IMG/VR virus record: IMGVR_UViG_3300028832_000110
Coordinates: 43,406 to 107,405 of that record
Length of the DNA: 64,000 bases
Source of the DNA: a virus
Taxonomy: Duplodnaviria; Caudoviricetes
Direction: 5' to 3' (one strand)
The notes under the pieces were generated by a model, which was not told the origin of the DNA, searched no databases, and was given only the letters and a program-made list of their open reading frames with translations. Within the stretch, counting starts at the first letter, position 1; every line of letters begins with the position of its first letter. The position numbers and the translations under genes are program-made. Shown here piece by piece: positions 1-64,000 of the stretch.

Positions 1-3000
1 CCTCAGAACCAGCATCTACGTTATAGAACTTCAACGTCATTGATTCTGCCTGAGATTGGGTGTACTTAATTCCCTCCGGGCCAAGGTTATACAAAAACTT
101 TCCGTCTTTATCGTAATAGTTCAATATTGCTAACCCATCAGAATTTACACCCATAACAATGTTCGGAAAACTAAATGCACCATAGAAGCTAATAATTCCA
201 TTATCAATAATAATTTTAGAATTTGAACCAAGGCTCATAATAGCCCCTCTGATATGTGCGTCACTCTGATATGTCTGACCTGTACGAAGGTCAACTGCAT
301 AATTAGGAATGAATCGGGCATCGGCAGGTTCTATTTCTACTGAAACTATGTGACCTTCCTCTCCATCTTCATTTGTTGCAGCACGTAAGTTCCAATTATT
401 GCTTGTACTACCAAGAGTTATAGTTTTGGTAAGTACAACGGCTTCCTCACTCGTTGTTCCTGCAATATAGTATTCATCCTGCGTATTATCTCCATTGAAT
501 AGACGGACGTGTACCGTATCACTGGCATTTACATAGGCAGTAATCTTAAATGTATAAGTTCCTGCTGTCAGACGGAAATTGTCTGTTATCTTAGTCCATG
601 CTGTTGTGTAAGCCTTATCAACATCAGGCGCAATAACGGTAAGGTTGAATGGGTCATAGCCCCAAGGATATGCAGGATCGAAGTATGTATATGCAGCACG
701 TCCATCATATTCGTCAGGACTTTCCACCGTACCACCATAGTAAGTACCATCAATATAACCATGAACTGACAACAACCAGTCGCCCGAAATGATAGCAGAA
801 CCGAAACGTGCAAAGTTCTTTACAAAGATAGCCTCAGTGAGAACCATTCCGAAGTTTTCTATCTTTCTCCACTTAGAAGATGTGCTATCAGAAGGAATAT
901 CACTACTTGTTGCAGAATCGGCATTGAGATACCACCATTCAGTACCATAATAGACAACAGGACATAATGTAGTAGTGCGACTATAAGGTGCTTTTGCGGG
1001 GAACTCTCCTGCGATATAATACATACGCCCCGGATCACCCTTGATACTCGAACCATTCTTTCCATTGGTAGTAATCTGTATGCTTTCACTGGCAACGACT
1101 TTGCCACCAATAGTAAGATTCACGACAAAGGCTGATTCATCTGAGAAACCAGTACCATTGTAGTACTTGGTGGCAAACGTGTTACCACTAACAATAAATC
1201 CTTCGCTAATACTATTAACATCTGGTACATTGTCTTGACTCTCAATTCCAGAACTATTTATATCAAGGAAGTACATCGAAAGTTCACTGCGACTTAATTC
1301 AGTGTAAGCACTTGTTGTACTGCCAAAAGTCTTTGTAACCTTACCCTTTATATTTACATAGATTGTATCTGTATTGGGGTCTCGATAGAAAGTGCTTCCT
1401 GCAAGTGAAATCTGATAAGTAATGGCAACTTCACCATCCTTTACACTTAATGCTCCGTTGGCAACGTAGACTCCAAGTTCAACTGGAACGGCTGGCTCTG
1501 CCATATTATTCATTCTGGTAATGCCATTGCCCTTACCGAGATTCTTATATCCGATGAAGAGGAATGGATAACGATTTGAACCAGTATAAGGGATTTCTCC
1601 CATTCCGAAGGTTTGTAGCTTATATATGAGTGAGTTGTTCCAACCAATAGCATCATAAGAAACAAGGCAGACAAAAACATTATCACCAAGACTATTAAGT
1701 TTGGTTATTAAGTTGCTAATACCAGTACTTCCATCATACGTGTCATACACAACAGCACTATCTACAACCGCAAGAGTTTGGCGGTTAAGCGTTACAAGGC
1801 ATAATCCTCTGCTCTGAGTTGCAAGGTTGTTGCCCCCATTAACTCTTATCTCGCTATTGACAACATTAGTACCCGCACTATCTTTGTTAAAAGCAGAGCC
1901 TTTTAGATAGATGTATTGTGCATCGTCGCCTTTATCACCATTCTCTACGAGTTTGGTTGCCGAACTCCATTCAGACGCATTGATGGTGTCGGTGTTGGTA
2001 TTGCTAACGGCAGTTGCATGGCGAACCCAACACGGCTTACCATTACTATTAGGAATCTGTGTACTCCAACCATTCAAAGTGCCACTAAGCGCACCAGTAG
2101 AGAATGTATATGTGCAACCATTTGAGGGTTTGTCGTTGCTACCAATACCATCATCCCTCTTATAGATGACAACTGGAGCACTATTCATACCATCGGCAAC
2201 GTACTCCACTGGAGTTGACCACTCGTTAGCAGAGATTTCGTCGGTATCGGTGGTACTCCTTGCAGTAGCCATTATCACATACAACTTAGTTCCTGCTTCT
2301 GCTGCGGGTATCGTCTGACTCCAACTATTGAATCCAGAACCACTAAGCGCACCAGTAGAGAATGTGTAGGTAAGTTTGTCAGTAGGACGGTCTGAGTCTG
2401 TAAGGGCTGTGGCAGAACGTCTATAAAGAGGTACAACGGCAGAGTTGACACCATCCTCAATCATCTTAACGGCATTGCCGCTACTATCTCCACTCCACTC
2501 AGAACTATTAATAGTATCGGTGGTTGTGTTACTAACAGCGGTAGCTTGACGTACCCAAAGCGGATTGCCGTCGGTTGCAGGGATCGTCTTTGACCATCCG
2601 TTAAGCGTACCAGAAAGTGAGCCGTCGGCAAATGTATAGACAACGCCATTAGCGGGTCTGTCACTATTATTCGGCTGTGTGGCACTACGCTTATAGATAA
2701 GTACGGTAGCACTATTCATACCATCGGCAACGTACTCCACTGGAGTTGACCACTCGTTAGCAGAGATTTCGTCGTATAAGTCCTTACTACGTGCCGTGGC
2801 CATAGTGACATATAGTTTCGTTCCAGAAGAAACGGCAGGCATGGTCTGGCTCCATTCATTGAAGCCAGTGCCAGTGAGATTATTCGTTGCAAATGAATAA
2901 GTCAACGTTCCATTCGGACGGTCACTATTCGTCAACGGCGTAGCAGAACGGCGATAAAGGGGAACTACGCAAGTGTTGTAGCCGTCAACCCCATTGTTGC

Positions 3001-3055
3001 CGTCCTCTCCGTCATTGACGGTGGTCATGCTTATCGGTGCGCAAATGATACCCAT
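1..3055 (-). CDS. Tail fibre / receptor-binding protein (3' end outside window; absent from ORF track)
   Basis: ATG at 3055 (MGIICAPISMTTVNDGEDGNNGVDG...); frame spot-checked open near 1800 and at the window edge (...FLYNLGPEGIKYTQ...). About four ~88-aa repeats at ~1960-3030, an ILEI/PANDER-like segment (SRGLCLVTLNRQTL...VSYDAIGW) at ~1520-1815, and last position in the tail operon. Confidence 0.75.
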   Translation of the reverse strand, partial: MGIICAPISMTTVNDGEDGNNGVDGYNTCVVPLYRRSATPLTNSDRPNGTLTYSFATNNLTGTGFNEWSQTMPAVSSGTKLYVTMATARSKDLYDEISANEWSTPVEYVADGMNSATVLIYKRSATQPNNSDRPANGVVYTFADGSLSGTLNGWSKTIPATDGNPLWVRQATAVSNTTTDTINSSEWSGDSSGNAVKMIEDGVNSAVVPLYRRSATALTDSDRPTDKLTYTFSTGALSGSGFNSWSQTIPAAEAGTKLYVIMATARSTTDTDEISANEWSTPVEYVADGMNSAPVVIYKRDDGIGSNDKPSNGCTYTFSTGALSGTLNGWSTQIPNSNGKPCWVRHATAVSNTNTDTINASEWSSATKLVENGDKGDDAQYIYLKGSAFNKDSAGTNVVNSEIRVNGGNNLATQSRGLCLVTLNRQTLAVVDSAVVYDTYDGSTGISNLITKLNSLGDNVFVCLVSYDAIGWNNSLIYKLQTFGMGEIPYTGSNRYPFLFIGYKNLGKGNGITRMNNMAEPAVPVELGVYVANGALSVKDGEVAITYQISLAGSTFYRDPNTDTIYVNIKGKVTKTFGSTTSAYTELSRSELSMYFLDINSSGIESQDNVPDVNSISEGFIVSGNTFATKYYNGTGFSDESAFVVNLTIGGKVVASESIQITTNGKNGSSIKGDPGRMYYIAGEFPAKAPYSRTTTLCPVVYYGTEWWYLNADSATSSDIPSDSTSSKWRKIENFGMVLTEAIFVKNFARFGSAIISGDWLLSVHGYIDGTYYGGTVESPDEYDGRAAYTYFDPAYPWGYDPFNLTVIAPDVDKAYTTAWTKITDNFRLTAGTYTFKITAYVNASDTVHVRLFNGDNTQDEYYIAGTTSEEAVVLTKTITLGSTSNNWNLRAATNEDGEEGHIVSVEIEPADARFIPNYAVDLRTGQTYQSDAHIRGAIMSLGSNSKIIIDNGIISFYGAFSFPNIVMGVNSDGLAILNYYDKDGKFLYNLGPEGIKYTQSQAESMTLKFYNVDAGSE
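2177..2774. repeat. 67-bp exact direct repeat (2177-2243 = 2708-2774) inside tail fibre repeats
   Basis: AGCACTATTCATACCATCGGCAACGTACTCCACTGGAGTTGACCACTCGTTAGCAGAGATTTCGTCG occurs twice. Confidence 0.9.
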
Positions 3056-3064
3056 ATATTCTCT

Positions 3065-4288
3065 TTAAATAGTTGCTCTTACGATACCACTGATATTCTT
3101 TCCTGCATTGTGAATGTCGGCAAAGCAGCAGGTAAAACCGCCTCGCGTCCATGCCTGACCGCTACCAGTCTTGCTAATGTCACACCATCCATCACTCCAC
3201 TTTCCCGCTACGTTCAAAGGCGAACCAGACTCAGAAGTGAAGTCGCTTGATGTCATAGCCGAACCGTTGGCTTTCTTTGGCATGAACTCAAATTTCTTGA
3301 CAGTCTTGATGTCTTCGGCATCGGTGTTGGTGGCAATGAATATATCCCACGTCACCTTCTGACCTTTGTGAAGCGAGACTGGAGCACCATTGATTTTTGC
3401 CGATGTGCCTCCGAGCGTGTAGTAGACATACATTACCTGCTCGTCGCCTTGGTCATCAATAGTCTCAGTAATCGTCAACACGTCATTCCACTGCGTCGCA
3501 TCGTTTTCATCCTTGACTTGGAAGGTACAGGTAACGGTGGCAATATCCAACACACCGCTTTCGTCGTCGCCGCTGACATGGAGAATGTCGTTGGTCTTAC
3601 CAGTGCCAGACGATGACATATAGATTGGGTCATTGGGATTGGTGGAGGTAACGGTAGTGCCGTTGAACTTCCACACGCACTTGTATTCGCTGACTCCGAC
3701 ACCTGCTGAATATAGGTTGGCAACACAACGTATGCTTTGGTCATCGGAAAGGATGACACTGCCATCTGGGAAGTCAATGCCTCCGAAATATCCATTGCTC
3801 GAAACCTCGCCCAACTGAACGGTAACACCTGCTGAGAAAGGAATAGGATCGCCAGACATTTCGACATTTCCATCAATGCGGATAACGTCATTGTTCAATG
3901 CACCTGCCAAAGCCAGGTTATACACTATCTTCAATGCAGGCATCGAAATTCCATTCCATGTCGCCGTTGTGCGTTGGAACAATGAGTGTGTTCCAGATTT
4001 GGCATTGGTGGAATAACCTTCGCTGTCAAATGTAATTTCCGTATTATTCCAGTACCATTTGACGGCATTTTGTGTCTCAGCACTCCATCCAGTAGGTGCA
4101 ATAGGAGTTGCACCATCAAGAAGGGTAAGGTAGATAGTTGGGCCTGCGCCTGCTGACCAATCTGGAGAAAAAGTTCCATTCTCCTTGTTGTAGCCTTGCG
4201 ATAAAGACTTATTGGCTACCAGTGAGCCGTGAATAGTCGTACCATCGTCGATAGACGACATGAATATTTGATTACTTACATATCCCAT
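3065..4288 (-). CDS. Tail/baseplate-associated structural protein
   Basis: 407-aa beta-rich ORF with Ig-like character in the tail operon. Confidence 0.6.
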   Translation of the reverse strand: MGYVSNQIFMSSIDDGTTIHGSLVANKSLSQGYNKENGTFSPDWSAGAGPTIYLTLLDGATPIAPTGWSAETQNAVKWYWNNTEITFDSEGYSTNAKSGTHSLFQRTTATWNGISMPALKIVYNLALAGALNNDVIRIDGNVEMSGDPIPFSAGVTVQLGEVSSNGYFGGIDFPDGSVILSDDQSIRCVANLYSAGVGVSEYKCVWKFNGTTVTSTNPNDPIYMSSSGTGKTNDILHVSGDDESGVLDIATVTCTFQVKDENDATQWNDVLTITETIDDQGDEQVMYVYYTLGGTSAKINGAPVSLHKGQKVTWDIFIATNTDAEDIKTVKKFEFMPKKANGSAMTSSDFTSESGSPLNVAGKWSDGWCDISKTGSGQAWTRGGFTCCFADIHNAGKNISGIVRATI

Positions 4289-4291
4289 AGC

Positions 4292-4588
4292 TTATTCCTC
4301 CGTATTATTTTCTGTTACACTTTCGGGGTTATTTTCTTTCTTGATACCGCCACTACCGCCAATCTCATGTCCGTTTCTGGCAATAAGTTCTTTGGCTGTG
4401 GCAGCAGCGATTTCTACAACATCTGGCTCACGCACGTCAATTTGTTTGAGCTGACCGCTATTGATAGCACTTCTGATGTCGGACTCAGACAACACGTATC
4501 TTTCGCCCTCGATTTTATAGCGGCATTGTGTGAGGCTGCATTTGCCTGCGATTTCCGCACTGACTGAATAGTGTTTATTCGTTCTCAT
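4292..4588 (-). CDS. Hypothetical protein (tail operon)
   Basis: 98-aa ORF tightly packed between tail genes. Confidence 0.6.
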   Translation of the reverse strand: MRTNKHYSVSAEIAGKCSLTQCRYKIEGERYVLSESDIRSAINSGQLKQIDVREPDVVEIAAATAKELIARNGHEIGGSGGIKKENNPESVTENNTEE

Positions 4589-4598
4589 ATCTCACCAA

Positions 4599-5786
4599 TT
4601 AGAATTTACGTCCAGTTACGATTTTACCGCTATGCGTCACAACCTTACCGCCATGAGTTACGGCAACCATAGCACCGAGAATCTTTCCCTCTGGCACAAC
4701 GTTTACTGGATATTGGTTGCCTATAACCTCGCTTTCTGGAATTGTGATAGAAGCACCAGTGCCAAGGTATCGGCTAATTTTTACTCCAGTATCTGGATTG
4801 ATTTTCTCCAGAGTCCATTCCGTGACAATTCTCTCGTTGGCAATTTCTTCTGGAATGTCAAAGCCGTTTTGACGATAAAGAACTTTATAAGTGTGACTCA
4901 CCATGTCTGCGCGGGCTGTGTCGCCATTAATGCTATAAGCGCGTCCGCGAAGTCGGCGCGTATCCCAAGAAACGTTTGCCCTTGCCTTTACGAATGGAAC
5001 ATTGGGTGCTGTGGCAGTAGTAGAGTCTGCCATCTTAACATATAGTTCAATGCCATCCGATTCATAGTCGGCATTGAGCGTGATGGTACTACCGTTGCTG
5101 CTAAGACTCACCAAAGCCAAAAGCGGGTTGTTACTGTCATCAACGGCAACGAGACTGCCATTATAGAGATAGTACCAGAAGAATTTGCAGGTACTTGATA
5201 CATCGTCACCGCCTTGCATGGCTTTTGCCGTAAACGACACAATAGGCGATATGTTGGAAAGTGGTCGCCAGTAAATGCGATCACCAGTTGCATTGCCGTT
5301 ATACAAGCCGCTTATCTTGATTGAGTATGCGGATTCTGCCACGTCATCGGTTGTGACGGTCACTGATTCTTCTATGGTTTCGGGTGATCCTTTGCGGCTG
5401 TCTATGTAAGTCACTGAGCAACGAAGGGTAAGACCATTGCCATAGGGAACGTTCTTACGCATTATCAATGAGCCGTCTGCACCAACAGAGAAATCGGCAG
5501 AGGTATCGTCGGCAGTATAAGCCGTAGTAGTGCCGTTCTTATCCGTGACATACCAAGTCACTGAGGAATAGGTGGGCTTATACGTCTGCTTGCTGTCTGG
5601 GTCGTAAACAGATACGTCAGGACGTAAGATAAGGGGAGTAATCTCGTGATCGGGTTCATAGGCTTGCTCCGTTCTGTAATAGAATTGGCGCAAACCGATA
5701 TTTCCTACGTCAACGAGACTAATCGTCGCGTTTAACGGCGTGAAGAGGGTGCTTACCCCAAGTCCTTGTGATTTTACTTTCTTCAT
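4599..5786 (-). CDS. Tail/baseplate-associated structural protein
   Basis: 395-aa beta-rich ORF; synteny with tail genes. Confidence 0.6.
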   Translation of the reverse strand: MKKVKSQGLGVSTLFTPLNATISLVDVGNIGLRQFYYRTEQAYEPDHEITPLILRPDVSVYDPDSKQTYKPTYSSVTWYVTDKNGTTTAYTADDTSADFSVGADGSLIMRKNVPYGNGLTLRCSVTYIDSRKGSPETIEESVTVTTDDVAESAYSIKISGLYNGNATGDRIYWRPLSNISPIVSFTAKAMQGGDDVSSTCKFFWYYLYNGSLVAVDDSNNPLLALVSLSSNGSTITLNADYESDGIELYVKMADSTTATAPNVPFVKARANVSWDTRRLRGRAYSINGDTARADMVSHTYKVLYRQNGFDIPEEIANERIVTEWTLEKINPDTGVKISRYLGTGASITIPESEVIGNQYPVNVVPEGKILGAMVAVTHGGKVVTHSGKIVTGRKF

Positions 5787-5792
5787 ATCTCG

Positions 5793-8700
5793 TTAAAATG
5801 TTATTTCTGCACTTATTTCCGTATCTATGTTGGCAGCATAAGCCAAACATTCAAATTTAGCAGGATTTTGAGCACTCCAACCAGTAGGCATATCAGCAGC
5901 CGTAATGGTGATATTGCGTTGCTTATGCGTCTGACCCCATGCCTTGTCTTCAGTACCGTCAGCAAGGTATCGCTTCCACTGCCATGAAGTCACTTTGCTC
6001 GAAATGTCTTCCATGCCCCAAATAACCTTTGGAACAATGGGGATATTGATATTTGTCTTTCGGGTAGTGATGTATTCACCGTATGGCGTTCCATCTGGGC
6101 GATAGAATTTCAGACTGAATGTAGTGTTTCCACTTATGATTTGCCAGTCCGTACAACCGAATGTCGGCTCCTGGGTTGTTCCGTCAACAAGACATTCCCA
6201 TAAAATGCCATAGTTCCAGACACGGCTAATCTCCAAATCCACCTTAAACTCCAACATCATCTTCTTATGCAAATCCGCGTCAGACAAAGAAGAATATGCG
6301 GGATCGTCACGATATTGCCTCCACGTAGCTTTCGTGTAGGTTTTGAAGTGATATGGGTCAAAGATTTGCTGACCATTGTAATCAGTAGTTGGCTGTGGAA
6401 CGGTACTATCAGGAGCAACCCACTGACCTCTATCCTCTTTGACAACCTTCGCAGGATAATTTGCATTGTGCTGATGGTCGTAGAATACGGTGTTGACGTA
6501 CAGCGACGGCATATTGACATTCCAAATCGGTTTACCTTGCGCATCGTGTGGAAGGTTGGCTAAGTCTGGCAATATACCAAGACAAAGAGCATAGTTGTTA
6601 TCGTCGATAATGGGCTTGTCTACGTTCCAGAAGAAACTCAGTCTCTTATCGGTTGTAGATAATACCCATGACTGCTGCCTACCCAACTGGCTCTGCTTAA
6701 CGGAATCGCTATAAGAAGTCGGATCATCGCCATTCTCCAAACCATCGGCGACATTGCCGTGCCTTGTCAGAGTGACAATTTTCTCATAGCCATCTGGGAA
6801 TAGTTCATAGTCTTCAAGCAATGCAGCCGTGTAATCCTCGTCAATCTCAGTACCGAGGAATGTGAAGTTTTTGGCTCCTGGCACTATTGGGTCGCCATTC
6901 AGCTTAACACCATTATAAGGAGCAACCTTTATAGTGTTGTTTTCAAGGTCTACGCTTATGACTTTCACATAGCAAGTAAAGTATGTGCCATGATCAAGTA
7001 AGTCGTTTATCTTTGCATAGAGAATATCACCGGGATAGAAAGGCGTATGGTCGTTATCATGCTCTTTGTGCATTGTCAAAACCAAACGCTGACCTCCATC
7101 TGAGAAATCAACGCGCTCTGTGGTGTCACCCTCAGTAAAGGAATAATCACTTTCCATCAACTGCAAGCGGTTGATGATAAGTTCCATGACGCGAAGGAAT
7201 CCACGAACATTCATGCCATCGGCCTCAATGAGTCCTTCTTTGGCATTCATGTAGATACCAGTTCCGTCCAAGAAACCAGAACGCGCACCTTCACTCTTCA
7301 GCTCATTGGAGAAAATCAGATTCTTTACTTTCAGCAAGTCCTCTACATTCAGAGTACCCTTTACCAATCCTCTAACAATGAGATCAATGAAGTCCGCTGT
7401 ACCGTCTGGGGCAACAGAAGCTCCTTTGTCTTTATCGCTTCCTTCCAATGGGTGCTCACGGTAGAATTCACCAAACCATGCTGCATACAAAGACTTCAAT
7501 CCCTTTTCAAAAGTGATACGTCCTGCTGCAATATCGTCTGTTAGTCTCGAAATAAAGTATTCAGAGCCATATTGTCTGATGAACCCCTTTATTTGTGCTA
7601 CGCTATATCCACCACCTCCACCAAACACATAGGAAGAAAGACTATTCACCTGCTGCTGAACACGCTGCAACATACCCACCTGCTTGTCATTCCTCAGAAC
7701 GATTTCATAGGTCGGTATGCCCTTATTGCCATTCTCCTTAATAGTAATATTATCAATGAATACGCTACCGTCAACATTCAAGTCCTCGTCATTGAAGAGC
7801 ATGAGCATACCAGCTTTCAACGTGTCATGCAGACTGATAACCGTTGCAGGTGAATTCATCGCTCTCTCATGCTGACGCGCCATAAATATTTCATCTATCT
7901 TTGGCAGATAGGTGAAGCGGGTGTAGTTATTATTCAATAGCCAGTATATTGACTTGCGAAGCATCTTAACGCTTGCAGCCCATATATAGCTGCTGTCAGA
8001 AATGTCAATATCCAGAAGCACAAAATGGTCGCCAGTGCGAATCTGGTATGCTTCATTGGCTCTTGCAGCCTCACCTCTTGCGGCATGGCTTGAATATGGG
8101 AACCAGAGGTCAAGGGCTTCATCATGGCAACGGTCAACATTGAGAATCCATCCCGTACCATCTGCCACAACGCTCTTTACATTGAAATTCCTTGCACCGC
8201 AATAGCCGTCTTTCATTGAGATAGTAAGGCTACCGCTGTTATCAACCGCTGATTCAAGGTCAAAGCCTATGTCTTTGAGTTTGATCTTGAACGGCTCAAT
8301 TTCGTCCTCTCCGACAAAAACGCCATTGTCCTGAATGACATCTGCACCGCGAACTTCATCAATACGTTCCTCAGACGATGTGCCATAGACATCGCCAACG
8401 GTCATACCTTCGATGCTTGGGTACACCTCCTGCAAGCCGTTATCGTCGTTTTCCTCATTGAATTGGATATTACCTTCTTTGATGCCTATCAAATCGGCAT
8501 TGCCACTGACGATATAGGGTTTGAGGCGTTCATTGGAGAAACGGATAATATGCTCACCCTCTATGCTCATAAAGGCATCACCCCATGCGTCGGATGGTGT
8601 CTTTCTGATATAGACATAGGTGATACCCTCCGCAATAACGGTCTTACACAACTCAGCTAACGAATACTTTGGAAATCCCGGTAGCATTAGCATATTAACA

Positions 8701-9935
8701 GCCATGTTATTGGGAACAAACACCGTCGAATAGTCTGTATGATCTACTGGCCACCTCTGGAAACTGATGCCCTCGCTGACAATAACGCTGTTTTTGCCAT
8801 TGATGGCATTGAGGAATGCGATGGCTTTGTCACGGTCTGGCTCTTCAAAGTCGCGTGTGCCATACCATACCTGCACCCTATACTCTTTGAGGGTAGTGGT
8901 TTCAAAAAGTTCAAAGAATCCAGTAACGGTTACGCCTCCGCACGTCAACTTCAACACATATCTTGGGTTTTCGTCCGTTCCGGGCGATGACTTCGAGCGT
9001 CGAGTATAATACTCGTAGTCAGTGATGTCGGGGATGAAGTGCATTGAAATAGTCGGCGACACACTTGTTGTAACCGTAATCGTAGAATTCAGTATGCAGG
9101 TCTTACCAAGTTCTGCATAGTAACGAAGAGGAAGATTCTTGTCAGAACCATAAGCAAACAATTTCGTTACTACTTGTTGGTCGTTTTCTGCCTTGCGTTC
9201 AATGGCATAGAGTCCTTTGTTTTTTCCGTATCTGAAAACGTGGTCAACAGGTATGCCCTCGCCGCCAACGATTAAAGCGCGTCCTTTTGTGATGAAATTC
9301 AGTCCGAAATTATTCTTGATGAATTCAAGGGCTGTGCTTACATTGATTTTGTCAACGGCGATATTGACGTTAAATTTCTCGTTTTCTACGGCAGCAGTAG
9401 GATTGCTATGGTCTGTGCCGAAAATCTGCTCCCACAACGAGCTTGCAGCAGCCTTTTTCGTGGGATTGGTGTTATAACGCTGCAAGGTTCTATTGTAGTT
9501 GGGAGTAACCAACAGCCACTCACCGTTATAGCGGTCAATATTTGCCTGCAACCTATCTACGAGGTCATCAACGGTCTCGCAGTAGAAAGAGAATGTAGGG
9601 AGGTTGGTGTAGTGGATATTGTTGTCATACAACACAACGTCAAGGAATCTGACCTCAGACAATTCGGCTGAACGTGCGGATAACTTGACATTCTCGTACT
9701 TGAATGCCTCACCATAACTACCCTTTCTCGCCTGTTTCAATGCAGAGGGAAGGTTGTATATGCAATAGATTTCGTCGCGGTAGATAAGGAAATCACCTAT
9801 CTCCAGTTCAATGGGATTGGGAGAGGTAATCTTAACCATGACATATTCCTCACCCATCCATATATCGTGATACTCCAGATCACTGGCGATATACTTCTCA
9901 ACGCCTGACTTGTCAAATATCGTCCACTTTTCCAT
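5793..9935 (-). CDS. Tail hub / tail spike protein
   Basis: 1380 aa, follows the distal tail gene; FRYGKNKGLYAIER...VVTKLFAYGSDKNLP resembles Bacteroidales phage Tal/hub proteins. Confidence 0.7.
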   Translation of the reverse strand: MEKWTIFDKSGVEKYIASDLEYHDIWMGEEYVMVKITSPNPIELEIGDFLIYRDEIYCIYNLPSALKQARKGSYGEAFKYENVKLSARSAELSEVRFLDVVLYDNNIHYTNLPTFSFYCETVDDLVDRLQANIDRYNGEWLLVTPNYNRTLQRYNTNPTKKAAASSLWEQIFGTDHSNPTAAVENEKFNVNIAVDKINVSTALEFIKNNFGLNFITKGRALIVGGEGIPVDHVFRYGKNKGLYAIERKAENDQQVVTKLFAYGSDKNLPLRYYAELGKTCILNSTITVTTSVSPTISMHFIPDITDYEYYTRRSKSSPGTDENPRYVLKLTCGGVTVTGFFELFETTTLKEYRVQVWYGTRDFEEPDRDKAIAFLNAINGKNSVIVSEGISFQRWPVDHTDYSTVFVPNNMAVNMLMLPGFPKYSLAELCKTVIAEGITYVYIRKTPSDAWGDAFMSIEGEHIIRFSNERLKPYIVSGNADLIGIKEGNIQFNEENDDNGLQEVYPSIEGMTVGDVYGTSSEERIDEVRGADVIQDNGVFVGEDEIEPFKIKLKDIGFDLESAVDNSGSLTISMKDGYCGARNFNVKSVVADGTGWILNVDRCHDEALDLWFPYSSHAARGEAARANEAYQIRTGDHFVLLDIDISDSSYIWAASVKMLRKSIYWLLNNNYTRFTYLPKIDEIFMARQHERAMNSPATVISLHDTLKAGMLMLFNDEDLNVDGSVFIDNITIKENGNKGIPTYEIVLRNDKQVGMLQRVQQQVNSLSSYVFGGGGGYSVAQIKGFIRQYGSEYFISRLTDDIAAGRITFEKGLKSLYAAWFGEFYREHPLEGSDKDKGASVAPDGTADFIDLIVRGLVKGTLNVEDLLKVKNLIFSNELKSEGARSGFLDGTGIYMNAKEGLIEADGMNVRGFLRVMELIINRLQLMESDYSFTEGDTTERVDFSDGGQRLVLTMHKEHDNDHTPFYPGDILYAKINDLLDHGTYFTCYVKVISVDLENNTIKVAPYNGVKLNGDPIVPGAKNFTFLGTEIDEDYTAALLEDYELFPDGYEKIVTLTRHGNVADGLENGDDPTSYSDSVKQSQLGRQQSWVLSTTDKRLSFFWNVDKPIIDDNNYALCLGILPDLANLPHDAQGKPIWNVNMPSLYVNTVFYDHQHNANYPAKVVKEDRGQWVAPDSTVPQPTTDYNGQQIFDPYHFKTYTKATWRQYRDDPAYSSLSDADLHKKMMLEFKVDLEISRVWNYGILWECLVDGTTQEPTFGCTDWQIISGNTTFSLKFYRPDGTPYGEYITTRKTNINIPIVPKVIWGMEDISSKVTSWQWKRYLADGTEDKAWGQTHKQRNITITAADMPTGWSAQNPAKFECLAYAANIDTEISAEITF

Positions 9936-9947
9936 AGCATCCAGAGT

Positions 9948-10460
9948 TTACGATACAACATTGAAGTCTTCATCAAGACAAGTCACGGGGTCGGTAACGC
10001 GGAAAGTCGAGGAAAAGTCAGCAATGGAATTGGGATTGATGTCATCATAGAAGAAAAGTCCGTCATCAATTTCCTTGACATATAAGCCCCTGCGCCCGAT
10101 TTTCGTATATTCGTCGTAAACAGCAAGAAATACACCAGTTTCAGTGCCACGACAATCAGAGATATAGTTGATGAAATTGCGGAGGTCTGAAGACATATTC
10201 TCTTCAATTCCATCATACAAGAAGGTCACTTTCAGATCGTATGCCTGAAACCTCAATCCATCCTTTGACATGAATACGTCCTCACCGTCTTCGTCATGCC
10301 AGTCGCGTGATGGCAGTTCTTTTGACTTGGGGAGGTGCTTGAATGGTAGTTCCTGACAAAGAATGTGATAAGTTTCATATACGTCAACAATCTCGCCTAC
10401 ATTCTCGTAGTCGGTTCCGTCATACGTTTGCTTCTGTATAAGAATCTTCTTTGGTTCCAT
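9948..10460 (-). CDS. Distal tail protein (Dit-like)
   Basis: 170 aa between tape measure and hub; DWHDEDGED and FRVTDP motifs. Confidence 0.6.
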   Translation of the reverse strand: MEPKKILIQKQTYDGTDYENVGEIVDVYETYHILCQELPFKHLPKSKELPSRDWHDEDGEDVFMSKDGLRFQAYDLKVTFLYDGIEENMSSDLRNFINYISDCRGTETGVFLAVYDEYTKIGRRGLYVKEIDDGLFFYDDINPNSIADFSSTFRVTDPVTCLDEDFNVVS

Positions 10461-10476
10461 CGCATAAACTTTGCGG

Positions 10477-10588
10477 CAAATTTAGTAAAACATCTTTACA
10501 ATTAATAGAGAAAAATCTATATTATAATCAAAAAATATTATTAATATCTATTTTTAATACCAATGTTAAAGATTTTTTCGTAAGTTTG
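10477..10588. promoter_or_regulatory. Divergent Bacteroidota promoters
   Basis: TAnnTTTG -7 elements: minus strand 10477-10484 (TAAATTTG) and plus strand 10581-10588 (TAAGTTTG). Confidence 0.6.
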
Positions 10589-10606
10589 CAGCAAAAATAA
10601 GAGGGT

Positions 10607-11125
10607 ATGGAAATAGAAAAACTGAATAATGCTTTGCGTAACGACGCGATTTCCTTCGGTCTGTGTCAGCAGTGGCAGGGCGATTGGAAAAACGACTGGA
10701 ATAAAGAGAAAATGGTGGATAAGTTTTTTGAGGGCATGGATTTCTGCCTGAAATACCGCTATCCAACCAACCAATTCATCAAGGATAATTTCGACTTGGA
10801 ATTCAGACGCGAAAGCAACGTCCTCGTCGATGACAAATATTCTCTATTGAATCCTGCCCGGGCTTTGGTCTGTGGAAATTCCACATCTACCATGCGCTTC
10901 AATGCCAGGAACCAAGGCTTGATATATGTGCGTGACAGCTCAGACATAAAAATATTAGCCAGTGGAAACGCCTTTGTTCTGGTTCATGTATTAGACGATG
11001 CCTGCGTTCGCGTCGAACAGAAGGATAAGGCGAAGGTGGTAATTATCAATCATTCCCAAGACTCAGTAATCATAGCAGATTCTGATGTTAAGGTAAGGGA
11101 AGAATTGGACTGGCTGAAGAAATAA
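10607..11125 (+). CDS. Hypothetical protein, inverted within the tail operon
   Basis: 172-aa ORF with its own promoter and terminator; C-terminal short beta repeats. Confidence 0.75.
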   Translation: MEIEKLNNALRNDAISFGLCQQWQGDWKNDWNKEKMVDKFFEGMDFCLKYRYPTNQFIKDNFDLEFRRESNVLVDDKYSLLNPARALVCGNSTSTMRFNARNQGLIYVRDSSDIKILASGNAFVLVHVLDDACVRVEQKDKAKVVIINHSQDSVIIADSDVKVREELDWLKK

Positions 11126-11218
11126 GGTTTTTTCATAGTAATAAATAATTGTTTTAGGTTAGTAGTAATATTTATAGTTTTAGGTTTTTTCAGCAACATT
11201 ATAATTTTAATGTTACAG

Positions 11219-11264
11219 AAAAAAAAAGGAAGCGGAAATTCGTGAGAACTACCGCTTCTTTTTT
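11219..11264. terminator. Bidirectional intrinsic terminator
   Basis: A-tract, GAAGCGG...CCGCTTC stem, T-tract between convergent genes. Confidence 0.7.
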
Positions 11265-11283
11265 ACAATTATTCCAGAACGTG

Positions 11284-14200
11284 TTATTGCACCTTTATTC
11301 CGTCAACACCGTTAGCGAACCTATCAAGTCTGTTGCTGATATTCTCTATCATGCCGTAGATTTTTCCAGTCTCGCTAAACATCACCGCCAAAGCAGCCAC
11401 ATTCTTATCAATACTGCGCAAGGTTGTATTAACAGAAGTAACCTGCTGCATATACGCTCCCCAATACTCAGACACGAACTGAGTCAGAAGCATTCTATTA
11501 ACAGCAACGTCAGCTCTGATGGCATTGATATAGCTTGCCAATAGGTCTGCTGTTTCCTCGGTAATGCTCTTGATAGAGCCACTGAGCGAACTTGTTTCTT
11601 TATTCTTGATGGAAAGTCCGGCTTGATTGACACCCTCTTCAAAGGCTTGGAGGAATTGCTGACCTGCCTTGATAGCCTGCTCACCTTCACCACCCTTACC
11701 AAAGAACTGAGAAATAACATTAGTTACTTGCTTTGCGCTCTTTTCGGGGTTGTCAATGTCGAATATGCCTCCAGTCCATGTGCCATCGGCATTCTTTACG
11801 CCGAATATCTTTGCCTGCAACCTATCCATGATAGGCTCAATTATAGCAAGTTGCATCATCTTACTTGCAAGGCTGCGAAGAATATCCTCAACGGCATTCT
11901 TATAGGCTTTCGCCATATCCGTACCATTCTCGAAAGCAGTAGCGAGGGCATCGGTAAGCTGTTGCGCCCATCCTTTGAGGTCAATACCCCACAACTCGTT
12001 TGCAAGGTCTAAGGCGAAGTAATGAATCTGATCGTCTAATTCGGCAATCTTACCTTTGTATTCCTCCAATGCAGAATCCGAACTATCCTTCTTATCATAT
12101 TCGGCATTATACATTTCCATGTACCTCTCTCTCTCGGAACGGAGATTTGCAAGTTGCTGCTTATAGCCAGTACCATCACCATTCTCTTGGTAGTAGTGAT
12201 ACATGGCTTCCTCGGCAGGGGAATTGAATCCTCTACCATATCTACTGCCCTTCAATATTGCACCCAAAAGACCAGTTTGCTTATTTGCAAAATCTACATT
12301 TTCTTGATGGTAGTATTGGGAAGAATACGACTGGCGGTTATTACCAGTATCGTAACCAAGGGTTCTTTCTCTTGCTTTGAGGATCAATGCCGTGTTATTC
12401 TCGATTTTCGTAACCTCGGCTTTCAGTTCCTCAATCTTCTCTTGCAGTCCTTTGTCTGGATTAAACAAGTCAGAGAGTCCGAAGTCGAGTCCGAAGAGTC
12501 CACCGATACCGTCAATGGCACTTGCAACAATGTTACCCGCACCCTTCACCACTGAGCCGATGATTTGCGGGATATTGGAGATAACGGCTTCGATGACGGA
12601 GGCAATCTTGTTAAGAAGTCCGTCGATAAAGCCCACTGGATCATCACCAAGCGTATCTATAATCTGTAATATCGCGCCGACAACGCCTCCGATACTCTTT
12701 CCTGCCTCACCGAACAGTTGACCGACATTCTTAGCGAGTTCGCCATCACCCTTGATGACTTTTACGATATTGCCGATACCAAGCACAAGCCCTGACAAAG
12801 AGCCTTGTGTAAATTGACCAAGTGCGGTAGAGAAATTATCCAGACCATCGGCAATATCATCACTCTTCTTTTTGAGATTTTGACCGCTTTGGTTTACATT
12901 GGACTGATTCTCGCTTACTTCTTTATCAGCCTGCTTTTTCTTCTTAGTGGCTTCCTCCTTACGCTTTTTGGCATCGTCTTTCTCAGCCTTTGTCTTAGCA
13001 TTGAGATAATCTTCCTCGGCCTTAGTTTCCTCGGCAGTGGCTTGCTGCAACCGCTTCATGCTATCAACAAGTGCGGCTACGTTCTTTACAAAGATTTCCT
13101 TGGCCGTCATCACATCACCCCAAGCCCCTACATTAAACGGGCTTGTTGCGGTCTGAGAAGCACCACTAACCTTATTCTGCAAGTCAATATACTGCTGTTG
13201 CTGACTTGGGGTTAGCTTCTTGAAGTCCTCACCATTGATGATAGCGGATAACTGACGGTCAAGTTCCCTTGCCGTGCCTTTGAGCACATTTCCGACAATG
13301 CCGAAAGCCTGATCAATCTGAGTGCTGTTGACAATAGCTTCCATATTCTCCACTTTCCTCTGGTTCTCAGCCTGAGTCTTGCGGGTGTTATATTCGGGTT
13401 GACCAATCTTACCGATTCTCTTCAACGTATTCAAATGCGTAATGGTAGCCAGATACTCGCTATTGATTTTGGCTATCTTGTCTTTCAATGAGCGAGAGTC
13501 CACAACCATCTTTGCATAGGCAGTGATAGCATCATTCTTTACGGTAATCTGTATCTCACGCCATTTCTCCATAGCGTTGACGATACCCTCTATCTGCTGC
13601 TGATAGCCTTGCAATGCCTTACGATATGAATCCTCGTCGGCAAAGTCTATACGGTTAAGGGTTGGCATAGCAGCCGTAACCATATCCTTTATCTGCGTAT
13701 TAGACATGGAGGTGTCGAAGGTTATCTTATCCAGAATATTGGATTGCTTCAGAACGTCCTCTATCTCGCTACGAACGGCATCGGCTTGTGTACGGAAGAC
13801 GTGTTCACCGCCAATATCTGCGAGGCTTGCAGCAAGCATCCTATCACCAGTGGTTTCGACAACGGACTTGTATATATCCCAACGCTTTGTCAGATCGTCG
13901 AGTTGCTTTGCCATCTGCGAAGCCCAACGTTCTGAGGCGCGAGTGAGAGAATCGTAGTTGATGTCGGTAAGGAGGGATTCGGCTTGACGCAAAACCCTAA
14001 GTGCCTGCTCACCGTTATTGAACTTTTTCTGCCCCCTCTGCTCCTTATAACGTGCAAGGGCATCGCGGCGTATCTGGTCGATGTATTGGGCGTACTCGGC
14101 AATGTTGTTGACATCAATATCCATTCTCAACTTGATATTGGGGTCTTTGCGCCATTCGTCGAAAATATCACCGTATTTCTCTACGACCTCATTGATAGCG

Positions 14201-17200
14201 GCTTCGTGACCAACCTTTTTCTCCCACTTATCATACCAGTCGTAGGCTTCTTTGAGGATGCGGATTCTTTCATCCCACCTCTTAGCAAATTCATCGTGAT
14301 AGGATTTTGAGCCTCCCTTATTCTTGTTTTTGTCGGAGAGGTCAATACCCTCGGCTTTGGCGTAGGCTTCATAACCTTCCATAGCCACCATATTCTTATA
14401 GTGGCTCCTGGCTTCATCGAAACTGATTCCTGCGCTCTTCTCAAAGCCGGAGAAATCAAAGATGTGGTTGTCTTTGGTTACGTCAACGCCAAACTTTTCC
14501 TTCATATATTTGGCAAAGGACTCGGCACTACCGCCTTGGAAATCTGCCTTTACCTTAATATGCAGGGCATTGGTGGCGATTTCATCCTTCAACTCCTTAT
14601 ATTTCTTCTTTGACTTGTCAACCCAATCCGTGAAGGTCTCACAACTCTTGATAAGGGAGTTAAAGGTGGTATCACCTAACTTATGCTTGTTTCCTGCAAG
14701 TTCCTGCCACAATTCCTGATACGGACTCTTTGACTTCAAAGCCTCATTGAAAGCAGACTCGAAAATCCTCGGCGTGTCTTTAATGAGGTTTTGCAGGGCT
14801 TGATTCCAGAGCCAGTTCTGTGAAGACAAATCGGAGGTAAGGGCGCGAAGTGCATCCTGCACCTTCTCGTCGGTAAACTGAGAGTTTTCGTCAACGACTG
14901 CACCAAGGGCTTCTTTGGCTTTTGCGCCCAAGTTCTTTAGGATAAGCTGATTGATGACGGCATCGAACTCGCTGCTCTGACCCAGACTATTCAACAATAT
15001 GCTGTTGATGACTTGGGATTGAGCGGCGGGATCAGTCATTTTCTCCTGCTCAAACAACTTATTCATCCAGTCATTGAGGGCATAGCCGAAGACATCTGAC
15101 TGCATATCCTTCGGCAGTTTCGCAATCTCTTGATTGAACTTGTTTTGCAAGCCCTGAACGATAATCGGAACTTGGTCTTCCATATCCTGCTTTGCCTCAC
15201 GAAGTGCTTTCTCTGAGGTGAAAGCAGCCCAAATGGTCTTTGGCAGGGTGTTCTCACCTGCAACTGAGCCATTCTTGAACGTGAGTTTAGGCATAAAGCT
15301 GTTGTCATCGCCTCCAGTATTAGGCAGGCTCTTCAGCCAACGTCTGAATATGGCATCGCGGTCTTTTACGATGTCAAGTCCGTATTTCTCTGCCATTTCC
15401 TTGAAAATGGCTTCATTCTCTTGGAAGAAATTACGCAGCTCTTCCTTGTTGACATTGGTAAGGGCTGTCATATTCTCACTTAGGGCATCGGCATAGTCTT
15501 TGGCATTAGTGCCGAATTCTTGGCTATGCAATGCTCCAGTCCAGAATCCTTCGCCATGTCTCTCGCCACTGGCATCGGTAAATGCCGTTCCCCAACCACC
15601 AGTCTTTGCGTTGAGGTCTGCAAGGAAACTCTGGTGACTGCCAACGATATTCTTAGCGGTTTCCATAGCAGCAACCTTCTTTGCTGCTTCTACGGCTTGA
15701 TCGGCTTGCTTATCGAATTTCTCTATGTCAAAGAGGTCGCCTTTATACATAGGTGACATATCCTGAATCTTTTCCATAAAGGCATCAAGCACTTGGTTCA
15801 CACCGTGAGCCTCAATAGCCGCTTTGTCGATGTCGAAGAGTACACCACCTCTGCTGACACTACCGCCTGCGCTCTGTTTGTAGATGTCTTTATAGTTGTC
15901 GAGGAAATCCGTGAGTGCCGATGCGTCTTGCCTTGCGGCTTCACCAGTGGACGTAGCCAGATCGTCAATCTTCTGCCTTGCCTCCTGCGAATGCGATACC
16001 AATGCCATGATACCAGTGACGGCGGCAAATATCCACGTCATAGGATTGGTGGCCATGGCAATCATCGTGGCTTTCATTTCTGCTGCAAGCATACGAAGAC
16101 TGAGCTGAACACGAAGCATGGTGCGGTTGTAGGCAGACATAGAGTTGATTTCCTTGATAGTGGCGGCATTAACGCCTGCACTTGCAAGAATCTGTGCTCT
16201 CGCGGCCTTGGAGAGATTATTTCTGAGGGCTATCTGCATCTTTTGTGTGGCGGTAAGTTCCTTGCTCGATGCAATTTCCTTAACCTGCGATGCCAACAAA
16301 CCCTTTGCGCCATAGCTGCTGCTACCCAACTCATAGCGGGTCTTGCCGTTGATGGGAGATTGGTATCTCCACATATTATTGACAGCACCGACTTGGCTTC
16401 TCTGGAACGATTCTTTCTGAACCTGCGCCATCAAAGCACCGTATGTTGCCAATGCCTGCTTACCCATAATGCCATTGTATGCGAGCATAGCAACCTTAGC
16501 TGCTCCTAAGCCCCATACGACATCCATTATAATATTATAATAGGTGCGCCAATTCTCGGTAACATCATTTATGACATCTACGCTTGTGGTAAGGAAACCG
16601 TGATTTGCCTTACCCATTTCCGACATCATAATGTTGTAGTTGTTGCGGAGGTTACGCAGTTTACCACCAAGGGTTTCAAACTGGCGTATCTGCATATTGT
16701 AGAACTGACCACCTTCCTTATCCAATCCCAATATCACGTTCTGCACGTCCTCAAAAGGAATGTCGCGCTTACGCATACGACCATATAGGCTCTTACGTGT
16801 GACGCGCTCCATGACCTTACCCTGCTTTGCGGCTTCATCGGCTTGGTTGTTGTAATACTTGACAAGTTCGCCCATGAGGTCGATACCTGCTGTCTCAAAC
16901 TGGCGGTTCTGAATACCAGAGAGATAGCCGTAAGCCTTGACGTGACCGAATGCAAGAATAAGGCGTTGAACGTCAACGCTAAGTCCTGCACCAATATCGG
17001 TAAGGGCTTTCATGGTGTCGTACAACTGAGGCGTGTCGATGTTGAATGCAGCCAACTGTCTGGTTGACTTGATAAGGTCTTGGAAGGTATAAGGCGACAT
17101 CTGCGACAAATCTCTGATCTGTCCGTAGAGCTGTTGGGCTGTGGCTGCACTACCGATGATAACCTCCAACGATTTCTGTTGAAGTTCAAGTTCACCAGTG

Positions 17201-18636
17201 ATGTTAGCCATTTCCTTCACGAATTGCTGTGCGCCATAGACACTGAGGTACTGCATCATCATACCCCTCAGATCACTTAGGACTTGGGATTGGTGCTGTC
17301 CGGCATTGATGCTTTGACGGATGGCTTGTGCCAAACGCTCTTCCTCATTGGAGAGCTGACGTACTGCCGATGCAGTGGAAGAGGCAGTACCCTGCGTCTT
17401 CTGCATTTCAGCGTTCCAACGCTCCTGCTCCTTAATGAGATTGACAAGAATATCCTTCGCAATCTTGAAGTCAGCAGTATTGAGGTAGTCGCTTGCGCTC
17501 ATACCCTTAAAACTGCCAGTAGTGGAGATAATATCCAACTCAGCCTTGAACCGCTTCATCAACTCAATCTGCTCACGCAATTTGGTGGTGTCACCTCCGA
17601 ATTCGTTGCCGACCTTCATAGCGGCGTTGGCATTGTGGAGAATTTTGTCAAGTTCATAGACGGCATATTTCGCACGTTCTACGCTCTTGATGGTATTGGT
17701 AAGGGCATTGACACCAGTATCGCCTCCAGTAAGGTTCAACGAGGACATGGTTGCGCGGACATTGCGGATGACCTCGCCTAATCCCGTCATAAAATTCCGC
17801 ATTCCCTCGTCTTGGGAAATTGTGAGGTGGAATTTCTTGAAATTCGCGTCAAGAATTTCCATTGCATCAGCAGCCTTTTTTATTCTCTCAGAAAATGCGC
17901 TGAAATTATCGTGTTGGATGGCTTTCTTTACGGCGTTGATTTCTGAAACGACATTGCCGATGCTCTCCATGACGATGGATGCAACGGCTCTGACCTGCTG
18001 CTGAAAAATCTTCAATGTCGAACTGTCATTGCCGACATTGTATAATTGGTCAAACATTCGCATGACACGCGAAATCTCCGTCTGAGCCTCTGCGCTGAAA
18101 TTCTTCATGCCGCCTTTTTTCTCCATGGCCGACTGGAATTTCAGCATTTCGGCAGTCAGTTCCTTCATATATCCAGTCATGGACTGAATATTTACGTTTG
18201 GAACTTCGGAGAAAGCAGAGTTGAGCGCGGTGCCCATTTTCTGGATGCGATTAAAGATGTCGGAACTATGCCCCGTTTGCAGAGACAGATTCTCGTTCTT
18301 TAATTTCTCGATGGCCGCAGACAGCTCACGCATCTGCTGTAAAGCCGACTGAAAAGCGGGAATGTCACCTGCGTTCTGTTTCGAGAACAGACTTTCGGTA
18401 ACATTTTTCACGCTTTTCACCTGCTCCATAAAAGTGGATAGGTCTGGCAACTTGAACGTGAAGCCGTTATTATCATGCCCTAACCGATTCAAGAGCTGAT
18501 TCAGTTCTGGAACACCCTTAACGTCAATCGTCACGGTTTTACCCGACAACTGATTGAGCCTACTAACAATGGAATTTAATTCAGAGTTTTTCGCCTCCTT
18601 AATTCCTATCTCAAAAGCTAATGCGTTTAGTGCCAT
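11284..18636 (-). CDS. Tape measure protein
   Basis: 2450-aa helical ORF after the tail chaperones; tape-measure N-domain (SPYTFQDLIKSTRQLAAF). Confidence 0.9.
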   Translation of the reverse strand: MALNALAFEIGIKEAKNSELNSIVSRLNQLSGKTVTIDVKGVPELNQLLNRLGHDNNGFTFKLPDLSTFMEQVKSVKNVTESLFSKQNAGDIPAFQSALQQMRELSAAIEKLKNENLSLQTGHSSDIFNRIQKMGTALNSAFSEVPNVNIQSMTGYMKELTAEMLKFQSAMEKKGGMKNFSAEAQTEISRVMRMFDQLYNVGNDSSTLKIFQQQVRAVASIVMESIGNVVSEINAVKKAIQHDNFSAFSERIKKAADAMEILDANFKKFHLTISQDEGMRNFMTGLGEVIRNVRATMSSLNLTGGDTGVNALTNTIKSVERAKYAVYELDKILHNANAAMKVGNEFGGDTTKLREQIELMKRFKAELDIISTTGSFKGMSASDYLNTADFKIAKDILVNLIKEQERWNAEMQKTQGTASSTASAVRQLSNEEERLAQAIRQSINAGQHQSQVLSDLRGMMMQYLSVYGAQQFVKEMANITGELELQQKSLEVIIGSAATAQQLYGQIRDLSQMSPYTFQDLIKSTRQLAAFNIDTPQLYDTMKALTDIGAGLSVDVQRLILAFGHVKAYGYLSGIQNRQFETAGIDLMGELVKYYNNQADEAAKQGKVMERVTRKSLYGRMRKRDIPFEDVQNVILGLDKEGGQFYNMQIRQFETLGGKLRNLRNNYNIMMSEMGKANHGFLTTSVDVINDVTENWRTYYNIIMDVVWGLGAAKVAMLAYNGIMGKQALATYGALMAQVQKESFQRSQVGAVNNMWRYQSPINGKTRYELGSSSYGAKGLLASQVKEIASSKELTATQKMQIALRNNLSKAARAQILASAGVNAATIKEINSMSAYNRTMLRVQLSLRMLAAEMKATMIAMATNPMTWIFAAVTGIMALVSHSQEARQKIDDLATSTGEAARQDASALTDFLDNYKDIYKQSAGGSVSRGGVLFDIDKAAIEAHGVNQVLDAFMEKIQDMSPMYKGDLFDIEKFDKQADQAVEAAKKVAAMETAKNIVGSHQSFLADLNAKTGGWGTAFTDASGERHGEGFWTGALHSQEFGTNAKDYADALSENMTALTNVNKEELRNFFQENEAIFKEMAEKYGLDIVKDRDAIFRRWLKSLPNTGGDDNSFMPKLTFKNGSVAGENTLPKTIWAAFTSEKALREAKQDMEDQVPIIVQGLQNKFNQEIAKLPKDMQSDVFGYALNDWMNKLFEQEKMTDPAAQSQVINSILLNSLGQSSEFDAVINQLILKNLGAKAKEALGAVVDENSQFTDEKVQDALRALTSDLSSQNWLWNQALQNLIKDTPRIFESAFNEALKSKSPYQELWQELAGNKHKLGDTTFNSLIKSCETFTDWVDKSKKKYKELKDEIATNALHIKVKADFQGGSAESFAKYMKEKFGVDVTKDNHIFDFSGFEKSAGISFDEARSHYKNMVAMEGYEAYAKAEGIDLSDKNKNKGGSKSYHDEFAKRWDERIRILKEAYDWYDKWEKKVGHEAAINEVVEKYGDIFDEWRKDPNIKLRMDIDVNNIAEYAQYIDQIRRDALARYKEQRGQKKFNNGEQALRVLRQAESLLTDINYDSLTRASERWASQMAKQLDDLTKRWDIYKSVVETTGDRMLAASLADIGGEHVFRTQADAVRSEIEDVLKQSNILDKITFDTSMSNTQIKDMVTAAMPTLNRIDFADEDSYRKALQGYQQQIEGIVNAMEKWREIQITVKNDAITAYAKMVVDSRSLKDKIAKINSEYLATITHLNTLKRIGKIGQPEYNTRKTQAENQRKVENMEAIVNSTQIDQAFGIVGNVLKGTARELDRQLSAIINGEDFKKLTPSQQQQYIDLQNKVSGASQTATSPFNVGAWGDVMTAKEIFVKNVAALVDSMKRLQQATAEETKAEEDYLNAKTKAEKDDAKKRKEEATKKKKQADKEVSENQSNVNQSGQNLKKKSDDIADGLDNFSTALGQFTQGSLSGLVLGIGNIVKVIKGDGELAKNVGQLFGEAGKSIGGVVGAILQIIDTLGDDPVGFIDGLLNKIASVIEAVISNIPQIIGSVVKGAGNIVASAIDGIGGLFGLDFGLSDLFNPDKGLQEKIEELKAEVTKIENNTALILKARERTLGYDTGNNRQSYSSQYYHQENVDFANKQTGLLGAILKGSRYGRGFNSPAEEAMYHYYQENGDGTGYKQQLANLRSERERYMEMYNAEYDKKDSSDSALEEYKGKIAELDDQIHYFALDLANELWGIDLKGWAQQLTDALATAFENGTDMAKAYKNAVEDILRSLASKMMQLAIIEPIMDRLQAKIFGVKNADGTWTGGIFDIDNPEKSAKQVTNVISQFFGKGGEGEQAIKAGQQFLQAFEEGVNQAGLSIKNKETSSLSGSIKSITEETADLLASYINAIRADVAVNRMLLTQFVSEYWGAYMQQVTSVNTTLRSIDKNVAALAVMFSETGKIYGMIENISNRLDRFANGVDGIKVQ

Positions 18637-18648
18637 ATCCTTAATTTT

Positions 18649-18942
18649 TTATTCAGTTTCTTCTTGATTCACTGGAATTTTCTCTCCAGTGGCGAGGAAA
18701 TGCTTCATGTCGAATTTCCTGCGCTTTTTACGCTCTTTCCACTTCTCTACCGACCTCTTCAGTTTTTCTTCGTCTGGAATGTAGCCGGATTCACCTGGCT
18801 TTTTACCATCATTCTTGTCACGCTTTTTATAGCAGGTAAACGGCGCATCAATTTCTATCAGTTCGATTTGCGCTGCTGTATGACCCCAATAATATTCGTA
18901 CATCTGAACCCTTATCAAACCGAAGAAAAAATAGCGCGGCAT
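18649..18942 (-). CDS. Tail assembly chaperone, C-terminal (gpT-like) part
   Basis: In the -1 frame of the upstream ORF; that frame is open back to the A9 run at 19095-19103. Confidence 0.65.
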   Translation of the reverse strand: MPRYFFFGLIRVQMYEYYWGHTAAQIELIEIDAPFTCYKKRDKNDGKKPGESGYIPDEEKLKRSVEKWKERKKRRKFDMKHFLATGEKIPVNQEETE

Positions 18943-19499
18943 TACGAGCCATTGTCTTTGTTTTCGGTCTGAGAAAGCCGCTCCGTAGCGAGTTCTTGAA
19001 GGGTAGCTTCGGCTTCCTTCGCTGTCATCTGTATCAGCGTACCCTTTGCCCCTATCAGCAATGTGGTACTGTTGAAGAATTGTACCAGCGGAACTTTTTT
19101 TTTACCTGTGGTGAGGATTTCAAGCAACTGCATATTGTCGTATTGTCTGACATAGTAGAACCAACGCCAGAGAAACCAGTATTTGAACTTCAATTTCCAA
19201 TACCCGTTCAGCAGGTAAATCGCTGCTGCCTTGCAAGCCAACTTGTTATCATCCAGAATTTCGTCAAGTACGTCACTGCCAGTAGTCTTCGAGTCTTCGG
19301 GCTTGTCAACGTCCTTTTTCCTCAGAAGCAGGCGTGACAGCTTCACCAACTGACCGTTTTTCAGCCAATACATCTTATACTTCTTTTTCGTGCGTAAAAT
19401 GCCGACCTCAGTAGGATCGTCGTTTATCATCGACAAATATTCCCGCTGTGCGTCTTCGCTCGGCTGATTCAGTTTAGGCTCTTCATCAATTTTTTCCAT
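18942..19499 (-). CDS. Tail assembly chaperone (gpG-like)
   Basis: Between tail tube and tape measure; contains slippery GGT AAA AAA AAA GTT. Confidence 0.7.
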   Translation of the reverse strand: MEKIDEEPKLNQPSEDAQREYLSMINDDPTEVGILRTKKKYKMYWLKNGQLVKLSRLLLRKKDVDKPEDSKTTGSDVLDEILDDNKLACKAAAIYLLNGYWKLKFKYWFLWRWFYYVRQYDNMQLLEILTTGKKKVPLVQFFNSTTLLIGAKGTLIQMTAKEAEATLQELATERLSQTENKDNGS

Positions 19500-19535
19500 A
19501 TTCTACCTTTTGTTTAATTCTCTGTTTTTAATTGG

Positions 19536-19571
19536 AAAAAGGGCGGCAGCGGCATATAACCGTCACCGCCC
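19536..19571 (-). terminator. Intrinsic terminator after tail tube gene
   Basis: GGGCGG...CCGCCC stem followed by a T-tract on the minus strand. Confidence 0.6.
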
Positions 19572-19620
19572 CTCAGAAAGTAGGTATTTTGTGGAAAAGA
19601 AATTTTCTCCAAAAACCAGA

Positions 19621-20205
19621 TTATGCACTCTGCAATTCTACGACTGCCAGAGCATCGACAGCAGCACCCTCTTGGATAGAACCAGTGAGAGTAACGCACA
19701 GAGGCTTGTTTGAGCCGTCGAATACAACGCTTGCCATGAGCTTTGCCTTCTTTACGAAGAAAGCGTTGGTCTCGGTATCGTCGAGGGCGAAGAGACCAAG
19801 AATAACGGCCTTGCGGAGTCCGCTGAAGGTCTTACCCTTGAAGGTCTTGCCATTGAATACCGTACCAGAACCAGAAACGGTGAGGTCGGAAGCGGTGAAG
19901 CCACAGTAATCAAGAATGTCGGTGTCGTGGCAGGGGATTTCAATGGTGATCTCGGTATCGCCGGGAGTCATCTTAGAAGTCCAGAACACGCCAAGACCGT
20001 GAATCTTGAAGCCGTCAGTGGTAGGAGTACCCTCATTGTAGCTGAAGCCAGAGTCCTCAGAACAGGGGAACTCACACATCTTGCTCTCGTCAAGAGTTGC
20101 GGCATAAGCACCTTCACTCTCGGTAGTGGCGAAACCACCTTTCATCGCAAACAGCGAGGAAATACCAGTAAGCACATGGGCTTGAAGTTGACTTTTCGTT
20201 TTCAT
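19621..20205 (-). CDS. Major tail tube protein
   Basis: 194 aa, canonical position, highly biased codon use, followed by a terminator. Confidence 0.7.
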   Translation of the reverse strand: MKTKSQLQAHVLTGISSLFAMKGGFATTESEGAYAATLDESKMCEFPCSEDSGFSYNEGTPTTDGFKIHGLGVFWTSKMTPGDTEITIEIPCHDTDILDYCGFTASDLTVSGSGTVFNGKTFKGKTFSGLRKAVILGLFALDDTETNAFFVKKAKLMASVVFDGSNKPLCVTLTGSIQEGAAVDALAVVELQSA

Positions 20206-20218
20206 ATCGCTAAACTTT

Positions 20219-20653
20219 TTAAGAATTTATAAATGCGTTTGCTTTAGTTTTAAGAACAAACGTGATAGATGTGACGTGGAATCCGTTTTTGTCATAACCC
20301 CCATGCAGAATAGAGGGCTTCGTGGCACTGATATGCTCTGCGTTATACGGAAATCCCTTCTTTACAGAATAGGCGAGACCAGTCTGAGCCTGCAAGTTGA
20401 GCGTGGTGTTGCTCTTAGCCTTGCAATAGACGTAGAGAATGCCGCGAGTATGCAATGCAAAATCCATGTTTCCCGCTGCGTAGTCTTTGACCTCGGCAGG
20501 CAGCTCGATGGTAATGAATCGCTTCATCGTATCGGCGGTCTTGTCTGGACGGTTGCCTAAGAAAATCTCGGTCTTGCGGTCAACATAGTTAGCCGCGAAG
20601 TCTATCAATTCATCATAGATAATCTCCAGTGGGTTTCTCTCTTGATCTGCCAT
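20219..20653 (-). CDS. Tail terminator / neck protein
   Basis: Synteny, 144 aa. Confidence 0.55.
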   Translation of the reverse strand: MADQERNPLEIIYDELIDFAANYVDRKTEIFLGNRPDKTADTMKRFITIELPAEVKDYAAGNMDFALHTRGILYVYCKAKSNTTLNLQAQTGLAYSVKKGFPYNAEHISATKPSILHGGYDKNGFHVTSITFVLKTKANAFINS

Positions 20654-21198
20654 TATGCTGCAATTTTAAGGAAGTTGATACCAACATTCTCCGCATATTG
20701 ATAGGTTTGAACGATACCAGTGCTTGCTCTATGGTCTTCGATCCATTGTGCATATTCTACGGGATAGGCAACTACTATGTCGAATAGGTTATTGCCGTTG
20801 GGCTTGTGCTCGTAGAAATATTCTCTGGCATCATCTACACCCCATCCACCATTAGTTTGAATCGTAGGCAAATACGCTGAGTTTTCTCCGTCGTAATCGG
20901 GATTGAAGAAATAACGTCTGCGCTTGCGCTGCTTCATCTTCATCTGAATGGCTTCAGCCGCATACTGAGCTGCGTAATAGGCTATGACGGGTTCACCCTT
21001 GCGATAGAGGCAAACGACTATTGAGTTGAGCAAATTACCCGTAAAGTTGTGGGCTTTGGGGTTGGTTTGTCTCGCCTTAACAGCCTCAGTGCAGAGTTTC
21101 ATGCAATAGGTCTTACATTGACCCTCAACCTCGTTGAGAATGTCATTCCAGTAATTATCTACTGCATTCTTGACCTTGCTTCTGTTAATTGCGTCCAT
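20653..21198 (-). CDS. Tail completion / neck protein (HK97 gp10-like)
   Basis: Probable start ATG at 21198; NFTGNLLNSI and EYAQWIE motifs. Confidence 0.55.
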   Translation of the reverse strand: MDAINRSKVKNAVDNYWNDILNEVEGQCKTYCMKLCTEAVKARQTNPKAHNFTGNLLNSIVVCLYRKGEPVIAYYAAQYAAEAIQMKMKQRKRRRYFFNPDYDGENSAYLPTIQTNGGWGVDDAREYFYEHKPNGNNLFDIVVAYPVEYAQWIEDHRASTGIVQTYQYAENVGINFLKIAA

Positions 21199-21520
21199 AC
21201 TTCCACAATATATGTGTGCCAAGGTTTCCGGGCATACGGTCAATCACTATTCCCTCTTCCTTGAATCCAAACTTATCGACAACTACTTCATCCCCTTCCT
21301 GCGGGATAGTCTCTTCAGTCCATTCGTCCTGTTTTTGAGGCAAAGCGAGCTTGCGGTTCGATACGACCACATCACCTTTGTCCGACGTTGTTTGAACATC
21401 ATAACTACGGCAAATCCCATCATATATCACGATGCTCTCACCTTCGTCCTTTGACGGATCAGAGGCTCCTGGGCGCGTTATCGTGCAGTGATGCGGGAAT
21501 CTGGGATTGCTTACAGCCAT
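21185..21520 (-). CDS. Head closure protein
   Basis: Synteny; NPRFPHHCTITR N-terminus. Confidence 0.55.
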   Translation of the reverse strand: MAVSNPRFPHHCTITRPGASDPSKDEGESIVIYDGICRSYDVQTTSDKGDVVVSNRKLALPQKQDEWTEETIPQEGDEVVVDKFGFKEEGIVIDRMPGNLGTHILWKYGRN

Positions 21521-21525
21521 AGCAG

Positions 21526-21948
21526 TTATCGGGTTTTACGACCTCCAGAATAGCGGATATTATGAAAACCATTGCCAATCATATCCCAAGAATTACTCCC
21601 TACCTTCGGCAGTTCATACTTCTCGAATATCTCATTGGCCATACGCAGAAAACGGTTCAACACGTTTGCCGACATCTGCTCACCACCCTCAGAGTGTGAC
21701 CAGTCACCATCTTTATCACTCACTTTCTCAGACATCGTGGGTGATCCCGCAATCCAGACATAGAGATAGGCAGTCGCTAAGTCAAGCTGCTTCTCACTGA
21801 GGGTTTCGACATCGGCTCCTGCCTCAATCTTAGCCCCCGCTTTCTTGCCTGCATCTACGAGGATGGTAGGTAAGGCATCGTCCGTAACTTTTACATTACG
21901 GACTTTGCCTTTTAGGTATTGCTCGATTGTGAAAGTTTCCATCGGCAT
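21526..21948 (-). CDS. Head-tail adaptor
   Basis: First gene after the major capsid gene, 140 aa, helical. Confidence 0.55.
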   Translation of the reverse strand: MPMETFTIEQYLKGKVRNVKVTDDALPTILVDAGKKAGAKIEAGADVETLSEKQLDLATAYLYVWIAGSPTMSEKVSDKDGDWSHSEGGEQMSANVLNRFLRMANEIFEKYELPKVGSNSWDMIGNGFHNIRYSGGRKTR

Positions 21949-21959
21949 ATCACATCAGT

Positions 21960-23105
21960 TTATGATTCCTTCCATACGGTGAAGAAACCAATCTCACGAA
22001 TGTTGTTGAACACGGGAGCGGCGTACAACTCGCAGTCTACAACGTTCTTGAACGGACGCTCTTCCGTAGAACTCAGAACCATGATACGGTCTTCCACAAG
22101 GTGATACTTGTGGTTTGCACCGATCTGAGAGGTGAATTGCTGACGGTCGATGTAGATGGAGTTGGTACACTTCATTTCAAACGGCACGATACCAGAGTTG
22201 CAAGCAACAAGGTTGTGCTCGTCGAAAGCAGGAGCATCGGGGATTGCCAGACCATCCTCTTCGTGACGGCTCTTGAAGTCAATCACGTCGAACATCCACA
22301 CACCCATGTCGTGCATATACGACAGAATCTCACTGGGCTTCAGCTTCACATCACTGGGATTGAAGTAGTTGGCGCGGGCGAGACAAGCGTGAATCACGGC
22401 GGGGTGCTTCAGCAGGCGGTCAAACAATTCCTTAGCCATCTTCCAGTGGTCAACGGCGAGGAAGAGGTCACGGGTGAGGTACTGCTGTGCGTCAAGCATA
22501 TCCTGAATAGGATCAGCATTCTCGTTGGCGACAATCTTGCCACCCACAACAGTCCACCACTCCTTACCGGCCTCGGTCTTGATGAAGTGGTTGTCAGCAA
22601 TCGGGAACTTGAAGTCGTACTTCGTACCGTCAATGCTGAACTCCTTAATCTCACCAGTGGAGAGAGCCTGCAAGGTCACGTAGTTCAACTCGGCATGAAC
22701 ACCGCCAATCATGGCGTTGCTGCGAGTCTCTACTTTCTCGGTCATGAGGATGGGGAACGGTACCTGGGTCTTGTCACGCTCGTCGCGCATCTTGAAGAGG
22801 TCGTCTTCATCAATGCTGAAGCCGTGACCCATCTTCAAGATAGAACCACCGTAGTATTTCCAACCCTCTCCGTTACGCTGTGGCTTCTGCGAGTGAGTGC
22901 CAAGCAGCGAAGCACGAACGAGGATGGGAACTTCCTTCTGACCCTGAATCCACTCCTTAGAGTTGGATGGGCGACCCCAATCCGCATATTTGCGCCAGAT
23001 TGCAGTATTGTACTTCTCGTTGGTACGGTCAAGGATCATACCGAAATTCTGCGCACTGACATAGCGGCGCAGGTCATTAATGTTATATTGACTAACGTCT
23101 CTCAT
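21960..23105 (-). CDS. Major capsid protein
   Basis: 381 aa; LQALSTG and ADPIQD motifs typical of lambda-E-like capsids; strong codon bias. Confidence 0.85.
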   Translation of the reverse strand: MRDVSQYNINDLRRYVSAQNFGMILDRTNEKYNTAIWRKYADWGRPSNSKEWIQGQKEVPILVRASLLGTHSQKPQRNGEGWKYYGGSILKMGHGFSIDEDDLFKMRDERDKTQVPFPILMTEKVETRSNAMIGGVHAELNYVTLQALSTGEIKEFSIDGTKYDFKFPIADNHFIKTEAGKEWWTVVGGKIVANENADPIQDMLDAQQYLTRDLFLAVDHWKMAKELFDRLLKHPAVIHACLARANYFNPSDVKLKPSEILSYMHDMGVWMFDVIDFKSRHEEDGLAIPDAPAFDEHNLVACNSGIVPFEMKCTNSIYIDRQQFTSQIGANHKYHLVEDRIMVLSSTEERPFKNVVDCELYAAPVFNNIREIGFFTVWKES

Positions 23106-23126
23106 AATTCAGTTCCTCCTTAACTT

Positions 23127-23771
23127 TTACTTACGGTTAGACCAACGGAAGAAGCAGCCTGCATCAGCCAGAGCCTTCTTGATGGCATCGGTGATAGGCG
23201 GCATACGACGTTCCAGTACAGGGAAGTCGAGGCAGTTCCAAGCACCATCACCATCGGCGGCAACAGCCTCTTTTGCAAGGCAGGTGTCGTAGGGGGTAAG
23301 GGCATTGGGTACGCACTTGGGCTTCAACTGAGCGTTGGCGATACACAGAATCGAACCCTCAACCATTCCTTCGGGAACAGCGTTCACCGTCAGAATGTCG
23401 AAGTCTGCATTAGAGTTGTCGATCTCCGTAACCGTTGCAGCAGCGGCGGCAGCAGTAGTAAGGTTGTTGGGGATGACAATCAGAGAGTCACCTACCTTTG
23501 CGCGGGTGCCCTCGTTGAACTTCTCAACGCGAATCTCACCTTCGGCAACTGCCTTGACGCGGAAAGTGATAAGAGGCACGATGGTACGAGCCTGCTCGTC
23601 ACAATACACGGGAGTGCCTGCCGGGAGTACGTTGCCAGCGGCGGGAAGGTCTTTGATGTCGTAGTTGAAACCACCGACAAGCAGTTTCACCTCACCCTCA
23701 AACACCTTGCGGAATCCACCAATCTTTCCAGAGAACTGGACTTGCTGATTGAAAGTACCTTGAATTGGCAT
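23127..23771 (-). CDS. Head decoration protein
   Basis: Immediately upstream of the capsid gene; VLPAGTPV motif. Confidence 0.65.
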   Translation of the reverse strand: MPIQGTFNQQVQFSGKIGGFRKVFEGEVKLLVGGFNYDIKDLPAAGNVLPAGTPVYCDEQARTIVPLITFRVKAVAEGEIRVEKFNEGTRAKVGDSLIVIPNNLTTAAAAAATVTEIDNSNADFDILTVNAVPEGMVEGSILCIANAQLKPKCVPNALTPYDTCLAKEAVAADGDGAWNCLDFPVLERRMPPITDAIKKALADAGCFFRWSNRK

Positions 23772-23806
23772 AATAAAACGAGTTTGTTGTTAAACATTAG
23801 AATCTG

Positions 23807-24667
23807 CTAAACCAGACCCTCCTTGATAGTCTTCTGTCTCTCAGCGTTGGCTTGGTCTTTCTTGAACTTGTCTTCGAGGTATTTCTTAACCTCTTCGTCA
23901 ACTCCATCACCATCCTCACCACCTGCTGAGACACCGCCAAAGGGCTTTCCACCGTCACCATAGGCTTCCTTATAGACAGACTCGTACTCCTTTTTGACAG
24001 AGAGTTTGAGCTTGTCAACGTCTGCCTCCGCAACCTTCTCAATGCCACCGACAATATTCTTGACGGCGAGATTGATGGCGAAATCCTTGTTGGCTTTCTC
24101 ACCTTTGAGGAAATCCTTCAGCTCCTGCCCGATTTTGGCGAGTTGGGCTTGCTCTTGGTTGTGGTTCTGGGTCTTGATGAATTCTGCGGTCTGGTTGAGC
24201 TGACCACCAATCAAGCCACTCTTTCCGTCTTCACCGAAAAGTTTCTTGTTGTAGTCTGCGAGTGCCTTTTCAACAGCCTTTGCAACATCAGTGTTTTCTC
24301 CACCCTTGTTGCCATTACCATCGCCGTTTCCATCACCATCACCTTCGCCTTTACCACCTTTGCCGTTGGTTTTCTCCCATTCGACTTTGGCCGCTGCGAC
24401 GGCATCATCAATGGCTTTCTGTACCTTGGTTTTGTTCTGAGCCTCATAGTCCTGCGCAAACTTCATGCGTGAAGCCTTTGCCTGACCTGCGAAATTCTTT
24501 AACGCAGTGATTGGCTCATTCCACGTATCATCGTTGATCTTGTCATCCTCGGCAAAACGTGGCAGATACACCTCGGCCATAGACTCAAATGTCTGGTCGC
24601 TAATGAACTCGTGATTGTCTTCTCCAACACGGGTTTTGAACTCTTGAACTAAGTTTGTCTTCTCCAT
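23807..24667 (-). CDS. Capsid scaffolding protein
   Basis: Charged coiled-coil with Gly/Asp linker; first gene of the head operon. Confidence 0.6.
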   Translation of the reverse strand: MEKTNLVQEFKTRVGEDNHEFISDQTFESMAEVYLPRFAEDDKINDDTWNEPITALKNFAGQAKASRMKFAQDYEAQNKTKVQKAIDDAVAAAKVEWEKTNGKGGKGEGDGDGNGDGNGNKGGENTDVAKAVEKALADYNKKLFGEDGKSGLIGGQLNQTAEFIKTQNHNQEQAQLAKIGQELKDFLKGEKANKDFAINLAVKNIVGGIEKVAEADVDKLKLSVKKEYESVYKEAYGDGGKPFGGVSAGGEDGDGVDEEVKKYLEDKFKKDQANAERQKTIKEGLV

Positions 24668-24699
24668 ACTTAATTTTTTAATTGGGTAAAAATTCGTGA

Positions 24700-24799
24700 C
24701 AAATTTAGATTTTATTTCACGTAAATAGATATAAATATTCTGAAATCTTTACATTTTTGATGATAAATATCTATTTTGATAGAGAAATTTCTAAATTTG
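24700..24799. promoter_or_regulatory. Divergent late promoters (capsid operon / terminase operon)
   Basis: TAAATTTG at 24700-24707 (-) and 24792-24799 (+), each with TATCTATT 16 bp upstream. Confidence 0.6.
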
Positions 24800-24819
24800 C
24801 GCATGAATTTCAAAGATAT

Positions 24820-27480
24820 ATGCAGATGAATAATTTTACGGGTTTTTTGACAAAAGATGGAAAACCAGTGCTGACGAATGAATTCATAAACGAATTGCGG
24901 GAGCGAGAAAAAGACAAAATCCAGTCGAATAATTTCATCGCTCAACTCGGCCCACAGGAAGACGATTTACACGCAAGCGTTGACATTCTCATTACTGGAG
25001 GAAATCGTGGCGGCGGCAAAGCCAACCCATACGACACGCCCATAATTACGCCCGACGGCACAAAGTTAATGGGCGATCTGAAAATCGGCGACAGAATTTG
25101 TACGCCATACGAGGGTGTTCAGAGAGTGACGAATATTTTCGAGAAAGGAATGAACACCATCTACACCTTCCATTTCGATGACGGTACGACGTTGCAGTGT
25201 ATGGATGAACACCGATTCTGGGCGAAGAAAGTATGTTCCGGCGATTTTAAGGAATATACGGCGCGGGAGTTGATGGATAACTATAAAATCGACGCGAAAT
25301 TTCCGATGTCACTGCGTCGCGGAAAAGAACTCGTAGAAATCCCGATTTGCGGAGAGGTGGATATTAACGAGGAAATGACACCGCTTGACCTTCCAATTCA
25401 TCCCTTCATTTTCGGACATATCTGTGGCTCTGGTTCCTGGGATTTCTCAAAGCAGGGCGTTTATCTGAAGAATAGCCCGACGATTGTAAGGGCTGCTTTC
25501 AAGTACGGATATAAGGTCAAGATCATTAACGGCATTTATTATCTGCGTGGAGTAACCGACGATAACCGACGGAAAATTACGTGTTGCCGTAACGAACAGC
25601 CATCGCGCATTCCAAAAGAATACCTTACCGCCTCCGTTCAGGCGCGTTGGGATTTGCTGCGAGGAATATTCGTTGAAAACGGCAGGTCAAAAAGCAAGCA
25701 TCCGTATCTCGCAAATACCAACAAGAAATTCATCGAAGACGTGGCTACGTTAGCAAGGTCTCTGGGAATGTGGGCGAAAGTATCTGAGGTTTTGGATGAC
25801 CCCGAACGCATAGGACAATGGCAGGTTCAGATTATTGCGCCTAATGACAAGGATATTTGGGTAAAAACCACATACAAGGAACGTGCCCACGAAAATGCCG
25901 CAAAACCCAAAGACCCAAGCAGTCGCGGTTGCCTCACGAAAAAAGTGCTGTACGTCACCAAAAACAAGACGAAGAAAAATTGCAGGTGCATAACCGTTAG
26001 CGGAAACCACCATTTGTACCTCAGTGATGACTTCACGATAAATCACAATACCTTCACCTTGCTCATGGAGCCGATGTACGACATCGACAACCCCCGCTTC
26101 AACGGCATTATATTCCGTAAGGAGAAAGATGACCTCACGAATATCATCCGTGACAGCCGACTCCTATATTCGCCATTCGGACACTTCAATAAGTCCAAAG
26201 ACGATTTGACATGGTACTTCGACAGCCAAGCCGAATTGTCTCTGACCTACTACGCCGATGCCTACGATGACTTCAAAGACAGATTCCAAGGCCGACAATA
26301 CAGCTATATCGGCATTGACGAGATTACGCAGATAGAATACGAGAAATTCAAGTATCTCATTACCTGTAACCGTAATGCCGCCAACATCAAAAACCGTATC
26401 ATCGGCACTTGCAACCCCGATCCCTTGTCATGGGTTAGAAAGTTCATTGACTGGTGGATTGGAGAGGATGGTTTCGCCATTCCAGAGCGCAATGGCGTGA
26501 TACGCTACTGCTATATGAAGGGCGATAGCGTAGATACCATTGTTTGGGGTGACACTCCCGAAGAGGTCTATGAGCAATGCAAAGACGAGATTGATAAGCT
26601 GTGGCAACCCGAATACGGTGAAATGGGCTTTAGGAAAGAGACCATGTTCACCAAATCCGTTACCTTCATCCGTGCTGAACTGAAATATAACAAGAAACTG
26701 CTTCAGACCGACCCCAACTATGTAGGTGGTCTGGCACAGCAGGGAGAGGAACAGCAAGCCCGTGACCTTCAAGGCAACTGGAACTTCATGTCGATGGGCG
26801 ATGACCTTATCAAAATGGTGCATTTGCAGCGTTGCTTCCAGAATCCTCAGATGCGAGGCGACGGCGTACACAGAGCAACTTGCGACGTGGCGTTTACTGG
26901 AGGTGACAACTGCGTGTTGTGGCATTGGATTGGTTGGCACGTCGAAGATGTGTTTGTATGTAAGTTGGATAGCGTAGATACTTGCCGTGCTATAAAAGCC
27001 AAACTGGAGGAATGGGGTGTGTTGGAAAAGAACTTCACCTACGACCTCAACGGCCTTGGTCAAACATTCAAAGGATTTTTCAAGGAAGCCCGCCCATTCA
27101 ACAACGTGGAGGCAGTGGCGCAAAGATTCAAGAATATTTACGACAACAAGAAATCTCAGTGTATGTATCTCTTCGCAAAGAAAATCATTGCCGGAGAGAT
27201 CAGTTTCAACGAAGACATTCTCAGACGGAAGTTTGAGGTGGGAAAGAAAAATGGTAGAAAAGGGCAGGTGATGTACCTCGCCGACATTCTGCAACTGGAG
27301 CGCAAATGCGTGAGGCAGGATGAAAGCAAAGCCGATAAGGGTTGGTGTATCATAAAGAAAGAGCAGATGAAACAGTTGGTTGGGTGGTCGCCCGACTTCT
27401 GGGAGTCGCTGATGATGCGGCAGGACTTTGAGGTTAGCCAAAGGACAATAGCCATCCCTTCATGGATTCGTAATTTCTAA
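24820..27480 (+). CDS. terL: Terminase large subunit (intein-containing)
   Basis: Walker A GGNRGGGK/T split by an intein, Walker B YIGIDE, GTCNP, nuclease CDVAFTGGD; probable start 24820 or 24826. Confidence 0.92.
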   Translation: MQMNNFTGFLTKDGKPVLTNEFINELREREKDKIQSNNFIAQLGPQEDDLHASVDILITGGNRGGGKANPYDTPIITPDGTKLMGDLKIGDRICTPYEGVQRVTNIFEKGMNTIYTFHFDDGTTLQCMDEHRFWAKKVCSGDFKEYTARELMDNYKIDAKFPMSLRRGKELVEIPICGEVDINEEMTPLDLPIHPFIFGHICGSGSWDFSKQGVYLKNSPTIVRAAFKYGYKVKIINGIYYLRGVTDDNRRKITCCRNEQPSRIPKEYLTASVQARWDLLRGIFVENGRSKSKHPYLANTNKKFIEDVATLARSLGMWAKVSEVLDDPERIGQWQVQIIAPNDKDIWVKTTYKERAHENAAKPKDPSSRGCLTKKVLYVTKNKTKKNCRCITVSGNHHLYLSDDFTINHNTFTLLMEPMYDIDNPRFNGIIFRKEKDDLTNIIRDSRLLYSPFGHFNKSKDDLTWYFDSQAELSLTYYADAYDDFKDRFQGRQYSYIGIDEITQIEYEKFKYLITCNRNAANIKNRIIGTCNPDPLSWVRKFIDWWIGEDGFAIPERNGVIRYCYMKGDSVDTIVWGDTPEEVYEQCKDEIDKLWQPEYGEMGFRKETMFTKSVTFIRAELKYNKKLLQTDPNYVGGLAQQGEEQQARDLQGNWNFMSMGDDLIKMVHLQRCFQNPQMRGDGVHRATCDVAFTGGDNCVLWHWIGWHVEDVFVCKLDSVDTCRAIKAKLEEWGVLEKNFTYDLNGLGQTFKGFFKEARPFNNVEAVAQRFKNIYDNKKSQCMYLFAKKIIAGEISFNEDILRRKFEVGKKNGRKGQVMYLADILQLERKCVRQDESKADKGWCIIKKEQMKQLVGWSPDFWESLMMRQDFEVSQRTIAIPSWIRNF
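25021..26049 (+). mobile_element. Intein (343 aa, Ala1, degenerate LAGLIDADG-like domain)
   Basis: GGGK|ANPYDTPIITPDG ... DEHRFW ... CRCITV ... FTINHN|TFTLL. Confidence 0.88.
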
Positions 27481-27492
27481 AATTGATTTATT

Positions 27493-29250
27493 ATGGAAGC
27501 AAAACAAAAAATCATGCCATTAAGGGAAATCTTGACAAAGAAGCCCTTTACCCGTGTAATGCCAGACGGTCATTACGATCACGGTGAAAGATGGAATGAG
27601 ATTACGGAAGAATCCCCCGTTCAAGACTATCTCCGCAGAAAGATTGTCACGCAGGAGGATTTCGCCCGCGAACTCGACCCATGCGGACACCTTATCAACG
27701 ACAGAGAATACTATCCCGATGTCTGGCGACAGAACACCGTCGATGGACTATGGTATCTGGAGGAAGTGCCTCGATATGCCTTTGCCTTTCAGCAGGTGAT
27801 ATTGCATAACCAACTCACACACCTCACTGGAAACGACATTCAGTTTGAACTCGCGGATAAGAAGGAGGATGAAAACTCACGCGAAATCTACAACGCATTC
27901 AAATCCGGGTGGGCTGACAAGAATATGGAGGTGGCTTGGTATCAGTTCGCCAAATCCGTTAAGGCTACTGGCGATGCCGCCTTTGTCGGCTATCTCGACA
28001 ACGGAGAGTTTGGTTGGAAGGTGTTGTCTTTCCTCAATGGCGATAAGCTCTATCCACACTACGACCTCAAAACTGGAAAGCTCAACGCATTTGCACGTAC
28101 ATATAGTAATTATGATGAGAGTGGCAGGACAACAAGGCGTTATGTAGATGTGTGGGATAACACCTACTACTACCGCTTTGCCGCCGAAGGTGATCCAGAA
28201 GGTGTGTTGGAGAAATGGAAAAACGCCATTATGTCATTGTTCAATGTCAATGGCTACCACCTCGACTGCCCGCCAGAAGAGCATGGCTTCGACACCATAC
28301 CCGTTGCCTACCAACGTGACGATAACGGTGCGTGTTGGACGTTCTCGCAGGAAACCATCGACAACTACGAAATGGCATTCAGCAGACTGGCTCAGAACAA
28401 CCATGACTTCGGCCTGCCTATCATGTATGTAAAGGGTGAGGGTTCGCAAGAGGTTACTAAGAAGGATATGAGCCATGCCAGTAAGATATTCATTCTCCCC
28501 TCAGACGGAGAGATTGGATTCTTGAACCGTCAGGATGCCTCCAATGCCTATAAGACAGAACTTGACATTTTGGAAAACCAAATCTATTGTCAGAGTCACG
28601 TCGTAAAGACACCAGAGTTGAAGTCCGGCGACCTCCCCGCTGCTGCCATTAAGTTGCTCTATACCCCTGCCTACAACAAGGCCATGAGTGACAGCAACGA
28701 ATATGCGGTATCTATCAACCACATCGTCTATATCTTCAAGTTCGGCTATGGCGTGGAGGCAGAACGCCGCCTTGACTTCATGAATACGAAGATCAGCCAC
28801 TACATCAAGCCATATATCCACCTCAACGAAACTGAATTGACAACCAATCTGGCTACGCAGGTGCAGAACGGCTTCTTGTCAAAGCAGACGGCATCGGAGA
28901 AATCTCCTTATGCCACACCGCAGGAATGGAACAGAATCTTGCAGGAAAAGAAGCAGGAGCAGGAGCAAGAGCTTCTGATGCAGGAGCAAAAACTGATTAT
29001 CCAGAGCGAGATAGCAGTTGATGAAGCCGAAAAGATGGCAGAGATTGATGCCTCGTACTCTAACGAAACCACAACCACCAACGGCACTACCACCACCACT
29101 AAGTCAGCCCGCAAGGTAAGAGGACATAAGGGTTCTATTGCCAAAGGTCACGGCAAAACCGCCGACGGCACTTACGAAAAGGCAGGCTATGACCGTTGGG
29201 GCAACAAGGATGGTAAGAACGGTTGGGAAAAATGGAATCGTACTCACTAA
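27493..29250 (+). CDS. Portal protein (SPP1-like)
   Basis: 585 aa after terL; SGDLPAAAIKLLY motif. Confidence 0.85.
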   Translation: MEAKQKIMPLREILTKKPFTRVMPDGHYDHGERWNEITEESPVQDYLRRKIVTQEDFARELDPCGHLINDREYYPDVWRQNTVDGLWYLEEVPRYAFAFQQVILHNQLTHLTGNDIQFELADKKEDENSREIYNAFKSGWADKNMEVAWYQFAKSVKATGDAAFVGYLDNGEFGWKVLSFLNGDKLYPHYDLKTGKLNAFARTYSNYDESGRTTRRYVDVWDNTYYYRFAAEGDPEGVLEKWKNAIMSLFNVNGYHLDCPPEEHGFDTIPVAYQRDDNGACWTFSQETIDNYEMAFSRLAQNNHDFGLPIMYVKGEGSQEVTKKDMSHASKIFILPSDGEIGFLNRQDASNAYKTELDILENQIYCQSHVVKTPELKSGDLPAAAIKLLYTPAYNKAMSDSNEYAVSINHIVYIFKFGYGVEAERRLDFMNTKISHYIKPYIHLNETELTTNLATQVQNGFLSKQTASEKSPYATPQEWNRILQEKKQEQEQELLMQEQKLIIQSEIAVDEAEKMAEIDASYSNETTTTNGTTTTTKSARKVRGHKGSIAKGHGKTADGTYEKAGYDRWGNKDGKNGWEKWNRTH

Positions 29251-29261
29251 ACTAATCAGGT

Positions 29262-30131
29262 ATGAGTGGAAAAGCAATAATGAGGCTTGATACCAGTGTG
29301 TATGAAGAGCCTACACAAGAGGATTTCGATGAAGCGAAAGCATTCGTCCGCGAAAGGAACAACTATGCTTCGCTTCTCGAAAGCCTTATCATGGAAATAC
29401 TGAGGAATGCCGCAAGGGAGATAACTATCATCTGCTACAAATACAATATCGACCCCGTAGCCTTTACCCTCCAGTCCAACGACTCGATGTATGGCGAGAT
29501 AGTGGAGGTTATGGAAAGAGTGGAGGAAGAGATTATGCAACTCATTCAGCAATACTCTGCCATTAACGCAGGTGATGACCGTGACAGCATTATATCCTAT
29601 ATCATGTCATTGGGTAGGCAGAACCGCAACCTCACAGATACCCTTGAAGATTATCTATGGCGTTATCTCTACGACCTCGAAGCCCTTATTGCATCCATGC
29701 AAATCGCAGGACATGACGTTGCAACCGCCACCACAAAGATTGTCGGGGCATTGCAGAGCGTATATACTACGCCAGAGGTAAGGTCTGCGATGTCGGTTCC
29801 TGGCATTGCCGCGATGTACCTCAAATCAAAAGGCATCCACTACGACCCCGGTACTCAGCACCCGTCCGTCGGACTCAGCAACAACGGTGCTGTAAACGTC
29901 ACCAACATGGCAAAGATAACGTTGTTGATGGCATGGCGACGTGAAAACCTCATGGCCATGGAAGCAGAGGGTGTTGCCGGATATTATGTGATGCGCGGGA
30001 GCAGCTACGATTGTAAGATGTGTGATAGCAATGTCGGCTTCCATAACATTGACGATAAGGAGCATTTTCCTCCGATCCATCCTCATTGCTGCTGCATCGC
30101 CGTTCCCATTAACAAAATTATCGAAGAATAA
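29262..30131 (+). CDS. Minor head morphogenesis protein (SPP1 gp7/MuF-like)
   Basis: C-terminal CxxC...PPIHPHCCC. Confidence 0.75.
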   Translation: MSGKAIMRLDTSVYEEPTQEDFDEAKAFVRERNNYASLLESLIMEILRNAAREITIICYKYNIDPVAFTLQSNDSMYGEIVEVMERVEEEIMQLIQQYSAINAGDDRDSIISYIMSLGRQNRNLTDTLEDYLWRYLYDLEALIASMQIAGHDVATATTKIVGALQSVYTTPEVRSAMSVPGIAAMYLKSKGIHYDPGTQHPSVGLSNNGAVNVTNMAKITLLMAWRRENLMAMEAEGVAGYYVMRGSSYDCKMCDSNVGFHNIDDKEHFPPIHPHCCCIAVPINKIIEE

Positions 30132-30143
30132 AAACGTAGAATT

Positions 30144-30647
30144 ATGAATTTCTCAGAAAAGATAAAAAAAGAGGCGAAGAAATTTGACGTAACGCCGGAG
30201 CAGCTACTAATGGCTGATTTGATTGCTTTGGGATATTCAAAGCCAGATGCCTATAATATCGCCTATACCGAACGCGAGATTTTTGACATTCAGAAAAATA
30301 TGAGCCACCGTGACGGAATTCTTGAAGACAAAAAATTCAAGGTGATGCTTGAAGCCAGAATCCAGCGCGTAAAATCAGGCGTTACAATTCCAGAAAAACT
30401 CTCTGAGATTGAACTTATCTCAAAGGAAGAGGCTTTGAAGGAGGTTTTACGCAGTGCCAGAAAACTGCCGGAGGGAAGTAAGGAACGTGGCGAGGCTTTT
30501 CTTCGCTATAACGAGCAATATGCGAAACTCACGGAACAGGGGCAGAATGGCGACACCATAAATATCTATCTGCCGCTGAAGTGCTGCAACTGCTCCCTAT
30601 ATCTCGATTATGTGGAAAAGGTAAAGGAGAAATTAAGTGGGGAATAA
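30144..30647 (+). CDS. Possible terminase small subunit
   Basis: N-terminal HTH-like segment (GYSKPDAYNIAY), helical, in the packaging operon. Confidence 0.4.
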   Translation: MNFSEKIKKEAKKFDVTPEQLLMADLIALGYSKPDAYNIAYTEREIFDIQKNMSHRDGILEDKKFKVMLEARIQRVKSGVTIPEKLSEIELISKEEALKEVLRSARKLPEGSKERGEAFLRYNEQYAKLTEQGQNGDTINIYLPLKCCNCSLYLDYVEKVKEKLSGE

Positions 30648-30699
30648 AAAAAAGCGGAGATTCTGCGCATCTTCGTAGCATATATCTTTCAAGTCGCAG

Positions 30700-30738
30700 A
30701 TGGAGGTCGCCCGTGGAAGGGGTCAGACCTCCATTTTT
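30700..30738 (+). terminator. Intrinsic terminator of packaging operon
   Basis: ATGGAGGTC...GACCTCCAT followed by a T-tract. Confidence 0.7.
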
Positions 30739-30760
30739 TCTGCATAAAAAAAGCCTCCCG

Positions 30761-31375
30761 TTAGGAAGGCTGATTTAATTCTTCTCTCATTTCTCCCGCC
30801 TGAATCAGTTTTTCAAAGGCTTCGTTGTCCTTTTCCATTTGTTCACGGCTAACCTGCTCATAGGTTTCGAGATCATTCAAGACGTTTTTCATCATGTCTT
30901 TCAACACGCCGTAATACTCAGATTTTTTCTCCTTGGCCGTCTTTGACCTATCCTGCTTCAGCATATAGAGCGTACAGCAGCTCAGTACGAGGTTGTGGAA
31001 AAGTCCGTCTGATACGGTTGAGACATTGGCATAGTTGCAGAAAAGCGTGGAAAGGATTGCTTCGTCTTCGGGCGTTCCGCTTTCATAGAGATTGACGATG
31101 ATATTTGCGATGGCAAAAGTCTCTGGCAATCTTATGCACCAACATTCCTGCGCGTCGGCAATCTTTACAGCACCGATAATTGCGGCTTCCTGCTTCTGAA
31201 GGAATTTCTCGGTCATCTTGGCTCCTGGGAGTAGTTCGCGGGAATGCCCGTTGACATCAACGAGCAATTTCACACGCTTCAACTTGAAGCCTTTGATGGC
31301 GACATATTCCTCACCCAAGGTTCGTTGTAGCTGCTCCTTTTTTTCAGCAGCGGCAGCATTCTCTTTTTTATCCAT
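30761..31375 (-). CDS. Hypothetical protein
   Basis: 204-aa ORF in the minus-strand operon. Confidence 0.7.
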   Translation of the reverse strand: MDKKENAAAAEKKEQLQRTLGEEYVAIKGFKLKRVKLLVDVNGHSRELLPGAKMTEKFLQKQEAAIIGAVKIADAQECWCIRLPETFAIANIIVNLYESGTPEDEAILSTLFCNYANVSTVSDGLFHNLVLSCCTLYMLKQDRSKTAKEKKSEYYGVLKDMMKNVLNDLETYEQVSREQMEKDNEAFEKLIQAGEMREELNQPS

Positions 31376-32318
31376 TGAATTTCTTCTTTAGATTTTCAAG
31401 CAATTTTTCGACAGAGGGGAAGATTTCTTCCTCTTTATAGCGGACATCGCCATCTTTGTTGACAACGAGATAGGAGAAACCTCCATCAAACTTGCCAATC
31501 TTTTTCACGATACCAGACTTCACGATATTTCCATTCATGAAGAAAACCTTGTCACCAACACTAAACCCGGGCTTCGGATTATTGAATTGGTAAATCTGGT
31601 TTGGATTCATTATGATTGGCATGGCGAAAACATCAATGGCATCAAGATGAAGAGGCATTTGTGCCAGATGCTTACGAAGGTTAAATGTGTCAAGACGGAA
31701 AGCCTTGATTCGGTCTTCAAGTTCCTTCGCAGTTTTCTCGCTTACACCTTTGACAGAATTGTTGGGAATATTTTCCTTTCCAACGTCAAAGGATTTATCA
31801 GCGACAGCCTTTGCCATGGCCTTGGGTACGATTTCAACGAAATCACGCCACAACTTCTGATATGCCTGCTTTGCGGCTTCTGGCATACCATGAACTTCCA
31901 TCGCTGAGAGATCGCCGACTTTTCGCAGGATTTTTGCAACCTCCTTTGTCATTTCAACAAAGCGGTCAACGTCAAACTCCAATTTGAAGCGAATGCCGCC
32001 ACAATTATTTTGTAGCTGCTCCAGTTCATCGTGCTTCTTTGCCAAACGCTTCTGCAACTTCTCAACCTTCTTATTCAGTTTGTCGATGGTTTCAAGGGCA
32101 TCAGAGAGGTCGCCACCGCCACCGATTCTTTTGCAGGTATAGAACAGTTCCATGTCATCGCTGTCACCAAACGGATCAACGAGTTTGATGGCGGCTTGGT
32201 CGGGAATATCCTCACCATTCAGCAAGTCCAGACATTGCTTGAACATCTTGAAGCAAAGTTTAACCTGCGCCCGAAGTTGTTCGGGCGTCAGGTCTTCGAG
32301 TTTCAGTATCTTCGACAT
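31368..32318 (-). CDS. Hypothetical protein (coiled coil plus C-terminal SH3/KOW-like domain)
   Basis: 316 aa; FSVGDKVFF motif. Confidence 0.7.
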   Translation of the reverse strand: MSKILKLEDLTPEQLRAQVKLCFKMFKQCLDLLNGEDIPDQAAIKLVDPFGDSDDMELFYTCKRIGGGGDLSDALETIDKLNKKVEKLQKRLAKKHDELEQLQNNCGGIRFKLEFDVDRFVEMTKEVAKILRKVGDLSAMEVHGMPEAAKQAYQKLWRDFVEIVPKAMAKAVADKSFDVGKENIPNNSVKGVSEKTAKELEDRIKAFRLDTFNLRKHLAQMPLHLDAIDVFAMPIIMNPNQIYQFNNPKPGFSVGDKVFFMNGNIVKSGIVKKIGKFDGGFSYLVVNKDGDVRYKEEEIFPSVEKLLENLKKKFNG

Positions 32319-32324
32319 AACAGA

Positions 32325-33170
32325 TTACTTTTTATTGGTTGAACCTGCGGGGCGACCGGGCTTTCTCTTCTCTTGGGAGTCAGCGTTGTCACCACCTTCA
32401 CCCTCACCTTTACCGTCGGCATCACCAGTGCCAGGAGCCTCAGTTCCTTCACCTTCGCCACCTTCACCGTTGGCAGGGGCTTCGTCTGTGGGGGCTGACT
32501 CACCTGCACCTGCATTCTCAGCAGCGGCCTTAGCCTTTGCATCTTCCTCTGCCTTTGCAGCAGCCTCGGCTTCAGCCTTTGCCTTTTCCTCAAACTCATT
32601 CTCGATGTCGGCAACGGTGGTTTCACCACTAACGACCTTCTCAAAGAGAGAGGCGAGAGTTTCAATACCGTTCTCACGCACAAAGGCGATGCGGTCTTCA
32701 TTCGTGCCTGCGGGATCACTTGCCTTTTCGAGAATGTCATGTGTGTTCTCGTCGGCAATATTGATGACACCGTATTTGTTCAGAACGATAATCAAGGCAC
32801 TCCAGTTCTTTGCATCGGCGATTCTCTGGTTCTCAGCAGCAGCCTCTTGGTTGAAGCCTGCGTCAATGAGTGCGCCTACACGCTCTTCCTCCGGCATAGC
32901 CATGATTTTTTCAAGAAGGGCTTTGCGCTCGGCTTCCTTTGCGGCCTTCTCAGCCTCAATCTCTGCCTTGTGCTCGGCGATAGTACCACCAGTCTCTTCG
33001 GGTTTGTCGAGACGATTCACACTCTGTTTTGAAGCATTCTCAAACAGACGGTCTTCTTCAAGACGGTTCTTTGCGGCTTCAGCGGCATTGTTCATACCCT
33101 GACGATATGCGTTGCCGATTTCCTCAGACTTGATAGTCTTGGGGTTGTTGTTTCCTACTACAATTCCCAT
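32325..33170 (-). CDS. Acidic low-complexity protein with C-terminal AT-hook-like tail
   Basis: E/A/G-rich, ends KRKPGRPAGSTNKK. Confidence 0.7.
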   Translation of the reverse strand: MGIVVGNNNPKTIKSEEIGNAYRQGMNNAAEAAKNRLEEDRLFENASKQSVNRLDKPEETGGTIAEHKAEIEAEKAAKEAERKALLEKIMAMPEEERVGALIDAGFNQEAAAENQRIADAKNWSALIIVLNKYGVINIADENTHDILEKASDPAGTNEDRIAFVRENGIETLASLFEKVVSGETTVADIENEFEEKAKAEAEAAAKAEEDAKAKAAAENAGAGESAPTDEAPANGEGGEGEGTEAPGTGDADGKGEGEGGDNADSQEKRKPGRPAGSTNKK

Positions 33171-33182
33171 AGCTGTAATTTT

Positions 33183-33665
33183 TTAGTGATTAAATTGTGA
33201 TTTGTCGATAACTAAGTAAATGGTGTCGATGACGTGTCCGGCAGGACTGGCATCAACGGCATTAGGCATATTACGCAGTAAAGGAGTGGCAAATGCACTA
33301 TCCAACACCTCCACGTCATTGACGAAATATTGTGAGCGGCCACGATTATGGAACCAATTCCATCCCCTAACGCGATGGTACTTGATCTTGATTTTCCAAC
33401 CCTTAACCTGCGCCTCCTTCATCAAGTCAATCAACTGCGACTGGTCATCGCGGTCATTGTCGAAGGAAAAGGTAAAGGGGTCGCCACTCGTATTCATGCC
33501 AGTCTGCGTGATGTTGAGATTGCCATCCCATGAATCCCAGAGTAGTCCTGACTTCGCAAACTCCGTCAAGACACCAACCTTCTCACCCTCAGAATAGTTC
33601 TCAGAGCAAGAGCACATGACAATGCTCATTAGAGCAATAGCCAGAAACAAAACGATTTTCTTCAT
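33183..33665 (-). CDS. Putative lipoprotein
   Basis: Start MKKIVLFLAIALMSIVMCSC (lipobox-like); YSEGEKVG motif. Confidence 0.65.
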   Translation of the reverse strand: MKKIVLFLAIALMSIVMCSCSENYSEGEKVGVLTEFAKSGLLWDSWDGNLNITQTGMNTSGDPFTFSFDNDRDDQSQLIDLMKEAQVKGWKIKIKYHRVRGWNWFHNRGRSQYFVNDVEVLDSAFATPLLRNMPNAVDASPAGHVIDTIYLVIDKSQFNH

Positions 33666-33728
33666 AACACTTTTATTTATGTGAAACATTCCAGTTCTTT
33701 CCAATTCTTGCAACATTTGAAAGAATTA

Positions 33729-34181
33729 TCAACAATCTTCGAGCTTTCCTTCATAGCAACCAAGACCGTAGTTACGGCGCGAACAATTACTATTAAGCAG
33801 ACAACTCGCACACGAACAGAAGGTGTGACCCATGTAATCGTGATAGATATGGCAGTCGGGGAAGTTGCAGAGCATACCATCGACATGGGAGCAACCCTTT
33901 TTCCTATATACGGGGCATTTGCTGACGGGATCGCTATTGAGCCAACGGTAATAGGCTCTCTTTATCCTTCCAAAAACAGAAATTTTCTGCCCTAACCTCG
34001 GAATCGGCTTCAACTCTGCTGTCATATAGCCTTGAACCTCGTTTCCTTCAAAGGCAACTTTGACATTGTACTCGTTGTAATCATCAAATCCGACAATCTT
34101 ACCGATGTCGCCGTGATGACTGTTATTGACTAATATCACGACGAGTTGACCAATTTTGAACTTATCCTTTGCTTTTTCCAT
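33729..34181 (-). CDS. Hypothetical protein (KOW-like plus Cys-rich domain)
   Basis: 150-aa ORF. Confidence 0.6.
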   Translation of the reverse strand: MEKAKDKFKIGQLVVILVNNSHHGDIGKIVGFDDYNEYNVKVAFEGNEVQGYMTAELKPIPRLGQKISVFGRIKRAYYRWLNSDPVSKCPVYRKKGCSHVDGMLCNFPDCHIYHDYMGHTFCSCASCLLNSNCSRRNYGLGCYEGKLEDC

Positions 34182-34184
34182 GAC

Positions 34185-34727
34185 TTATGCGTTTAAGAAA
34201 TCTTCCACGTCCAGATAGTCAATGCCAAAGTTCTCGGCACATTCCTTGTCAGAGTTGGAGAATTGACCCTCCTTGCCACTGGCATCACCAACCATAAGCA
34301 TATTGGCTTTGTTTTTGATGATGGGCGCGGCATAGCATAGCTTCTCGGCATAGAACTTTTCGAGCATACCGGGATTGGGCTTGCGCATGGGGTTGGTTTT
34401 GTCCTCACTCGCACAATAGTAGGAGAATACATCAATGAAAATGTCGTTGGGATTGTCATTGAGATAGTATTCCATGAACGTTCTCACGGCAGCAAGTTTG
34501 GCGTTGAAGTCATGCTCACTGCAATAGCGGGGAATGCCGCCTTGATTGCTGACGATGCAGACCATGTGGAGGTTTGGCATGGAAACCCTCACCTTGTCAA
34601 GAAAATCCTTCTTGATCTGGAAGTCCGTAACGTCTTTGGCAAAGGTCTCGCCGCTAATGGTCTTGATGATGGTGTCATCAAAGTCCAGAAACAGAACGGT
34701 CTTATCCGATAATTGAAATCCTGTCAT
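34185..34727 (-). CDS. HAD-IIIA phosphatase (polynucleotide 3'-phosphatase-like)
   Basis: DFDDT, SNQGG, RKPNPGM, VGDASG...SDKECA motifs. Confidence 0.85.
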   Translation of the reverse strand: MTGFQLSDKTVLFLDFDDTIIKTISGETFAKDVTDFQIKKDFLDKVRVSMPNLHMVCIVSNQGGIPRYCSEHDFNAKLAAVRTFMEYYLNDNPNDIFIDVFSYYCASEDKTNPMRKPNPGMLEKFYAEKLCYAAPIIKNKANMLMVGDASGKEGQFSNSDKECAENFGIDYLDVEDFLNA

Positions 34728-34729
34728 AA

Positions 34730-35065
34730 CTACTGCTCATTAATTTGTGACTGGAGCATCTTCTTGTATATCCTCACGCTATAAAGGCGATGCAATGTGC
34801 GTCCGTGCAACTCCGATACGATGTTGAACTGCTTCGCAATCTTCCGCTTCATAAACCAGAAGCTATTGTAGTACATCTGCATCCAGAACTGGCTTTCGAC
34901 ACGATGCAGTTGCAGTTCCGTTTCCAGATATTGCTCATGCAAGATGACGAATTCCATTTTGTCAGTACCGTCAACTTCCATTGTCAAGAGTGCCTGCGAC
35001 AACTTTTCAAGGGTGTCGTTGAGTTCTCTTCTCGTTTTCAGAAATTCATCGTATTCCATAGACAT
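34730..35065 (-). CDS. Hypothetical protein
   Basis: 111-aa ORF in operon. Confidence 0.6.
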   Translation of the reverse strand: MSMEYDEFLKTRRELNDTLEKLSQALLTMEVDGTDKMEFVILHEQYLETELQLHRVESQFWMQMYYNSFWFMKRKIAKQFNIVSELHGRTLHRLYSVRIYKKMLQSQINEQ

Positions 35066-35542
35066 TTATTGTTTATCGGGGTCAAGGGCATGGCTATCTA
35101 CGAAGTCAATGCCATTCTTCTTTAGCTGCTCCAAAGCATCGTGGTATTTCTCGTTGAGAGTGCGCAGGCTCTCCCAAACCTCCGAAATCTGATCGTTGAC
35201 CTCACCACTGACATCGGGGAACAAGCCGATGGCAGGAATGACCTTACCCTCACCGAACTTGTCTTTGGCATAGCCGATGGCATTGATGAAGCAGGTCTTA
35301 TATGCGTCGAGGTCACGCTGCATCTGAAGCATGGCATCGACTGAAGTGTTATTGCTTGCAGTCATAGCCTGCTTGACAACGGCAACGCTATCATCACTGA
35401 GGCAGTAGGTCTTGACAACGCCGCCGCAAACTAAGTAAAGCATCTTCTTTTCTTCATTCAGTTCAGACACCATATCCAAATTGATTACTCGCTTTGGCTT
35501 TGCCGAACCAATGATACACTGGATTTCTACAAATCTACTCAT
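35066..35542 (-). CDS. Hypothetical protein
   Basis: 158-aa ORF in operon. Confidence 0.65.
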   Translation of the reverse strand: MSRFVEIQCIIGSAKPKRVINLDMVSELNEEKKMLYLVCGGVVKTYCLSDDSVAVVKQAMTASNNTSVDAMLQMQRDLDAYKTCFINAIGYAKDKFGEGKVIPAIGLFPDVSGEVNDQISEVWESLRTLNEKYHDALEQLKKNGIDFVDSHALDPDKQ

Positions 35543-35554
35543 AGCACAATGGTT

Positions 35555-37000
35555 TTATATTTGATATTCTAAGTCGTGATCACTGAAAATGGAATAGACA
35601 ACGCCAAGGCTAACCCTATGTATCTGGCTCTCACTGAGCGTTCTGTTCATCCACTTATAAAAGGCATTCGCCTCTTCAGCAACATAATCGTTTTCCCTGC
35701 ACCACTTCGCATACTCGGCATAGAAGACATTCGCCAACACGCGCTTGGGCTTCTCGTCTAACTGGTTGATGTGGTAGTTTTCCCTCAGACCCTTCTCATT
35801 CATAAAAAGCCTTATGGTCTGACGGTTCTCTACCATATACTTTCGCTTTTCGTCATCGCTCATTTTGGCCTTGGTGAACCTAAAGTCATCCTTCACCAAC
35901 TTCTTATAGCCCTCAATGAGCCAATTCCTAATGCCGGAATACTCATTGCGCAAGTTACTGCCTAACTCCCTATCCATATCCTTCGCCGTGACAGCAGCCC
36001 TAAACGGAATGAATATCAATCGTCTAAGCATAGCCCTATCCATATTGCTATTCGTGGGCTTGTTGTTCATGGAAAAGATTAGAAATGGAATATCGGCCTT
36101 GGTCTCGAACTTGCCTTTGATAGTGCGTGTGGTCTGAGGACTGCCACTGCACAGACTCTTAAAGGCATCCTCGTATCTGGTAATGTCATAAGCCTGCACC
36201 TCGTCGCAGATATTGAATATCTTTCCCACAACCTGCTCACCGATTAACCTGGCTCTGCTATCCATATTGCCACTTACCAAGTCAGCCAATGCGACATTGC
36301 ATACGTTCCAACCACCAACGACATCGGTAATGACATTGGTAATGGTTGACTTACCGTTGGCTCCAGTACCTACGAGCCACAGACTTTCTTCGACTCTGTG
36401 AGTCATCCTACGCCTATAAACACAAGCCAGACCCATGTACTTCTGCAAAGTCAGAATATGGTCATCGGGCAAAATGCCCTTCAAAAAGGAAATCCATTTG
36501 GGGCAGGTGGCATTGGGATCATAGTCATAGTCCAACAACCTAATGACTGGCATCTTCTCACCAAAGCCATACTTCACGGGATTATCAATGTCAGAGAAAT
36601 CCCAGATACCATTTCTGAAACCGACAATGGAAGGCGATAACTCCAATACACTACTCTTTGCACCATCGCAAAGACTGTTATAGAGCTTCTGAATGGACTT
36701 AACAACGTCATCCTTGTCAACCTTACACGCAACAAGAGCATCACTCAAACTATACTGCATGACGCGAAGCTCAGAGTCAGAGAGACAATTCCATATCCTA
36801 CCATCGAAATGATAGATGTCACCGTTCCAACTGCGCAAACACTGCTTGCCAACCTTGAAAACAATGTTGGAATAGTCTAACAGCCTGTGACCATACCTCT
36901 GCTGATGATAAGCCTCAGTGAGTTCCTTGCGATCAATACTCGCAACGAAATCCTGCTTCAACTTCTCACGCAAGTCCAATGTATGTAAGGAACCCTTCAT
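35555..37000 (-). CDS. SF3 helicase, D5/P4 primase-helicase family (no obvious primase domain)
   Basis: D5_N-like GFRNG...DYDPNATCPKW, Walker A GTGANGKST, AMLRRLIFIPF. Confidence 0.85.
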   Translation of the reverse strand: MKGSLHTLDLREKLKQDFVASIDRKELTEAYHQQRYGHRLLDYSNIVFKVGKQCLRSWNGDIYHFDGRIWNCLSDSELRVMQYSLSDALVACKVDKDDVVKSIQKLYNSLCDGAKSSVLELSPSIVGFRNGIWDFSDIDNPVKYGFGEKMPVIRLLDYDYDPNATCPKWISFLKGILPDDHILTLQKYMGLACVYRRRMTHRVEESLWLVGTGANGKSTITNVITDVVGGWNVCNVALADLVSGNMDSRARLIGEQVVGKIFNICDEVQAYDITRYEDAFKSLCSGSPQTTRTIKGKFETKADIPFLIFSMNNKPTNSNMDRAMLRRLIFIPFRAAVTAKDMDRELGSNLRNEYSGIRNWLIEGYKKLVKDDFRFTKAKMSDDEKRKYMVENRQTIRLFMNEKGLRENYHINQLDEKPKRVLANVFYAEYAKWCRENDYVAEEANAFYKWMNRTLSESQIHRVSLGVVYSIFSDHDLEYQI

Positions 37001-37051
37001 GCGCGTATTTAACCCTATAATATAAATATTTTATTTCTTAACACTCAAAAA

Positions 37052-37283
37052 TGCCTACATTGCCTACATTTTGCCTACATGATGCAAAGATAAACCCTTT
37101 ATTTAAAAGGGAATGCGATATGTAGGGAAAAATCAAGAAAACAGTAGAAAAATATCTATTTTGCCTACATTATGTAGGGAAAAAACATCGAAAATACATA
37201 GTTTTAACAGAAATTAAACACAAAATTTACCCAAAAAATGCCGATTTTTCGATTTTTGTCGATTTTAAGACATTTGCCTACAT
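37052..37283. repeat. TGCCTACAT iterons / putative replication origin
   Basis: Direct copies at 37052, 37061, 37072, 37162, 37275 (also 37774); inverted ATGTAGG at 37120, 37172, 37858; AT-rich flanks; adjacent to the helicase gene and its promoter (TATCTTTG, minus strand, 37085-37092). Confidence 0.6.
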
Positions 37284-38039
37284 TATGCCCTATACATCGG
37301 ACTTCAAGCCACATCGACACCATGCAAAACCAAAGTGTTAAAACTGTGTTAAATCAGAAAAATAATAAAAAATTAAAATAAAAAATTTTTGTGAGAGGTG
37401 AAAACGGCGGTTTATCTGATCTGGAGGGGGGCTTCCCCTGCCTTTTTGTGTCAAAATTAATGATTTAATAATGATACATTATAAATATAATGTAACTTTC
37501 TCAATTTTAAGATTTTACGATGATTTTTTAACATTTGCCGAAAGTCGCCACTAAAGCCCTATTTATCGTACTTTTCGCAAATTTTTCGTACTTATTTTAT
37601 GTTAATTTCGTACTTTTATTAATACGTTTTAATTGGTTATTTGCAATTATGAAAAAGTTAATTTTAACTTAACTTTTTGTATGTTATTTTTACTTTTTAA
37701 GCTCGTTTTCTTGCTTTGTTCATTGCCTATATTTGCCCCTTTAGCCCCTTATTCTTTGCCCCTTTGCCCTTATTGCCTACATTAAAGACAAGACCACAAA
37801 AGACCATACAAGACCATATAAAAGCCCCTTATTCGCTCTATACATATTATATATATAATGTAGGCTTTGCCGCTTTTGGGCTTTGTCTGGCTTCGCTTTT
37901 GCCCCTTTGCTTATGTTATGATCAATACGCATAACCTACAAAAATACGCTTATATATTGCACGATTTGCCGCTTTTGTGCATACTTTTGTAAAGAATTCG
38001 GAAAACTTTGCACCTTTTGCAAAAATAATCATATAAATA

Positions 38040-38071
38040 TTTGCATATTTCAAATATTGTTTGTACCTTTG
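38040..38071 (+). promoter_or_regulatory. Consensus Bacteroidota promoter
   Basis: -33 TTTG (38040) and -7 TACCTTTG (38064-38071). Confidence 0.75.
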
Positions 38072-38131
38072 CCACTGAAAAGATATAATATCGGACTTGC
38101 ACGAAGCAAGAAACACTAAACAATTTAAATT

Positions 38132-38770
38132 ATGAACAAAAAGAATTTAGCTACTATCGACACAAGAAAAGACGCAGTAGCAATTATGGAAAAGCAAAGC
38201 GAGAAAAAAGTCGAAAATTCTACGCTTTCAGAAACAGACAAAATTAAAGCGTTTATTTCAGCCGCTGAAAATTCAGACGATTTTAAAGCCGCTAAAAAGA
38301 GCGCAGACGCAGAGCTCAGAAAATTACAAGCTACTTTGTACGCTAAAGTTTACGCCCCTTATTGCGCCAATTATTTGAGCGAATATTTTGCAGACGCAGA
38401 CGCAGACGAAATTAAAGCCGAAATTTCGCAGTTTATTAATGATACTGCAAATTGCACAATTTTAATTGCAAGCGAAAGCCCCGAAAAATTTGGCGAAAAT
38501 TCATGCACTACTTTTGCAACTGAAAACCGCAATTTTTATGGCTACGTTTTCAGCCCCGAAAGCGCAGCAAAAGCCGCAAGACTTGTTAATTATTGGCTTG
38601 AGTATCGTCGCAATATCGTTGACTCTTTAGCCGCTAAAGTAGCCGCCAAAAAAGCAACCGCAAGAAAAGCCGCTAAAGCCGAAAAGAGCGCAGTCGAATT
38701 GCTTGCCGAAAAATACGGTGTATCGGTTGAACAACTTAATTCTATACTTGCCGCAAATTTGGCAAAGTAA
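38132..38770 (+). CDS. Ala/Lys-rich hypothetical protein (probable immediate-early gene)
   Basis: 212-aa ORF with its own promoter and terminator. Confidence 0.75.
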   Translation: MNKKNLATIDTRKDAVAIMEKQSEKKVENSTLSETDKIKAFISAAENSDDFKAAKKSADAELRKLQATLYAKVYAPYCANYLSEYFADADADEIKAEISQFINDTANCTILIASESPEKFGENSCTTFATENRNFYGYVFSPESAAKAARLVNYWLEYRRNIVDSLAAKVAAKKATARKAAKAEKSAVELLAEKYGVSVEQLNSILAANLAK

Positions 38771-38791
38771 CAAGACCACACAAGACAAAGG

Positions 38792-38816
38792 AAAAGGGCT
38801 TTTTTAGCCCTTTTTC
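38792..38816 (+). terminator. Intrinsic terminator
   Basis: AAAAGGGCT-TTTTT-AGCCCTTTTT. Confidence 0.65.
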
Positions 38817-39199
38817 TTGTTTTATAGGGCTTTTATTCTTTAGCCCTTATATTTTGCCCTTTGTAACTCTAAAAGGTTTTATTTCGGCTTTTGTAGGGTG
38901 CAAATATCGGATATTTCAACGGGCACAAAATTACGCTTTTAATTTGGCTTAATTTAAGCCGCTTTAATAGCTTTTTTATTTCGTACCTTATAAAGATACA
39001 ACAAGACAAAGAAAAGCCCATACAAAGGAAAATAAAAGGGCTTTTTCGGGCTTTTGTGTGTTTCTGGCAAAGGTGCAAATATAAGGGCTTTAATATTGCG
39101 CTTTTATTTAGGGCAAAGAAAAAGGGCTTAATTTTCGGGGCTTTTGTCTTAATTGATTTTAGCCCTACAAAAAACCGCGTGAATTTTCGCGTAAAATTG

Positions 39200-39720
39200 T
39201 GGCGGTTGGTTTCCTGCCTCAACTCCAGCCTGAAAAACTGGAGGGCAAAACGGCAAAAGAAAAAGCCGATCGAATTAGTTTGGCGCAAGCCAGACGAATT
39301 TCGGGGCAAGTTTTGATGCGCCGTGTGATAGAGCAGAACCGACGAATTTTTTCGTTAGGCTGTGGCAGATCGTTGCGGTTAAGGTTTTGGGGGAGAAATC
39401 CCAGGACCCGAAACGATTGCAAGGAATTTCGTGAAAAATCCTTGTAGAAATCTGAAAAAGTCCATAATTGAATTTTACTCTATTTGGTTTGGGCTGGCTA
39501 TGGTGCAGAATATTTTCGTCACTAACTAAGCAAAACATAAGAACGTGAAAGTATAGCATGAAAATATGAGCAATTTTTGATGTAGTTTAGCCTGAATAAT
39601 TTCGGGCGGTGGAAATGAAAGACTTTCCACTGCCTACAAAATTCTGTGGATAATCGGCTTGAAAATAGAGCTGAGAATTGAAAATCGAATTTTCTCCGCA
39701 GAGCAATGGCGATTTTGCCA
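39200..39720 (+). ncRNA. Candidate structured non-coding RNA
   Basis: Consecutive stems with G-U pairs on the + strand, including GTTTGGC-GCAA-GCCAGAC (GNRA loop); no convincing ORF. Confidence 0.35.
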
Positions 39721-39743
39721 GAATCAAATTAAAGATAGAAATT

Positions 39744-39854
39744 ATGAAGAATTTAGTTGTTGACAATGCCGTGATTTTTATCGGCACGTTTGAGGACTGC
39801 AAAATGATTGCAGATGTTTATGACGAGAATCAGATCAATTATGAGATAAAATAA
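39744..39854 (+). CDS. Small hypothetical protein (36 aa)
   Basis: A-rich leader plus MKNLVVDNAVIF...; below the ORF-track cutoff. Confidence 0.45.
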   Translation: MKNLVVDNAVIFIGTFEDCKMIADVYDENQINYEIK

Positions 39855-39859
39855 ATCGT

Positions 39860-39985
39860 ATGAAAATTGATCTGGCTAAGTATGCCGAGAAAATCTTCAA
39901 GAAATACGGCATGGAAAAAGGCATTAAGATTATTTGTAGTTCTGCTATTGGAAACTATGCAGGAATTTATCCCGAATATTTATGA
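39860..39985 (+). CDS. Small hypothetical protein (41 aa)
   Basis: MKIDLAKYAEKIF...; ATGA overlap with the next gene. Confidence 0.45.
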   Translation: MKIDLAKYAEKIFKKYGMEKGIKIICSSAIGNYAGIYPEYL

Positions 39986-40263
39986 AGAATCCTTTTTTGA
40001 ATTATAGTCCAGAGAAAAGGATAGCGAGAATCGCTGCCTTGGATTTGGAGGAATTTCAGCGCATAATAAGCAAGCGCGGAATGAGTGAGTGGACTGCCGG
40101 GGAAATCATCGCAGGTTTTCAGTATTTAAAACTGAGGATGAAAGAGCTGAATCTTTCCAAGCAGAAACTCATGGAATTGGGCTGTGATTACGAAGCCTAT
40201 AAAAATCTCTATTTCTCCGCAGCACCTAAGCGATCTGCGGAGAGCCAAATTAAATTATGGTAA
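39982..40263 (+). CDS. Hypothetical protein
   Basis: 93-aa ORF. Confidence 0.6.
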   Translation: MKNPFLNYSPEKRIARIAALDLEEFQRIISKRGMSEWTAGEIIAGFQYLKLRMKELNLSKQKLMELGCDYEAYKNLYFSAAPKRSAESQIKLW

Positions 40264-40273
40264 TTAAAATTCA

Positions 40274-40483
40274 ATGAAAATGAAAGACTTTTTTATCTTC
40301 CTAATCGGCACTTTGTTTTTGAGTCCGATTGTTGTGTTTGGTTTAAGCGGTAGTTTTTTAGGCTTCGTTATAGCCAGTTTTTGGGTGATTGGAATCTACG
40401 GCACAACGCAGTGGTTTCCGAGGTTCTGGAAAAAGTGGTGGCGAATTAATATGTATTACGTCAACATTTTAGAGGGCAAATAA
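40274..40483 (+). CDS. Small membrane protein
   Basis: Two hydrophobic segments. Confidence 0.6.
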   Translation: MKMKDFFIFLIGTLFLSPIVVFGLSGSFLGFVIASFWVIGIYGTTQWFPRFWKKWWRINMYYVNILEGK

Positions 40484-40498
40484 TTTGGTTTGGAATTA

Positions 40499-40575
40499 AG
40501 TACGAAACAAGTACGAAAGAGTACGATACGAAGTACGATGGCTTTCAGTACGATTAATTTCTGCTGAAAGTACGA
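40499..40575 (+). repeat. AGTACGA motif cluster
   Basis: Six copies at 40499, 40510, 40520, 40532, 40547, 40569. Confidence 0.9.
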
Positions 40576-40699
40576 AAGGTTTTTAGTTATTTGCTTTAGT
40601 TATTTTATCTCCCTAATTTGTTGCATCCGTGAGGACTATTACTTTCCCTTGATTAATTTTTCAACGGAAAGTACGATGTAATTCTAATAGTATTTAGTT

Positions 40700-40921
40700 A
40701 TGGCAAATTCAGAGTTCAAAGCAAGCGGTTATTTATGCCTATCAAATTCTGGAGGAATTGAGGTAGAAATAAATAGCTGTGGTGATGGTGTGCGTTATCG
40801 CTTCACCCACGACCAAAAAGTTTCAAGGTGGCAGGAGGTTAAATATTCGCGCCGAGAATCACGACCTTATTTCGTGTGTCATAAACGCAGGTATTATCTG
40901 GATCAGTTTATGCGCAGTTGA
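40700..40921 (+). CDS. Hypothetical protein (hairpin array)
   Basis: 73 aa, preceded by a hairpin and A-rich leader. Confidence 0.7.
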   Translation: MANSEFKASGYLCLSNSGGIEVEINSCGDGVRYRFTHDQKVSRWQEVKYSRRESRPYFVCHKRRYYLDQFMRS

Positions 40922-40990
40922 AAGTACGAAGAATTTCCCATGATTTAATTATCGTGGGAAGTACGATGAATTTAATGAAAGGAAAAAGTT

Positions 40991-41134
40991 ATGGAAAAGT
41001 CATTCAAAGAAATTGCGGCTCAGATTGAGCGCATTTACACCCTTTATTATCGTTGGGGTTGTGGTACGAAGAAAATGATCGAGAAATCGGAAAGGTTTTT
41101 CACGTCACGGCAAAGAATTGGCTTGTGCTTCTGA
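40991..41134 (+). CDS. Small hypothetical protein (47 aa, hairpin array)
   Basis: MEKSFKEIAAQIERIY...; fills the space between two hairpins. Confidence 0.55.
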   Translation: MEKSFKEIAAQIERIYTLYYRWGCGTKKMIEKSERFFTSRQRIGLCF

Positions 41135-41198
41135 TTTTCCACCGCTTAATTGTGGTGGAGAGTACGAAATTATTTTCTAACACTAAAATGAGTAAATT

Positions 41199-41495
41199 AT
41201 GGAAACTATTAAGATTAGCGAAAAGTCCTTGAAGAAATTCAAGGGCATTAGACGAAAGAAAATTCTGAAGGTTTTCCGAAGCTATTGTGACGCATACTTA
41301 GAGTATGTGAATAATTGGCTGACTTGGGAGAAATTCGTCGAATTCTTTGAACTTGATGAAAAAGAGTGCGAGAATTTACTGCAAGCCGTGAAGATGATGA
41401 ATGCGCAGGATAATACTGCGTACAATTCTCTGGATTATTTCTACCACAAAGTAGCAAACACGAAATTCAGCGAAAAAAACTCATGCTTTGATTAG
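41199..41495 (+). CDS. Hypothetical protein
   Basis: 98 aa. Confidence 0.65.
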   Translation: METIKISEKSLKKFKGIRRKKILKVFRSYCDAYLEYVNNWLTWEKFVEFFELDEKECENLLQAVKMMNAQDNTAYNSLDYFYHKVANTKFSEKNSCFD

Positions 41496-41498
41496 GCC

Positions 41499-41765
41499 AT
41501 GGATAAGTTCGGATTGATACGGATATTTTCTAACGGAGAAAGATTCGTGAAACGTCAGCAGGAACACACGCCAAAAGGAACGATGTTCACATTTGACATG
41601 AAAAAGTTGGATAGAAAACTGAGGAAGAAATCATTTAGTTTTCTGTGCAGGCGCGGAGTCGATGAAATTCAGTACATAAATTTCTTTGTAGAAGACAGCC
41701 ATGAGAATTATCTGGCTGCAAAGGTTTATAACGAGAAATTTCTTTGGGATTGCATCAACTCCTAA
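41499..41765 (+). CDS. Hypothetical protein
   Basis: 88 aa, coupled to the previous gene. Confidence 0.6.
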   Translation: MDKFGLIRIFSNGERFVKRQQEHTPKGTMFTFDMKKLDRKLRKKSFSFLCRRGVDEIQYINFFVEDSHENYLAAKVYNEKFLWDCINS

Positions 41766-41839
41766 AATTCTCTTTGCGGTTCCTGGGATAAAGCTCAGCA
41801 ACCGCACAATTTATTTATTCACACTAAAATTTATGGACT

Positions 41840-42505
41840 ATGAAACAAGTTACGATTAGGCTTTACAAGTTCGAGGAATTATCCTCAGAATCTAAGGCGA
41901 AAGTTATTGAGCGTGAGCGTGAACAAATTCAGCAGTGGGGAATCGACGCTTGGGATTCCGAGCATCGTGCCACTCTGGAAAAGTTTGAAGCAATTTTCGA
42001 TGTAAACGTCAAGCATTGGGAAGTGAATGATTATTCTCATAATTATCAGTTCACTTTCAACAATGATTTCTACGGCATGGATGCAAGCGAAATCACGGGC
42101 AAATATTTGCTCCGTTTCCTCAACTCCATTTATTACGATGTACGCAGCGGCAAATATTTCAGTTGCGGTCAGCGTTACGACGAGAACGGCAAATTTCACT
42201 ACTCCTGCAAGCATTCAAAAATTCTGTGGGAAGAATTTAATTGCCCTCTCACTGGAGTTTGCTACGACAACGAAATCTTGAAACCGATCTGGGATTGGCA
42301 CAAGAAACCGAATTGGAATTTATCTCTGGAAAATCTGGTAGATGAATGCCTTGAAAGTTTCTTCAATTCGTGGGAGCAGGAAATGCTCTATTGCGGAAGC
42401 GATGAATATTGCATCCAAGAATTGACGGAATCGAGTGCTTACGAAGACACGCTCTATTTTGAGGACGGAACTGAGTTCAAAGGAATCTACGAGGATGCAG
42501 CCTAA
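41840..42505 (+). CDS. Acidic/aromatic hypothetical protein
   Basis: 221 aa; N-terminus LYKFEELSSESKAKV resembles a family common on mobile elements. Confidence 0.7.
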   Translation: MKQVTIRLYKFEELSSESKAKVIEREREQIQQWGIDAWDSEHRATLEKFEAIFDVNVKHWEVNDYSHNYQFTFNNDFYGMDASEITGKYLLRFLNSIYYDVRSGKYFSCGQRYDENGKFHYSCKHSKILWEEFNCPLTGVCYDNEILKPIWDWHKKPNWNLSLENLVDECLESFFNSWEQEMLYCGSDEYCIQELTESSAYEDTLYFEDGTEFKGIYEDAA

Positions 42506-42566
42506 AATTTTGGAGGGCTTAATTGCTCTCCAAAGTACGAATAGTATTAACTAAAATTCAATTAGT

Positions 42567-43232
42567 ATGAGAATCAGGCAAGAAACCATTGATATTTTGC
42601 AGGCGCAAGGTATCAGCATTCGTTGGTATGGTGAATCCACCTACGAAGAGTTCAAGAAAAATCAGTGGGAAAAGCAGTACAAAAAATGGTTTGATTATTC
42701 AAAGTCATCGTGCAAGGAACTTAACCCACCGAAAAATGACGGCTCGTATGAGAGTTGGAATTACGACACTCTTGCAGAGTACGAGGAATCTATCAAGAAA
42801 TTCTGCGACCAAATTATTGACAGGCATTGCAGCCCCTACGAATACGACACGTTATTTGTCGAGCACGATAATGGTCAGATTTTGGTCAAGAAAGAAAACG
42901 TGAAATCTAAGGAGATTACAGTTGACTATGTTTTGAAGTTGGTTGAGAAAGACAGAAAAACCTACGCTGGAACATACGGAAAATTCGCTATGGAAATGCA
43001 GCGGATTTGCAAGGAAATGGGATATACCACAAGTTTGACGGTTTATCCCACGACCTACGGCATCGGTGTTTGGTTGTTCTATAATTTCCATGCCGACACC
43101 CATATAGAAAACGTTACGAAAATCATGCAGCAGAAAGGCATAGAATTCTACAACGAATATTCTGATAAGCGTTGGGTGTATAGATTCAAGGTATCGAAAA
43201 AGCGTGAGAATCTGGAGCGAATTTATTCGTAG
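42567..43232 (+). CDS. Hypothetical protein
   Basis: 221 aa. Confidence 0.7.
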   Translation: MRIRQETIDILQAQGISIRWYGESTYEEFKKNQWEKQYKKWFDYSKSSCKELNPPKNDGSYESWNYDTLAEYEESIKKFCDQIIDRHCSPYEYDTLFVEHDNGQILVKKENVKSKEITVDYVLKLVEKDRKTYAGTYGKFAMEMQRICKEMGYTTSLTVYPTTYGIGVWLFYNFHADTHIENVTKIMQQKGIEFYNEYSDKRWVYRFKVSKKRENLERIYS

Positions 43233-43312
43233 TTTATAAAGTTTTAGTGTTTGGGCGGTGTCGATTAATTTCGGCATCGCTTTCTATTATTCACCAATTA
43301 ATTCAATAAATT

Positions 43313-43567
43313 ATGGCTTACTATCAGACGCATATTATGATGCAGGAAGAGGACGGAATTTACCGCCATATTCCTCTCTATTTCGGCACTACGCAGGACA
43401 GAAAAGAGGGCGAGGAACATTTTAACAAGGTTTGCGCCCAAATCTTTGAGTTTGAAAAAGACGTAGAATTTAAGGATCACGATGGGCGCGGAATTTTCGG
43501 CACGATAAAAAGTGCTTGCGGAAACGTCACATCGAGTTTCAACATCAAGGGCAAATATTTGGTGTAG
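43313..43567 (+). CDS. Hypothetical protein
   Basis: 84 aa. Confidence 0.65.
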   Translation: MAYYQTHIMMQEEDGIYRHIPLYFGTTQDRKEGEEHFNKVCAQIFEFEKDVEFKDHDGRGIFGTIKSACGNVTSSFNIKGKYLV

Positions 43568-43681
43568 TTGACGCAATCAATTTTCAAGCCGTCAACTGCA
43601 AGCATTATTTGACTGGAGAATAATGCAGGAATCACTAATCTGGTTCCTGCTGCCTATTGTTTCACTAAAATTTAATGGACT

Positions 43682-43972
43682 ATGTTAGAGATCGTAAGAG
43701 CAGAGAGAATCGGCTTGGAAGAAACAAAGGATTATTCCAGACCAAACGACACACGATTGATGTGGGGATTTGTTGCCGAAATCAGCGATGGCAGTTTTTA
43801 CTACACCTCAGAGGGCGGCACTGACATCTACGGAACTTGGACGGAAATCAAGAGCAGAATCAACATTTCCAACGTCCACGATTTCCAGAGCAAGCATTTC
43901 AACTTTTTCATCAATGATTTGGAAACCTTCAAACATTGCGTGTTGCAGATGCTAAAGGAATTAGGAGATTAA
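43682..43972 (+). CDS. Hypothetical protein
   Basis: 96 aa; stop TAA lies in the loop of the next hairpin. Confidence 0.65.
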   Translation: MLEIVRAERIGLEETKDYSRPNDTRLMWGFVAEISDGSFYYTSEGGTDIYGTWTEIKSRINISNVHDFQSKHFNFFINDLETFKHCVLQMLKELGD

Positions 43973-44017
43973 TTTCTCCGATTCCACAAAATTATTAACC
44001 CCTAAAAATATTTGATT

Positions 44018-44929
44018 ATGGAAACAAGAAATTATCTAAAGTGGAATCCTTCAAAGTTCTACCGCGAGGGAAAAGACAAGATGAAAATCGTTGTTCACGT
44101 AAGTCTTGACGATGAATGTAAAAACAAGCATTGTGATTTCAGTATCACTTGCAGTATTTATCGGGTGGCAGGAAATGGCCATTTAATTGACGCTGGCGGT
44201 GGTTGCAACCACGAAGAGATTGGAAAACACTTTCCAGAATTGCAGAAGTTTTTTCCTCTTCACATTTGCGCCCACGAAGGAACTCCAATGTACCCCGAAG
44301 CCAACGGCATTTATTTCATAGAGCATGATACCAAAGAGTGCGCTATGAGAAATCTGCGTTGCACTGAGGAAGAGTATGAAACGCTCTCAAAATTCACGAA
44401 AGAAAAGTTGTATTTCAAGTATCTGCTTTTCGACCTTGGTATTGTTGAGCGTTGGAAAAAGGAAGCAGATGAATTCATTGCTTTCCTTGAAGAGAAATGC
44501 GGATATAAATGGGTAAATCCCTACACTCCAGAGCAAGAGCGTTTCCGCTTGGTTTTAACGGACGAAGAAAGGGCTACGATTGAAAAGCAGCTCAGCGAGG
44601 GCGGTTTTACTCCCGAATCTCTGGCAGAACGTCGCCAGAAAGAATTTGAGGCTGAAAAAGCGAAGTATATCGAGGAAATTGAAGCCGAATACAAAAAGCG
44701 GACGGGAAGCGCGGATGCAAAGCGTAAGACTTTGCGCTACATTCTTGACCAAGGAATTTCTCTGAAAAACGTCATCTACTACGACCACAGCAACGAGGTA
44801 CACTTTAATTGGAAGTCATACGACGATCTGATTACGCAGGAAGAATTCGTGGATTTCATCAACAATTTGGATTGTTCGATAATTCCAGAGTTTGTGACGT
44901 TCCACATCGACAACGTAAAGCCAGAGTAA
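44018..44929 (+). CDS. Hypothetical protein
   Basis: ~303 aa; DDECKNKHCDFSIT...GGCNHEEI Cys/His motif. Confidence 0.75.
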   Translation: METRNYLKWNPSKFYREGKDKMKIVVHVSLDDECKNKHCDFSITCSIYRVAGNGHLIDAGGGCNHEEIGKHFPELQKFFPLHICAHEGTPMYPEANGIYFIEHDTKECAMRNLRCTEEEYETLSKFTKEKLYFKYLLFDLGIVERWKKEADEFIAFLEEKCGYKWVNPYTPEQERFRLVLTDEERATIEKQLSEGGFTPESLAERRQKEFEAEKAKYIEEIEAEYKKRTGSADAKRKTLRYILDQGISLKNVIYYDHSNEVHFNWKSYDDLITQEEFVDFINNLDCSIIPEFVTFHIDNVKPE

Positions 44930-44994
44930 TCTCTTCAGATTGTGCGGGATTAATTTTCCGCACAGTCGCCATTAACCCCTAAATTAAAGAAATT

Positions 44995-45252
44995 ATGGCT
45001 TATCCAACTACCGCAAGAGTTTCAATGCTTGCAAACAATCAGTTAATCATCAAGGATGGTGAGAAGCAAATCTTCCAGAGTTATTCATCAATTATCTGCG
45101 TAAAAGACGGAAAAAATATCACCCTTGACGCAGACAAATGGAATTTCTCAGCGACTACGACAAAGTATTTGGGTCGGTTCCTGGGAATGAACAAAGCCGA
45201 GATTATGAAACACATAAAAGACGGCTCTTTCAAGCTCGCAGACCTCAACTAA
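44995..45252 (+). CDS. Hypothetical protein
   Basis: 85 aa; FQSYSSII...SATTTKY motif. Confidence 0.7.
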   Translation: MAYPTTARVSMLANNQLIIKDGEKQIFQSYSSIICVKDGKNITLDADKWNFSATTTKYLGRFLGMNKAEIMKHIKDGSFKLADLN

Positions 45253-45314
45253 GGTTTTGAGGCATTAATTTGCCTCAGAACCGCCATAGAATTATTCACC
45301 TAATAGATTTGATT

Positions 45315-45560
45315 ATGACAAAGAAACAAGCGAGACAGAAAACCCGCAGGCTTATCCGTGACGCATCGGATTTAATGCGGAAAAAGTTGGAAAAAGCTCT
45401 GATTTGCGGAGCAATCAACTTTGACAATTATGACGATGATTATGAACTACCGAGAATTATTCTCATGGCACTCTTGAAAGAAGCGACTTTCCAATTCAAG
45501 CCTATTCGTGATCCGAAAAAGCAGGAGAAAGAAGCAAACAATATTTACGCTATGATTTAA
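45315..45560 (+). CDS. Hypothetical protein
   Basis: Probable start 45315. Confidence 0.6.
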   Translation: MTKKQARQKTRRLIRDASDLMRKKLEKALICGAINFDNYDDDYELPRIILMALLKEATFQFKPIRDPKKQEKEANNIYAMI

Positions 45561-45578
45561 CTCTAATTTTGTGCGACT

Positions 45579-45803
45579 ATGGCATATACGATTAAAGGCT
45601 TGGCAAAAGCCAACGATTGCGAAGAGCAGAACGAATTCGGACTTGCTCAGGTTTGGAACTACTGGCTTTCTTGCAATAGCAATGACCGCCAATGTGTGAA
45701 CGATTTCAAGCGGCTCAGAAAGGAGGAAAGAAAGCGGATGCTTGAACACCTGCGAGAATATCCTACCCTGCGTGAGCACATTATTTCTCACCTCTACGAC
45801 TAA
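45579..45803 (+). CDS. Hypothetical protein
   Basis: 74 aa. Confidence 0.6.
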   Translation: MAYTIKGLAKANDCEEQNEFGLAQVWNYWLSCNSNDRQCVNDFKRLRKEERKRMLEHLREYPTLREHIISHLYD

Positions 45804-45859
45804 GTTAGATGGGCGATTAATTTCGCCTACCTAACCCAACCAATAAATTCTATTCAATT

Positions 45860-46198
45860 ATGCCGTACAAATCAGAGAAAATTAAGATTGCCGGAACTAA
45901 GCATGACCGCAGGCGCAAACTCACTGAAGACCAAAAACAATATATCCGATGGCTTCGTGAGGAAGAGAAAATCAGCTACCAGAAACTTGCAGATATGTTC
46001 GATGTTTCTAAGAGGCTGATTATTTTCATCTGCAAGCCAGAAATTCAGCAAAAGGCGCGTGAACGATTCAAGAAATACAAAGCAGAGGGTCGTTACAAGC
46101 CAACGAAAGAGGAATGGGCTGAGACGATGAAAGAGCATCGCCATTACAAGCAGAAACTATTCTGCGACGGCAAAATCAAGGAATCTGCTGACGAATAA
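45860..46198 (+). CDS. HTH DNA-binding protein
   Basis: KLTEDQ...ISYQKLADMFDVSKRLI. Confidence 0.7.
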   Translation: MPYKSEKIKIAGTKHDRRRKLTEDQKQYIRWLREEEKISYQKLADMFDVSKRLIIFICKPEIQQKARERFKKYKAEGRYKPTKEEWAETMKEHRHYKQKLFCDGKIKESADE

Positions 46199-46234
46199 TC
46201 ACGGATTCCACTATTCACTTAAAATTTGGAAATT

Positions 46235-46450
46235 ATGACTATCGGTTACTTCTACAAAGAGTATGAGATAAATGGTACATTGTATTATATATCTCAGTAT
46301 GCAGACAAACCGCATTTCGTAAAACTTTGGGAATACGGCTACGTCTATTTCAACTATCGTATCGGGCAGCAGGTTTACCCCAAAATGTGCGTATCAATTA
46401 GCAGGGGATTGCGATCACGTCCAAATCTCAAAAGGCTATTCGGTAGTTAA
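46235..46450 (+). CDS. Hypothetical protein
   Basis: Stop TAA lies in a hairpin loop. Confidence 0.55.
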   Translation: MTIGYFYKEYEINGTLYYISQYADKPHFVKLWEYGYVYFNYRIGQQVYPKMCVSISRGLRSRPNLKRLFGS

Positions 46451-46495
46451 TTCTACCAATAGCCACAAAAATTATTCACCTAAAAAGATTGAGTT

Positions 46496-46921
46496 ATGGA
46501 AAAGAGAAATTTTATCCCTGCACCCATCGACAACAAGAATTTGGTCGAGGATGCCTTTGAGGATGCCAATGAAATATTCGGCAACTTCTACGAGGGCAAA
46601 GGACATCGTGAGAAAGGGCTAAGACATTTGGTTGGCTTTGTTCGGGTATTCGACAAAGAATATCCGCAGTGCGTAAATGCAGAGGGTTACGTCAGGGCGA
46701 AATGGAGTTTTGGCGACAACAAGGTAGAAATCGAAATCCTTGCCAACAATCCCTTCATGGAAGACTATGAAGATACGAAGAAAGACATCTGCGACTACTA
46801 CAAAAAGCAGTTCAAGTCATGGGAAAACGAGCAGAATTTGGGCTTGCGCGTTGAATTCATTGATTATGAAAGCGGAATGTACGTGAGTTTCTTCTACGAC
46901 ATGGATGATCCAAATCTATGA
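46496..46921 (+). CDS. Hypothetical protein
   Basis: 141 aa. Confidence 0.7.
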   Translation: MEKRNFIPAPIDNKNLVEDAFEDANEIFGNFYEGKGHREKGLRHLVGFVRVFDKEYPQCVNAEGYVRAKWSFGDNKVEIEILANNPFMEDYEDTKKDICDYYKKQFKSWENEQNLGLRVEFIDYESGMYVSFFYDMDDPNL

Positions 46922-46984
46922 CAATGCCTGCGCCCTCTTAACTGAGGGCATGGGCGCAAATTATTCACCAATAAAATTCAAATT

Positions 46985-47500
46985 ATGAAATTAGCATTTT
47001 ACAAAGTTGACAACTCGCTTGAATATGGTCGCCATGAATTTGACACCATATCTGACAAGCCCGAAGAAATCCTTGAAAAGTTGAGGAAATTGCCAGATGA
47101 AGAATGGCATCTATACGACATCAGCTCTGACAGTTTCAAATCCAGAACCCTCAATCTCTGCGAATTCGTTGAAGACTACAACGATGAAGAATTAGATGGT
47201 GGTTGGTGGTGCGTTATGATTCCAGAAAAGCGGATGGTTTATGCCGTTTTCGTTGACTATGGAACAATGAGGGAATTGAAACGTGTGTATTCCACTGAGG
47301 AAAAGGCAAAGGCATACATTGACAAGAAATGCCAGGAGCCAGACAAGCTATTTGAATCCACCATTGCTACGAACTGGAAATACAAGTATCTCTACGAGGT
47401 CAGAAACAAGCGCACGAATTTGGTGCATTCCTACATCGGATATGCAGAGATAGAACTTGACTGCGAAGAGGATTTCATGGAAAAGCTACGCAACTTCTGA
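46985..47500 (+). CDS. Hypothetical protein
   Basis: 171 aa; VYAVF...RVYSTEEKAK motif. Confidence 0.7.
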   Translation: MKLAFYKVDNSLEYGRHEFDTISDKPEEILEKLRKLPDEEWHLYDISSDSFKSRTLNLCEFVEDYNDEELDGGWWCVMIPEKRMVYAVFVDYGTMRELKRVYSTEEKAKAYIDKKCQEPDKLFESTIATNWKYKYLYEVRNKRTNLVHSYIGYAEIELDCEEDFMEKLRNF

Positions 47501-47568
47501 TTGGTTATGGTGAGCGAAATATCTCACCATGGCCGCTAAATTTATTCATTCACCTAATATTTTCAGTT

Positions 47569-47745
47569 ATGACCTACGCACAAAGAAAAGAATCTGCACG
47601 TCAAGAAGCTATTGATTGGCAGTTAGAAGCAAGTGAGCAGAATCTATCCTATGGCGAACTTGCTGAAGCAGGCGACCACTTCTACAAAATCGGAAAACGA
47701 TTCGGTCTTATCCGCGAATTTCGTGAGAACGGAATCCCATGTTAA
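47569..47745 (+). CDS. Small hypothetical protein (58 aa)
   Basis: MTYAQRKESARQEAIDWQ...GLIREFRENGIPC; lies between two hairpins. Confidence 0.65.
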   Translation: MTYAQRKESARQEAIDWQLEASEQNLSYGELAEAGDHFYKIGKRFGLIREFRENGIPC

Positions 47746-47834
47746 ATCTACTCCAGAGAGTACGATTAACTTCGTATTCTCTGCCTATTTCGAGAGTTTT
47801 TTAACCCTATTTATTAATTTAAAAACATTCAATT

Positions 47835-48629
47835 ATGACAGAGAGACAAAATTTTCTCCTTGAACTCTACCGAGAATTCGGTGACAAGGCGCAGAACGCA
47901 TTGGATTTCGTTATCGCTAACGATGGCGGCTCAATCCTCAGACCACAAGCAAATGCACAAGCAAATGCTAATGCAGGAACTATCGAGGTCTATGACTTCA
48001 AGAATCCAGAAGTTATGCTGAAGGAATTCTATGAAATCAAAGCCAGATTCTTAGTCATCAACAACCACCTCATTAAAAAAGACGTGGAAGATGAACTCCT
48101 TGACACGCAGGCTGACGGCCTCTACACCTATCTCCGAAACCTCCGCAAGAGAATCGGCGACATCAACTCCGTAAAACTTCAAGACCAACCATTCGAGGTT
48201 GTTGACTTGGGATTGCCCTCTGGCAGAAAATGGGCGAATATGAACCTTGGTGCTACCAAGCCCAACGAAACAGGTTTATACCTCACCCACGAAGATGCCT
48301 GCAACTTCAAGTTTGAAGACGGATGGAAAATGCCGACTGACGATGACTTCGTAGAACTCTGCGACAACTGCGAACACGAATGGAAGGAAATTGATGGTGT
48401 CTATGGTCAGATGTTTACATCTAAGATTAATGGCAATTCAGTTTTCTTCCCCGCGTCCGGCTTCTACAATGGTACGACGTTGTACTATCGTGGGTCGTAC
48501 GGCCTCTATTGGGCCGCTACGTTGTATTCCTCTTCGAGTGGTCGCCTCTTGTACTTCCTTGCGTCTGATGTCAATCCGCAGAGCAGCTACGATCGGTTCT
48601 ACGGTTTTTCTGTGCGCCCGGTTCAGTAA
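47835..48629 (+). CDS. C-type-lectin-fold protein, probable DGR target
   Basis: VDLGLPSGRKWANMNLGA...MPT...FFPASG...YW...GFSVRPVQ; variable-region-like C-terminus with a downstream GC hairpin. Confidence 0.8.
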   Translation: MTERQNFLLELYREFGDKAQNALDFVIANDGGSILRPQANAQANANAGTIEVYDFKNPEVMLKEFYEIKARFLVINNHLIKKDVEDELLDTQADGLYTYLRNLRKRIGDINSVKLQDQPFEVVDLGLPSGRKWANMNLGATKPNETGLYLTHEDACNFKFEDGWKMPTDDDFVELCDNCEHEWKEIDGVYGQMFTSKINGNSVFFPASGFYNGTTLYYRGSYGLYWAATLYSSSSGRLLYFLASDVNPQSSYDRFYGFSVRPVQ

Positions 48630-48758
48630 TTATTCAACCGCGAAACCCGTCTGCCGACAAAGCCGCCACCAAGCGGCTACAAAAGGCAGACGGAAAATTA
48701 GGAGGAAGCGGATCAATTTCTGCTTTCTCTTCCATTGTCTAACCAAAAAAGAAAAATT

Positions 48759-49295
48759 ATGGAACTGAAAATTGAAACCAAGCAGGAATTGAAGTATGTG
48801 ATGGATTTCTACAACATTCCTTTCGTGCCAATACATGACGGCAAAAAGGATATGGGAAAAATCACGCGAGAAATGAAGTACGAACCCGGGCATTGGAGAT
48901 ACAATTCGGGCTTCGAGTATCTTGGCTTTGAACTTGCTTATGAGCAAATCAAAGACGTTATCGCTCTCAAAGAGAACGTGAGAAAACCATTCAAAGCCAT
49001 TCTGGTATATAGAGTGGAAGAGCAGACTTGGAATTATCCAGACGTTGAAGGTGGTATTCCCTGCCATCACGTCTATCCCAAGACAGTTGTACGCGAGACC
49101 GAGAACGAAATTGAGGGAACAATGGACGAAGTTTTTGTCACTTGCTTCAAGTCAAACAATACCATGCGCTATTGCAACGGACATCGTTATCATTTCAAAG
49201 ACGATAAGGTTAGTGATATGTATTATCTCTGGCTGAAACTTATGCCCGATGCACGGCATTTCGACCTCTACTACGGCAACGGCATTGTTGACTAA
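48759..49295 (+). CDS. Hypothetical protein
   Basis: Probable start 48759. Confidence 0.7.
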   Translation: MELKIETKQELKYVMDFYNIPFVPIHDGKKDMGKITREMKYEPGHWRYNSGFEYLGFELAYEQIKDVIALKENVRKPFKAILVYRVEEQTWNYPDVEGGIPCHHVYPKTVVRETENEIEGTMDEVFVTCFKSNNTMRYCNGHRYHFKDDKVSDMYYLWLKLMPDARHFDLYYGNGIVD

Positions 49296-49356
49296 GGGAA
49301 ATGCGGATCAATTTCCGCACTCCCACATTAATGTTTCACTCTAAATTCAAAAAGTT

Positions 49357-49893
49357 ATGGAAAAAATTATGTTATTGGATGCCAATGTTGGCGACGTTCT
49401 TTATGTAAGAATGAACAAAACTGTCATTGCAGTTAAAATCGTGAAGTTTATTTGCGGTAGCATCGGTGCCTCTTCAAGTGATTCATCCTATGTCTGGCTG
49501 CTTATTGCAGGGCAGGGTGACAATCCTCAGCAGAAGTACATCGGAAAACACAATACCGAGAAATATTATCGTACCATTGAAGACTGCATCAACGACAAAC
49601 CCATTGAGAAGTATGTCGTGGATGCAAAAGAGTTGGCAGAAAAATGCGGCATGGAATTGACGCATGAGTACAGCTCTATCGGATATGGCTACGATGGTGT
49701 ATGGAAATTCGAGTGGGATGGATTCATGCCTAAGAGGGTTCACGTTGCATTGAGTGAATTCCACCTCGTAAACGATGCCGACGGATGGCACTACGAGGTT
49801 TACAAGAAATCCTACGAGCGTGAGCCGAGGAAATTCTACGACACCTATGAAGAATGTATCGCCGACAACCAAGTAAAAGTGGTTGCTTTCTGA
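49357..49893 (+). CDS. Hypothetical protein
   Basis: 178 aa with internal repeat (YYRTIEDCI / FYDTYEECI). Confidence 0.7.
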   Translation: MEKIMLLDANVGDVLYVRMNKTVIAVKIVKFICGSIGASSSDSSYVWLLIAGQGDNPQQKYIGKHNTEKYYRTIEDCINDKPIEKYVVDAKELAEKCGMELTHEYSSIGYGYDGVWKFEWDGFMPKRVHVALSEFHLVNDADGWHYEVYKKSYEREPRKFYDTYEECIADNQVKVVAF

Positions 49894-49960
49894 TTCCTCC
49901 AGACCATTTCGCGCTAATCCTCGAAATGGTCACGATTTATTCACCAAAATTCAGAAGATT

Positions 49961-50215
49961 ATGAAGACAAAGTATGAAAACGGAATCCTCTCCTTTACTG
50001 AGGATTCAGATGATGAAAAGATTTTCAGTGTCATCGGCACGAAGTATGGCGATGGTGACAGATTCGTTCGCCTTATGACCGAGAAAGAAGTTAAGGAAGA
50101 AATTCCAGATGAAAAGGAGTGGAGTATGCCCATCGACGAAATGGAGGTTGGCGACACCTCAACCTATGGCTATTGGCACTACGACAAAGCGAATATCATT
50201 GTCCGCGTTGCCTGA
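49961..50215 (+). CDS. Hypothetical protein
   Basis: Probable start 49961. Confidence 0.6.
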   Translation: MKTKYENGILSFTEDSDDEKIFSVIGTKYGDGDRFVRLMTEKEVKEEIPDEKEWSMPIDEMEVGDTSTYGYWHYDKANIIVRVA

Positions 50216-50275
50216 CTATGTGCGGAATAATATCCGCATATAGCCCTATTATTTATTCACCAAAATTCATTTATT

Positions 50276-50941
50276 ATGGCAAAGAAAAATATAAAGCACA
50301 CCGATTTCGGGTTGTGGGAAAGCCCAGAGAAATGTTTAGGGCATTCTACCCTCATTTACGGCAACAAACAAGAATTGTTGGGATTGGCGAGAGGTATTCA
50401 GTTTATGCTTGAAAGAAAATACGCAAGACCTCACGTTGAATTTAACGATGAAGAGAACAACTATTCTATGAGTAGTAGTAAAACCTACTCGCTCAAACAC
50501 TGCATCGTAGAAGAGATTCCAGAGCGTAAAGTTGAAGAGTATAACGAATGGATAAAATATACTGGCTTCAAGATTACGCTTACCGAGAATGACAACGATG
50601 ATGATGGTTACGACATCGGCATTGACAACGGCTGCTATGTTGAGGATTTCAGAGAATTCAGCATTGAACCATGCAAAGACATATCCCAAGCCGCACACGA
50701 ATGCCGAATACGTTATGTAATAATGGACGAAAACAAATACCTGAATCCGACATACATCAGAGAACGTCTTTCCTCTCTTGGTTATGACGGAGAAAAGGTT
50801 AAGGAAGAAACGATCACTCATATCCGAATGATAATGTCAAAGGGTGCATACGAATGCCCTCAGTCAATAGGAATTGGCTTTGACATTGCGCTCAAAAAGA
50901 ATGCGGAGTGGTTTCTTAAATCAAACAACCTCTATCAGTAA
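50276..50941 (+). CDS. Hypothetical protein
   Basis: 221 aa. Confidence 0.7.
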   Translation: MAKKNIKHTDFGLWESPEKCLGHSTLIYGNKQELLGLARGIQFMLERKYARPHVEFNDEENNYSMSSSKTYSLKHCIVEEIPERKVEEYNEWIKYTGFKITLTENDNDDDGYDIGIDNGCYVEDFREFSIEPCKDISQAAHECRIRYVIMDENKYLNPTYIRERLSSLGYDGEKVKEETITHIRMIMSKGAYECPQSIGIGFDIALKKNAEWFLKSNNLYQ

Positions 50942-50998
50942 GCCATTGAGCCGATTAACTTCGGCTCCTGGCACTATTAACCCTAAAATTCAAGAATT

Positions 50999-51778
50999 AT
51001 GAGAGTAAAAATTAAATTCGACCCAGACGGCGAGTATGGTTATCCCAAAAACATAATCATCAGCGCACAACAGTTGGTAAGGGATTACATCGACCACTTA
51101 AATGAAGTCGAAGATGCAGACACCATTTCTTTCCTCAGAAAGACAGAAATAGGAAAGGCAGTTGACTTCGTGGCAGAAATGTGGGAACTTGACTACGACG
51201 TGGTTTCTACCAGAAACATTCGCAGATGCAGCGTTTGTGGCAAACTCATTTCCTCTGGCTATCTCTTTGACGGAACAGATGCGTTCTGCGACAAAGATTG
51301 TGCAACACGATTCTTTGACAATGATGAAGGATGCGTGGATATTCTTATTGACGAAGGTGAGAGATTAGTCTGGCATGATGAATTCCCACTACGCGACCAC
51401 TACCGCGTAAACATTGGACACTTTGCCACCGAATGCTTCCACCATTTCGACAACGAAGACAGAATGTTCCAATGGATTTCTGAAATGATTGGTCAGAAAG
51501 TCAGTTCGTTTGAAGATTGTGAGGAATGGACGCGCAAGCAGGATGATGAAAAAGGCAGATACATCGAGATTCTTTGCATCGACAATATTCCAGAGTTTTA
51601 CAAGCATCGCAGGGAGTACGTTCAATGCCTGCAAGATTGCGATGACCTTATGACCAAAGCTCAGAGGTTGCCATTAGGTGCAAAACGTGACTACCTCATT
51701 CGCAGGTTTGGCAAACGCTATGAAGATGCGAATTGGTATTGGGATGCCTACCCAGAAATCTGGCAGGGAGAGATTTAA
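50999..51778 (+). CDS. Hypothetical protein with zinc finger
   Basis: CSVCGK...FCDKDC; stop lies in a hairpin loop. Confidence 0.7.
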   Translation: MRVKIKFDPDGEYGYPKNIIISAQQLVRDYIDHLNEVEDADTISFLRKTEIGKAVDFVAEMWELDYDVVSTRNIRRCSVCGKLISSGYLFDGTDAFCDKDCATRFFDNDEGCVDILIDEGERLVWHDEFPLRDHYRVNIGHFATECFHHFDNEDRMFQWISEMIGQKVSSFEDCEEWTRKQDDEKGRYIEILCIDNIPEFYKHRREYVQCLQDCDDLMTKAQRLPLGAKRDYLIRRFGKRYEDANWYWDAYPEIWQGEI

Positions 51779-51824
51779 CTATCTCCCCTACCTCTATTTT
51801 ATTCACTTATTAATTCAGTTAATT

Positions 51825-51983
51825 ATGATTCAGGACTTTTCAAAAGTAAATTCCAGACCCGACCACGTTGTATGCAATAAATGTGGGAAGGAAATGTACG
51901 TTGACTATGACGTAGATGTTTGCCCGTGTTGTGGCGAAGAAGGTTATCTCATGGATATTGAGCAGGAAGTGGAAATCAATTAA
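51825..51983 (+). CDS. Small zinc-ribbon protein
   Basis: CNKC...CPCC; probable start 51825. Confidence 0.6.
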   Translation: MIQDFSKVNSRPDHVVCNKCGKEMYVDYDVDVCPCCGEEGYLMDIEQEVEIN

Positions 51984-51994
51984 AACTTACGGCT

Positions 51995-52231
51995 ATGTAT
52001 GTAGTAAAGACCAATATCCCAACTATCAAGGATGAATATCGCAAGCAGAGTTTCAGCAGGAAACGCGATGCCATGCGCACATTCACGAATATGCGTAGAT
52101 TCTGCGACAACAACGACTATGCCTACAAATTGTTCATCCGTGACCCCAAAACCCGCAGGAAGCCCATCAGAGGCACGATGCAGGTAGAAATCGGTGGATT
52201 CTTTTTCTATGTTGAACTTTATAGAGAGTAA
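51995..52231 (+). CDS. Hypothetical protein
   Basis: 78 aa. Confidence 0.6.
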   Translation: MYVVKTNIPTIKDEYRKQSFSRKRDAMRTFTNMRRFCDNNDYAYKLFIRDPKTRRKPIRGTMQVEIGGFFFYVELYRE

Positions 52232-52236
52232 TTGCT

Positions 52237-52410
52237 ATGGAAGAAAAGAAAGTTTATCTGATTGTTCAAGATGTGCCGTCTTCAACGAAGACTTTGGCGC
52301 GAGTGTTCAGTTCGCCGGAAAAGGCGCAGGAAATTGCCGAAAGCCGCGACGAAAGAACTGGAGAGAAAGTCTACCCCAACAGCCGCGTCGTTGAGCGCGT
52401 TGTGGAGTAA
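52237..52410 (+). CDS. Small hypothetical protein (57 aa)
   Basis: MEEKKVYLIV...RVFSSPEKAQE, similar to the motif in the 46985 ORF. Confidence 0.6.
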   Translation: MEEKKVYLIVQDVPSSTKTLARVFSSPEKAQEIAESRDERTGEKVYPNSRVVERVVE

Positions 52411-52473
52411 CGCTATGGATGCTCTGGCTTAACTGCCGCTGCATCCGCTATGTCTAACCAAACATTATAAATT

Positions 52474-52767
52474 ATGAACGAAGAAAGAATCGTTGAGGTT
52501 TTCGACCATGCTCAGAACCTACGCAAGAAGTCTGGCAAAAAACAGGCTTTCATTTATCTCGTTGGCTGCTATGCCGCACACACAAAGCCCAACTGCCTAT
52601 TGCGAGAATATTGGGCTGAAATGCGGAATATAGTGAACCATAATTTCGCCATGACAAACGGCGAGTACACAAGGTTTTTGTTCTACTACGAAGCATCCTG
52701 CAATATCATTGCTAAATTGTTTGGCAGGTATGCGTGGTACAACACCCTCTCTATCGACATCAATTAG
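52474..52767 (+). CDS. Hypothetical protein
   Basis: 97 aa. Confidence 0.6.
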   Translation: MNEERIVEVFDHAQNLRKKSGKKQAFIYLVGCYAAHTKPNCLLREYWAEMRNIVNHNFAMTNGEYTRFLFYYEASCNIIAKLFGRYAWYNTLSIDIN

Positions 52768-52858
52768 TCCATAATTGAATTTTAGGTGAAAGGTGTGCGG
52801 AGAATTAATTTTCTCCCACACTGCGACGATTTTGTCAGAACAATTAAAATTCAGTATT

Positions 52859-53485
52859 ATGGTTACATTAAGAGAAATCTTAGAGAATGACATGGGATGC
52901 CACAAAGCATTCAATGGCGATGGCAGTCTCAGTTATGAAGGTGTGGAAGCAGTGGAGAAAATCATTGAATTCCTCCAAGACCTCGCAAGTTGCGGTATCA
53001 TTCCAGACGTAACGGAGCAGGCACAGACTCAGTTTGACGAGATTATGAAAGTAAATCGTTCTGCCAAAGAGCAGATGATTGTCGAACTCCACGAATTCGT
53101 AACGCATGGTGATCGCAGTTTCGTGCTCAGAAATCCAGTAATGGCTAAGACTGAGGACGGACATGATTTACTTGCAAAGTATTTCAGCCGCGACATCGAC
53201 TACGCAGATATTTTCTGTGCCGACTACGAATTAGGGAATGACGATGCGACTGTCTTTGATATGCAGGATATGTCAGATGATTCAGTCAAGCAAATCTACG
53301 AAGCCATCAAGACGCAGGAGATTGAGGACGGATGGGATTGGAAGGAACACGCCACCCATGAAATCAAGAAGAAATATCCAGACGCAGAGGATTGCCATGT
53401 ATGCGATTTCGTGACGATGTATTGGAACAACCTCGACACCGACACCGCAAACCTTGAAGTCTTTGAGGACTGGATGAACAACTGA
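52859..53485 (+). CDS. Acidic hypothetical protein
   Basis: Probable start 52859; D/E-rich. Confidence 0.7.
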   Translation: MVTLREILENDMGCHKAFNGDGSLSYEGVEAVEKIIEFLQDLASCGIIPDVTEQAQTQFDEIMKVNRSAKEQMIVELHEFVTHGDRSFVLRNPVMAKTEDGHDLLAKYFSRDIDYADIFCADYELGNDDATVFDMQDMSDDSVKQIYEAIKTQEIEDGWDWKEHATHEIKKKYPDAEDCHVCDFVTMYWNNLDTDTANLEVFEDWMNN

Positions 53486-53554
53486 TTTACCTTGCAGTCA
53501 TTAAGTTGGCTGCAAAGTACGACGCTATTGTCACAACATTTAAAAATCACAATT

Positions 53555-54784
53555 ATGGAAAATTTACAGAAAGATTTAGCCATCTTCAAGGCTATGTACG
53601 GATTCGCTAACGAGTTGTTCTTTGATGCCTGCAATGCCAGTCCAAAACTGCGTGAGGAAATCAGAAAGTGCGGTAATGCCGTGAGCGTGGAGCAGCTAAC
53701 GAAAAACGGCTCAGACCTCAATATCGCATTCAACGATACCATAGTAACAATCGCGGGCGATGTCTGTCACATCGAAATCGACGGCTTTGAGTGCCAGTTC
53801 CAGATCAACCAGGTATTCGACCTGCTGAAATACTGGAAGTCATTGGCAAAGGTTAAGGGTGAGATTATGTTCGCCTACGAAGAGCAGGTGGATATGACGT
53901 TGGTAACTACCATCGGTTTTGCCTTCGACAACGCTGCCCTCGCCAAAAAACTCGCTAAGTGTACGTCAAAGGAGGAATTCAGACCCGCTTTGAACTGCGT
54001 GTTGGCAGAAGTGAATCTCGACACCGAGTTAGTCAGTTTCGTAGCTTCAGACGGACATATCATTTCCGTAATCACAACCGATGTCATTGGTGTGCATCGT
54101 AACAATCCCTACGACCATGTTCTCAGGGCATTGTTCACGGCAAAGGATTGGGAAAGAATCTGCGACTATGCTAAGAAGAATGGTAACTCCGTAGAATTTG
54201 AATTCTACTGCCGCAAGGAAATGCAGGTGCATGACACCGCCATTGCCTGCTGTGGCGACATGAAGATCAAGAGCGTGTTGCAGAGTTTCGAGGATAGCGG
54301 TAGCGGTTATCCCAACTGGCATCGTGTCATACCATTCGAGTACGACTATCAGCACCTCAGACTGACAAAGGAAGCTCAGAAGGAATTCGCCAACTATTTC
54401 AAGGCGGCGAAATCGCAGGCTTACCATGTCATCCTCAGTGCCTATGAGGGATGCAAATACCTCTATATCGACGAAACCGACGTGGACTTTGGAAAGAATA
54501 TCGAGGCTAAGTTTGAACTGGTTGAGCCTGCAACGAAAGATGTGTGCTTCGGAGCAGCTAAACACCAGATGCTCAAATTCCAGACCGAAGGAATGTGGAT
54601 CGACAACTCCAACCAAGCCATCCTCTTAGATTCAAAGGAATTCGACATCACTCTGGTCATGCCCTGCATTGACAGCGAAGGCCAAGGATATTCCATCGAC
54701 GAAGAGACTGCCGACGAGAGACGCGGATTCGTGCTCAATCCAGAGCCGGAGGTTGTGGAGAAAGAGGTTTGCGTAGCAGCCTGA
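53555..54784 (+). CDS. DNA polymerase III beta-clamp-like protein
   Basis: EFRPALNCV, VASDGHII and GYPNWHRVIP match DnaN middle-domain motifs. Confidence 0.65.
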   Translation: MENLQKDLAIFKAMYGFANELFFDACNASPKLREEIRKCGNAVSVEQLTKNGSDLNIAFNDTIVTIAGDVCHIEIDGFECQFQINQVFDLLKYWKSLAKVKGEIMFAYEEQVDMTLVTTIGFAFDNAALAKKLAKCTSKEEFRPALNCVLAEVNLDTELVSFVASDGHIISVITTDVIGVHRNNPYDHVLRALFTAKDWERICDYAKKNGNSVEFEFYCRKEMQVHDTAIACCGDMKIKSVLQSFEDSGSGYPNWHRVIPFEYDYQHLRLTKEAQKEFANYFKAAKSQAYHVILSAYEGCKYLYIDETDVDFGKNIEAKFELVEPATKDVCFGAAKHQMLKFQTEGMWIDNSNQAILLDSKEFDITLVMPCIDSEGQGYSIDEETADERRGFVLNPEPEVVEKEVCVAA

Positions 54785-54850
54785 ACTATGGGGGAAATGA
54801 GGTTAATTCCTCATTCCCTGCAAATATATCTTAAATATGCAATTAAATAT

Positions 54851-54881
54851 TTTGCACATTAAATAATAATCACTAAATTTG
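54851..54881 (+). promoter_or_regulatory. Bacteroidota promoter
   Basis: TTTG ... TAAATTTG. Confidence 0.6.
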
Positions 54882-54889
54882 CACCGATT

Positions 54890-55255
54890 ATGGAATTGAA
54901 CAAAACGACAAAACTCAAAAAGGGTGAGCGTGTTGATGTTGCGGATATGCAGCGCAACCAACGCATTATGTATTTTCCCAAGACCCAAGAGATTAGGTTA
55001 AAGGCAAGCGACATATTCTGCAAAGCCGAGCCGGACTATAAGGAATGTATCGTGCTGTCGCAGTCAAAGGCTGCAAAAGCCTATCCCGACCTATTCTTCA
55101 ATTCTTCAAAGGCATTGCCTTATGATCCCGACAACATTCAGACCACTATCAAGTTGACGAGGGAACAGGACGCATTCTGTCGCAGGCACGGAACTCTCAG
55201 CGGCTACATCAAGAGCCTTATTGACAAGGAAATGAAAAAAGAAGCAAAGAAATGA
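54890..55255 (+). CDS. Possible ribbon-helix-helix regulator
   Basis: C-terminal TTIKLT...LSGYIKSLIDKEM. Confidence 0.55.
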   Translation: MELNKTTKLKKGERVDVADMQRNQRIMYFPKTQEIRLKASDIFCKAEPDYKECIVLSQSKAAKAYPDLFFNSSKALPYDPDNIQTTIKLTREQDAFCRRHGTLSGYIKSLIDKEMKKEAKK

Positions 55256-55494
55256 CCGTATTAGATGCCATCGAAATCCCCGAACTCGACATCACCGTTA
55301 CCGAGGTTGTTGAGGACTGCTTCTATTATAAGATGGCTATGCTTGGCAGAATTTCCCATGAGCAAGGCGAACTCACGGAAAATCGCCTGAGAGGGAAGTA
55401 CGATAAAGACACATTGGAAAAAGCATTTGCCACTGCTGATAGAATGATTAACAACATTGACGAATACGGAGTGCCTTGCATATCCATGATGTAA
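55252..55494 (+). CDS. Hypothetical protein
   Basis: 80 aa. Confidence 0.6.
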   Translation: MTVLDAIEIPELDITVTEVVEDCFYYKMAMLGRISHEQGELTENRLRGKYDKDTLEKAFATADRMINNIDEYGVPCISMM

Positions 55495-55571
55495 TCTCTA
55501 TTGCTTTCACCGTCTTAACTGAGGGTGGAAGCGCAAAGCAATAGTGCTGAATTTATTAAAGTAAAGAGATT

Positions 55572-56156
55572 ATGAAGAAACCAATTATGACGTTTCCAGA
55601 ATTTGAGAGCAAATGTCAGCAGTGGTTCGACACCTATTCCAACCGCTATCACCTATCCGATTTAAGGGTATGGCGCACGGTTCCTGGGAATATCGAAGAC
55701 CGCGATGTCTGGTATTGCTTGGTGGGCGTTAGGCGTGGCGTAACACTTATTCTTTTGTACGACCATTCCGGCGAACTCGACTATCCGTTTGAAGTGATGT
55801 GCGATTGGGCGCGTAAAAGCCTCACAATGCCGTCTTCTATGCGTTGTGGATATACTACCCACATCGGAGAATATGAGACGATTACGGCGGCTTTCTGCGA
55901 CATGGCTGAAGAGCCGAGTCCATTCCTCATTTCCAACCTCAATGACAGCTACGGCATTGGCAGAGTATTGAACGATGAAGAAAAGCAAATGAATATGGGA
56001 AAGATGATTGACTTTGACCGATTATCTTTCTTGGAGTGTCTGGATAAGTTGCAGGAATGGCGTGATCATCCCAATGCCTGCGAATGGACTGGAAGAAAGA
56101 TGACCATATTCAAACATGACACCATGGCCGAAGAAATCTATGTGACACAACTCTGA
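55572..56156 (+). CDS. Hypothetical protein
   Basis: 194 aa. Confidence 0.7.
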   Translation: MKKPIMTFPEFESKCQQWFDTYSNRYHLSDLRVWRTVPGNIEDRDVWYCLVGVRRGVTLILLYDHSGELDYPFEVMCDWARKSLTMPSSMRCGYTTHIGEYETITAAFCDMAEEPSPFLISNLNDSYGIGRVLNDEEKQMNMGKMIDFDRLSFLECLDKLQEWRDHPNACEWTGRKMTIFKHDTMAEEIYVTQL

Positions 56157-56182
56157 TTTGTCTGACTAAAATAGTATAGATT

Positions 56183-56542
56183 ATGTTAAAGAACGAAGAA
56201 CAGAACGAGGGTAGGACACGTCGCCCGCAGGACGATTTGCCCTACGAGCGTAGGATGCTCTACATTATCAAGGATTATCGCCGACTAACCTCTGCGAATG
56301 AAACCCTTGAAACCTACGCCAAACAACTGGAGAAAGAGAATGAGCGACTGCGTGGCGAGAATGACCGCCTAAAACGTGAGAACGAGAACTGGAAGAAAGT
56401 CAAGCAGCCCAATGAGGGCATGGTTACGGCTATGCAGGGCTTACTCAATGAAAAGCGAGACCTCCTTACGTCTCAACGCGCTCAAATATCACTATTGCGC
56501 CGAGAACTCGACGAATACAAGAAGTTGTACGGCGAATTGTAA
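56183..56542 (+). CDS. Coiled-coil hypothetical protein
   Basis: 119 aa. Confidence 0.65.
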   Translation: MLKNEEQNEGRTRRPQDDLPYERRMLYIIKDYRRLTSANETLETYAKQLEKENERLRGENDRLKRENENWKKVKQPNEGMVTAMQGLLNEKRDLLTSQRAQISLLRRELDEYKKLYGEL

Positions 56543-56812
56543 TTCTATTGGGTTATGGCCATTAATCTTTGCCATAACTCGCAAATCATACATAATTTGA
56601 ATTTTGGTTAGACCGCCACAATTTCGTGGCAAATTCGAGTAGGTTCTATCAATTTTAGAGCTTACTCTCTATATTTTGTAAAACATTCGGAAATATTCGA
56701 GGCGACTCTAATGATTTTCTACCAAAATCGCATAAAATATCGAATGTTATTCGTATATTTGCACATTATTAGTGTTATCAGTATTTATTAAACCCTCTAA
56801 AATCAATTATTT

Positions 56813-57058
56813 ATGAACAGTTGGCAAATTGACAGAAACGATGGCCTCCTTCAGACTCTTATCGAGGTCAATGAATTGGAAGACAAGTTCGGACAACTCG
56901 ACCTCTCCGATGAAGAGAAGAACCAAGTGCAGGATTCTGTGGCGATGATGAAAGGCATCCTTACCACGAAAATCGGAGAGGACACACAACGTCAGATCGA
57001 GAAGACGTTGGCTGAAGAGCGCGAGGAAGAAAGAAAGCGCAAGGAAAAGCAGGCGTAA
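56813..57058 (+). CDS. Hypothetical protein
   Basis: 81 aa; TATATTTG promoter element at ~56754. Confidence 0.65.
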   Translation: MNSWQIDRNDGLLQTLIEVNELEDKFGQLDLSDEEKNQVQDSVAMMKGILTTKIGEDTQRQIEKTLAEEREEERKRKEKQA

Positions 57059-57144
57059 TCCAAAGGAGCAGCTAAAGCCTAATCGCTTGCTGCTTCACCA
57101 AATATCAATTTTAGTAGTAACCAAAATATCAAATTCAACAAGTT

Positions 57145-58089
57145 ATGGGAATCGAAGATTTAAGAAAGCATCTGGGCGGCAAGTACGATGACAAGGTACT
57201 GACTCAGATTTTGGAATCCCCCTTCATTGATCATAGGGGAGGTATTAGTTTTAGGGAATGGCGTAGTAGCTTCGTCGGAGCGTTCCTTTGCAAGACACCA
57301 GAGCGCATACACATCTTGAAGTATGTGGTGGCTGCATTGAATAAGGAAACGGTGCAATGGAGCGATTTCACCACCACCAACCTAACAATCATCCGGGATT
57401 ATATCAGCGACACCGTATCTGCTAATTCGGCATCGGTGTATCTGAATATCCTCAAAGCCCTTCTTAACGAGAACTGCGACAACAAAATGTTGCCGAATGC
57501 CAATTTCTCTAAGATATTGACAGTACGAAAGGAGCCGAGCCAGAACGTAGCACTCACTCCTGCCGAAATCGAACTCATTGAGAAGTATCAGCCCAAAAAC
57601 AAGCACGAAAAGGCTGTCAAGGCTCAATTCTTGTGTGAATATTATTGTGGCGCAAGAAGTTCGGATATTCAGCAGATGACTGAAGCCAACATCGTTGACG
57701 GCTATATCGTCTATGTGTCGCAGAAGACGAGGGTAGAAACCTCAGTGCCTTTGCACAAGAATTTCTTGAAGTATTTCAGGCAAAGAGGAAAGGAATACTC
57801 CAGACCCTCATACAACCGCATTATCAAGCGTATCTGTCAAGCCGTAGGCATCAACGACCCCATCAAGCTATATTATCATGGTAAGACGCAGGTGCGCCCG
57901 AAGTACGAACTCGTTGGCTCTCATACCGCACGTCGGAGTTTTGCCACAGCACTGGCTCAGAGGAATGTGCCATTGAGCACCATATCCAAACTAATGAACC
58001 ACAACGGCAACGAAACCATGACATCGCGCTATATCTGTGTCGATACGCAGAACATCGGCAGTGAGGCCATGGCGTTCTTTAATCAATAA
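57145..58089 (+). CDS. Tyrosine recombinase / integrase
   Basis: Catalytic R (GARSSD), K (SQKT), HxxR (HTARRSF), H (MNH), Y (TSRYI); 314 aa with no obvious arm-binding domain. Confidence 0.92.
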   Translation: MGIEDLRKHLGGKYDDKVLTQILESPFIDHRGGISFREWRSSFVGAFLCKTPERIHILKYVVAALNKETVQWSDFTTTNLTIIRDYISDTVSANSASVYLNILKALLNENCDNKMLPNANFSKILTVRKEPSQNVALTPAEIELIEKYQPKNKHEKAVKAQFLCEYYCGARSSDIQQMTEANIVDGYIVYVSQKTRVETSVPLHKNFLKYFRQRGKEYSRPSYNRIIKRICQAVGINDPIKLYYHGKTQVRPKYELVGSHTARRSFATALAQRNVPLSTISKLMNHNGNETMTSRYICVDTQNIGSEAMAFFNQ

Positions 58090-58154
58090 AATTTGCAGGG
58101 ATGCGATTAATTTCGTATCTTTGCACCCAAGTTTCAAATTATAAAATTTCGGTT

Positions 58155-58622
58155 ATGAGAAAGTTATTGTTTCTGGCATTACTGCCAATGCTCTTCGCCT
58201 CATGTGGAAGCGACGGCGATGACGAAGTTACAACCCCACCAGATCAGAGGACGCAGTTAGTTATCGGTAACTGGCAGGTTACTGAGGTGTGGAAGGTATG
58301 GACGGGATTAGGCTATGCCTACGAAGACCATTGGGAAAAGGTAAGTGGCGACCTCACGCTATCAATAAAGTCTGGTGGTAGTTGCAGCGTAAGCGGTGAC
58401 AGCAAGGAGAAATATACTGATAGCTTCAGCGGGGCAGTCATGGAGTTTTCAATAGATTTCCCGAAATTCAGTAATTGGGAATGGAATAGCGCAAACACCA
58501 CCAAACCCCTACGCCTTTACAATAGTTCCGCAAATATCAACTTTGAGGTGACGTTCATTTCCAACAACAACCTGCAACTGAAAAGCGGCGACATCGGATA
58601 TAAGTTCATGCGCCTGCAATAA
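58155..58622 (+). CDS. Lipoprotein (lipocalin-like)
   Basis: MRKLLFLALLPMLFASC lipobox, acidic DGDDE after Cys, LVIGNWQV motif; own promoter TATCTTTG at 58116-58123. Confidence 0.75.
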   Translation: MRKLLFLALLPMLFASCGSDGDDEVTTPPDQRTQLVIGNWQVTEVWKVWTGLGYAYEDHWEKVSGDLTLSIKSGGSCSVSGDSKEKYTDSFSGAVMEFSIDFPKFSNWEWNSANTTKPLRLYNSSANINFEVTFISNNNLQLKSGDIGYKFMRLQ

Positions 58623-58662
58623 AAAAATAGGGTACGAAGCCGTTAATTCGACTCCGCACCCC
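58621..58662 (-). terminator. Intrinsic terminator for minus-strand operon
   Basis: 13-bp stem with G-U pairs on the minus strand, followed by TATTTTTTT. Confidence 0.65.
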
Positions 58663-58684
58663 TTCATAATGAAAGGCATTTGGA

Positions 58685-58930
58685 TTAAAAGTCAAAATTC
58701 AGGGTCTGGGTAACTGGATTTCCAGTTTCCATGAATATTACGTTTGTCTTGTCAGAACGGTCTTTCGCGGCACAGTCGCCGACATATCCCCATTTCTTCG
58801 TGCAGAGCTTACTACCCTCATACGGTTCTGCTGCATAGTAACAGCCTTTGCAGTTGATGTAGTCAACGCCCATACACGTTAGTCTTACGCCATTGTCGTA
58901 AAACGTCTCTCCAATCTTTCTTTCCATCAC
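58685..58930 (-). CDS. Small Cys-rich phage protein
   Basis: CKGCYY...CAAKDRSDKTNVIF. Confidence 0.65.
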   Translation of the reverse strand: MMERKIGETFYDNGVRLTCMGVDYINCKGCYYAAEPYEGSKLCTKKWGYVGDCAAKDRSDKTNVIFMETGNPVTQTLNFDF

Positions 58931-59862
58931 TCCAGTTCTGGCTCAAAGAAGATGCGCGGCACGGCGTTTCTCAGGTCGTAGAGGCGATCAACCTTGCGAA
59001 TGTCAAAGCGATGCTGATACATTCTGACATATTTCTTCACTTCGTCGGTATTGACTTTTTTCAATACCTCAAATCCCAAATAAGCATAATAGAAATCGGT
59101 TTGCCTGCGCAAGCCAAAGTAATTTAGGGCTTTATCGAATGTAAGCCCACATCTATGGTACTCTGGAAACCATATCTCCAGAAACTCAATGACAGCCTTG
59201 TTTTCGGGGCAATACAGCGGTTTTTCGGGGAAATTCCATGCGCCTATTCCCAAGCCATCCGTCTCTGCCATTATCATCAGCAGAAGGTTAAACTTGAACT
59301 GGCGTTGGTTGATGTCAATACCCATTAACAGGTTTGACAACGCCATAAACGGGTCAAAGCACTTGTTTTCCTTCAGTACTTCGCGGATGCTGTTTTCTAT
59401 CCCACCGTATTCGTCGTATAGTTCCCTTACCCTGCTCAATAAATGGGCGATGTGGAAGTTCCGGGTGAAGGCTCCTGGGAGTCTTTCATTCTGCAACTCG
59501 CCGATGGTCAAGTCAGACAGACCGCCTTTTGCTATCATAGAGTCGTAGGGATGACTACCCAAAATATCGAGCATAGTACCCTGCTGAATCAGCAGTTGGT
59601 CGTTGTTGGCAAATAGGAGGCTGACAAACATTGCCACCTCCTTATCCCTCAGATCGTCGTAGTGGTCTGCAAGGCTGAACAGATGCAAGCCGAATTTCCC
59701 TCTGGCTCTGAAAGCATCCGCGAGCTGCTGAATCCATATCCTATTATGCTCACCGAATTTGTCAAGGAAAGCAAGGGTGTTTTTCTGCCTTATCTCTGTG
59801 GCGTAGGCAGAAGAAACATTCCTCGCTATCCTTTTTTCTTCCTTTTTCTTGTCATTCTTCAT
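58927..59862 (-). CDS. Divergent DUF2400/TIGR02757-like (HhH-type) protein
   Basis: DKEVAMFVS...LGSHPYD and FNLLLMIM...DGLGIGAW resemble this family; probable start 59862. Confidence 0.5.
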   Translation of the reverse strand: MKNDKKKEEKRIARNVSSAYATEIRQKNTLAFLDKFGEHNRIWIQQLADAFRARGKFGLHLFSLADHYDDLRDKEVAMFVSLLFANNDQLLIQQGTMLDILGSHPYDSMIAKGGLSDLTIGELQNERLPGAFTRNFHIAHLLSRVRELYDEYGGIENSIREVLKENKCFDPFMALSNLLMGIDINQRQFKFNLLLMIMAETDGLGIGAWNFPEKPLYCPENKAVIEFLEIWFPEYHRCGLTFDKALNYFGLRRQTDFYYAYLGFEVLKKVNTDEVKKYVRMYQHRFDIRKVDRLYDLRNAVPRIFFEPELE

Positions 59863-60718
59863 TGGCAATCTTTTTCGGATCGTAGTACGCTGACCTATGA
59901 GCAACCGCCATGTCAATGAGAATAATCCTATCCTTTTCCAGAATGAAGTCAACGCTCCATTTCCCAAGCATCCTAACACTGGATAGCGCGTCTTGAATCA
60001 GTGGCAGGTATTTCTTACCCAAAGCCTCAACAAGTTCATTCTCACGCTTGTATTCGGATTCATAGACGGCGGCATCGTCGGCATTGCGTTCGCAGATGGG
60101 GTCATGGCAATAATCCCAATCCCAATAATTGACGGTATATAACACCTTCTTTTGGTCGAAGTCGTAGAATACGCGCATTTCAGGACGGAACGGCATACCG
60201 TTGTAGATGGTCTTGGTTCCTGGCTCTGGCTCTATCCACTCCCTCATAACGACCTCAGTAAAGCCGTCGGTATCGAGACAAAGACCATCGTACATGATAT
60301 TGATGATTTTCTCCGCAATATCAAATACGTTGTCTTTCTGGAAAATATGGCAGTTCTTATTGAAGTTGAACTTATTGCTGAAACAGCCGTTCTTTATGAA
60401 GATGTCCTGCTCAGTGAAATATTTCTCAATGGCAGGCATGAGGCGACGCTTGACCCAATTAACGACACATTCCCTATCGCCTGCTTGCTCCATGAAAAAC
60501 GACAAATAAACCTCTTCCGGCACAAAGGAGATATATGACTTTGGAACATATATGCCTTTTTCCCGCAATCCCACAATCTTAGGAAACCAGTACGAAAAGT
60601 TATTTGCGTTTCTCAGCATAGCAAGCCAGTTCTGGCAATAGCTGATATTTTTCTCTTCGTCAGTGAGTTTGGCATACGCCTTTGCGAAATCCAAAACATC
60701 TGTATTAGACTCTGCCAT
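59852..60718 (-). CDS. ATP-grasp-like protein
   Basis: IFIKNG, VVMREWI, EMRVF, WSVDFI...LIDMA. Confidence 0.55.
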   Translation of the reverse strand: MAESNTDVLDFAKAYAKLTDEEKNISYCQNWLAMLRNANNFSYWFPKIVGLREKGIYVPKSYISFVPEEVYLSFFMEQAGDRECVVNWVKRRLMPAIEKYFTEQDIFIKNGCFSNKFNFNKNCHIFQKDNVFDIAEKIINIMYDGLCLDTDGFTEVVMREWIEPEPGTKTIYNGMPFRPEMRVFYDFDQKKVLYTVNYWDWDYCHDPICERNADDAAVYESEYKRENELVEALGKKYLPLIQDALSSVRMLGKWSVDFILEKDRIILIDMAVAHRSAYYDPKKIANEE

Positions 60719-60722
60719 AGCC

Positions 60723-61505
60723 CTAATTGTCAAATTTGAACGTAATATCTACTCCAGTACGCTTGTCAACGTATTTGTCGGCAGGAATATCTTTGCCGTC
60801 ATAGATATGGGGCATGACCAAGAATATCTTGTGCTTGGCATGAATATCGTCAATGACTTTCTGCATGGTGGGAATATCCACTTTCCATGCCTTTTCCATT
60901 GAGTCAACGAAAAAGAGTCTGTCAGAGGGTTTGCCATCGAGATCATAACCCTTCAAATATCTTGTGCGCTTCGTCTGCTTGTTTTTCAGAGCGAATAGGA
61001 CGAAGGGAATGGTGAAGTCGTTTTTCTCAGTGAGATAGACTTCGCGGATGCACACACGTTCGGTATTGGAGCATCTGATACGGTTGAGGGTTAGTTCGGC
61101 ATTGCTCCTGCCCTTGAAGAATTCGCAGTGCATGATATTGCCGTCGTACTGAGGAATCTGGCGCATGACCTTTTTATGGTTCTTGTCATAGACCAATTCC
61201 TCGCCGCAATAATATACGGTCTCACATTTGCCGTTGCACTCTATGGCATAGAACTTCTGGCTACTCAATTTCTCCAGTTCGGCACGGCTTAACACGATGG
61301 CTTGACACTTTTTCTTGAAGCCTACGTTGAGCATAGAAGCCAAATCAATGGCATCCATATCACCCTCTATCTTGATTGCCTCGTCAGCATTCAGAGTGAG
61401 GATCGGTTCTGACCAGAAGAAAAACTTTCTTCTATATCCGGCAAAAAAGCGGATTACGCCTTTTTCGCCAACTCTCGGTGTGATTGCAATTACGTTCATA
61501 ATCAT
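60723..61505 (-). CDS. Hypothetical protein
   Basis: 260 aa. Confidence 0.7.
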   Translation of the reverse strand: MIMNVIAITPRVGEKGVIRFFAGYRRKFFFWSEPILTLNADEAIKIEGDMDAIDLASMLNVGFKKKCQAIVLSRAELEKLSSQKFYAIECNGKCETVYYCGEELVYDKNHKKVMRQIPQYDGNIMHCEFFKGRSNAELTLNRIRCSNTERVCIREVYLTEKNDFTIPFVLFALKNKQTKRTRYLKGYDLDGKPSDRLFFVDSMEKAWKVDIPTMQKVIDDIHAKHKIFLVMPHIYDGKDIPADKYVDKRTGVDITFKFDN

Positions 61506-62554
61506 TTATTTTTAGTTACCTTAAATTTCTCGCTAAGTTTCTCGGCAGTCTTGGCGTTCTGTTTCCTCTCTTCATCCTCCAAGGCCGATTTGTACTCTTC
61601 TCTTGCCTTTGGATTAAGCTCAATGGCTTTCTGAGCTGCTTCATCCATCAAATCGTCATCGCGCAAATCGGAAATGAAATCATCCCAAGCCCATTGCACT
61701 CGTTGGTTCTTTTCGCCATCAAATCCGGCTACATCAAAGCAGCCGTACTTGTCTTTCTCCACCTTTATGCCTAACGACTCAGACATTGCGACAAAATGCT
61801 TTGTCATATCGGTAAGTCGGTCATTGGCATAGACACCAGAGAAATCGACCTTGCAGGCATTGTAGAAATCCTTGAAGAAAGTGGCGAAGCTATGGTGTGC
61901 TGCTTTCGCCATGAGCAAGGCAACCTCTATCCTGCCTTTCATTTCGACATCGCGCCAACCCAACCTAATCATGTAGTCACGTATGGCTTCATAGAGTTTT
62001 TCTATTCTTGGGTGTACGGTGTCGTAGCTGATGCGCAAGTGATCCTGCATCGTAAACCAAGCCGTTTTCTCAATATTTTTCTTTCGCGGCTCTTCATACC
62101 TCTCATACGCTTCCTCGGCACGGAGATAATTCTTCTTGACGGTGAATCGGAGTTTGTTGGCTTTTTCCAGAAGGTCATAGACATCTATCATTGACTGATG
62201 CGTGATGTAGTTGACGCGATGGATAATGAGGAAATTAAGCCTTGCTCTCTCTTGATAGTCCATGAGTTCTCCAAAGGTTATCTGGCAATCCTTTGCAAAT
62301 ACCATTTTCCTCATGTCCGGCACATAGACAGCCAACAAGGTAAGTACAGCAGCCAAATCAAGTTTCGTGAGTCCTTTGTCTTTCTGGAATTGCTCTATCT
62401 TATCCATGCCGTTGAAGTCACGTACCTTCGTAGCCTTCAGCAATTCCAATAGTTCCTCACTTGTCTTTGTAGTGATAGTCTGCGCATTTCTGGCTTCGTC
62501 TACCGCTGCTTTCATGTCATCTACGGGAGTAGTTTCTTTCTTTTTCTTTGCCAT
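61502..62554 (-). CDS. Hypothetical protein
   Basis: 350 aa, helical. Confidence 0.75.
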   Translation of the reverse strand: MAKKKKETTPVDDMKAAVDEARNAQTITTKTSEELLELLKATKVRDFNGMDKIEQFQKDKGLTKLDLAAVLTLLAVYVPDMRKMVFAKDCQITFGELMDYQERARLNFLIIHRVNYITHQSMIDVYDLLEKANKLRFTVKKNYLRAEEAYERYEEPRKKNIEKTAWFTMQDHLRISYDTVHPRIEKLYEAIRDYMIRLGWRDVEMKGRIEVALLMAKAAHHSFATFFKDFYNACKVDFSGVYANDRLTDMTKHFVAMSESLGIKVEKDKYGCFDVAGFDGEKNQRVQWAWDDFISDLRDDDLMDEAAQKAIELNPKAREEYKSALEDEERKQNAKTAEKLSEKFKVTKNK

Positions 62555-62558
62555 AATT

Positions 62559-62708
62559 TTAATAGGTTGAGCGTTCTAACTGTTGTTCAATAGGGTCTTC
62601 GTCATCATCGTCTTCGGGATAAGGCTCCCATCCGACGCAGATACCACCAATTCGTTGGTGCATACATCTGCCATAGTGTTGGCAGTGGTGTTCGCATTGC
62701 TGTGCCAT
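62559..62708 (-). CDS. Small Cys/His-rich protein
   Basis: MAQQCEHHCQHYGRC... Confidence 0.45.
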   Translation of the reverse strand: MAQQCEHHCQHYGRCMHQRIGGICVGWEPYPEDDDDEDPIEQQLERSTY

Positions 62709-62710
62709 AA

Positions 62711-63049
62711 TTATCTCCTTTCTGCTTTTTGTAAACGATATTCTTCCACCCAAATCGGGTAGGTTAAGCCGTCAAAACTGACTAAGCAAGTCAAATCTTT
62801 TTCGTCAACCTTTTCCACCGTTCCATACCTTCCACGATAAAGGTTTTCTTTCGGGGCTACTGGAATAACGGTGTCACCAACTTTGAATCTTGGTTTACGG
62901 TTCTTTCGGTCTATTAGGTCTTCTACCATTCTGCGATGGATTTCAAAGTCTCTGATAGATCGCCGTCGCTGATAATCGACATAAAGAAGTAAGAGGATTG
63001 CGACAATAGGGAAAATTATGGCAATCCAAAAATCAATTTCTATTTTCAT
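62711..63049 (-). CDS. Membrane-anchored KOW-like protein
   Basis: N-terminal TM helix; FKVGDTV...GRYGTVEKVD. Confidence 0.6.
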   Translation of the reverse strand: MKIEIDFWIAIIFPIVAILLLLYVDYQRRRSIRDFEIHRRMVEDLIDRKNRKPRFKVGDTVIPVAPKENLYRGRYGTVEKVDEKDLTCLVSFDGLTYPIWVEEYRLQKAERR

Positions 63050-63085
63050 AATTATTGGGATTTGTGTTACATTCTGGAAGTAATG

Positions 63086-63838
63086 TCACTCAAAAAGGTT
63101 TAGCTGCTCCACGACCCTGCCGTCTGGCAAAGTAGTTCGCTCCAGACACACCTTATCGAAACGCTCACAGCCGTCACGGAAATAGTTTTTGTCTATCTCA
63201 CAGCCCCAATAGTCATATCTCATTTTGTAGGCTGCAACCCTGCTACTCTGGCTACCCATCATCGGATCAAATATTTTATCCCCGGGGTTTGCGAAGGTTT
63301 TCAGCAGATATGCGTATAGGTCAACTGGCTTTTCCGTAGGGTGAATCTTTTTGTAAGCCCTCATGTCTGGCACTGAGCCGCCTCTACTACCCATGCGGAA
63401 TAGTTTTGCGGGCTTATCGAAAGAAGTCCATGCCAGTTCGACTTGCGAGAAATTTTCCCAAGGCTGTTCTTTATCCCAACACACGATGCAGCGTGTAGGA
63501 GGCAGGTTAAAGTAGTTTCCACCCCATATAATGCGATTCTTCGACACTCTCTCCAGTTCATCGAAAAATTCCTGCGACGGTGGCTCAAAATCCCAATCGC
63601 AGTTCATTTGATTCAATGCGCGATTCTTCAATTTGCCTGCGCCGCTGTTAAGCCTGCCCTTACGCAATCGGTTGGCTGTGCTTTCGTAGCCTTTGGTTTC
63701 GCCCATCTTCATTTGAGTGGCGTTTATCCCATACGGCGGATCGGCAATGGCGAGGTCAAAGAACTTGTCTGGAAGAGAGCGCATAAACTCCATGCAATCG
63801 CAGTTATGCACCTCAGATAACGGTTTCATTACTTCCAT
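63086..63838 (-). CDS. DNA amino-methyltransferase (N6A/N4C, beta class)
   Basis: DPPY, HPTEKP, FDPMMGSQS motifs. Confidence 0.9.
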   Translation of the reverse strand: MEVMKPLSEVHNCDCMEFMRSLPDKFFDLAIADPPYGINATQMKMGETKGYESTANRLRKGRLNSGAGKLKNRALNQMNCDWDFEPPSQEFFDELERVSKNRIIWGGNYFNLPPTRCIVCWDKEQPWENFSQVELAWTSFDKPAKLFRMGSRGGSVPDMRAYKKIHPTEKPVDLYAYLLKTFANPGDKIFDPMMGSQSSRVAAYKMRYDYWGCEIDKNYFRDGCERFDKVCLERTTLPDGRVVEQLNLFE

Positions 63839-63892
63839 AATGTATCTCAGATAATTGGTTATTGGGCTACATAATTATTCTAATGTAGCCTT

Positions 63893-64000
63893 ATGAGTGA
63901 GGAACTACAAATCAAAATTAATCGCGCTATCAAACTCCTGCAATCAGCAGCGGCAAAGGCAGCAGAGGCAGGACAACCGCTTGAACTATGTTATAGCGGA
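63893..64000 (+). CDS. PAPS-reductase-family protein (5' part only)
   Basis: MSEELQIKINRAIKLLQ...LELCYSG, truncated where an SGGKDS motif would be expected. Confidence 0.55.
   Translation, partial: MSEELQIKINRAIKLLQSAAAKAAEAGQPLELCYSG

Follow-up and report, generated by a model that had tools for sequence, protein, structure and literature searches.

Loop-conserved hairpins between the small early genes of a Bacteroidales-type phage: a candidate punctuation of long early transcripts

In the early operon of T7 and T3, nearly all cistrons of the long transcript are separated by hairpins that are RNase III sites; after cleavage, the hairpin left behind shields the 3' end of the upstream RNA. 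The T7 sites extend over about two helical turns, contain an internal loop, and are read through the helix. Substrates of yeast Rnt1p carry an AGNN tetraloop on a variable stem, with the cut placed 14-16 bp away from the tetraloop. Loops that are conserved on stems of variable sequence but defined length are the mark of a loop-reading, helix-measuring enzyme. To our knowledge, no Rnt1p-like enzyme has been reported in Bacteroidota. Among phages, the promoter-early stem-loop (PeSL) cassettes of T4-like phages were described as short composite intergenic modules (Arbiol et al., 2010, PMC2839356; Comeau et al., 2014, PMC4122927).

The window analyzed here is a stretch of 64,000 nucleotides (positions 43,406 to 107,405 of IMG/VR record IMGVR_UViG_3300028832_000110) from a Bacteroidales-type phage of 107 kb, in which about 35 small early genes of unknown function, all in the same orientation and almost all without a Pfam match, are spaced by hairpins. 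The initial annotation had placed a hairpin array between genes at about 40.5-58.1 kb; its five quoted examples were all recovered where it had located them, and when every gap was folded, 31 hairpins were obtained on the plus strand from 40541 to 58125 (Table 1). A 6-nt loop of the YYAANY type is present in 27 of the 31. The individual loops are TTAATT (13), TTAACT (6), CTAATC (3), TCAATT (2), and TTAAGT, ATAATA, and ATAAAG (one each), with four loops of other lengths. Stems contain 12 pairs in 17 hairpins and 10-13 pairs in 29, with folding energies from -13 to -21 kcal/mol, a G-rich 5' arm, a C-rich 3' arm, and G.U recurring as the third pair. Stem sequences are unrelated to one another while pairing is kept, as had been claimed, in an alignment that was itself selected for pairing. 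In 24 of 31 cases the hairpin starts within 11 nt past the stop codon or overlaps it, the TAA of the loop being the stop codon in three (43970, 46448, 51776), and 24-38 nt separate the hairpin end from the next ATG in 25 of 31. The hairpins abut a conserved leader of about 30 nt, running from TATTCACC or TAACC through AAAATTCA to ATTATG; TTATTCACC occurs exactly six times, always on the plus strand within the array. The proposal that a structure-recognized element delimits units of one to three genes is supported by an element that is defined by structure, strand-specific, and conserved in its loop.

Table 1. Coordinates of the array hairpins and associated features in the window.
Feature	Coordinates	Strand	Remarks
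Hairpin 1	40541..40571	+	loop TTAATT; within AAGTACGA repeat block
Hairpin 2	40640..40673	+	loop TTAATTTT; AGTACGA next
Hairpin 3	40933..40962	+	loop TTAATT; 12 pairs; AGTACGA next
Hairpin 4	41134..41163	+	loop TTAATT; overlaps stop codon
Hairpin 5	41775..41806	+	loop ATAAAG
Hairpin 6	42507..42536	+	loop TTAATT; AGTACGA next
Hairpin 7	43253..43282	+	loop TTAATT; four G.U pairs
Hairpin 8	43625..43650	+	loop CTAATC
Hairpin 9, short (5 bp)	43964..43979	+	loop TTAATT; stop codon is loop TAA
Hairpin 10	44938..44967	+	loop TTAATT
Hairpin 11	45253..45282	+	loop TTAATT; begins immediately past stop
Hairpin 12	45804..45835	+	loop TTAATT
Hairpin 13, short	46437..46461	+	loop TTAATT; stop codon is loop TAA
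Hairpin 14	46926..46955	+	loop TTAACT
Hairpin 15	47503..47534	+	loop CGAAATAT, off-consensus
Hairpin 16	47754..47783	+	loop TTAACT; 34-nt island kept in relative L006, flanks unrelated
Hairpin 17	48700..48731	+	loop TCAATT
Hairpin 18	49296..49324	+	loop TCAATT
Hairpin 19	49902..49931	+	loop CTAATC; L006 homology restarts 2 nt upstream
Hairpin 20	50216..50243	+	loop ATAATA; identical in 4/4 relatives
Hairpin 21	50942..50972	+	loop TTAACT; 5' edge is a junction
Hairpin 22	51762..51792	+	loop TTAACT; stop codon is loop TAA
Hairpin 23	52417..52446	+	loop TTAACT
Hairpin 24	52792..52822	+	loop TTAATT
Hairpin 25	53488..53519	+	loop TTAAGT; AGTACGA next; 5' edge is a junction
Hairpin 26	54791..54819	+	loop TTAATT
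Hairpin 27	55502..55533	+	loop TTAACT
Hairpin 28	56549..56581	+	long loop containing TTAATC
Hairpin 29	56637..56667	+	loop TCAATTT
Hairpin 30	57065..57096	+	loop CTAATC; recombinase gene downstream
Hairpin 31	58094..58125	+	loop TTAATT; 3' arm holds canonical Bacteroidetes -7 box (TATCTTTG) for lipoprotein gene
Convergent-junction hairpin	58630..58661	.	plus strand: loop TTAATT; minus strand: canonical terminator (G.U pairs, seven-T run)
Leader module, example	43283..43315	+	TATTCACC, AATTCA, ATTATG; such a leader follows most hairpins
AAGTACGA, five copies at array head	40498..40676	+	AAGTACGA also after hairpins 3, 6, 25; AGTACGA after hairpin 4
Tyrosine recombinase gene	57145..58089	+	distal array end; generic, not integron-type

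Genome-wide, 22 hairpins with an NTAANN loop and at least nine pairs were counted, about 14-fold above the mean of 1.55 (maximum 5) in 20 Markov-2 shuffles. A covariance model applied to 319 kb of three related genomes matched only the two arrays of this clade and three minus-strand copies. Neither the virion operons, from which the hairpins had been reported absent, nor a more distantly related phage gave a match, and the same held for Bacteroides phage BI-TP1 and for 184 kb of contigs from unrelated viruses. The earlier remark that this was not recognized as a described element stands in that no Rfam family was matched, but as a type the element is not entirely new, PeSL cassettes being a close precedent. 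Both are short modules of composite structure that lie between genes and include a stem-loop, both flank small orphan genes of a hyperplastic early region, both have a G-rich 5' arm and a C-rich 3' arm, and in both the insertions, deletions, and replacements of close relatives break within the modules, as modular shuffling points. PeSLs, however, hold a strong sigma-70-type promoter and a Shine-Dalgarno sequence, whereas a Bacteroidetes-style A-rich leader without an evident host-type promoter is present here. PeSL copies are similar over about 100 bp, whereas here only the leader and the 6-nt loop are common. PeSLs offer no counterpart to the conserved hexaloop, to a stem uniformly of 12 bp, or to the G.U at pair 3. 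With T7/T3 RNase III sites the hairpins share the nature of intercistronic, strand-specific RNA structures, although they have one helical turn with a conserved apical loop and cleavage is only putative. These two kinds are, on the best reading, the closest known. The combination of conserved loop and variable stems of defined length recalls Rnt1p substrates, but that enzyme is eukaryotic and its loop a tetraloop; no Rnt1p-like enzyme was found in the phage.

Strand asymmetry was evident in the hairpins themselves. Under strand-symmetric selection, 104 G.U against 33 A.C wobble pairs were counted on the coding strand (p ~1e-9), the excess being concentrated at pairs 2-3 from the loop; in other clades the bias was not significant. 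The coding-strand fold was stabler than its complement in 32 of 45 loop-matched hairpins, and with the strictest selection in 10 versus 4 and 10 versus 3 in two clade genomes. Substitutions between orthologous hairpins mostly preserve pairing via G.U. Loop orientation is set by the gene strand, also for the three minus-strand copies, each of which follows a minus-strand gene; there are two exceptions, the hairpin at 58630 and one copy in a relative (G001 43286-43313; L012 3286-3313). Based on the coding-strand wobble preference, the element probably acts at the RNA level. Two of the minus-strand copies adjoin RNA genes, one ending 4 nt ahead of the mature 5' end of tRNA-Trp and the other 8 nt ahead of that of the tmRNA, which is too little space for a promoter; RNase P cleavage at these genes would leave the upstream hairpin as a 3' end.

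A stable hairpin immediately past the stop codon resembles an intrinsic (Rho-independent) terminator, but 28 of the 31 array hairpins are without the U-tract, as the initial annotation had noted; only 3 of 31 passed even a lenient test, and terminator-like sites were not more numerous than in shuffles. Canonical terminators are used elsewhere in the phage (38789, 39032, and the minus strand of 58630). Among the roles offered earlier, RNA processing or stabilization fits best, given the coding-strand G.U bias, the tRNA-Trp and tmRNA copies, the absence of U-tracts, and a spacing too tight for a promoter; the earlier interpretation as a whole is partly supported. Our preferred reading, to which a probability of about 0.5 is assigned, is that the hairpins punctuate long early transcripts at the RNA level in a hyperplastic region of small ORFans, and that the linkers are also a scaffold for gene shuffling. 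Each linker comprises two separable modules, a hairpin of roughly one turn (about 12 bp, loop YYAANY) and a translation-initiation leader of about 30 nt. On a presumed polycistronic transcript the hairpin, as neither canonical terminator nor promoter, would insulate adjacent cistrons: most likely, an endonucleolytic cut just downstream would leave it as a protective 3' terminus on the upstream RNA, or read-through would be attenuated. Loop conservation, together with the uniform length of the stems and the recurrent G.U at pair 3, points to a putative loop-reading protein acting in trans, predicted to differ among phage clades; our search produced no candidate for it.

Transcriptional roles have also to be considered. 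The host -33/-7 consensus is missing from the linkers, and the array head yielded no canonical promoter; a canonical promoter at 56754 has the identical leader module downstream, and therefore the leader is regarded as 5'UTR. That the units are true PeSL-type cassettes, with the hairpin as terminator or attenuator of the upstream gene and the TATTCACC / AAAATTCA block as a weak or factor-dependent promoter for one transcription unit per gene, can be proposed only tentatively. The ORFan-rich setting, the composition of the arms, and the junctions within the motif all match, and the strong promoters in this phage have the sequence TATATTTGCACC, which is similar to TTATTCACC. An exact TAnnTTTG box lies 3-8 nt upstream of ATG in three leaders and a near-consensus TTTAAAnTTTG takes the matching position in BI-TP1; therefore, weak per-gene promoters giving near-leaderless mRNAs are possible. 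However, TTTG is missing from either promoter element in most linkers, the distance from loop to motif varies (20-28 nt), the leader recurs within the 5'UTR at 56754, U-tracts are lacking, the tRNA and tmRNA copies leave no space for a promoter, and no sigma factor gene was found in the phage. Sites of the nut/boxB type, at which an antitermination or pause factor would be reloaded at each gene and carry RNA polymerase across the 17-kb array, are unlikely. BoxB-type sites are indeed read as a conserved loop on a variable stem, the strand specificity is compatible, and the roughly fixed distance from hairpin to start codon is as in Bacteroides capsule operon leaders, where pause hairpins are so placed (PMC11685472); but about 30 sites are far above any known antitermination system, no NusG-like gene was found in the phage, a boxA-like partner is absent, and copies precede tRNA and tmRNA. 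Even less credible are extruded DNA hairpin promoters of the kind used by the N4 virion RNA polymerase, at which transcription would begin immediately 3' of each hairpin. The conserved loop, the near-constant distance ahead of every start (including 4-8 nt before tRNA and tmRNA), the frequent CTAT after the hairpin, and an array without canonical promoter would agree with such a role. It is nevertheless disfavoured: searches for a phage RNA polymerase were negative (a T7-type search gave no match, its control being likewise silent), and of the two strands the template forms the weaker hairpin; besides, stems are twice as long as those of N4 promoters, loops are longer, and thirty early promoters are without precedent.

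The hairpin-leader architecture is common to relatives of 100-110 kb, with a clade-specific loop consensus (TTAANT, CYT..CAA, or A-rich). Compared with a relative of 97-98% identity, 7 or 8 of 28 genes are replaced, and 15 of 16 homology breaks lie inside linkers. The expected association of breakpoints with the hairpins was borne out, but not at one fixed position: junctions fall at the hairpin 5' edge, at the hairpin/leader boundary, and, most often, in the leader just upstream of ATG. It is highly improbable, therefore, that the hairpins are integron-like sites, folded single strands at which the tyrosine recombinase would excise and insert one-gene cassettes. The resemblance to attC sites is real, with co-oriented single genes, a recombinase gene at one end, and structure kept while stem sequences vary; some junctions coincide exactly with hairpin edges, one cassette occupies different positions between relatives, and the stem base is conserved in some relatives (ACTTCC...GGAAGT-ACGA). 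Against this, neither R/L core boxes nor extrahelical bases occur in the stems, the hairpin accompanies the upstream gene in some cases and the downstream gene in others, and outside the array hairpins also adjoin RNA genes. Matches of the recombinase were only weak ones of Xer type, and it does not fit the integron-integrase model; the syntenic gene of BI-TP1 adjoins a ParA-like gene. On the preferred reading, the linkers persist while the coding sequences between them change, and they therefore also act as the scaffold for recombination that replaces, removes, and reorders genes. It weighs against that reading that selection to keep genes intact makes breakpoints at gene boundaries common in all phages. 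Islands of a hairpin alone or of a linker alone persist between unrelated genes.

Folding of every gap between plus-strand genes revealed 31 hairpins in the array of small early genes, with folding energies of -13 to -21 kcal/mol. The loop is TTAATT in 13 of them, TTAACT in 6, CTAATC in 3 and TCAATT in 2, and the rest comprise three loops of this type that occur once each and four loops of other lengths. The stems, mostly regular helices, are uniform in length (12 pairs in 17/31, 10-13 pairs in 29/31) and have no sequence in common; when 32 hairpins were aligned, no stem column was conserved except the closing pairs. In 24/31 the hairpin overlaps the stop codon or starts no more than 11 nt past it, and in three short hairpins the stop codon is the TAA of the loop. 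The hairpin ends 24-38 nt upstream of the next ATG in 25/31, and its spacing to the start codon is steadier than that to the stop codon. Genome-wide, 22 hairpins with NTAANN loops were counted, whereas Markov-2 shuffles contained 1.55 on average. A covariance model trained on the 32 hairpins and applied to 319 kb of three related genomes (E <=1) detected 33 sites, including 11 outside the training set; all were located in the arrays of this genome and its relative G001, save three minus-strand sites in this genome. The model detected zero sites in the virion operons, the related genome G002, Bacteroides phage BI-TP1, four other loci and 184 kb of unrelated viral contigs, and Rfam returned nothing at E <=1 over 38000-60000. 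The array itself, its unrelated stems with a kept loop and the lack of such hairpins in the virion operons, all claimed in the initial annotation, were thus borne out, and the finding is real and well delimited.

Positions of the features discussed (window coordinates unless a genome or contig is named)
Feature	Position	Strand	Remark
Hairpins 1-31	40541-58125	+	array of early genes
AAGTACGA copies	37566-37615	-	three, inverted, in control region
AAGTACGA copies	40498-40676	+	five, at array head
AAGTACGA copies			singles after hairpins 3, 6 and 25
Tandem AAGTACGA block	L034 1158-1735		example from a related contig
221-aa early protein	42567-43232
HTH-like 112-aa protein	45860-46198
Hairpin island, 34 nt	47756-47789		between unrelated genes
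Entire linker, 67 nt	L002 4206-4272		between unrelated genes
264-aa gene cassette	47835-48629		weak Fib_succ_major match
Long GC-rich hairpin	48640-48695		after 264-aa gene, preceding usual TCAATT hairpin
Promoter-like TATATTTG	54821-54828	-	aimed into hairpin 26 and 3' end of 409-aa gene
Canonical promoter	56754		leader in its 5'UTR
Recombinase	57145-58089
Promoter in hairpin 31	58094-58160		TTTG, 20 nt, TATCTTTG
Lipoprotein gene, true start	58156		signal peptide ending in Cys
Orientation exception	58630
Orientation exception	G001 43286-43313
Iteron-like GCCTACAT words	37040-37300		repeated, AT-rich non-coding, beside primase gene
GTAACATTA/TAATGTTAC palindromes	11193-11216, 37473-37496, 63865-63890
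GTAACATTA/TAATGTTAC palindromes	genome 6115, 7198; G001 32559
Non-coding stretch (L022)	genome 15460-15800	-	between small Xis-like gene and tRNA-Trp hairpin

The virus record, of which the window is the final 64 kb, comprises 107,405 bp with completeness rated at 99%. A large terminase, an SPP1-type portal, a 2450-aa tape measure protein, a primase and a tyrosine recombinase are encoded, and tRNAs and a tmRNA were confirmed; Pfam matches were obtained for almost none of the ~35 small array genes. Strong promoters of the phage are of the TAnnTTTG type, frequently TATATTTGCACC, and Shine-Dalgarno sites are missing from its genes, both of which are habits of Bacteroidota. Based on the portal protein (45% identity), the closest named phages are LoVEphage, Bacteroides phage BI-TP1 and Phocaeicola phage PV4-TP1, and the lineage is long-tailed, with Bacteroidales-type hosts, and distantly akin to LoVEphage. 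A search with two proteins found no prophage copy in bacterial genomes. The relatives compared here were the complete genomes G001 (106 kb) and G002 (105 kb), the partial contigs L002, L006 and L034, and 20-kb stretches of L056 (110-kb contig) and L057 (103-kb contig).

The orientation of the loop tracks the strand of the genes. Three copies beyond the window carry TTAAGT on the minus strand, downstream of minus-strand genes, and two hairpins are exceptions to the rule. Under strand-symmetric selection of hairpins, G.U outnumbered A.C at non-Watson-Crick stem positions by 104 to 33 (p about 1e-9), and G.U was most frequent at pair 3, counted from the loop (12/32 aligned hairpins). Among hairpins selected on Watson-Crick pairs alone, the coding-strand RNA was the better fold in 32/45, and a stricter filter favored the coding strand by 10 vs 4 and 10 vs 3 in the two genomes of the clade; the bias was absent from control hairpins and was not significant in other clades. 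The G.U excess and the coding-strand preference, together with the unbiased controls, therefore point to a hairpin that acts as RNA, and action of the non-template DNA strand is less likely. Two minus-strand copies end 8 nt ahead of the mature tmRNA and 4 nt ahead of tRNA-Trp, and since 4-8 nt leave no room for a promoter, the hairpin must belong to a longer transcribed precursor. After a cut by RNase P, the upstream RNA would carry the hairpin as its 3' end. CTAT lies 3' of both copies, and likewise after many array hairpins. The ~340-nt non-coding stretch beside the tRNA-Trp hairpin may be a further structured RNA.

We infer, with a probability of about 0.5, that the hairpins serve as punctuation of the RNA, by processing, protection or attenuation. 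It is unlikely that they are true terminator-promoter cassettes. The U-tract found directly after the hairpin of an intrinsic terminator is missing here, as initially annotated: a lenient T-run follows the stem in just 3/31, the terminator-like total was not above shuffles, and canonical terminators are used by the phage elsewhere. For the promoter half of such a cassette, the Bacteroidetes TAnnTTTG box occurs in only 3 leaders and 1 hairpin, and sigma-70-like sites were not above shuffles. Most hairpins are followed by a conserved leader, consisting of TATTCACC or TAACC 22-25 nt upstream of the ATG, then AAAATTCA, then ATTATG; because this leader also sits in the 5'UTR of a canonical promoter at 56754, it is read as a translation-initiation region and not as a promoter. 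The two linker modules are separable, leaders being found without a long hairpin and hairpins without a leader. Antitermination, integron-like recombination and hairpin promoters, all raised in the initial annotation, are improbable even when taken together. The lambda nut/boxB site combines a GNRA-like pentaloop on a 5-bp stem with a boxA partner and an N-type protein; stem and loop differ here, inspection of the linkers by eye showed no boxA-like word, and no NusG-like gene is present. N4-type promoters use a template-strand hairpin whose stem has 5-7 bp and whose loop has 3 nt, whereas here the coding strand is the more stable and the stems of ~12 bp carry 6-nt loops. Within RNA punctuation, the hairpins are also unlike T7-type RNase III sites, which are irregular helices of about 20 bp with an internal loop, as the stems here are mostly regular and 10-13 bp long.

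Contig L006 shows 97-98% identity in shared segments, yet it is mosaic and replaces seven or eight of 28 genes; 12/34 array genes are held in common with G001 and 6/34 with G002. Homology to L006 ends within linkers in 15 of 16 cases and within a gene in one. About five of these junctions coincide with the stop codon or the 5' hairpin edge, two lie between hairpin and leader, and about eight lie in the leader, from ~13 nt upstream of the ATG to just beyond it; the inspected junctions of L002 vs G001 fell into the same three classes. The proposed association of breakpoints with the hairpins thus stands, but a single fixed position, as at the boundaries of integron cassettes, does not. Both a hairpin island and an entire linker persist between unrelated genes, the order of the 264-aa gene cassette is altered in G001, and the hairpin moves with the upstream gene in some cases and with the downstream gene in others. 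These three junction classes and shifting partners fit the model proposed for the promoter-early stem-loop (PeSL) cassettes of T4-like phages, namely that linkers, being short and conserved, recombine and that selection keeps genes intact (PMC2839356, PMC4122927), and not an attC-type crossover. As in PeSL regions, intergenic modules surround ORFans in a hyperplastic region, each module holds a stable stem-loop, and indel and replacement junctions between close relatives lie inside the modules; unlike PeSL, no strong host-type early promoter was found in them. An integron-like role was further disfavored by the lack of inverse-core/core boxes at the stem base and of extrahelical bases in the 32 aligned hairpins, and by the recombinase, which is generic: an NCBIfam scan gave weak XerC, XerD and XerA matches far under the cut-offs and no match to the integron-integrase model. 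Its BI-TP1 counterpart is syntenic and small and adjoins a ParA-like gene, and G001 and G002 have direct terminal repeats; rather than an integrase, the enzyme may be a resolvase acting on dimers of a plasmid-like prophage.

All relatives compared have the same architecture, an 11-13 bp hairpin, often ACGA, and then the leader and ATG. The loop consensus is TTAANT in this genome, G001, L002 and L006, CYT..CAA of 7-9 nt in G002, L056 and L057, and A-rich in L034, so the hairpin characterizes the family as a whole, and the hexaloop is derived and clade-specific. BI-TP1 is without hexaloop hairpins, and several gaps of its matching region still carry a hairpin with a comparable leader word downstream. 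Loops that are uniform on unrelated stems within a genome and diverge between clades are the pattern expected from co-evolution with a trans-acting reader. A specific reader is also suggested by the conservation of the hexaloop, the stem length of one turn and the G.U at pair 3. It is tentatively suggested, as a possibility with the odds against it, that an undescribed RNA-binding protein or endonuclease of the phage or its Bacteroidales host takes the hairpins as substrates, reading the loop and measuring the helix; it would recognize a YYAANY hexaloop with G.U at pair 3 and act at the base of the one-turn stem, the loop code having co-evolved by clade. Neither analysis of the 221-aa early protein nor clade gene-content comparison yielded a reader candidate. 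The 221-aa protein (210 clusters, mostly on phage-size contigs) has a confident structure model (pLDDT 84) and a weak Colicin_D match (E 9e-4, under cut-off); neither Foldseek against PDB nor a profile search for solved relatives gave a match. It was rejected as a loop-specific RNase, as it also occurs in phages without TTAANT loops. Among the 42 genes of the TTAANT clade missing from an other-loop relative, ten were scanned with Pfam, and no RNA-binding or nuclease domain was found. The HTH-like 112-aa protein has 732 homologous clusters, its gene being common to phages and other mobile elements, with some homologues in tightly packed surroundings that resemble Bacteroides conjugative elements (PcfK, PcfJ, DUF4120); because such homologues lie in dense operons without hairpins, the linkers do not move with this gene. 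A pseudoknot between loop UAAUU and AAUUA before the AUG was also rejected on inspection: the leader does not change with loop position 5, all 6 TTAACT loops, TTAAGT and the relatives' TTAAAT fail to pair, and only position 6 covaries, in two cases. The three ~200-nt structured RNAs of the phage have no loops complementary for kissing.

The organization is best filed as intercistronic hairpin punctuation with PeSL-like modular linkers, previously undescribed in this phage family or host phylum. Phage early regions are the main store of unknown genes, of which many serve counter-defence, and the expression and exchange of these genes are poorly understood outside E. coli phages. A PeSL-like organization is now found in another phage lineage, in a host group with different promoters and no Shine-Dalgarno use, and the linkers provide precise, predictable gene boundaries, which makes it easier to annotate genes and to plan their exchange in laboratory Bacteroides phages. 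An RNA-binding or RNA-cutting factor could be sought with a concrete handle: the loop code of each clade, the uniform stem length of 12 bp and the wobble pair at a specific position. The RNA biology of this bacterial group is, as far as we know, largely unmapped; if the loop-reading factor is true, it would be a new RNA-processing system in organisms without Shine-Dalgarno-led translation and Hfq, and the same system would set the unit boundaries for early-gene exchange.

The loop was rejected as a -33 promoter element, its spacing to TATTCACC (20-28 nt) and to AATTCA (32-37 nt) being too variable and too long. A literature search for the TTATTCACC word returned primers only, and an exact leader-motif scan of IMG/VR gave 21 single matches, close to a rough chance estimate, with hairpins in none. 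No sigma or NusG gene was found in the phage; PF00940 (T7-type RNA polymerase) had no match, with control genomes equally silent, and the large virion proteins resemble tape measure and tail proteins. The window contains 18 copies of AAGTACGA, where 1.3 would be expected, and the tandem block at the array head recurs in relatives; the word looks like an operator array or stoperator-like sites for a DNA-binding regulator. Hairpin 31 embeds a canonical Bacteroidetes promoter ahead of a lipoprotein gene, likely an accessory gene expressed in lysogeny, and antisense RNA could arise from the strong promoter-like TATATTTG site. The GCCTACAT words may mark a replication origin. A second, sequence-conserved palindrome family (GTAACATTA, an AT-rich centre of 4-6 nt, then TAATGTTAC), intergenic and outside the array, may represent a late-gene operator or a terminator class.
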